Assembly (NCBI RefSeq): GCF_006345805.1
Contig: NW_021835445.1
Location: forward strand, 1-45,902
Source: Octopus sinensis
Taxonomy: Eukaryota
Direction of reading: 5' to 3'
DNA length: 45,902 bases
Part shown: positions 1-45,902 of the stretch, in pieces
Layout of the letters: each line of letters begins with the position of its first letter
Position numbering within the stretch: position 1 is the stretch's first letter
Translations under genes and position numbers: made by a program
Notes under the pieces: generated by a model
Told to the model about the DNA's origin: nothing
The model's input: only the letters and a program-made list of their open reading frames with translations
The model's database searches: none

Positions 1-200
1 GTGGCATTCCAGACTTTTGGTGGAGTCGGTCCACTAACTACGAGATTCCTGTCTTCACTGGCAACTCACTAGCAATTCTCCCACCAGTGGAAACTGGTGA
101 GGCTCGTGACGGCGTTTGGCTGTTCCAGTGCCTCAGCCTCGCCATCACCCATGGCAACGCGGCAAGCATACTGGCGTGCCCCAATAGCCTAAAGTGGTGA
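1..200 (+). mobile_element. 3' end of a degenerate CRE-like (RLE-type) non-LTR retrotransposon ORF
   Basis: Frame 1 reads VAFQTFGGVGPLTTRFLSSLA; frame 3 continues ETGEARDGVWLFQCLSLAITHGNAASIL then stop. This resembles the CRE C-terminal signature (..ETxG..G.....FL / FQRLSLAIQRGNAASIL). Frameshifted and followed by a T-rich tract. Confidence 0.6.
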
Positions 201-673
201 ATTTTATTGTTTTTTCTCTTTTTTCTTCTCTCTTTTTTATTTTCAATTTTTTTATTTGTGTTTTCTGTTTTGTCCAATTTTATAATTTAATCTTTTAAAA
301 CGGTAAACGCTGTGAAGGCAATAAATTACGAAAAAAGTGTGACACAAGCAAGATTTTTCTAAAATTTCTGCTGAAACAAACTTGGAGTAGATATGACAAA
401 AATATGTAAAATAAACAATAAATGTAGACGAAAAACAAAGCAAAAATACCCCAAAACATACACTATTGTACTCACTTGTATTTTATCAATACCATCTCAT
501 GATAATTATACATACATACATACGATAGGACGTTAGCCACTACACACATTATTTTCTCTCCTTATTTTTTTCTGTGTCCCTTTCTGTAGAAGAGCGTATT
601 ATACTAATACATCTGCTTGTTTTGTACACCACCTGTCTTCATCTTTTGTTTTTTTTCGTGAACTCTCCCCCCC

Positions 674-677
<4 letters not shown>

Positions 678-716
<39 letters not shown>
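678..716. repeat. (TA)n microsatellite; representative of many (TA)n/(CA)n/(TG)n tracts, e.g. 1215-1415, 1815-1877, 2275-2296, 2370-2555, 3340-3505, 19868-19913
   Basis: Direct reading; these tracts generate the spurious YIYIY/HTHT/VCVC ORFs in the track. Confidence 0.95.
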
Positions 717-720
<4 letters not shown>

Positions 721-950
721 ATCCCAAAAAAGAAGAACAAACACAAAAAAAATACAAAAAGAAACAATGCGAGGACTTGGTACATGTAAAGTATAAGGTG
801 ATGCTCAGGGAAGAAAGGAAGATGGTTTAACGTTTCGAGCAATGCTCTTCCTTCTTCAGGAACAGAAGAACGTCCAATAGAAAGGAAGACGGAGGAAGAA
901 AATCGCCAAGGATTCACATGTGGTTACATTTTGAATATATATATATATAT

Positions 951-1112
951 ATTTATATTGAGGGCATTACTATACATAAATGCCACACGTCAGGAAGGAC
1001 TCTTAAAGTCAAAACTACCAAAATACATGTGCTTATTTATTTTTGTAGTTTTGACTTTAAGAGTCCTTCCAAGCGTGTGGCATTTATGTCTAGTAATGCA
1101 CTCAATATAAAT
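951..1112. repeat. Imperfect palindrome (~75 bp arms, ~12 nt loop), same family as 3751-3998
   Basis: ATTTATATTGAGGGCATTACTATACATAAATGCCACAC... is mirrored by ...GTGTGGCATTTATGTCTAGTAATGCACTCAATATAAAT. Confidence 0.85.
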
Positions 1113-1219
1113 GAATATATTTAAGAGAGAAATTGATGGATTTTCCCTTATGAGGTTTTCACGCTAACCTCTTGATAAATTCTTATAAAGATTTTATCCT
1201 ATTTTTAAATTATAATATA

Positions 1220-1263
<44 letters not shown>

Positions 1264-1268
1264 CACAC

Positions 1269-1320
<52 letters not shown>

Positions 1321-1380
1321 ACATATACATATATCATTATACATATACATATATATTCATATACATATACTCTTATATAA

Positions 1381-1421
<41 letters not shown>

Positions 1422-1828
1422 TTAGATAGCAGAACCTTTTTTTTGCACATATTCTTCACGATTTTTTACACTAATTTATTGGAATTGAATTGAAATATTT
1501 TGGTACATGGTAATACATGTAAAAAAAAATTACAATTTGCTGGGATGGAATTATCCTTTAAACTTACACTAATATATTATTACAAGTATTTATTTTTAAC
1601 TTGTTAGGGTACGATAAAAATCTTCTCACACGGTCAGAATCGAACAAGTGACCTGTCCATTGTAGTGTTTTTAACTCATCCCTATGCTGACTCACTCGCA
1701 CCTTTTACAATTTAATAACTGTTGTATTCTTAAATTCCTTATTTCAAAGTTTATCTTTCACCAGCATACACCGTTTTTAAAACTCGGAAATGCAAGACAC
1801 TTATCACACACATATATATAATACATAC

Positions 1829-1879
<51 letters not shown>

Positions 1880-3092
1880 CTCCTTTCCTTGCGCCAGAGA
1901 AAAAATTTGTTTGCTTGTTATCATTCGTAAGACACTTGTTGTTGTTTTCACCGTTAATGCTTCTGTATTTCATGTTTCTGTATTCCATTGTTTTTTTATA
2001 TTCGTCCCTTTTGCTGTCCTGGTGTCCGTATGCATTCGATCCTTCTTCCAGGAAATCTACGCTCCCAGCTTAGTTTTTCTAATGCTCGTTGCTTGGTTTT
2101 TCTTGGAGGGCTGGCCGTGATCTAGTAATCTCAAGATTAATCAGCCGAAATTACTACGATGATCCGGTTCTTGACTGAAGACTGAGGGTTTCGAATGTCT
2201 TGTCCGTGTTTATTGTATCGTCTTCTAAGAGTTATACGTTCTTGTCCATGTTGTAATTTTCTACATACCTTAATATATATATATATATATATATACATTT
2301 TACGATAACAAGAGCAAAGTAGGTTTTTAAAGGCAAAAGAGTGGAGACAAGGTTGGTAACGCAACAGATGTGTGTGTATGTGTGAGTGTGTGCGTGTGTG
2401 TATGTGTGTGTGTGAGGCGAGATAAAAAAACAAAAAATATATGTATGTGTTAGTGTGTGCGTCTGTGTGTAGGCGTGTGAGGTAGGGCGAGACAGTGGTA
2501 GGCACACACACACACACACCGATATATATATATATATATATATAAATATATATATATGAAATACTAATTACCGAATCTCACTTTTTTTATACGCTAGACC
2601 ACTCGTGTTAAAACTGATGTTATCAAATTAATATCCAATTTTTCACCCTCATTTTGATTTTAAAATATATACACACACACACACACACACAAATTTGCAT
2701 CTTTTTTTCCCTTCCTTTGTTTAATATATTTTCTGAAACATTCTGTCGCACACAAAGACAAGATTATGTATTTGCTTTCCGAATGTAATATTCAAAGAGT
2801 GATTATTCTATGTTGTTTCTTTGCTGTTGTAATTTTTCCTCTGTGACTCAGTTATTTATTTTATTGTTGTTAAATAAAACATTTTTCATCTGAGAAAAAG
2901 CCTCGTCTGTCATATTTCTGAAACACTCTCTTCTTCTCTATATCAACTACAACACACGACATTAATGTTAAAGGGGTGACACCACCATAAGGAATCTTAT
3001 TTAGCAACGGACCGAACCAACGCTTAAAAGAACTTCTACAAACATTTTGAGATTTGTGATCTATACAACCATTCACCCGACTCTCTCTCTCT

Positions 3093-3313
3093 GTGAGCTG
3101 GTTGAATCGTTAGCACATTGGGCGAAATACTTAGCGATCTTTCATCTGTCGCTACGTTCTGAGTTCAAATTCCGCCGAGGTCGACTTGGCATTTTATTCT
3201 TTCGGGGGTCAATAAAATAAGTACCAGTTGAATATTGGGTTCGAAGTAATCGACTAACCCCCGTCTCCCAAATTTCAGGCTTTGTGCCTATAGTAGAAAA
3301 GGATTATTATTAT
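3093..3313 (+). mobile_element. tRNA-derived SINE (family 3), (ATT)n tail
   Basis: A-box-like GAGCTGGTTGAATCG start, B-box-like GAGTTCAAATTCC, simple-repeat tail. Fragments recur at ~7790-7825, 16400-16445, 30120-30155 and 40382-40420. Confidence 0.7.
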
Positions 3314-3750
3314 TATGAAGGATAAGGTAGCGAGTTGGGAGGGTGTGTGTGTGTATGCACGTGTACGCGTGCATGTGTATTTATGCATATGTATAGACGA
3401 CTACCCTACATACATACATGAATACATATATATATATATATTATATATATATATATATATACGTATGTGTGTATATATGTATGTGTGTGTATGTATTCAT
3501 GTATAAAAAGTTTAATAATAATAAAAAAAATGAAATATAAAAAATAAAAATAATTATATATATATAAAAATTTATTAATATAAATTAATAATTTTTAATT
3601 TTTAACTTTCAATTTAAATAATTTAAATTTTGAAATTTATGTTTTATATTTTGTATATTATATTTATTAACTTTATTTCTATGTTATGGTTTATGTTTTT
3701 CACTGTTTGATTTGCTTAATAGTGGTTTTATCTCTAAATTAATTTATATA

Positions 3751-3998
3751 TATATTATATAGAGGGCATTATTACACATAAATGCCGCACACTAAGAGGG
3801 ACATAAGTCATTTCTACCAAAAATTTCACTAATCATACCCAATGCAGTTTTTCAAAGCAAGACATTTAAAAAATGAATTTTAAATGTCTTGCTTTGAAAA
3901 ACTGCATTGGGTGTGATTAGTGAAATTTTTGGTAGAAATGACTTATGTCCCTCTTAGTGTGCGGCATTTATGTGTAATAATGCCCTCTATATAATATA
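3751..3998. repeat. Near-perfect 248 bp palindrome (121 bp arms, 6 nt loop)
   Basis: Arms 3751-3871 and 3878-3998 are reverse complements with one mismatch seen; loop AATGAA. Confidence 0.9.
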
Positions 3999-4603
3999 AA
4001 TTAATATGTTCAAAAGAAAAAAATTATTTTCGAATTTTTTTCTCTTATGAGGTTTTTCACGCTATCTACCTGATAATTTCTTGTTAAGATTCCTTATTAA
4101 GAAGTTATCCTTAATTGTTAAATTTATATATATATATATATATATACATGCATATATACACACACACGTGTACACGTCCACACACACACATCCTCATTAA
4201 AATGATACATCTGCCACGTCATGATAAAATCACAAATGAAATGAATTTTAAAGATAGGAAAAAAGCCTCATTAATTTAAGAAAAGTAACAAGTTCGAACA
4301 AGAAATATTCGTGAAGTCTTTACAACGCTGAGGCATAATCACTTTGAAAGAATAAATGGAAAATATTAAACAACCTTGAGTCTATTCAATACGTAGTCAA
4401 CCCTGATTTATTTGTTGAAAGTATATTTTCTTTCTTTCTTCTTAAGTAGTCATGTTTTCCGTGGAGTATAATCTAGTTAAGTTCTTAGTATCGATTAGTA
4501 TCCAGAAGTGATAAGATACTCACAATCAGGGAAAATGATTATTGTTTTATTGAATTTTAAAATATAATCCCTACGATTATAATTTTTTTCATCAGTGAAT
4601 GTG

Positions 4604-4860
4604 CATGGCTTAGGGGTCAAGATTTGCACTCACGATTCGCTGAACGTGCGATCGATTCCTGGACGGGATGGCGTGTGTTATCCTTGAGCAAAGTTCTGCA
4701 TTTCACGTTGCCCCAGGGTTGTGAGGGGACTGGCATATCAATGAATAGACCCACACGTTTCTTCTGGGCTTCGTAAAAAGTGACTAATTTAGGATCTCGC
4801 CTAAATTGTAAAAATGGGTCGTCCGACAAGGAATCCCTTAGAAATGGGGGATGAAGCGAC
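4604..4860 (+). mobile_element. Degenerate tRNA-headed, CORE-like SINE
   Basis: B-box-like CGATTCCTGG followed by CCTTGAGCAAAGTTCTGCATTTCACGTTGC, matching the TTGAGCAAGACACTTTATTTCACGTTGC block of the copy at 25523-25849. Confidence 0.5.
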
Positions 4861-5033
4861 GCACTGTAACACAGCATGCTTCCATGAATGTATGAATGTG
4901 TGTGTATATATGTATGTGCGAAATAAAATGGCATTTTATGTACATTCAGAAAATAAAATTTTTCTTTTCATTATTACTTATTTTGTGCTTTTATTAAGCC
5001 TCCCAATATGTCAGGTCATTTTGGTCAATATAT

Positions 5034-5407
5034 AACCAACCACATGGTTCCGGGTTCAGTCCCACTGCGTGGGACCTTAGGCAAGTGTCTTCTACTATAG
5101 ACTCAGGACGACCAAAGCCTTGTGAGTGGATTCCGTGGACGGAAACTGAAACAAGCCTGTCGTAATATATATATATATATATATACATATGTATATGTAT
5201 GAGTGTGTGTCTGTGTTTGTCCCCCTAGCACTGATTGAAAACCGATGCTGGTGTGTTTATGTCCCCATTCCTTAGCAAAAAGAGACTGATAGAATAAGTA
5301 CTTGGCTTACAAAAGAATAAGTCCCAGGGCCGATTTGTTCGAGTAAAGGCGGTGCTCCAGCATTGCCGCAGTCAAATGACTGAAACAAGTAAAAGAGTAA
5401 AGAGTAT
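5034..5407 (+). mobile_element. Abundant SINE (family 1), 5' truncated
   Basis: Head CACATGGTTCCGGGTTCAGTCCCACTGCG, internal microsatellite, tail GGTGCTCCAGCA..GCAGTCAAATGACTGAAACAAGTAAAAGAGTA; at least 9 copies in the window. Confidence 0.85.
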
Positions 5408-5935
5408 ATAGAGAGAAAAAAATGCTGATGGAGATGTATGAGGACATACACAAAAGGTAGTGGTGGTGGGGGAATATTAGAGGTACAGAGGATAGAGGGG
5501 GATGTTTCATAGAAGTGTGAAGGGCTTATGAATATGTGTGTGTGCATATTCATAAGCAGACTGTGTGATAGTTGTGGGTGTCACTGCCATGCAAGCAATG
5601 TCCATCGCCAATCTGACATAAAAACATGTCAGGTCATGGGGAAATATTTTAGTTTGAAACAGGTGAAGGTTGGCAACAGGAAGGGCATCAGGACAGTGAA
5701 AATTCACCTCAATAAATATCATCTCACCGATGAGAGATTGGCAAATGTGGACATGGAGAACAATGATGACAGATGACTGGTATGGTTTGTCTCTCATTAA
5801 GGTTTAAGGAAGTAGTTACGCTGCTTCTATAAGCAAATGATTTGCCACATGTTTCAATGATATGGCTTCTCTCATGTATGAAAACGTTTGAGACTAGACA
5901 AAGTGCTATTTTTGGAAAATGATTTACCACAGGTA

Positions 5936-6690
<755 letters not shown>

Positions 6691-7982
6691 AATTTTCCTT
6701 TCTCTCATCACAGTACACAAAGGTTTTCCTTCTTCTCGTATATTGCTCTTAAATATTTCTACTGATATATCTACATCAAAAGTGATCTTTGTTAATATCT
6801 GAAGATGCTGCAAATTGCCTTCTTAATTGCTTTAACTCATTAACATTCAGATTACTCTGTCAAATATAATGCTTATTTATTCAAATTCTTCTGAATTAAT
6901 CATTCATTATCTTATTGCTTTAAGATTTAACGATGTGATTCTTTGTTTATAAGACATTGCATGGTGAGTGAAAGAGGCCAGATGTGGGCAGTTTTAACAT
7001 AAAATAGCTTGAACGTGTGGGATTGATATGCCTAGATGAATTTGTGAAGGATTAATTCAAATACAAATATAATTTTCTGTGTATTCCAGACAATAAAGAA
7101 GAGAAATTTTGCTACATATATGTCAGAGTTCAGAAGATATATTTTGCAGTAATTCAGTATATATTTATAGAAACAGGGTTATGTGTGTTATGAGTAAGAC
7201 GTTCAATACTAATGATGCAGTTTATATAAAAATCCTGTGATGCTGAGGTCATCTGATAATCTGAAATGAAAGAGAAACAACAGTGTAAAACATACAAGAT
7301 AATTAGAAATTAGAGAGATTAAAACAGTGAAAGTTTTACTACATTTTTATATAGACATGTCCATAGAGATGCAGGGATGGTTGTGTGTTAAGAATTTTGA
7401 TTCCCAACACACAAATCTAATAAGCACACCCATTTTCTTCCTTCATTTCACTCCTTTCTTGAATTCCCAAGATTCCCTGTCACCATCCAATTCCATTAAC
7501 GTGAATTTGAATTTGAATGCCTGAGACATTGTGAATCTTTCTTTAGCTGATTACACAACCATGGATACGTTGCAGTTACTCTCTTCATAGAGCCTGGTGA
7601 TCCTGACCCCTGAACTACAAGGTTCCCTCTGCCCAGCATCAATATAAGAAGCATTGTTGGTTCAGCTGAGTTCTTCTGCTGCTTCTTCACAAACTGCCAT
7701 GCTGCAGTCCCAAAGTTCGTCACAGAGTACCCCAGGTTAAAAAATGGTTAGAAATCACAACCGTTCATTTATATTTTATTTGGAAAAAGGGAAAGTGGAC
7801 CTCGACGGAATTTGAACTCAGAAACTAATAATAATAATGGTAAATTAATTATGTGCAATACTTAATTAACAAATGCTCCACCACCCATACGATGTGACGT
7901 GTGTGAGTTATGTGTGGGTAGGAACCCAGCAAATGTATTTCATCATATTAAATTCCAATATAATCGTAATATATACAGTCTG

Positions 7983-8198
7983 GGTACTACTAGCGAACAG
8001 TGGTCCCGGTGCGCGCACTCGCGCGAGCTAGTCGTAAGTAGTCGATCCTACAATAATTTAAACAAAGTAAATAAATTATTTTTATAATCAAACTAAGGTT
8101 AGGGTTAGGTTTAGGGTTAAAAAGTCGTTGTAGGATCGACTAGTTACGAATAGCTAGCGAGAGTGCGCGTACCGAGACCACTGTTCGCTAGTAGTACC
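7983..8198. mobile_element. 216 bp MITE-1 (GG...CC termini, 9 bp TSD), copy in A1 arm
   Basis: TIR GGTACTACTAGCGAACAGTGGT... / ...ACCACTGTTCGCTAGTAGTACC; flanks TACAGTCTG / CACAGTCTG; interior GGTTAGGGTTAGGTTTAGGGTT. Confidence 0.8.
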
Positions 8199-9018
8199 CA
8201 CAGTCTGAATAGTATTTGTAGAAAATTTCATGAAAGTAACTTAATTTCCCTCGTTTCATCAGGTTTAGAATATTATTTACGATGGGTAAAATCTAAACAA
8301 ATTTTGAATTTCCAAAGATTTGCGACAATAAAAGGTTTTGTACAAAGAGAAAACGAACTTAAATCTAAAAAATAAGACGAAATTATTACTTTACTCACGA
8401 TTAAATCTCAATCGTTATCTTCGAAGGAGTCCTTTTCCCTGCAGTTTTGATACAAAAGCAGAAATTCATTCAGAAAAGTCGCTAATTTCAGAAAAGGGAT
8501 CAAAGAACTTCTCAGACACCAGAAACGATCCTGAGAAAAAAATACCTTTAAAATGGGGTGTGTATAAAACATGAATTAGTTTGTTTTGAATAATGAAACG
8601 AAATTGTAGTATGGTATCAAACTTAATGGCAATTTTCTTTTTGTTCTGAGCTTAAATTCGGTCGATGTTAATTTTATCTTTCATAGCTTCGGAATCAATA
8701 AAATAAAGATTCAGACAAAAACAGAAGTCGATGGTAGTCCAACCAGCGTATCAAGTGAAGCCTAGGAGGTCTCTACATATGCTAGAAATGGCAGCCAAAT
8801 CTCTTGAATTTACATGCAAACGAGAGGGAATTGTGGTGGTGAAATATGGCAGATTCAGTTTTAGGGGTTTTTTGGTAAATTTTTTACAAACCTGTTCCAA
8901 CATTTCACGTGATTCTATTTATTAAAACTTATTAAAACTTCGATCGTTGTATGCCTGGTCGTCATAATGTTGCCACCATGCACAAAATGCCAACATCTCT
9001 GATGAGTAAAAATGCCCT

Positions 9019-9390
9019 TTTACTCTTTTACTTGTTTCAGTCATCCGACTGCAGCCATGCTGTCGTCTTTAGTCGAGCAATTCGACACCAGGACTTATTC
9101 TTTGGAAGCCTAGTACTTATTTTATCATTCTCTTTTGCAGAACCGTTAAGTTACGGAGACGTAAACACACCAGCATCAGTTGTCAAGCGGGGACAAACGC
9201 AGACTAACAAACACACATATATATACGATGGGCTTCTTTCAGTTTCTGTCTACCAAATCCACTCACAAGGTTTTGGTCAGCCCACTCCAGAAGTAGAAGA
9301 CACTTACATAAAGGGGCCATGCAAGGGGACTGAACCCCGAACCTGTGTGGTTAGGAAGCAAGCTTCTTACCGCACAGTCACGTCTGTGCC
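9019..9390 (-). mobile_element. SINE family 1
   Basis: Reverse complement of the family-1 head and tail; counterpart of 36031-36581. Confidence 0.8.
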
Positions 9391-9903
9391 TATAATGAAG
9401 TATTTCCATTTATGGTTTGCGTATCTATTTCTAGCATAACAACCTATGAGGTAATGCCATCACTGAAGCATGAAAAGACATTCCTCATCTCTCATACACA
9501 CAACTGGACAAACATTGACAATATTTTTTTATTCATATCATACATGGAATATATATGTTACGGAGATGTACTTGCATAGCAAGTGACCTGATCTGAGATC
9601 GTGTGGTGGAACGAAAAACAATTGCAGCATGGAAGGTGCTTATAAGCCATTAAAAAGACACACAAAAGCCGTTCGATTCACTTCAACATTTAAATTTAAT
9701 TTGTCAAAATATTTCCGTCGCTTTCAGACCGCGACCTTTTCACTGACAAAATTCTGAATATTATGAAAAAACAGCTTTTATTAAAAATATCAGAATTGAT
9801 GAGGATATATAAAAATATAGTGTTAGCAACTTGTTATCACATGCTGTTATGTCTTCTTTATTGTGAGGATATATTTATTGTTGTTGTTGTTTGTTTGTTC
9901 TTT

Positions 9904-10185
9904 CTCGAGCCATGCCTAGATCATAAGGGCCAGTTTCCTGGCATATAGGTTCACCTCCTGGACGGGACGCCAGTCCGTCGCTGGTGAGCTGCAAGATGCA
10001 GGAGGAAAGAGTGAGAGAAAGTTGTAGCAAAAGAGTCAGCAGAAGTTCGTCATTACCTTCTGCCGGAACCGCGTGGAGCTTAGGTGTTTCACTCATAAAC
10101 ACACACATTGTCCAATCTGAGATTCGAACCCGTGATCGCTCGACCGCAAGTCAGCTGCTCTAACCACTAGGCCATGTGCCTCCAC
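9904..10185 (-). mobile_element. tRNA-derived SINE (family 2)
   Basis: Reverse complement of GTGGAGGCACATGGCCTAGTGGTTAGAGC...GGGTTCGAATCTC, with clear A and B boxes. Confidence 0.85.
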
Positions 10186-10498
10186 ATACATTTATTGTTA
10201 AATAAGATATTCCTTTCAACAAATGACTTTTGATATTGATACAGTCACTCTTCTCTCTGATGAGAAATATATCTGTAGTTAATTGTCTTTTTTCAGAGAA
10301 GGATATACCACAGAATCAGTTACATGGTTTCCCTTCCATATCAATGTGTGTCTGTGTTTATCTAAGAGATTTATTTGAGAGAACCATTCACCACAGATAT
10401 CACAATGACATGGTTTCTCTCCTAATGAATGAGTCTGTGAGTGGTCAAGTGATCTATTTCAGAGAATGATTCACCACAGGTGTCACAAGGATGTGATT

Positions 10499-12703
10499 TC
10501 ATGCTGAATGAATACCTTTGTGTTTATTTAAATGTCCCTTTTGAGTGAATGATCTACCACAGATATCACATGGATATGGTCTCTCACCTGTATGAATACG
10601 TTTGTGATTAGTTAAGTAGGCTTTTAAAGAGAATGATTTACCACAGATATCACAGTGGTAAGGTTTCTCACCTGTATGGACAAATCTGTGAGTGGATAAG
10701 TCACCACTTCGAGAGAATGATTTACTACAGATATCACAGTGATATGGTTTTTCTCCTGTATGAATACGTTTGTGCTGAGTCAAATTACTCTTTTGAGAGA
10801 CTGATTTACCACAAATATCACAATGATGTGGCTTCGCTCCTGTATGAGTAAGTTTGTGTTTACTTAAATGTTCCTTTTGGGAAAATGATTTCTCACAAGT
10901 ATCGCAATGATATGGTTTCTCTCCTGTGTGAATATGTTGGTGTTTAGCTAAGTTAACTCTCACGGAGAATGATTTATCACAGATATCACACTGAAAAGGT
11001 TTCTCTCCTGTATGAACAAGTTTGTGAATAGCTAATTCAGACCCTTGAGAGAATGATTTACCACAGATATCACAGTGATATGGTTTCTCTCCTGTATGGG
11101 CACGTTTGTGTACAGTTATAGAACTTCTGTGAGCAAATGATTTACCACAGATATCACAGTGGTGTGGTTTCTCTCCTGTATGGGTAAGTTTGTGATGAGT
11201 TAAATTAGATTTGCAAGAGAAAGATTTATCACAGTTGTCACACTGATAAGGTTTCTCACCTGTATGAATACGTTTATGGGTGTATAAATAACTTTTGCGA
11301 GAGAATGATTTACTGCATATATCACAGTGATACGGTTTCTCTCCTGTATGAATGCGTTTGTGAAGAGTAACTTTACCACTCTGAGAGAATGATTTACCAC
11401 AGACATCACAGCGATATAGTTTCAATCCTGTATGAGTCTGTTTGTGTAGAGTTAGAGTATTTTTATGAGAGAATGATTTACCACAGGTATCACAGTGATA
11501 TAATTTCTCACCTGTATGAGTGCGTCTGTGAATAGTTAAATTAGTTTTGTAAGAGAAAGATTTACCACAGGTATCACAATGATATGGTTTCTCTCCTGTA
11601 TGAATACGTTTGTGAAGATTAACTTTACTACTTTCAGAGAATGATTTACCACAGATATCACAGTGATATAGTTTCAATCCTGAATGAACATGTTTGTGTA
11701 CAGCTATGGTACTTCTGTGAGAGAATGATTTACCACAGATATCACAGTGATATGGTTGCTCTCCTGTATGAATATGTTTGTGAGCGGTTAAGTGGTGACT
11801 ACGACTGAATGATTTACCACAGATATCACAGTGATATGGTCTCTCTCCTGTATGAATATGTTTGTGAGCGGTTAAATGGTGACTACGACTAAATGATTTA
11901 CCACAGATATCACAGTGATATGGTCTCTCTCCTGTATGAATACGTTTGTGTGCAATTAAGAGATCATTACGAGAGAATGATTTACCACAAATATCACAAG
12001 TGTATTTTCTCTCACCTGTATGAGTAGGTTTGTGATTAGATAAGGTATTTTTGTGAGTAAATGATTTACCACAGATATCACAATGATATGGTTTCTCACC
12101 TGTATGAATGCGTTTGTGAGCACTTAGATGGGGCTTTTGAGAGAAAGATTTTCCACAGACATCACAGTGATATGGCTTCTCACCTGTATGGATATGCATG
12201 TGAATAGCTAAAATAGATTTTTGAGAGAATGATTTACCACAGATATTACAGTGGTATGGCTTCTCACCTGTATGAACACGTCTGTGTTCAGTTAAGGTAT
12301 TCCTGTGAGGAAATGATTTCCCACAGGTATCACAATGATATGGTGTCTCACCTGTATGAATGCGTTTGTGAGCAGTTAAGGTATTATTTCTAGAGAATGA
12401 TTCACCACATATGCCGCAATGGTATGGTTTCTCTCCTATATGAATATTTTTATGAACATTTAAGGTATTTACCAGAGAGAAGGATTTACCACAGACATCG
12501 CAATGATGTGGTTTCTCACCTGTATGAACATGCTTGTGATTTGTCAAGGTATTCCTTTGAGAGAAAGATTTACCACAGATATCACAGTGATAGGGCTTCT
12601 CACCTGTATGAATGCGTTTATGAATAGCCAATGCATTATTTGCAGAGAATGATTTACCACAGATATCACAGTCGTATACAGATTTTCCTCTTTCTTTTGG
12701 CAT
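10499..12703 (-). CDS. ZNF-B1: intact C2H2 zinc-finger protein, 734 aa, 26 tandem fingers, no effector domain
   Basis: Single ORF with first in-frame ATG at 12703 (MPKERGKSV); 26 CxxC-12-HxxxH units with TGEKP-type linkers counted from the translation. The track start at 12745 is a non-ATG codon. Confidence 0.92.
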
Positions 12704-13131
12704 CTCTGCAGCTAAAACTAACGAAACTCCAAGATTCTCACACAATTCCTCTTTCTGTAATTTCTTTCTTCAACAAAATGGTCTGGAAATTTCCTTTCTT
12801 CTTGTTTCTATATTTTATTCCTAACAAATGTTACAACTGCCATATTTTTATCAAATATAAGCTTTACTGATATCTTAAGATGTTGCAAATGTCTTTTTAA
12901 ATTTATCCAAGTTTATTCAGAATTCAAATTTAGGTTTTACCAATTTCAGAGTAAATCCAAGAAATTTCACCAATAATGTCACCCAGAAGAAATATTTTAC
13001 TGAAATTCACTGTTAATTTACATAAACAGGGTTCTTATATCCAGTTCTGTGTAACATCATCTTCAAAATATGATAAACATTGATGACGCTTCTGCAGTAA
13101 AATTCCTCTGATGCCAATGTCCTCTGATATT

Positions 13132-15260
13132 CTGAAATAAGAGAGAAACAACAGTTTAAGACAGAGTGTAGCTTTGGTTATGACAAAGGCTTGGTGTTCA
13201 TTTATATACGACATTTACTGCTACATTTTTTTTAAACAAGGCTTCATGAAAACACAGACTCAATCTTATATGAACATTGTATTTGAGAGGAATTGAAGGT
13301 CTTCAACAGATAACATTGTGTAACAAGATATTTGTCCTTGGGTAGCAATTGCTTTTTCCTACTTGCTAAACGTATCTTTTTATGTGTTCAGTAAGTTAAC
13401 GGAAAGAAACAGGAATCTTTTCGGTTTGACCGGCAGTTTTTTAAAATAATTTCCACGAAACTAAACACTTTTAAACTTCGTATACTGGTAGAATGTGTTT
13501 ATAAAACATCTTTTTCTCTTGGCTTTATTGAGAAAATTCTACAGTTTGTAAGATATTTGTTGTTTTTTTTTTCTTCAATTTCTGCAATTTCAACCAATCA
13601 CTGACGTCTATTGAGGTGAAAACATCCTGTGCCGTATGAATATGTGCCTCGTTTAAGAAACAGATAGGGTTTATTTACATTTCTAAATAAAAAAAAGATA
13701 ACCTTCTGCCACCCCTAACCCTAACACAGATTGAAATGCAATAGATCGATACTAGGGTCATTATTATGGGTGACAATTTCATATGAAACTGCTAGAAAAA
13801 ACTGCCGTTCAAACCGAAAAAATCCTGTGTCTGTTTTGTTTTTGTCTTTTTTTGTATTTATATGTTGTGGAATGTGAACACACAGAGGAACCTGCCCACA
13901 CAGACACAGAGGAACAAGCACTCACACACACACACCCACAGAGGAACAAGCACTCACACACAACCCATTGGCTTTCTCTTCCTAACTGACAATTAACAAG
14001 ACATGTGGTCACGGAAACGACCTTATTAAGTGTTTACATTAGTTCGAGTCAAAACGAAAGATCGCCCTATTTCCTTCAGTTTCTTTCCGATAACTTACCG
14101 AACACATAAAAAGAATCGTTGATGTGAACAATACTGATACATTAATAACAAATATATTATAGAAACGGATGTCCAAATGAGAACTTCAGCTACGACAGAC
14201 AATGGCAGGATATACATATATAACACTTACGTATTATTTATAGACCCAATGTAGAGGAGGAAGGTATCACAATCGATCCATTGTAGACAAAAAGCAGATA
14301 TTATTTAGATCCGGTAAGGACGAGGTCGCAGTATGTTCAGGTAGTGAGAACTTAAGCCAAGGTAGACATTGACAGCTTCGTAAGAAATTCTAGGTTTTAT
14401 TATAGACGTTATGTTTTTAAGATTAGCGTAATAAAGAATTCAGTAGATGATTTCTCTGCATGCTTAGTTAGCAATCACGTCTATCGAATTAAATCTCAGC
14501 TAATTTATCTGTTGAACGGATGTGACCGGTAATATACACGAGGGTCAATCAACAGCAGGGAATGGAAAAATATGGCGGGAGAAAAAGTGTGGGAATTGCT
14601 AGGGGGAAATAACTCTACATTTAAAGAGTTCTTTATTCACACGTAAAGTTATTTAGAGTTCAGTCGGTGTACCAGTTATACGCGGTGAAATATGTTTTAG
14701 GAGTTAATCATTTTTATATCTGTGACAAACGTTGGATATATAATTTGATGAAGTGGGGGTAAAATTAATGTATTTTTCTTTACTACCCACAAGGGGCTAA
14801 ACACAGAGGGGACAATCACGGACAAAGGGATTCAGTCGATTATATCGACCCCAGTGCTTAACTGGTACTCATTTAATCTATTGCTTTTCAATCTGTTTTC
14901 GGCTTAGGGTGGGAGAAAGGGTATTTCTTTTTTCTTCAGAAATGTAAATAAACCCAATCTGTTTCTTAAACGAGGGACATATTCATATGGTACATAATGT
15001 TTTCACATCAATAGACGTCATTGATTGGTTGAAATTGCAGAAAAACAACAACAAATATCTTACAAACAATAGAATTTTCTCAATAAAGCCAAGAGAAAAG
15101 ATGTTTCATAAACACATTCTACCAGTATACGAAGTTTAAAAGTGTTTAGTTACCTAGAAACTATGTTACAAAGTGCCGTTCAAAAGGAAAAGATCCCTAG
15201 ATTCTGACCCCATGTATATCTGTCTAGTGCTTGACTGCTGTTTGACATGACCTGTCTCAC
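13132..15260 (-). other. Putative 5'UTR intron of ZNF-B1 (counterpart of 31225-32262)
   Basis: Donor ACG|GTGAGA at 15260 and acceptor CTGTTGTTTCTCTCTTATTTCAG| at 13132; both are conserved in B2. Confidence 0.5.
13410..13827. mobile_element. ~420 bp MITE; related copies at ~14880-15199 (inverted) and ~31286-31620
   Basis: TIRs CAGGAATCTTTTCGGTTTGACCGGCAGTTTTTT / AAAAAACTGCCGTTCAAACCGAAAAAATCCTG; shared internal block AAACACTTTTAAACTTCGTATACTGGTAGAATGTG. No TSD resolved. Confidence 0.7.
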
Positions 15261-16030
15261 CGTCGCCTTCTTCATCAGTTGCTTGTATGTTCCACCGGAC
15301 TAAATTGGTCGGTGAAGCTAAAAAGTGTAATGGAAATAGCTGGTGGAAAAAAAAATTAGGTTCGCTAATTTTTTATTTACTTAATAGAAAAAAGGTTGTA
15401 AAAGAAGAGTAAATTTAACTTGTTTTCCATTACACTCAAGCAAAAAATTATTTATGAATTTCTTTCTCTTTCGCGTTTTCTAAATATCATTGGGGATAGA
15501 TTAATAACTACCATCGATTTATGTTTTTGATTGGATCTTTATTTTATTGATTCCGAAGCTATGAAAGATAAAATTAACATCGGCCGAATTTCAGCTCAGA
15601 ACAAATTTAAAAATTGCCATTAAGTTTGATACAATACTACAATTTCGTTTCGGTATTCTAAACAAACTAATTCATGTTTTATACACACCCCATTTTTAAC
15701 GGTATTTTTTTCTCAGGGTCGCTTCTGGTGTCTGAGAAGTTCTTTGATCCCTTTTCTGGATGAATTTCTGCTTTTGTATCAAAACTGCAGGGAAAAGGAC
15801 TCCTTCGAAGATAACGATTTAGATTTAATCGTGAGTAAAGTAATAAATTCGTCTTATTTTTTAGATTTAAGTTCGTTTTCTCTTTGTACAAAACATTTTA
15901 TTGTCGCAAATCTTTGGAAATTCAAAATTTGTTTACATTTTACCCATCGTAAATAATATTCTAAACCTGATGAAACGAGGGAAATTAAGTTACTTTCATG
16001 AAATATTCTACAAATACTATTCAGACTGTG

Positions 16031-16246
16031 GGTACTACTAGCGAACAGTGGTCCCGGTGCGCGCACTCGCGCTAGCTAGTCGTAAGTAGTCGATCCTACA
16101 ACGACTTTTTAACCCTAAACCTAACCCTAACCTTAGTTTGTTTATAAAAATAATATATTTACTTAGTTTAAATTATTGTAGGATCGACTACTTACGACTA
16201 GCTTGCGCGAGTGCGCGCACCGGGACCACTGTTCGCTAGTAGTACC
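16031..16246. mobile_element. 216 bp MITE-1, copy in A2 arm
   Basis: Perfect 9 bp TSD CAGACTGTG at 16022-16030 and 16247-16255; GG...CC termini; long TIRs. Confidence 0.85.
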
Positions 16247-16950
16247 CAGACTGTGTATATTACGATTATATTGGAATTTAATATGATGAAATACATTTGC
16301 TGGGTTCCTACCCACACATAACTGACACACGTCACATTGTATGGGTGGTGGAGCATTTGTTAATTAAGTATTGCACATAATTAATTTACCATTATTATTA
16401 TTAGTTTCCGAGTTCAAATTCCGCCAAGGTCCACTTTCCCTTTTTCCAAATAAAATATAAATGAACGGTTGTGATTTCTAACCGTTTTTTAACCTGGGGT
16501 ACTCTGTGACGAACTTTGGGACTGCAGCATGGCAGTTTGTGAAGAAGCAGCAGAAGAACTCAGCTGAACCAACAATGCTTCTTATATTGATGCTGGGCAG
16601 AGGGAACCTTGTAGTTCAGGGGTCAGGATCACCAGGCTCTATGAAGAGAGTAACTGCAACGTATCCATGGTTGTGTAATCAGCTAAAGAAAGATTCACAA
16701 TGTCTCAGGCATTCAAATTCAAATTCACGTTAATGGAATTGGATGGTGACAGGGAATCTTGGGAATTCAAGAAAGGAGTGAAATGAAGGAAGAAAATGGG
16801 TGTGCTTATTAGATTTGTGTGTTGGGAATCAAAATTCTTACCACACAACCATCCCTGCACCTCTATGGACATGTCTATATAAAAATGTAGTAAAACTTTC
16901 ACTGTTTTAATCTCTCTAATTCCTAATTATCTTGTATGTTTTACACTGTT

Positions 16951-16968
16951 GTTTCTCTTTCGTTTCAG
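16951..16968 (+). other. Putative splice acceptor of the type-A coding exon (also 40948 +, ~7263 -, ~29622 -)
   Basis: CTGTTGTTTCTCTTTCGTTTCAG|ATTAT, homologous to the type-B acceptor CTGTTGTTTCTCTCTTATTTCAG|AATAT. Confidence 0.5.
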
Positions 16969-17545
16969 ATTATAGGATGACCTCAGCATCACAGGATTTT
17001 AATATAAACTACATCATTAGTATTGAACGTCTTACTCATAACACGTATAAACCTGTTTCTATAAATATATACTGAATTACTGCAAAATATATCTTCTGAA
17101 CTCTGACATATATGTAGCAAAATTTCTCTTCTTTATTGTCTGGAATACACAGAAAATTATATTTGTATTTGAATTAATCCTGTAACATTTGAACTGGGCA
17201 TACCATTCCCAAATATTCTGCATATTCTATGTTAAAATTGCCTACATCTGGCCTCTTACACTCACCCTGCAATGTCATTCTAAACATAAAGAATCAAATC
17301 GTTGAAATCTTAAAGCAATAAGATAATGAATGATTAATTCAGTAGAATTTGAATAAATAAGCATTAAATTTGACAGAGTAATCTGAATGTTAATGAGTTA
17401 AAGCAATTAAGAAGGCAGTTTGCAGCATCTTCAGATATTAACAAAGAACACTTTTGATGGAGATATATCAGTAGAAATATTTGTTAAGAGCAATATACGA
17501 GAAGAAGGAAAACATTTGTGTACTGTGACAAGAGAAAGGAAAATT

Positions 17546-19093
17546 ATGGAAAATGAATTATATCGGAGTGAAGTTGAATGTAAAAGTGAGTCTGAAGAAA
17601 TTGAATTTTCTGACGAGGAGAAGAATGAAAAGGGCAAAATATCATATCATTGTGATATCTGTGGTAAATCCTTCTCTGTAATCGTTATTTAACTAGGCAC
17701 AAGCGTGTTCATACAGCAAAGAAGCCATATCAGTGTGATATCTGTGGTAAATCATTTTCTCAAATGAATGGCTTGACTCATCACAAACATACACATACAG
17801 GAGAGAAGCCATATCATTGTGATATCTGTGGTAAATCTTTCTCTCGAAATGATCACATAACTATTCACAAACGTATTCATACAGGAGAGAAGCCATATCA
17901 TTGTGATATCTGTGGTAAATCATTTTTTCAAAAAATTAATTTGACTGACCACAATTGTATTCATACAGGAGAGAAGCCATATCATTGTGATATCTGTGGT
18001 AAATCTTTCTCTCGAAATGATCACATAACTATTCACAAACGTATTCATACAGGAGAGAAGCCATATCATTGTGATATCTGTGGTAAATCCTTTTCTCAAA
18101 AAATTAATTTGACTGACCACAATTGTATTCATACAGGAGAGAAGCCATATCATTGTGATATCTGTGGTAAATCTTTCTCTCGAAATGATCACATAACTAT
18201 TCACAAACGTATTCATACAGGAGAGAAGCCATATCATTGTGATATTTGTGGTGAATCATTTTCTCAAAATGGTCACCTGACTAGGCACAAACACATTCAT
18301 ACAGGAGAGAAGCCATATCAGTGTGATATCTGTGGTAAATCCTTCTCTGGAGAGAAGCCATATTAAACATGTGGCAAATCATTTGCTTATAGAAGCAGCG
18401 TAACTACTTCCTTAAACCTTCATGAGAGACAAACCATACCAGTCATCTGTCATCAGAATAAGTCCCGGGGTGAAGTTGCTCGATTAAACGTGGTGCTCCA
18501 GCATGGCCGCAGTCAAATGACTGAAACAAGGAAAAGAGTAAAGAGTAACTGGTAACTTAACTAAGCACAAGCGTGTTCATACAGAAGAGAAGCCATATCA
18601 GTGTGATATCTGTGGTAAAGCCTTCTCTGGAAGTAATCATGTAACTGCTCATAAACGTGTTCATACTGAAGAGAAGCCACATTGCTGTGATATTTGTGGT
18701 AAATCATTTTCTCAAAGGAATGGCTTGACTCATCACAAACATACACATACAGGAGTAAAGCCATATCCTTGTGATATCTGTGGTAAATCATTTTCTCAAA
18801 AAATTAATTTGACTGACCACAAACGTATTCATACTGGGGAAAAACCATATCATTGTGATATCTGTGGTAAATCCTTCTCTCATAGTGGCTACTTGTCTAA
18901 ACATAAACATATTCATACAGGAGAGAGGCCACATTGCTGTGATATTTGTGGTAAATCTTTCTCTCAAAGGAATGGCTTGACTCATCACAAACATACACAT
19001 ACAGGAGAAAAACCATATCCTTGTGATATCTGTGATAAATCATTTTCTCAAAGGGGAACCTTGACTAGACACAAACGCATTCATACAAAATAA
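17546..19093 (+). pseudogene. ZNF-A2: disrupted C2H2 zinc-finger gene (~15 finger units)
   Basis: MENELY leader (ATG at 17546). A 1 bp loss in finger 1 (TCTGTAATCGT vs TCTGTATATCGT in A4) gives a stop at 17692, and a 197 bp insertion at 18350-18546 interrupts a later finger. Confidence 0.85.
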
Positions 19094-19644
19094 GTCACAT
19101 CACTGTAATACCTGTGGTAAATCATTTTCCAAAAACAGCACTTTGTCTAGTCTCAAATGGTTTCATACATGAGAGAAGCCATATCATTGAAACATGTGGC
19201 AAATCATTTGCTTATAGAAGCAGCATAACTACTTCCTTAAACCTTCATGAGAGACAAACCATACCAGTCATCTGTCATCATTGTTCTCCATGTCCACATT
19301 TGCCAATCTCTCATTGGTGAGATGATATTTATTGAGGTGAATTTTTCACTGTCCAGATGCCCTTCCTGTTGCCAACCTTCACCTGTTTCAAACTAAAATA
19401 TTTCCCCATGACCTGACATGTTTTTGTGGCAGATTGGCGATGGACATTGCTTGCATGGCAGTGACACCCACAACTATCACACAGTCTCCAGGCAAGGATA
19501 TAGTAACACACACACACATTCATAAGCCCCTCACACTTCTATGAAACATCCCCCTCTATCCTCTGTACCACTAATATTCCCCCACCACCACTACCTTTTG
19601 TGTATGTCCTCATACATCTCCATCACCATCCATTTCTCTCTATA

Positions 19645-19865
19645 TACTCTTTACTCTTTTACTTGTTTCAGTCATTTGACTGCGGCCATGCTGGAGCACC
19701 GCCTTTAATCGAGCAACTTCACCCCGGGACTTATTCTGTTTTAAGCCCAGTACTTATTCTATCGGTCTCCTTTGCTGAACTGCTAAGTGACGGGGATGTA
19801 AACACTCCAGCATCGGTTGTCAAGCAATGCTAGGGGGACAAACACAGACACATAAACACACACAC

Positions 19866-19915
<50 letters not shown>

Positions 19916-20042
19916 GACAGGCTTCTTTCAGTTTCCTTCTACCAAATCCACTCACAAGGATTTGGTCGGCCCGAGACTATAGCAGAAGACACTTGCCCAA
20001 GATGCTACGCAGTGGGACTGAACCCGGAACCATGTGGTTGGT
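19645..20042 (-). mobile_element. SINE family 1 (probably chimeric)
   Basis: Family-1 tail and head in reverse; its two ends resemble different copies in the A4 flank. Confidence 0.8.
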
Positions 20043-20050
20043 TATATATA

Positions 20051-20598
20051 GACCAAAATGACCTGACACATTTGGAGGCTTAATAAAAGCACAAAATAAG
20101 AAATAATGGAAAGAAATATTTTATTTTCTGAATGTACATATAATGCCATTTTATTTCATTAAGTTTTAAAAATTAAATCAGCTAATAGCCTCCCATCATT
20201 GTCAACAAACTGTTGGAGACGTTCATGAAAGTTATCGATAGTTCTATGGATCATTTCTTCTGGAGTGGTGATATGGGATTTCTTCTTGTGGGGATATTTA
20301 AAATCAAAAGTATTCAGTCATCGCCTTCAATCTATTTATGGATTAAAACATGCAATTTGTGTAGAAATAGCAACCCTTCCAGGAGAAATGATCCATAGAG
20401 TTATCGATAACTTTCATGAACGTCTCAAACAATGTGTTGACAATGATGGAGGCTTTTAGCTGATTTAATTTTTAAAACTTAATGAAATAAAATGGCATTA
20501 TATGTACATTTAGAAAATAAAATATTTTATTTCCATTATTTCATATTTTGTGCTTTTATTAAGCCTCCAAATGTGTCAGGTCATTTTGGTCCACCCTG
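20051..20598 (+). mobile_element. Tc1/mariner-derived foldback element with transposase C-terminal remnant
   Basis: ORF 20265-20459 reads DFFLWGYLKSKVF...LKHAICVEIATLPGEMIHRVIDNFHERLKQCVDNDGG (mariner-like C-terminus). Right end is TTTGGTCCACCCTG|TA; ~215 bp inverted arms. Confidence 0.8.
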
Positions 20599-21075
20599 TA
20601 TATTTGTATGTATGTATATATATATATGTGTATGTGTGTGTTCCATTCAATCTTATGCCAACTTTACTAATGTAGATATGAAATCTAGTTGTAAAGAAAT
20701 TAACGATATTAATTTTAATTTAAACACCAAAATATTACAGAGTAACCATTATTTAATCCCCTATTTTCATTCTAAAGGTAAATTTATGTCTTTCAAAAAT
20801 AATTACACTTAAAATAAGATAACTAATTGTAAAACAATTTGGTTAATTATTCCATATGGGAGGCAAATTAAATCTAATCTTCCATTGCAGTTTCGTGAAG
20901 CTATTATTAGGAATTTTCCAAAGAATTCTAGGTATTACTCTAGAGGTCGACTTTGCTTTATGCTGGACTGCATAATGCTTATTTTTTCTGTATAAATTTA
21001 CTAAAACCATTAAATGGTTAACTACTTTCTGAAGTTTCACGTCTGTGCTAGTAATCACGGTGTGGACCATATTTT

Positions 21076-21271
21076 ACTGATATATATTACTATGCATTCT
21101 GAAGTAGGTGGTTTCTACACAGACGGTCGACATTTCAATCAAGTTCCTTATTGGTATACTAATGCCTTCTTTTAGATGGGTGTGTGTCACTAGTTTTTCT
21201 TGAATCACTGATAGTGCTTCATCAGTTCAGACTTTGGTGAACAGACTTATCACATCTAGACTCACCATCTG
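21076..21271 (-). mobile_element. Penelope-like reverse transcriptase fragment (partial second copy at ~45805-45902)
   Basis: Minus-strand translation QMVSLDVISLFTKV*TDEALSVIQEKL...LIEMSTVCVETTYF...IYQ matches the PLE RT 'MVSFDVxSLFTxVP...TYF...YxQ' segment; it has an in-frame stop. Confidence 0.65.
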
Positions 21272-22390
21272 GTCGACTTTCCTTTATTCTGGATGGTATA
21301 ATGCTTTTTTTTTTCTTTATAAATTTACTAAAACCATTAAATGGTTAACTACTTTCTGAAGTTTCACGTTGATGCTTGTAATCATAGTCTGGGCCATAGT
21401 TTACTGTATCTAACATCACCATCAACATCATAATTCACCCTTGTGCATGTAAACTCCCTAAGTAAATATGACGTAGCATTCCTACAGAAACCTTCATTTA
21501 CCTTATACAATGTTTAATGTCGGTTCACATTCATGTTGAATTATGCAGCAGTCTTATGTTCTCTTCATAGAACACTTGTAATTTAGGTATTACCAGTTCT
21601 TTTGGTATTGTAGATCTTTGCTATTCTTGTTCATGTCTCCTCACAGACGGGTATATTCTAACAAGTCACTTCTTAAACTTCCCACCTCTCTTGTTCAATA
21701 AACACTGAGTTAAACTTGCAAAGCTGTTTATTTTCTCCTTTCAATTTTTATTGTTTATTTCAGCAGGTTACCAAACTATCAGTTTCGTCTCCCGGCTAAA
21801 ACAGTTGTGACAGATTTTAAAGTTTGTTTGACATTTTAGAAGTGTGAAAGGGATTAAAATTTCGATACTCCATATCAAAGGTTCCGACAAGAATAGGCAG
21901 AAAATCAGAGCTTGAGACAAGAAGACACTTTCGACCAATCAGAATTCTGTTTACATAATCAATTCGATTGGACACCTTCCTCTGTCATTTGAGCAAAGTG
22001 TCATCGAAGCTGATGTTTATTGGTAATTAAACTTAATTTGCAACACCTGTGCATATTTTTCAGCTTTGTTTTTGTTGATAAGAACTGGCAACAACTTTTC
22101 CTATGATTGTGATTTCGGAAGACCTACAGAAGTATGCTGAAGATCGGACATAATCTCTTGAGGGCAAGAAACCTCTATATATATAAACGGCAAAATGTCT
22201 GTGTGTGTGTCCTTTATACAAATCCACAATTTTTCAGTTAGAGGGCTTGCACTTTCTAAGGTCATTCAAAACCTGCAAAGCCATTAAAAAATCAATAGAA
22301 GTGGTTTTTTGTGAATTTTCTATCCAAAACCCAATCAAAATACCTGAAACATGATACGCCAATTGAATGCCAGCTAGCTGTATGGTTGTT

Positions 22391-22676
22391 CCTGCTTGAG
22401 CCATGCCTGGCCCATAAGGCCGGTTTCCCGGTTTCTTGGTGTATAGGTTCCCCACCTGGATGGGACACCGGTCCATCGCAGGTGAGCTGCAAGATGCAGG
22501 AGGATAGAGTGAGAGAGAGAAAGAGTCAGCAGAAGTTTCGCCGTTACCTCCTACCGGAGCCACGTGGAGCTTGGGTGTTTCGCTCATAAACACACACATC
22601 GCCTGGTCTGAGATTTCAACCCGCGATCCCTCGACCGCAAGTCTGCTGCTCTAACCACTAGGCCATGTGCCTCCAC
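22391..22676 (-). mobile_element. tRNA-derived SINE (family 2)
   Basis: Same A/B-box head and body as 9904-10185 and 35235-35516. Confidence 0.85.
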
Positions 22677-24067
22677 TGCTAGCTGTATGTGATTGGTTAG
22701 AGATTTGGACAGTACTCACGTGTATGTGTGCAGGCACGCAGCTGTATATGCATGCACAAGCACTATGACCCGGTGTTGCCAGGTCATAGCGCTTGTGTAA
22801 AATAAAGTTTATTATAAACAACACAAACTCTTCAGAATTTAATAACTTTCAATGTGATACCTGTTAAACAAATTATTTTTAAATAGTGAAAATTTAATAA
22901 AATCTAATCATGAGTAAGTGAAATTATGCTAAATACAACTAAATTGGAAACCTTTACTCTCTGGCTAACAATTGGGTGTGAATTTTACACGAGTAGAAGT
23001 TCCTTTTTAACAGTTTTTATCTAGAAAATTACCTGAGTAAATTACACAGGTGTGCAAATTACATGTGTTTTTATGGTGTACATATATATATATAGGTTAT
23101 AAGAGGTACTGGTGTCATTGAGACCCAAAGGTGTCAGGTAATGTTGAATGAGTGCTATAGACACCATAGTTAAGTTCCAGGTTCGGTAATTTTGTGAAGG
23201 GGTTTCAACATTGGTCACATGTCAGCATGTGTATATAAGAATTGTTTGCGTAATGAGATAAAGAACCAAGGCTGTGTAGATATGAGAACATTTATAGATA
23301 GAAGGTCTATAAATGTTATAATATCTACACAGCCTTGGTTTTGTTTATCTCCTTACGCAAAAAATTCTTATATATATAAGTATGCATATACATGTATATA
23401 TATATATATATCTAATGTAGGATAAAATTTTTTTTTGAAAAAAATTTTATCAATGACCAGCATATTAAAAAATACCTTTAAAGGTTAAATTTATAAACAA
23501 TTCATAAAAAGGGCAAACGAAAAAATTTCTAATGCCAAATATGCCGAAAAATTGGACATATTGTCCATTAACCATATAATTTTTTCACAATATGCCCGCT
23601 ACTCGAAAAAAGGTCGACAGAAATTTCAGGCTTAGCTCGTAACAGCCCTCCCTTTGTCAGTGATACGTATGGCAAAAGAAATAAATGAGATACCTACTCA
23701 TACCCATGAAAGAAGCATACACTAAGTCATGAGCACAACTAAGTACCCCAAATACATCCAAAATAGAAATACTCCAGACCATTCGAGACAAATGCAATTT
23801 GAACTGAGGCTCTCACAGAGTGAGAGAGTCTGGAAGTGAACGCTTAAATTTATATCTAATTTAGGATTAAATTTTTTTCGAAAAAAATTTACATAATATT
23901 GAGGTCTCTTTCTTTCTTTTGTTATCTTACCAATATATATGTATGTATATATATATATATGTCAGTGGTTAGAGCATTGAGCTTATGATTGTGAGGTTGT
24001 GAGTTCAAATCCCGAAATGCATATTTCGCATTAGAAATGTTTTCGTTTGCCCATTTTATGAACTGTA

Positions 24068-24620
24068 TAATATATATACATGTATATTTATATATATACA
24101 TGTATACTTATATATATTTATAGATATATATATATAATATATATACATGTATATTTTATATATATATATTATACATGTATATTTATATATATATACATGT
24201 ATATTTTTATATATATATATATATACATGTTTCTATATATATATATTATATATATATATATATACATACATATATATATATACATGTATATATATATATA
24301 TATATATATCTATATATATTACATACATAATATATATACATGTATATATATATATATATATATACAATATATTATACATGTATATATATATATATATATA
24401 CATACACATATATATATATACATGTATATATATATACATATATATATACATGTATATAATATATATATACATGTATATATATATATATATATACATGTAT
24501 ATATATTATATATATATACATGTATATATATATACATATATGTATGTATATATATATATGTGTATATAATATGTATATATATATATCTATATATATGTGT
24601 ATATATGTATATTTATTATA
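24068..24620. repeat. ~550 bp compound (TA)n array punctuated by TACATGTA
   Basis: Direct reading; source of the 204 aa YI-repeat ORF. Confidence 0.95.
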
Positions 24621-24621
24621 C

Positions 24622-24779
24622 TATAAGGGACATTAGCCAACTGAATATGGCTAGGGACAGGGCAGGGTGGTGGGGGTGTCACTGTTGCATTTAGCCCCAG
24701 GCGAACATCAACGTCACCAGATAGGCCGACGTCCCCTGCCCTGTCCCTAGCCATATTCAGTTGGCTAATGTCCCTTATA
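24622..24779. repeat. Hairpin/MITE: perfect 46 bp inverted arms, 66 bp spacer
   Basis: TATAAGGGACATTAGCCAACTGAATATGGCTAGGGACAGGGCAGGG at 24622-24667 and its reverse complement at 24734-24779. Confidence 0.9.
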
Positions 24780-24834
24780 TTATGGAGCAGTCACTGTCTA
24801 TATCTCATTTAGAGAATTATTATTGCTATATTTA

Positions 24835-25195
24835 TACTCTTTTACATATTTCAGTCATATGACTGCCATGCTGCAGCACCGCCTCTAGTCGAGCAAATCG
24901 ACCCCGGGACTTTTTCTATGTAAGCTCAGTACTTATTCTATCGGTCTCTTTTGCTGAACCACTAAGTGACGGTGACGTAAACACACCAGCATCGGTTGTC
25001 AAGCAATGCTAGGGGTCAAACACAGACATACACACACACATATATATATACAACAGGCTTCTTTCGGTTTCTGTCTACCAAATCCACTCACAGGGCATTG
25101 GTCTGCCCGGGGCTATAGTAGAAGACACTTACCCAAGATGCCACGCAGTGGGACTGAACCCGGAACCATGTGGTTGGTTAGCAAGCTACTTACCA
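24835..25195 (-). mobile_element. SINE family 1
   Basis: Reverse complement of the family-1 consensus seen in other copies. Confidence 0.8.
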
Positions 25196-25230
25196 TGTGT
25201 ATATAGATATGTGTGTATATACATATATAT

Positions 25231-25424
25231 AAAATAATATGTGACAATTATTCGGTAGCCAAGATAAAACTCTGAGTTTCAGATGCCGAAGTGGAAAACC
25301 ACAACACCATCTCTTCGGTTATCTGGCCATCTGAAAAACAAGAGATGGTGTTGTGGATTTCCACCTCGGCATCTGAAACTCAGAGTTTTATCTTGGCTAC
25401 CGAATAATTGTCACATATTATTTT
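25231..25424. repeat. Hairpin: 85 bp arms (2 mismatches), 24 nt loop
   Basis: Arms 25231-25315 and 25340-25424 are reverse complements. Confidence 0.9.
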
Positions 25425-25522
25425 ACAGATAAATTCCTTTATTTACATAATATTGAGGTCTCTTTCTTTCTTTTGTTATCTTACCGTTTTTACCAATATA
25501 TATATGTATGTATATATATTTA

Positions 25523-25849
25523 TGTCAATGGTTAGAGCATTAAGCTTATGAATGTGAGGTTGTGAGTGTGAATCCCGGACTGGGCTAAGTTTTGTGTTCT
25601 TGAGCAAGACACTTTATTTCACGTTGCTCAAGTTCACTCAGCTGTAGAAATGAGTTGTGATGTTACAGGTGCCAAGCTGTATCGACCCCTTTGCCTTTCC
25701 CTCGGATAACACTGGTGACGTGGAGCGGATAGGCCGGTATGAATGGGCGACTGCTAGTCTTCCATAAACAACCTTGCCCGGACTTGTGCCTGGGAGGGTA
25801 ACTTTTTAGGTGCAATCCCATGGTCAGTCATGACCGAAGGGGGTCTCAG
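25523..25849 (+). mobile_element. tRNA-headed CORE-like SINE
   Basis: TGGTTAGAGC A-box-like and GTGAATCCC B-box-like motifs, then TTGAGCAAGACACTT...CACTCAGCTGTAGAAATGAG, a CORE-like block. Confidence 0.6.
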
Positions 25850-26948
25850 CTTTCAGCCGGTCCCTGTAAAAGGCACCCCGTCCTAGTTCATGTAAAGAGC
25901 ACACATGCTGATCCATGTGGTTATTCAACTTACTCCTTCCCCTGAAATTGCTGGCCTTGTGCCAAAATAATGTCAGAAACAATAATGCCTTGATATATGA
26001 GTTAATTTCTTCCTGGAGATTGCTCGTAAAGTGAAAACTCATAAAGCAAAGCAATAATTTCCCATAGAAGCAATGTTATAAATTGTAATTCATTCCCAGA
26101 AAAATATTTTACCAATAAAATTTATAATACTTGCAAATAAATGACAATAAAACAACAGTAGAATGTAAAGAATATTTTATGGAAAGTCAAAACAATGTCA
26201 AGATTATTTAGAATAAACAAAATATTATTATTATAATTGTTTTCTGAATCACTTTCACAAGACACAGGGACACCATCATTTGTAGACGTGACCACTGATT
26301 CACAAGCAAAGAAACAAGTCTAGAGTTGTTTACTGAGAAGCATTCCTTTGCTCTTTATAAACTTCTTGGTAAGACACAGATGCATTTGTTATGGTTGTAG
26401 AAACTTTCAAAATTTGGATGTTGTGCTTGAAAAATAAAACTCATAAACAATGTCTGTAACTTGGGAAATGAATCTATTCCTCATGAAATGTGTTCTCTGT
26501 CTGAGGGACATCCATGCTTCTTCTTTTTTGTGTGTTCACATCCTGAACTAGTTATTGCACAAATTAAATTTTTGGATGCACAAGTGAAATCAGTCTCAAT
26601 TATGAATCTCTGTCCTTGTTTAACATGGAATTCCGAACCTTCAAGTACTTTCAAGAATATTCCACCTTTCGACATCTGCATTCTATTGTTGAGCACCCAT
26701 TACACTCTCAGAGTGGTTGGTGAAAGGAAGAGCATCCAGCCGTAGAAACCATGCGAAATCAGACAGGAATCAGATGCAGCCTTCCAGCCCTGGTCAAAAT
26801 GTACAACCCATGCCAAGCATGGACACCTGGGTAAGTGTCTTCTATAATAACCTCGGGCCAACCAAAGCCCTGTGAGTGGATTTCGTGGATGGAAACTAAA
26901 TGAAGCCCGTTATGTGTAGATTGGTATGTGTGTGTATATCTCTCTCTA

Positions 26949-27329
26949 TTTACTCTTTTACTTGTTTCAGTCATTTGACTGTGGCCATGCTGGAGCACTG
27001 CCTTTAGTTGAGCAAATCGACCCCGGGACTTATTCTTTGTAAGCCCAGTACTTATTCTATCGGTCTCTTTTGCCGAGCCACTAAGTTATGGGGATATAAA
27101 CACACCAGCATCGGTTGTCAAGCAATGCTAGGGGGACAAACACACACATGTATATATACATCTATACAACAGGCTTCTCTCAGTTTCTATCTACCAAATC
27201 CACTCACAAGGTAATGGTCGGCCCAGGGCTATAGTAGAAGACATTTGCCCAAGATGGCATGCAGTGGGACTGAACCCGGAACCATGTGGTTGGGTAGCAA
27301 GCTACTTACCACACAGCCACTCCTGCGCC
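26949..27329 (-). mobile_element. SINE family 1, full-length head
   Basis: Ends in ...CACACAGCCACTCCTGCGCC (5' head on the minus strand). Confidence 0.85.
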
Positions 27330-28279
27330 TATGTTTGTGTTTGTGTTTGTCCCCTAATATCGCTTGACAACCGATGCTGGTGTGTTAAGCAGTTTGGCAA
27401 AAGGGGCAGATAGAATAAGTACTAGGTGTAGAAAGAATAAGTCTTGGGTATCCATTGTCTGCTTTGGCAAGGTTCCCATGGCTGGAGGCCCTTCCTAATG
27501 CCGACCCCTTTACTGAGTGCATTGGGTGCTTTTTATGTGGCACCAGCATCATTGGGAATCAGCAAGTAACTTGCAAGATAAAGATCCAATCAGTTGTCAG
27601 AGGGAGTGGAAGCGAGGGGGATGGCTTTTTGTCAGTTGAGAGGTTGATGTATAACAGCAGGAGAGAGACGAGTGTCTTACTATAGAGGAGAAACCTGACA
27701 ATTCCAGTAGGAAAAGAAAGGAGAGAATGATAGATGTATAGAGAGAAATGGATGGTGATGGAGATGTATGAGGACATACACAAAAGGTAGTGGTGGTGGG
27801 GGAATATTAGAGGTACAGAGGATAGAGGGGGATGTTTCATAGAAGTGTGAGGGGCTTATGAATGTGTGTGTGTGTGTGTTACTATATCCTTGCCTGGAGA
27901 CTGTATGATAGTTGTGGGTGTCACTGCCATGCAAGCAACGTTCATCGCCAATCTGACATAAAAACATGTCAGGTCACGGGGAAATATTTTAGTCTGAAAC
28001 AGGTGAAGGAAGGTTGGCAACAGGAAGGGCATCTGGACAGTGAAAATTCACCTCAATAAATATCATCTCACCAATGAGAGATTGGCAAATGTGGACATGG
28101 AGAACAATGATGACAGATGACTGGTATGGTTTGTCTCTCATGAAGGTTTAAGGAAGTAGTTACGCTGCTTCTATAAGCAAATGATTTGCCACATGTTTCA
28201 ATGATATGGCTTCTCTCATGTATGAAAACGTTTGAGACTAGACAAAGTGCTGTTTTTGGAAAATGATTTACCACAGGTA

Positions 28280-29185
<906 letters not shown>

Positions 29186-30314
29186 TTAATTGCTTTAACT
29201 AATTAACACTCAGATTACTCTGTAAAGTTTTTTTTTCAAAATTCTTCTTTATTAATCATTGATTATCTTATTGCATTAAGATTTCAACGATGTGATTCCT
29301 TATGTTTATATGACATTACAGGGTGAGTGTAAGAGGCCAGATGTGAGCAATTTTAACATAAAATATGCAGAATATTTGGGAATGGTATGCCCAGTTCAAA
29401 TCTTAAAGATTTAATTCAAATACAAATATAATTTTCTGTGTATTCCAGACAATAAAGAAGGGAAATTTTGCTACATATATGTCAGAGTTCAGAAGATATA
29501 TTTTGCAGTAATTCAGTATATATTTATAGAAACAGGGTTATACGTGTTATGAGTAAGACGTTCAATATTAATGATGTAGTTTATATTAAAATCCTGTGAT
29601 GCTGAGGTCATCCTATAATCTGAAACGAAAGAGAAACAAGTGTAAAACATACAAGATAATTAGGAATTAGAGAGATTAAAACAGTGAAAGTTTTACTACA
29701 TTTTTATATAGACATGTCCATAGAGGTGCAGGGATGGTTGTGTGGTAAGAATTTTGATTCCCAACACACAAATCTAATAAGGACACCCATTTTCTTCCTT
29801 CATTTCACTCCTTTCTTGAATTCCCAAGATTCCCTGTCACCATCCAATTCCATTAACGTGAATTTGAATTTGAATGCCTGAGACATTGTGAATCTTTCTT
29901 TAGCTGATTACACAACCATGGATACGTTGCAGTTACTCTCTTCATAGAGCCTGGTGATCCTGACCCCTGAACTACAAGGTTCCCTCTGCCCAGCATCAAT
30001 ATAAGAAGCATTGTTGGTTCAGCTGAGTTCTTCTGCTGCTTCTTCACAAACTGCCATGCTGCAGTCCCAAAGTTCGTCACAGAGTACCCCAGGTTAAAAA
30101 ATGGTTAGAAATCACAAAAAGGGAAAGTGGACCTTGGCGGAATTTGAACTCAGAAACTAATAATAATAATGGTAAATTATTTATGTGCAATACTTAATTA
30201 ACAAATGCTCCACCACCCATACAATGTGACGTGTGTGAGTTATGTGTGGGTAGGATCCCAGCAAATGTATTTCATCATATTAAATTCCAATATAATCGTA
30301 ATATACACAGTCTG

Positions 30315-30438
30315 GGTACTACTAGCGAACAGTGGTCCCGGTGCGCGCACTCGCACAAGCTAGTCGTAAGTAGTCGATCCTACAATTTTCTAAACCAAGT
30401 AAATAAATTATTTTTAAAAGGTCGTTGTAGGATCGACT
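30315..30438. mobile_element. Internally deleted, truncated MITE-1 copy in A3 arm
   Basis: Left TSD CACAGTCTG and left TIR intact; the telomere-like core and most of the right TIR are missing. Confidence 0.7.
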
Positions 30439-31169
30439 GTAGAAAATTTCATGAAAATTTCCCTCGTTTCATCAGGTTTCGAATATTATTTACGATGGGT
30501 AAAATCTAAACAAATTTTGAATTTCCAAAGATTTGCGACAATAAAAGGTTTTGTACAAAGAGAAAACGAACTTAAATATAAAAAATAAGACGGAATTATT
30601 ACTTTACTCACGATTAAATCTAAATCGTTATCTTCGAAGGAGTCCTTTTCCCTGCACTTTTGATACAAAAGCAGAAATTCATCCAGAAAAGGGATCAAAG
30701 AACTTCTCAGACACCAGAAACGATCCTGAGAAAAAAAATACCTTTAAATATGGGGTAAGTATAAAAGATGAATTGGTTTGTTTTGAATACCGAAACGAAA
30801 TATTAATATTGTACCAAACTTAACGGCAATTATTTAGGCCAAACATTATTTTTTTCCTATTTTGTTTTTTAGCTTAAATTCGGCCGATGTTAATTTTACC
30901 TTTCATAGCTTCGGAATAAATAAAATAAAGATTCTGTCAAAAACGTAAGTCGATGGTAGTTACTAATCTATCCCCCACTGATATTTAGAAAATACTGATA
31001 TTTAGAAAATGTGAAAGAGAAAGAAATTCATAAATAATTTTTTGCTTGAGTGTAATGGAAAAAAAGTTAAATTTAGTCTTCTTTTACAACCTTTTTTCTA
31101 TTAATTAAATAAAAAATTAACGAAACTAAATTTTTTTCCCACCAGCAGTTTCCATTATACTTTTTACCT

Positions 31170-31230
31170 TCACCGACCAATTTAGTCCGGTGGAACATAC
31201 GAGCAACTGATGAAGAAGGCGACGGTGAGA
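31170..31230 (+). promoter_or_regulatory. Candidate promoter / first non-coding exon of type-B gene
   Basis: CCAAT in GACCAATTT, a locally GC-richer stretch, then donor GACG|GTGAGA (GT at 31225); conserved at 15255-15320 in B1. Confidence 0.4.
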
Positions 31231-32694
31231 CATGTCGTGTCAAACAGCAGTCAAGCACTAGACAGATATACATGGGGTCAGAATGTAGGGATCTTTTCCT
31301 TTTGAACGGCACTTTGTAACATAGTTTCTAGGTAACTAAACACTTTTAAACTTCGTATACTGGTAGAATGTGTTTATGAAACATCTTTTCTCTTGGCTTT
31401 ATTGAGAAAATTCTATATTTTGTAAGATATTTGTTGTTGTTTTTCTTCAATTTCTGCAATTTCGACCAATCAATGACGTCTATTGAGGTGAAAACATTAT
31501 GTACCATATGAATATGTCCCTCGTTTAAGTAACAGATTGGGTTTATTTATATTTCTGAAGAAAAAAGAAATACCCTTTCTCCCACCCTAAGCAGAAAACA
31601 GATTGAAAAGCAATAGATTAAATAAGTACCATTTACGCACTAGGGTCGATACCATCGACTGAATCCGTTCGTCTGTTCTTGTTTGTCTCCTCTGTGTTTA
31701 GCCCCTTGTGGGTAGTAAAGAAAAATACATTAATTGTACCCCCACTTCATCAAATTATAAACCAACGTTTGTCACGGATATAAAAATGATTAACTCCTAA
31801 ACCAGTCTCACCGCGTATAACTGGTACACCGACTGACCTCTAAATAATCTTAAGTGTGAATAAAGAGCTCTTTAAATGTAGAGTTATTTCCCCCTAGCAA
31901 TTCCCGCCCTTTTTCTCCCGCGCTATTTTTCCATTCCCTGCTGTTATTTTTAAAAAACTGCCAGTCAAATCGAAAAGATCCCTGTTTCTTTCCGTTAACT
32001 TACTGAACACATAAAAAGATACGTTTAGCAAGTAGGAAATAGCAATTGCTACCCAAGGACAAAAACTGTGTTACACAATGTTATCTGTTGAAGGCCTTCA
32101 ATTCCTCTCAAATACAATGTTCATGTAAGATTGAGTCTGTGTTTTCATGAAGCCTTGTTTAAAAAAAATGTAGCAGTAAATGTCGTATATAAATGAACAC
32201 CAAGCCTTTGTCATAACCAAAGCTACACTCTGTCTTAAACTGTTGTTTCTCTCTTATTTCAGAATATTAGAGGACATTGGATTCAGAGGAATTTTACTGC
32301 AGAAGCGTCATCAATGTTTATTATATTTTGAAGACGATGTTACACAGAACTGGATATAAGAACCCTGTTTATGTAAATTAACTGCGAATTTCAGTAAAAT
32401 ATTTCCTCTGAGTGACATTATTGGTGAAATTTCTTGGATTAACTGTCCCAAATGGAGTAGAATATAATTTTGAATTCTGAATGAACTTGGATAAATTTAA
32501 AAAGACGTATGCAACATCTTAAAGATATCAGTAAAGCTTATATTTGCTAAAAATATGGCAGTTGTAACATTTGTTAGGAATAAAATATAGAAACAAGAAG
32601 AAAGGAAATTTCCAGACCATTTTGTTGAAGAAAGAAATTTCAGAAAGAGGAATTGTGTGAGAATCTTGGAGTTTTGTTAGTTTTAGCTGCAGAG

Positions 32695-34998
32695 ATGCCA
32701 AAAGAAAGAGGAAAATCTGTATACGACTGTGATATCTGTGGTAAAGCATTCTCTGCAAATAATGCATTGGCTATTCATAAACGCATTCATACAGGTGAGA
32801 AGCCCTATCACTGTGGTATCTGTGGTAAATCTTTCTCTCAAAGGAATACCTTGACAAATCACAATCATGTTCATACAGGTGAGAAACCACATCATTGCGA
32901 TGTCTGTGGTAAATATTTCTCTCTGGTAAATACCTTAAATGTTCATAAAAATATTCATATAGGAGAGAAAGCATACCATTGCGGCATATGTGGTGAATCA
33001 TTCTCTAGAAATAATACCTTAACTGCTCACAAACGAATTCATACAGGTGAGACACCATATCATTGTGATACCTGTGGGAAATCATTTCCTCATAGGAATA
33101 CCTTAACTGAACACAGACGTGTTCATACAGGTGAGAAGCCATACCACTGTAATATCTGTGGTAAATCATTCTCTCAAAAATCTATTTTGGCTATTCACAT
33201 GCATATCCATACAGGTGAGAAGCCATATCACTGTGATGTCTGTGGAAAATCTTTCTCTCAAAAGCCCCATCTAAGTGCACACAAACGCATCCACACAGGT
33301 GAGAAACCATATCATTGTGATATCTGTGGTAAATCTTTTACTCACAAAAATACCTTATCTAACCACAAACCTACTCATACAGGTGAGAGAAAATACCATT
33401 GTGATATTTGTGGTAAATCATTCTCTCGTAATAATCTCTTAATTGCACACAAACGTATTCATACAGGAGAGAGACCATATCACTGTAATATCTGTGGTAA
33501 ATCATTCAGTCGTAGTCACCATTTAACCGCTCATAAACATATTCATACAGGAGAGAAGCCATATCGCTGTGATATCTGTGGTAAATCATTCAGTCGTAGT
33601 CACCACTTAACCGCTCACAAGCATATTCATACTGGAGAGCAACCATATCGCTGTGATATCTGTGGTAAATCATTCTCTCACAGAAGTACCATAACTGTAC
33701 ACAAACATGTTCATTCAGGATTGAAACTATATCACTGTGATATCTGTGGTAAATCATTCTCTCAAAGTAGTAAAGTTACTCTTCACAAACGTATTCATAC
33801 AGGAGAGAAACCATATCATTGTGATACCTGTGGTAAATCTTTCTCTTACAAAACTAATTTAACTATTCACAGACACACTCATACAGGTGAGAAATTATAT
33901 CACTGTGATACCTGTGGTAAATCATTCTCTCATAAAAATACTCTAACTCTACACAAACAGACTCATACAGGATTGAAACCATATCGCTGTGATGTCTGTG
34001 GTAAATCATTCTCTCAGAGTGGTAAAGTTACTCTTCACAAACGCATTCATACAGGTGAGAAAGCATATCACTGTGATATATGCAGTAAATCAGTGTGACA
34101 ACTGTGATAAATCTTTCTCTTGCAAATCTAATTTAACTCATCACAAACTTACCCATACAGGTAGAAACCACATCACTGTGATATCTGTGGTAAATCATTT
34201 GCTCACAGAAGTTCTATAACTGTACACAAACGTGCCCATACAGGAGAGAAACCATATCACTGTGATATCTGTGGTAAATCATTCTCTCAAGGGTCTGAAT
34301 TAGCTATTCACAAACTTGTTCATACAGGAGAGAAACCTTTTCAGTGTGATATCTGTGATAAATCATTTTCCGTGAAAGTTAACTTAGCTAAACACAAACG
34401 TATTCACACAGGAGAGAAACGATATCATTGCGATACTTGTGAGAAATCATTTTCCCAAAAGGAACATTTAAGTAAACACAAACTTACTCATACAGGAGAG
34501 AAGCCACATCATTGTGATATTTGTGGTAAATCATTCTCTCAAAAGAGTAATTTGACTCAGCACAAACGTATTCATACAGGAGAAAAACCATATCACTGTG
34601 ATATCTGTAGTAAATCATTCTCTCGAAGTGGTGACTTATCCACTCACAGATTTGTCCATACAGATGAGAAACCTTACTACTGTGATATCTGTAGTAAATC
34701 ATTCTCTCGAAGTGGTGACTTATCCACTCACAGATTTGTCCATACAGGTGAGAAACCTTACCACTGTGATATCTGTGGTAAATCATTCTCTTTAAAAGCC
34801 TTCTTAACTAATCACAAACGTATTCATACAGGTGAGAGACCATATCAGTGTGATATCTGTGATAGATCATTCACTCAAAAGGGACATTTAAATAAACACA
34901 AAGGTATTCATTCAGGAATGAAATCACATCATTGTGACACCTGTGGTGAATCATTCTCTGAAATAGATCACTTGACCACTCACAGACTCATTCATTAG
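32695..34998 (+). pseudogene. ZNF-B2: truncated paralog of B1 (ORF stops after 16 fingers, 467 aa; ~28 units in total)
   Basis: 62 bp deletion at ~34092 relative to B1 gives GTG TGA at 34093-34098; a further 1 bp loss at ~34162; downstream fingers are open again to 34998. Confidence 0.85.
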
Positions 34999-35234
34999 GA
35001 GAGAATCCATGTCATTGTGATATCTGTGGTGAATGGTTCTCTCAAATAAATCTCTTAGATAAACACAGACACACATTGATATGGAAGAGAAACCATGTAA
35101 CTGATTCTGTGGTATATCCTTCTCTCAAAAAAGACAATTAACTACAGATATATTTCTCATCAGAGAGAAGAGTGACTGTATCAATGTCAAAAGTCATTTG
35201 TTGAAAGGAATATCTTATTTAACAATAAATGTAT

Positions 35235-35516
35235 GTGGAGGCACATGGCCTAGTGGTTAGAGCAGCTGACTTGCGGTCGAGCGATCACGGGTTCGAATCT
35301 CAGATTGGACAATGTGTGTGTTTATGAGTGAAACACCTGAGCTCCACGTGGTTCCAGCAGAAGGTAATGACGAACTTCTGCTGACTCTTTTGCTACAACT
35401 TTCTCTCACTCTTTCCTCCTGCATCTTGCAGCTCACCTGCGACGGACCGGCGTCCCATCCAGGTGGTGAGCCTATATGCCAGGAAACCGGCCCTTATGAG
35501 CTAGGCATGGCTCGAG
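35235..35516 (+). mobile_element. tRNA-derived SINE (family 2)
   Basis: TGGCCTAGTGG A box and GGGTTCGAATCTC B box; counterpart of 9904-10185. Confidence 0.85.
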
Positions 35517-36030
35517 AAAGAACAAACAAACAACAACAACAATAAATATATCCTCACAATAAAGAAGATATAACAGCATGTGATAACAAGTTGCTAACAC
35601 TATATTTTTATATATCCTCATCAATTCTGATATTTTTAATAAAAGCTGTTTTTTCATAATATTCAGAATTTTGTCAGTGAAAAGGTCATGGTCTGAAAGC
35701 GACGGAAATATTTTGACAAATTAAATTTAAATGTTGAAGTGAATCGAACGGCTTTTGTGTGTCTTTTTAATGGCTTATAAGCACCTTCCACGCTGCAATT
35801 GTTTTTCGTTCCAGCACACGATCTGAGATCAGGTCACTTGCTATGCAAGTACATCTCCGTAACATATATATTCCATGTAAGATATGAATAAAAAAATACT
35901 GTCAATGTTTGTCCAGTTGTGTGTATGGGAGATGAGGAATGCCTTTTCATGCTTCAGTGATGGCATTACCTCATAGGTTGTTATGCTAGAAATAGATACG
36001 CAAACCATAAATGGAAATACTTCATTATAG

Positions 36031-36581
36031 GCACAGACGTGACTGTGCGGTAAGAAGCTTGCTTCCTAACCACACAGGTTCGGGGTTCAGTCCCCTTGCA
36101 TGGCCTCCTTCTACTTCAGGAGTAGGCTGACCAAAATCTTGGGAGTGGATTTGGTAGACGGAAACTGAAAGAAGCCCTGGCACGTAAAAAGCACCCACTA
36201 CACTCTTGGAATGGTTGGCGTTAGGAAGGGCATCCAGCTGTAGAAACTCTGCCAAATCAAGATGGTGCAGCCATCTGGTTCGCCAGACCTCAGTCAAAAC
36301 CGTCCAACCCATACTAGCATGGGAAGCAGACGTTAAACGATGATAATGATGATGATGATGATGATATATATATGTATGTGTGTGTGTGTGTTTTGTCCCC
36401 TCAACATTGCCTGACAACCGATGCTGGTGTGTTTACGTCCCCGTAACTTAGCAGTTCGGCAAAAGTGAACGATAGTATAAGTACTAGGCTTCCAAAGATT
36501 AAGTCCTGGGGTCGATTTGCTCGACTAAAGGTGGTGCTCCAGCATGGCCACAGTCAAATGACTGAAACAAGTAAAAGAGTA
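36031..36581 (+). mobile_element. SINE family 1 with a nested (GAT)n-tailed retroposon fragment at ~36178-36365
   Basis: The insert TGGTTGGCGTTAGGAAGGGCATCCAGCTGTAG...GATGATGAT is absent from the paralogous copy at 9019-9390; related pieces lie at ~26700-26825 and ~27450-27560. Confidence 0.75.
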
Positions 36582-37284
36582 GAAGGGCATTTTTACTCAA
36601 TCAGAGAAGTTGGCATTTTGTGCATGGTGGCAACATTATGACGACTAGGCATACAACGATCGAAGTTTTAATAAAAAGAATCCCGTGAAATGTTGGAACA
36701 GGTTTGTAAAAAAGGTACCAAAAAAAAAAAACCCCTAAAACTGAATCTGCGATATTTCACCACCGCAATTCTCGTTTGCGAGTAAATTGAAGAGATTTGG
36801 CTGCCATTTCTAGCATATGTAGAGACCTCCTAGGCTTTACTTGATACGCTGGTTGGACTACCATCGACTTCTGTTTTTGACTGGATCTTTATTTTATTGA
36901 TTCCGAAGCTATGAAAGATAAAATTATGTTTCAGCTCAGAACAAAAAGAAAATTAACATGCATTCAGTCAGAACAAAAAGAAAATTGCCATTAAGTTTGA
37001 TACAATACTACAATTTCCTTTCGGTATTCAAAACAAACTAATTCATGTTTTATACACACCCCATTTTTAACGGTATTTTTTTTCTCAGGATCGCTTCTGG
37101 TGTCTGAGAAGTTCTTTGATCCCTTTTCTGGATGAATTTCTGCTTTTGTATCAAAACTGCAGGGAAAAGGACTCCTTCGAAGATAACGATTGAGATTTAA
37201 TCGTGAGTAAAGTAATAATTCCGTCTTATTTTTTAGATTTAAGTTCGTTTTCTCTTTGTACAAAACCTTTATTGTCGCAAATCG

Positions 37285-39210
37285 GTTAATATAGGGCGTA
37301 ACAAATATCAGAAAATCAAAAAAAAATGTGTGTAATAGGTGTAAAACAACTTCCTATGAACGAATATGAAAAAAAAAATTCGCGCACGCGAAAGGGGGGT
37401 GGGAGAGTCCTCGGAAAATTCACATCGGGAAGTTCCGAAAGCGTCTGAGGGCTGACCCGGGCACCAAAACAAAATAAAATAGTGTAATATGTGTAAAACA
37501 ACTTGCTCTAAACGAATATGACAAAAAAAAATGCGCTCTCGCGAAAGAGGGGTGGGGGAGAGGCCTCGGAATATTTATATCGGGAATTTCCGAAAGCGTC
37601 TGAACCGGGCACAAAAACAAAAACAAAAACAGCGTAATAGGTGTAAAACAACTTGCTCTAAACGACTATCATAAAAAAATGCGCGCTCGCGAAAAGGGGG
37701 TGGGGGAGAGGCTTCGGAAATTTCACATCTTCAGTCCACGGCCTTTAAACTAAGAAAAAATCGTGTAATTGGTGTAAAACTACTTGTTCTAAACGAGTAT
37801 CAAGAACACACACTCACACATGAATCATAAACTCCGTATTTCGCAAAAAAAAAAAATAAAGAGAAGAAATTCTGGAAAAAGTGAAGAATGTGGATCTCAT
37901 TCCTTGGTTAAAGCTATTTTAAACATTAAATTTATGCTTTTCTTTGAAATAGTTCAGATATATGCAATTCTTCTCACTTATTAAGATGCATTTATCAGAA
38001 AAAAAGAGACAGAAAAAATTATTATTTTGTGTCAATCCTTCCCTAATTATCCTTTATTAATTAGTTTTGGCGTGTATTTTTTCCCAAATTTATTTTTCAC
38101 GTTTACAACACGGTTTAGTAAAGCAATTAATTATCTTTATAATTTGCATATTTGACTTATTAATCAAAATTCTCTAGATGTAATATATACTAAGTAATGC
38201 ATCCTTCATTTATGTGTTCCGTTTTGTATTATGCATGCGTGACTGTTTGTATGTAAGTGTGTTTAACTGTGCACATGAATGTGAATATTAAAGAACATAT
38301 TTATTTACTATGATTGTTATTTTCAGAACAAATAAATCTTTTAGCTGTTATGTTATTGATGTTATTATTATTGCTAGTTAAAGGGTGGTGACTTGGCTGA
38401 ATATTTTGAGTCTTGTAGTATGTAGTTGTGTGTTAGTCAATATTCTGAGTTCAAATCCAACTCATTTCTTTATCATCATTATCGATGGACCATTCAAAGA
38501 GGTATGTATACATTATCATTTTCGTAACATAATTTCTGTAGTATTTCAAGATGTTTCTGACACGTATTTTGATTCACATGGCGGAGATCCAACATTTCTT
38601 CACTTTTTCCAGAATTTCTTCTCTTTATTTATTATTTTTTTTGCGAAATACGGAGTTTATGATTCATGTGTGAGTGTGTGTTCTTGATACTCGTTTAGAA
38701 CAAGTAGTTTTACACCAATTACACTATTTTTCTTAGTTTAAAGGCCGTGGACTGAAGATGTGAAATTTCCGAAGCCTCTCCCCCACCCCCCTTTCGCGAG
38801 CGCGCATTTTTTTCATGATAGTCGTTTAGAGCAAGTTGTTTTACACCTATTACGCTGTTTTTGTTTTTGTTTTTGTGCCCGTTCAGACGCTTTCGGAAAT
38901 TCCCGATATAAATATTCCGAGGCCTCTCCCCCCCACCCCTCTTTCGCGAGAGCGCATTTTTTTTTTGTCATATTCGTTTAGAGCAAGTTGTTTTACACAT
39001 ATTACACTATTTTTTTTTTGTTTTGGTGCCCGGGTCAGCTCCTCAGACGCTTTCGGAACTTCCCGATGTGAATTTTCCGAGGCTTCTCCCCCACCCCCCT
39101 TCGCGTGCGCGAATTTTTTTTTTCATATTCGTTCATAGGAAGTTGTTTTACACCTATTACACACATTTTTTTTTTTGATTTTCTGATATTTGTTACGCCC
39201 TATATTAACC
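37285..39210. mobile_element. 1926 bp non-autonomous foldback DNA transposon, Merlin-like
   Basis: 8 bp TSD CGCAAATC (37277-37284, 39211-39218) with the empty site at ~15905. Termini GGTTAATATAGGGCG...CGCCCTATATTAACC; ~615-625 bp TIRs built from ~155 bp subrepeats; non-coding spacer. Confidence 0.9.
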
Positions 39211-39336
39211 CGCAAATCTTTGGAAATTCAAAATTTGTTTAGATTTTACCCATCGTAAATAATATTCTAAACCTGATGAAACGAGGAAAATTAAGTTACT
39301 TTCATGAAATATTCTACAAATACTATTCAGTCTGTG

Positions 39337-40227
39337 GGTACTACTAGCGAACAGTGGTCCCAGTGCGCTCACTCGCGCTAGCTAGTCGTAAGTAGTCGAT
39401 CCTACAACGACTTTTTAACCCTAAACCTAACCCTAACCTTAGTTTGTTTATAAAAATTATATATTTACTTAGTTTAAATTATTGTAGGATCGACTACTTA
39501 CGACTAGCTTGCGCGAGGGCGAAGTTTCGCTTGTCGTAGCACAAGTTTTCCGTCGATTTCCGTAAAAAACTTTTATTTTTTTACATAAGTAATGAGAGCG
39601 AAAGAGACTAAGAGGAAGCGATTTTATGACGAGGGAAGTTTGTCTTTGAAGTTACCGTCTAGGGGAAGCATTGATGTACATGTGTGTGTGTTTGATGGGG
39701 TGTGGGAGACATATATGTATGTCTGCATGTATGTGTGTGTGTGTGTATGTATGTGTATGTATGTGTGTGTATGTATGTGTGTGTGTGTATGTATGTATGG
39801 CCGATTCATCGTAATTACGATGAATCGGCCATACATAGATAGATACATACACACACACACATACATGCAGACATACATATACACATACACCGAGTAAAAA
39901 ATTTCAGTTATCTCTCTCTTTCACACATTACTCTCTCTGTCTCTTCACACACACTAACAGAAGCACTTCACTTACACAACATACTGTCTGTCTCCCACAC
40001 CCCATCAAACACACACACACATGTACATCAATGCTTCCCCGAGACGGTAACTTCAAAGACAAACTTCCCTCGTCATAAAATCGCTTCCTCTTAGTCTCTT
40101 TCGCTCTCATGACTTATGTAAAAAAATAAAAGTTTTTTACGGAAATCGACGGAAAACTTGTGCTACGACAAGCGAAACTTCGCCTGCGCGAGTGCGCACA
40201 CCGGGACCACTGTTCGCTAGTAGTACC
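39337..40227. mobile_element. MITE-1 copy in A4 arm, split by a nested element
   Basis: Both MITE-1 TIRs and degenerate TSDs are present, and the right TIR is interrupted at TGCGCGAG. Confidence 0.8.
39518..40184. mobile_element. 667 bp palindromic MITE-2, Merlin-like
   Basis: 8 bp TSD TGCGCGAG (39510-39517, 40185-40192) with the empty site at ~16205. Termini GGCGAAGTTTCGC...GCGAAACTTCGCC; ~195 bp TIRs; perfect 46 bp palindrome at 39792-39837. Confidence 0.9.
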
Positions 40228-41523
40228 CAGACTGTATATTACGATTATATTGGAATTTAATATGATGAAATACATTTGCTGGGTTCCTACCCACACATAA
40301 CTGACACACGTCACATTGTATGGGTGGTGGAGCATTTGTTAATTAAGTATTGCACATAATTAATTTGCCATTATTATTATTAGTTTCTGAGTTCAAATTC
40401 CGTCGAGGTCCACTTTCCCTTTTTCCAAATAAAATATAAATGAACGGTTGTGATTTCTAACCGTTTTTTAACCTGGGGTACTCTGTGACGAACTTTGGGA
40501 CTGCAGCATGGCAGTTTGTGAAGAAGCAGCAGAAGAACTCAGCTGAACCAACAATGCTTCTTATATTGATGCTGGGCAGAGGGAACCTTGTAGTTCAGGG
40601 GTCAGGATCACCAGGCTCTATGAAGAGAGTAACTGCAACGTATCCATGGTTGTGTAATCAGCTAAAGAAAGATTCACAATGTCTCAGGCATTCAAATTCA
40701 AATTCACATTAATGGAATTGGATGGTGACAGGGAATCTTGGGAATTCAAGAAAGGAGTGAAATGAAGGAAGAAAATTGGTGTGCTTATTAGATTTGTGTG
40801 TTGGGAATCAAAATTCTTACCACACAACCATCCCTGCACCTCTATGGACATGTCTATATAAAAATGTAGTTAAGCTTTCACTGTTTTAATCTCTCTAATT
40901 CCAAATTATCTTGTATGTTTTACACTGTTGTTTCTCTTTCGTTTCAGATTATCAGATGACCTCAGCATCACAGGATTTTAATATAAACTACATCATTAGT
41001 ATTGAACGTCTTACTCATAACACGTATAACCCTGTTTCTATAAATATATACTGAATTACTGCAAAATATATCTTCTGAACTCTGACATATATGTAGCAAA
41101 ATTTCTCTTCTTTATTGTCTGGAATACACAGAAAATTATATTTGTATTTGAATTAATCCTTTAACATTTGAACTGGGCATACCATTCCCAAATATTCTGC
41201 ATATTCTATGTTAAAATTGCCTACATCTGGCCTCTTACACTCACCCTGCAATGTCATATAAACATAAAGAATCACATCGTTGAAATCTTAAAGCAATAAG
41301 ATAATGAATGATTAATTCAGAAGAATTTGAATAAATAAGCATTAAATTTGACAGAGTAATCTGAATGTTAATGAGTTAAAGCAATTAAGAAGGCAGTTTG
41401 CAGCATCTTCAGATATTAACAAAGAACACTTTTGATGGAGATATATCAGTAGAAATATTTGTTAAGAGCAATATACGAGAAGAAGGAAAACATTTGTGTA
41501 CTGTGACAAGAGAAAGGAAAATT

Positions 41524-42471
41524 ATGGAAAATGAATTATATCGGAGTGAAGTTGAATATAAAAGTGAGTCTGAAGAAATTGATTTTTCTGACGAGGAGAA
41601 GAATGAAAAGGGCAAAATATCATATCATTGTGATATCTGTGGTAAATCCTTCTCTGTATATCGTTATTTAACTAGGCACAAGCGTGTTCATACAGCAAAG
41701 AAGCCATATCGGTGTGATGTCTGTGGTAAATCATTTTCTGAAAATGGTAACTTAACTATTCACAAACGCATTCATACAGGAGAGAAGCCATATCAGTGTG
41801 ATATCTGTGGTAAATCATTTTCTCAAATGAATGGCTTGACTCATCACAAACATACACATACAGGAGAGAAGCCATATCATTGTGATATCTGTGGTAAATC
41901 TTTCTCTCGAAATGATCACATAACTATTCACAAACGTATTCATAGAGGAGAGAAGCCATATCATTGTGATATCTGTGGTAAATCCTTTTCTCAAAAAATT
42001 AATTTGACTGACCACAATCGTATTCATACAGGAGAGAAGCCATATCATTGTGATATTTGTGGTGAATCATTTTCTCAAAATGGTCACCTGACTAGGCACA
42101 AACGCATTCATACAGGAGAGAAGCCATATCAGTGTGATATCTGTGGTAAATCCTTCTCTGAAACTGGTAACTTAACTAAGCACAAGCGTGTTCATAAAGA
42201 AGAGAAGCCATATCAGTGTGATATCTGTGGTAAAGCCTTCTCTGGAAGTAATCATGTAACTGCTCATAAACGTGTTCATACTGAAGAGAAGCCACATTGC
42301 TGTGATATCTGTGGTAAATCATTCTCTCAAAGGAATGGCTTGACTCATCACAAACATACACATACAGGAGAAAAGCCATATCCTTGTGATATCTGTGGTA
42401 AATCATTTTCTCAAAGGGGAACCTTGACTAGACACAAACGCATTCATACAAAAGATGTCACATCAATGTAA
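41524..42471 (+). CDS. ZNF-A4: intact C2H2 zinc-finger protein, 315 aa, acidic leader plus 10 fingers
   Basis: Open from MENELY (ATG at 41524); 10 canonical fingers counted. The track start at 41398 is TTG. Confidence 0.9.
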
Positions 42472-43009
42472 TACCTGTTGTAAATCATTTTCCAAAAACA
42501 GCACTTTGTCTAGTCTCAAATGGTTTCATACATGAGAGAAGCCATATCATTGAAACATGTGGCAAATCATTTGCTTATAGAAGCAGCGTAACTACTTCCT
42601 TAAACCTTCATGAGAGACAAACCATACCAGTCATCTGTCATCATTGTTCTCCATGTCCACATTTGCCAATCTCTCATTGGTGAGATGATATTTATTGAGG
42701 TGAATTTTCACTGTCCAGATGCCCTTCCTGTTGCCAACCTTCACCTGTTTCAAACTAAAATATTTCCCCGTGACCTGACATGTTTTTGTGGCAGATTGGC
42801 GATGGACATTGCTTGCATGGCAGTGACACCCACAACTATCACACAGTCTCCAGGCAAGGATATAGTAACACACACACACACACATTCATAAGCCCCTCAC
42901 ACTTCTATGAAACATCCCCCTCTATCCTCTGTACCTCTAATATTCCCCCCCACCACTACCTTTTGTGTATGTCCTCATACATCTCCATCACCATCCATTT
43001 CTCTCTTTA

Positions 43010-43412
43010 TACTCTTTATTCTTTTACTTGTTTCAGTCATTTGACTGCGGCCATGCTGGAGCACCACGTTTAATCGAGCAACTCAACCCCGGGACTTATT
43101 TTTTTTTAAGCCCAGTACTTATTCTATCGGTCTCTTTTGCCAAACCGCTAAGTGACCGGGACATAAACACACCAGCATCGGTTGTCAAGCAATGCTAGGA
43201 GGACAAACACAGACACATAAACACACACACGAATATATATTTATATATACGACAGGCTTCTTTCAGTTTCCTTCTACCAAATCCACTCACAAGGCTTTGG
43301 TTGGCCCGAGGCTAAAGTAGAAGACACTTGCCCAAGGTGCCACGCAGTGGGACTGAACCCGGAACCATGTGGTTGGTAAGCAAGCTACTTACCACACAGC
43401 CACTCCTGCGCC
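43010..43412 (-). mobile_element. SINE family 1, full-length
   Basis: Tail and complete head (…GCCACTCCTGCGCC). Confidence 0.85.
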
Positions 43413-43467
43413 TATATATCTGTCATTCTCTCCCTTCTTTTCCTAGTTGGTGTTTGGAAGGGCATCC

Positions 43468-43660
43468 AGTCATAGAGTGACCCAGCAGCTGACACTCTGG
43501 AGCAGGAGTGAAGAACAGCTCTTTTGAGAGGTTACACTTTCCGCTTATGATGTTGTGAGTAAGAATGGGATCACCACGGCGTCGTCGTTTTTCTAGAGAA
43601 TAAAGGTCGAGCGTCTTCAGCCTTTTTTCATAAGACAAATGCTTGAGACCAAGAACCATG
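43468..43660 (-). mobile_element. CR1/L2-type LINE ORF2 C-terminal fragment
   Basis: LKHLSYEKRLKTLDLYSLEKRRRRGDPILTHNII matches the CR1 'LSYEERL..L.L.SLE.RRLRGDLI..YKI' motif. Confidence 0.8.
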
Positions 43661-43726
43661 CAGGTAGCCAGCTTCTGGACTCTTTGAGGAGATAATTAAT
43701 GCTAGCATGGAACACACACATAGCAT

Positions 43727-44100
43727 CATGGTGAATGGTTGTGTGGTAAGGGGCTTGCTTCCCAACCACATGGTTCCAGGTTCAGTCCCACTGTGTGGCA
43801 CCTTGGGGAAGTGTCTTCTATTCTTATGGGCTGACTGAAGCCTTGTGGGTGGATTTGGTTGACAGAAACTGAAAAAAGCCCATTGTATCGTATATGTTCT
43901 GTTGTGTCTGCTTTTGTTTCCGCACTTTCGATTGACAACCGGTGTCAGTGTGTTTATGTCCCTATAAGTTAGTGGTTTGGCAAAAGCAACTGTTAGAACA
44001 AGTACTAGGCTTACAACGAATAAGTCCTGGGGTCGACTTGTTTGACTCAAAGGTGGTGCTCCAGCATGGCTATAGTTGTATGAGTGAAACAAGTAAAATA
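43727..44100 (+). mobile_element. SINE family 1 (diverged)
   Basis: Head GGTTGTGTGGTAAG...GGTTCAGTCCCACTG and family tail. Confidence 0.75.
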
Positions 44101-44207
44101 ACGTATATATATATCTGGTGCAGGCTTCTATCTGGCTGGCTCCGGTGAAATGGTCCATCCCATGCCAGCATGGCAGGCAGATGCTGAGCGAAATGATATA
44201 TATATAT

Positions 44208-44558
44208 ATACTCTTACTTTTTTCAGTCATTTGACTGCGGCCATGCTGGAGCATCGCCTTTAGTCGAGCAAATCGATCCCGGGACTTATTCTTTGTTAGC
44301 CCAGTACTTATTCTATCGGTTTCCTTTGCTGAACCGCTAAGTGATGGGGACGTAAACACACCAGCATCAGTTGTCAAGCAATGCTAGGGGGACAAACACA
44401 GACACACATACACATATATATACATATATACGACAGGGTTCTTTCAGTTTCCGTCTACCAAATCCACTCACAAGGCATTGGTCGGCCTGGGGCTATAGCA
44501 GAAGACACTTGCCTAAGATACCACGCAGTGGGACTGAACCCGGAACCTTATGGTTGGT
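44208..44558 (-). mobile_element. SINE family 1
   Basis: Family tail and truncated head abutting the mariner foldback. Confidence 0.8.
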
Positions 44559-44566
44559 TATATATA

Positions 44567-45324
44567 GACCCATTTGGAGGCTTAATAAAAGCACAAAATA
44601 AGAAATAATGAAAAGAAAAATTTTATTTTCTGAATGTACATATAATGCCATTTTATTTCATTAAGTTTTAAAAATTAAATCAGCTAATAGCCTCCCATCA
44701 TTGTCAACAACTGTTGGAGACGTTCATGAAAGTTATCGATAGTTCTATGGATCATTTCTTCTGGAGTGGTGAAATGTGATTTCTTCTTGTGGGGATATTT
44801 AACCCTTTTGTTACCAACCTGGCTGAAACCGGCTCTGGCTCTGTTGTACAAATGTCTTGTTTCCATAAGTTTTAAATTAAAATCTTCCACCAAACCTTAG
44901 TCACAATTTATGTTCCTAATACAAGCTGAATGATAACTAAGTTATTTTACTAAATTCTTTGCGATATTTAAAGTAATTGAAAGAAACACAGAACATCTCA
45001 AAATAAATACAGTAATGAAAAGGTTAAAATGAAAAGTATTCACTCATCGCCTTCGATCTATCAATGAATTAAAATGTGCAATTTGTGTAGAAATTGCAAC
45101 CCTTCCAGAAGAAATGATCCATAGAGTTATCGATAACTTTCATGAACGTCTCCAACAGTTTGTTGACAATGATGGGAAGCATTTAGCTGATTTAATTTTT
45201 AAAACTTAATGAAATATAATGGCATTATATGTACATTCAGAAAATAAAATATTTCTTTCCATTATTTCATATTTTGTGCTTTTATTAAGCCTCCAAATGT
45301 GTCAGGTCATTTTGGTCCACCCTG
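44567..45324 (+). mobile_element. Second copy of the mariner foldback element, interrupted by a TTAA insertion
   Basis: Colinear with 20051-20598 apart from 44803-45027. Confidence 0.8.
44803..45023. mobile_element. 221 bp piggyBac-like non-autonomous element
   Basis: TTAA duplicated at 44799-44802 and 45024-45027, with a single TTAA at the paralogous empty site 20298-20301; termini CCCTTTT...AAAAGG. Confidence 0.75.
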
Positions 45325-45902
45325 TATATTTGTATGTATGTATATATATATATGTGTATGTGTGTGTTCCATTCAATCTTATGCTAACTTTACTAATGTA
45401 GATATGAAATCTAGTTGTAAAGAAATTAACGATATTAATTTTAATTTAAACACCAAAATATTACAGAGTAAGGGAGATAACCATTATTTAATCCCCTATT
45501 TTCATTCTAAAGGTAAATTTATGTCTTTCAAAAATAATTACACTTAAAATAAGATAACTAATTGTAAAACAATTTGGTTAATTATTCCATATGGGAGGCA
45601 AATTAAATCTAATCTTCCATTGCAGTTTCGTGAAGCTATTAATAGGAATTTTCCAAAGAATTCTAGGTATTACTCTAGAGGTCGACTTTGCTTTATGCTG
45701 GACTGCATAATGCTTATTTTTTCTGTATAAATTTACTAAAACCATTAAATGGTTAACTACTTTCTGAAGTTTCACGTCTGTGCTAGTAATCACGGTCTGG
45801 ACCATATTTTACTGATATATATTACTATGCATTCTGAAGTAGGTGGTTTCTACACAGAAGGTCAACATTTCAATCAAGTTCCTTATTGGTATACTAATGC
45901 CT

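Follow-up and report, generated by a model that had tools for sequence, protein, structure and literature searches.

Two units on a single contig of Octopus sinensis, each consisting of a zinc-finger gene (B) flanked by two inverted copies of a second zinc-finger gene (A), carry B in opposite orientations, and comparison of the copies points to a segment of a C2H2 zinc-finger cluster that duplicates rapidly, not to a functioning invertible switch. The history that best explains the locus, which we put forward tentatively, would be an old mirror-image duplication of a gene triplet, followed recently by the direct copying of some 21 kb and by patchy gene conversion that continues. The window, meaning the whole stretch of DNA that was analysed, is an entire unplaced contig of 45.9 kb from a 2.72-Gb genome, and it breaks off within a repeat.

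Self-BLAST of the window gives the gene order A1(-) B1(-) A2(+), then A3(-) B2(+) A4(+) (Table 1), and so reproduces the layout described in the initial annotation, including the reversal of B between the units, the identical base at which all four A arms end (ACTACCATCGA), and the 3' flank that A2 and A4 share. The inverted arms flanking B measure 3-5 kb. B1 and B2 match in inverted orientation over two segments (9230-13449 with 36177-31944, and 14547-15986 with 31948-30456), and the distal flanks of A2 and A4 match directly (19892-20301 with 44408-44802; 20298-21167 with 45024-45902 at 96%). Because such matches run over kilobases at identities of at least 90%, chance is not an issue for the layout.

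Table 1. Features of the window, with coordinates counted from its first base
Feature	Coordinates	Strand	Remarks
Arm A1, gamma type	about 4920-8738	-	C2H2 zinc-finger gene; promoter end at 8738; junction J_t
Identical-tract equivalent in A1	7744-7389
Cassette B1	8739-15506	-	C2H2 zinc-finger gene; intact 748-aa ORF 10499-12745
B1 tail flank	8739-9230
B1 head flank	ends 15506
B1 private insertion	13448-14549		1102 bp
Arm A2, alpha type	15507 to about 20157	+	Carries junction J_h
Perfect-identity tract in A2	16485-16840	+	244-356 bp in every arm pair
A2 last-exon insertion	18351-18546		196 bp
Foldback element	20051-20591		Begins about 100 bp within the A2 part, extends into flank F
Flank F (3' flank)	20158-21167	+	Common only to A2, A4 and contig C1494
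Spacer between units	21168-27736	none	Unique; 6.5 kb
Palindromic satellite in spacer	24062-24625
Arm A3, beta type	27737-30960	-	Carries J_h; nearest relative A5 on C1494
Identical-tract equivalent in A3	30101-29746
Cassette B2	30961-36856	+	Inverted copy of B1
Arm A4, alpha type, chimeric	36857 to about 44659	+	J_t junction, A2-sister body, A2's flank
A4 private insertions	37284-39210, 39518-40184, 43251-44395
Identical-tract equivalent in A4	40464-40819
Flank F', direct copy of F	44660-45902 (contig end)	+	Overlaps start of C1494

The genes belong to the C2H2 family, with tandem fingers recognized by the Pfam models zf-C2H2 and zf-H2C2_2 and a finger period of 84 nt. The B1 reading frame matches zf-H2C2_2 in 24 stretches (E=1e-191), and the zinc-finger E-values for A4 and A3 are 9e-81 and 7e-70. 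Decay differs between the duplicates, unit 1 keeping B intact and unit 2 keeping its A genes intact. The last exons of A1 and A2 are frameshifted, those of A3 (293 aa, 7 fingers) and A4 (352 aa, 10 fingers, 41413-42471) are intact, and a 62-bp deletion has split the B2 frame, which has an extra finger at 34595-34678, into 32653-34098 and 34372-34998.

Several of these frameshifts could be indel errors, and the window is a whole unplaced contig ending inside a repeat, which a second contig, C1494, similar in structure to the window's right end, overlaps by about 1 kb with 1.6% mismatch. Each of these features would suit an assembly that had joined or duplicated haplotypes or collapsed paralogues, leaving a two-unit layout that exists on no single molecule. 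Such an artefact is nevertheless improbable: the units differ by 2.5-9% and by kilobase indels, they are joined by the unique spacer, and related copies of their junctions lie on placed scaffolds. In addition, the transposons private to A4 bear clean 8-bp target duplications, which shows both that the copies are genuine and that their histories are separate.

The initial annotation took the two units for direct repeats and cited coding markers that are indeed present, namely KITFD and EIFKSN in A1 and A3, and KNTFD and EIFVKSN in A2 and A4. The units are not simple direct duplicates, however, because no two arms are farther apart than A1 and A3 (9.0%), which never group in trees; the remaining distances are 2.5% for A2-A4, 6.6% for A1-A4, 6.7% for A1-A2, and 7.6% for both A2-A3 and A3-A4. 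Quartet sites among the arms number 42 for A2 with A4 and 6 for each of the other two splits, and the signal that sets A1 and A3 apart from A2 and A4 consists almost wholly of derived states common to A2 and A4. Over the 2.2 kb ahead of the finger array, the stretch to which the outgroups align and to which calls of derived and ancestral state apply, 15 of the 22 informative sites give the A2+A4 split, with the A2/A4 state derived in 12 of the 15. EIFKSN itself reflects a 3-bp deletion common to A1, A3 and two further arms on C1494, A5 and A6, and absent from the outgroups. In the proximal kilobase A2 groups with A4 (95%), and it is A1, not A3, that adjoins them (76% support); farther out, the trees give A3 with A5 (100%), A2 with A4 (95%), and A1 with A6 (56-87%). 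Divergence is patchy along the arms, ranging in windowed distances from 0.5% to 9% with identity mostly at 91-97%, and the perfectly identical tract at 16485-16840 is likely to be a seat of ongoing conversion or exchange. Within a unit the arms are not near-identical, since A1 and A2, and A3 and A4, are separated by the substitution distances given above, and this divergence, together with the private transposon insertions, implies that the event or events behind the layout are old.

Two different junctions lie at the common edge of the arms. The tail flank of B adjoins the heads of A1 and A4 (J_t), and the head flank of B adjoins the heads of A2 and A3 (J_h). J_h is contiguous at an outgroup pair, <-B A->, on scaffold C2, and about 15-18 bp upstream of the arm edge are still recognizable in distant paralogues on C27, whereas J_t is common only to A1, A4 and a 690-bp fragment at C27:15.891 Mb. 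By these comparisons J_h is the ancestral arrangement and J_t a single derived breakpoint. About 40 weaker matches to the arm edge are heads of paralogous genes whose upstream bases resemble J_h, and no genome-wide family ends at the edge. The edge was also considered as a transposon terminus or the end of a mobile cassette, and rejected since neither terminal repeats nor a target duplication can be seen at the ends of B; a limited test revealed no short inverted crossover sites at the cassette ends. Nor is the C27 fragment a placed allele of the contig, as it covers just 690 bp over J_t at 95% identity, and scaffold C2 does not hold a full triplet, only <-B A->, with no B-tail flank found there.

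A4 is a recombinant, in which J_t is joined to an A2-type body and to the 3' flank of A2. Because A2 and A4 are sisters to within 27 bp of the B junction yet have different junctions, exchange between arms is required. The boundary markers of the initial annotation were all recovered: one that follows the arm, at A2 position 15534 (GAATC in A1 and A3, GGATC in A2 and A4); one that follows the cassette, at 15518-15522 (CTTCTG in A1 and A4, TTTATG or CTTACG in A2 and A3); and a conflicting one near 8408, which is A2 position 15820 (G in A1 and A4, T in A2 and A3). The bases of A4 at 15521 and 15534 are those that a local exchange there would give. Just two sites, 15521 and 15820, go with the cassette, however, and the latter sits among the derived states of A2 and A4, which begin at 15534. 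Some homologous exchange between arms did take place, as the recombinant A4 shows, but the pairing of A1 with A4 and A2 with A3 that should mark the proximal arms dominates in no window. The same pairing throughout the arms, named beforehand as the sign of a simple inverted duplication of the whole unit, is likewise absent, and such a duplication alone was rejected, since A4 beyond those 27 bp is sister to A2, not to A1, and bears A2's flank.

B1 and B2 are 2-3% divergent in their central part; at the edges this rises to 5-10%, compared with 1-2.5% in A2/A4 and in the spacer, and their non-coding divergence (5-10%) is similar in magnitude to that of A2-A3. Even with third codon positions and the 3' UTR counted, the centre shows a difference of 2.2-3.0% and is as young as A2/A4. 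Purifying selection does not explain this similarity, given near-neutral counts over the codon positions (11/18/20), a ratio of 15:29 for synonymous to non-synonymous codons, and a 3' UTR that is equally similar. Either conversion homogenized the centre of B, or B is younger than assumed.

Beyond the overlap, contig C1494 is colinear with window positions 20189-30414, with 1.2% divergence from the spacer at 21187-22600 (about 1.4 kb aligned) and 0.8-3.4% in the arm, and it carries A5, which is A3-like, followed by A6, which is A1-like, lies in + orientation, and is the closest relative of A1. C1494 may continue the array of the window; the arm types over the two contigs run gamma, alpha, beta, alpha, beta, gamma. 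The colinearity evidently records a recent direct duplication, in which A2-F-spacer-A3 was copied to A4-F'-spacer'-A5, and this duplication together with the A1-like (+) arm makes mirror duplication with unequal exchange a better fit than inversion of B in place.

The history favoured here would start from the divergent pair <-B A->. One rearrangement would have set an inverted copy of A at the tail of B, giving the triplet A<- <-B A->, and duplication of the triplet as a mirror image would have produced the pairs B1-B2, A2-A3 and A1-A6, so that the opposite orientation of B would stem from this step and not from a flip. The direct copy of about 21 kb would have arisen more recently by unequal exchange or break-induced copying between two arms in the same orientation, a switch at the extreme end of arm homology leaving the old J_t attached to an A2-type arm, and patchy conversion among all copies would continue. 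Interspersed older and younger blocks, the recombinant A4, and a large recent direct repeat are what segmental duplication with conversion between loci or unequal exchange leaves behind. Against this history, simple crossing-over would be unlikely to fall in the last 27 bp of arm homology, A1 and not A3 adjoins A2 and A4 in the proximal kilobase, and the centre of B is young. The mirror scheme also predicts a third B after A5; none is found anywhere in the assembly, C1494 having 3.5 kb of scrambled sequence at that place, and a later deletion must therefore be assumed.

An alternative that we regard as unlikely, if a serious contender, is that A<- <-B A-> F was duplicated directly in tandem and B was then inverted in place through its inverted A arms, in a one-off or rare historical event. 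The geometry suits it, with kilobase arms that share the identical tract, and so do the direct sister relationship of A2/A4 with F/F' while B is reversed, the youth of the B centre, and the deletion found in A1, A3, A5 and A6. A4, which lacks the derived base of A2 and A3 at 15521 and has that of A2 and A4 at 15534, also fits. Against it, A1 and A3 have diverged more than any other two arms and never form a clade, the proximal signal comes down to two sites, one of which, 15820, has A2/A4-type sequence around it, and the crossover, in arms some 4.6 kb long, would have had to happen in the innermost 27 bp. The sequence of arm types is unlike that of repeated direct units, and the flanks of B are more divergent than A2/A4 and the spacer. 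Direct duplication plus one flip was accordingly disfavoured as a full account by the 9% distance between A1 and A3 and by the arm types of C1494.

The initial annotation further suggested that flipping might be recurrent, regulated or diversifying, which is speculation, and nothing here points to flipping that is regulated or still under way. Inversion systems of this general kind are known: a 24-kb flip/flop region of Saccharomyces chromosome XIV is bounded by 4-kb gene-containing inverted repeats that undergo homologous exchange (PMC9731477), and polymorphic human inversions are mediated by inverted repeats (PMC3961182). As in those systems, a unique segment lies between inverted repeats, kilobases long, which consist of paralogous genes, signs of conversion between arms are present, and the orientation of the segment differs relative to the outer flank. 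The arms in yeast and humans are near-identical, however, and both orientations occur at the same locus across strains or people, whereas here the arms of a unit are 6.7-7.6% apart, the orientations reside in two old paralogous units, and the expected switch from proximal to distal does not emerge from the arm genealogy. That B still inverts recurrently, in the germ line or somatically, changing which A gene lies at its divergent promoter, is accordingly very improbable. The geometry permits it, all arms share some 300 bp of identical sequence, patchy recent conversion means that the copies still interact, and the yeast and human cases are comparable. Yet the within-unit arms have not been homogenized, unlike the almost identical arms of yeast (PMC9731477), each orientation was seen in one assembly at a separate paralogous unit and not at one locus, and A1, A2 and B2 are frameshifted. 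No recombinase-like reading frame was found among those of at least 150 aa in the window, where, in a limited test, the three non-finger frames had no Pfam hit. We give equally little credence to the narrower proposal that germ-line exchange in the tract continues to invert B together with about 1 kb of the promoter end of each arm.

In vertebrates, tandem KRAB-ZNF clusters are mosaics of segmental duplications shaped by unequal crossing-over and by gene conversion between loci. The present locus resembles C2H2 clusters in its multi-finger genes with an 84-bp period, dozens of paralogues on one scaffold, dense transposons, variable finger number, pseudogenes, and patchy identity; particular to it are the nested, mirrored order A<- <-B A-> ... 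A<- B-> A-> and the position of the exchange right at the limit of arm homology. The palindromes of sex chromosomes have arms more than 99.9% identical, maintained by arm-to-arm conversion, and share with this locus mirror-image gene copies with conversion tracts between arms, but not its patchy and lower identity. C2H2 expansions have been described in cephalopods (PMC12513265, PMC10547256), with no mention of inversions or gene conversion in the cephalopod C2H2 paper.

The locus adds no new mechanism and is a typical representative of a type already described, and it cautions that opposite orientation of a cassette between repeats is by itself no proof of an inversion switch. Its value would rise only if polymorphic or recurrent flipping were demonstrated at one unit. 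If germ-line flipping were true, individuals would differ in the A gene that lies head-to-head with B, and cephalopod zinc-finger clusters would gain a recurrent structural reshuffling of promoter neighbourhoods. If instead the duplication history set out above is true, the locus would illustrate in detail how mirror and tandem segmental duplication expand a large zinc-finger family in an invertebrate, a process in which the paralogous genes themselves serve as recombination substrates and junctions are reused at one breakpoint.

The window is the entire 45,902 bp of unplaced contig C11916. The assembly is 2.72 Gb in size, with about 30 chromosome-scale scaffolds and 13,516 contigs. Its G+C content is 30-43%, its dominant repeat period is 84 nt, and its long open reading frames are C2H2 zinc-finger arrays. 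Mapping by self-BLAST reproduced the gene order of the initial annotation, in which B cassettes lie between inverted A arms in two units (A1-B1-A2 and A3-B2-A4), and all of its coding and boundary markers were found in the window. B1 and B2 are inverted copies of one another, and all four A arms end at exactly the same base.

Features of the window (arms, cassettes, flanks and spacer placed by self-BLAST)
Feature	Coordinates	Strand	Remarks
A1	about 4920-8738	-	last exon (6289-6813) frameshifted
B1	8739-15506	-	ORF 10499-12745
A2	15507 to about 20157	+	last exon (17435-19100) frameshifted
Flank F	after A2, to 21167
Spacer between units	F to A3		6.5 kb
A3	27737-30960	-	last exon 28283-29161
B2	30961-36856	+	gene region broken, 32653-34998
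A4	36857 to about 44659	+	last exon 41413-42471
Flank F'	after A4, up to contig end
Foldback-type transposon, A4-private	37284-39210		1,927 bp; target duplications 37276-37283, 39211-39218
Second foldback-type element, A4-private	39518-40184		667 bp; target duplications 39510-39517, 40185-40192
Short interspersed repeat	5187-5402, 9012-9233, 19647-19878, 24828-25224, 26946-27340, 36364-36585, 43014-43423, 44199-44604
SINE-like families in B	13500-13826; 14876-15205		second family with inverted copy 13405-13746
Palindromic satellite	24062-24625		block of about 560 bp
Foldback	20051-20591, 44567-45303		two inverted fragments of about 210 bp
Extra insertion in unit 2 foldback	44803-45023		about 220 bp

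That the repeated units are an assembly artefact is improbable. Two insertions of foldback type are private to A4 and flanked by clean 8-bp target duplications, so the copies are real paralogues with separate histories rather than assembler duplicates. In the larger insertion the terminal inverted repeats measure about 615 bp (96% identity), and the length of the target duplication, CGCAAATC, suggests a hAT-like element; in the smaller they measure about 205 bp, the duplication is TGCGCGAG, and the insertion site is within an older hairpin element common to all arms (A2 16029-16248). Among the other repeats, a short interspersed repeat whose copies measure about 220-400 bp, at least eight of them in the window and many genome-wide, marks the distal end of arm homology in A3 (at 27737) and A1 (at 5407), and B holds two further SINE-like families. 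The palindromic satellite matches itself in direct and inverted orientation at 82-85%, and its 204-aa ORF, which has no Pfam hit, was judged spurious. The insertion that splits the unit 2 foldback is present in a second contig, C1494, too, and the stretch downstream of the foldback looks, by eye, like a putative transposase C-terminus from a DNA transposon.

Two kinds of junction lie at the common arm edge: in A1 and A4 the arm abuts the B-tail flank (J_t), and in A2 and A3 it abuts the B-head flank (J_h). Self-BLAST homology between the units is uninterrupted across both J_t (8317-9188 with 37283-36409) and J_h (14547-15986 with 31948-30456). A paralogous divergent pair, <-B A->, on scaffold C2 (195.827-195.838 Mb) has a contiguous J_h, and the B-tail flank is absent from that locus. 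More remote paralogues, about 40 in number, form a tandem array at C27:10.0-10.8 Mb and match the A head at 67-78%; the three that were inspected retain, in the 15-18 bases just upstream of the edge, a context similar to J_h rather than to J_t. Because the C2 pair and the C27 paralogues show J_h, and J_t is confined to A1, A4 and a 690-bp fragment at C27:15.891 Mb, J_h is the ancestral junction and J_t one derived breakpoint; it is this breakpoint that defines the sharp shared end of the arms. The C27 array (10.04-10.79 Mb) is a large one-strand tandem series of related zinc-finger genes, its heads spaced 7-17 kb apart, in which the module matching the A head consists of first exon and promoter. 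The home of the window contig is probably the C27:15.9-16.7 Mb neighbourhood, where closer fragments are found.

Over columns aligned in all four arms, 42 informative sites unite A2 with A4, and the other two splits have six each. In the 2.2 kb preceding the finger array, over which outgroups could be aligned, A2+A4 takes 15 of 22 informative sites, 12 of them with the derived state in A2/A4 and the ancestral state in A1/A3. Substitution distances are 2.5% for A2-A4, 6.6% for A1-A4, 6.7% for A1-A2, 7.6% for both A2-A3 and A3-A4, and 9.0% for A1-A3, and are strongly mosaic window by window: in A2 coordinates, all arms are within 1.2% at 16442-16866, the outlier is A1 at 16867-17268, and it is A3 at 15507-15920 and 17269-17682. 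Maximum-likelihood trees recover (A2,A4) at 95% in the proximal kilobase and, farther from the junction and with arms A5 and A6 of C1494, (A3,A5) at 100%, (A2,A4) at 95% and (A1,A6) at 56-87%. The first derived state shared by A2 and A4 lies at 15534, 27 bp from the junction; the only sites that follow the cassette end are 15521 and 15820, the latter surrounded by A2/A4-type sites. A2 and A4 are thus sister arms that end in unlike junctions (J_h and J_t, respectively), and this requires that sequence was exchanged between arms of the two junction types. The pairing of A1 with A4 and A2 with A3 throughout, which the initial annotation had set against its own proposal, was not seen, A2 and A4 being sisters instead. 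Direct unit duplication expects A1 with A3, and this fails except that A1 and A3 both lack 3 bp where the finger exon begins, a deletion that A5 and A6 have too. The proposal itself, in which the unit was directly duplicated and B then flipped in place between the arms, is rather unlikely: it fits the distances and arm types less well than the history favoured below, and needs the same exchange at the edge of homology.

C1494 (16.9 kb) begins within F', with unit-2-specific structure, differs from the window end by 1.6% over 880 bp, and is then colinear with window 20189-30414 (F, spacer and arm A5); the first ~1.4 kb of its spacer, aligned base by base, is 1.2% from the window spacer. Beyond A5(-), which matches A3 over its full length and past the A3 tail, lie 3.5 kb in which the sequence is scrambled, and then part of a further arm, A6(+), with A1 as its nearest relative. 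The locus between A5 and A6 (C1494:11460-14900) is microsatellite-rich and holds an inverted copy of the A3-distal region (window 26755-27851), and past A6 there is a jump to sequence resembling the spacer (window 22678-22918); interval and jump are further local rearrangement, explained by no model here. If C1494 continues the window, the array, written in arm types (alpha, A2/A4; beta, A3/A5; gamma, A1/A6), reads gamma(-) B1(-); alpha(+) F spacer beta(-); B2(+); alpha(+) F' spacer' beta(-); X; gamma(+). Such an array would show that about 21 kb (A2-F-spacer-A3) was recently duplicated in direct orientation, giving A4-F'-spacer'-A5, within an older mirror-symmetric frame, in which A1 pairs with A6 and B1 with B2.

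The history that we favour, tentatively and at a little under an even chance, would begin with an ancestral divergent B/A pair, which a single J_t-forming rearrangement would have turned into a triplet. The triplet would have been duplicated as a mirror image, and the 21-kb direct duplication would have followed when arms of the same orientation underwent unequal exchange or break-induced copying, with a switch point at the very edge of homology that left A4 chimeric; patchy conversion would go on thereafter. Its weak points are the third B copy, predicted and missing, the unproven link of C1494 to the window, the exchange point at the homology edge, and the young centre of B. Divergence between B1 and B2 reaches 9.6% in the tail flank and is 4.8-6.0% in 5' non-coding sequence, but only 2.2-3.0% in the finger exon and 3' UTR. 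Selection is ruled out as the cause of the low value in the centre, because differences fall 11/18/20 at codon positions 1/2/3 and the changed codons are 15 synonymous and 29 non-synonymous; the pattern points to conversion or a younger age.

B1 has a private 1102-bp insertion and an intact ORF of 748 aa, and B2 one extra finger and a 62-bp deletion that breaks the frame. The last exons of A4 (352 aa, 10 fingers) and A3 (293 aa, 7 fingers) are intact and those of A1 and A2 are not; if the frameshifts are not errors of assembly, unit 1 has therefore kept B and unit 2 the A genes. The complementary decay could be true subfunctional loss after duplication, or a product of assembly indel errors.

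An active or regulated flip-flop of B is very improbable. The locus has the structure of a flip/flop region, but its arms are not homogenised as those of the yeast flip/flop region are (PMC9731477); the opposite orientations are seen only in separate units, both old, half of the six genes appear to be broken, and no recombinase was found among the window ORFs of 150 aa or more. At A2 16485-16840, some 1 kb from the junction, any two arms are perfectly identical over 244-356 bp. Mechanistically, they could still recombine with one another in either relative orientation, and the patchwork of divergence shows that conversion has been frequent. In its workings the locus is like the inversion and duplication hotspots already known between inverted repeats (PMC9731477, PMC3961182), and it is also similar to the mosaics of segmental duplications in zinc-finger clusters (PMC12513265, PMC10547256).
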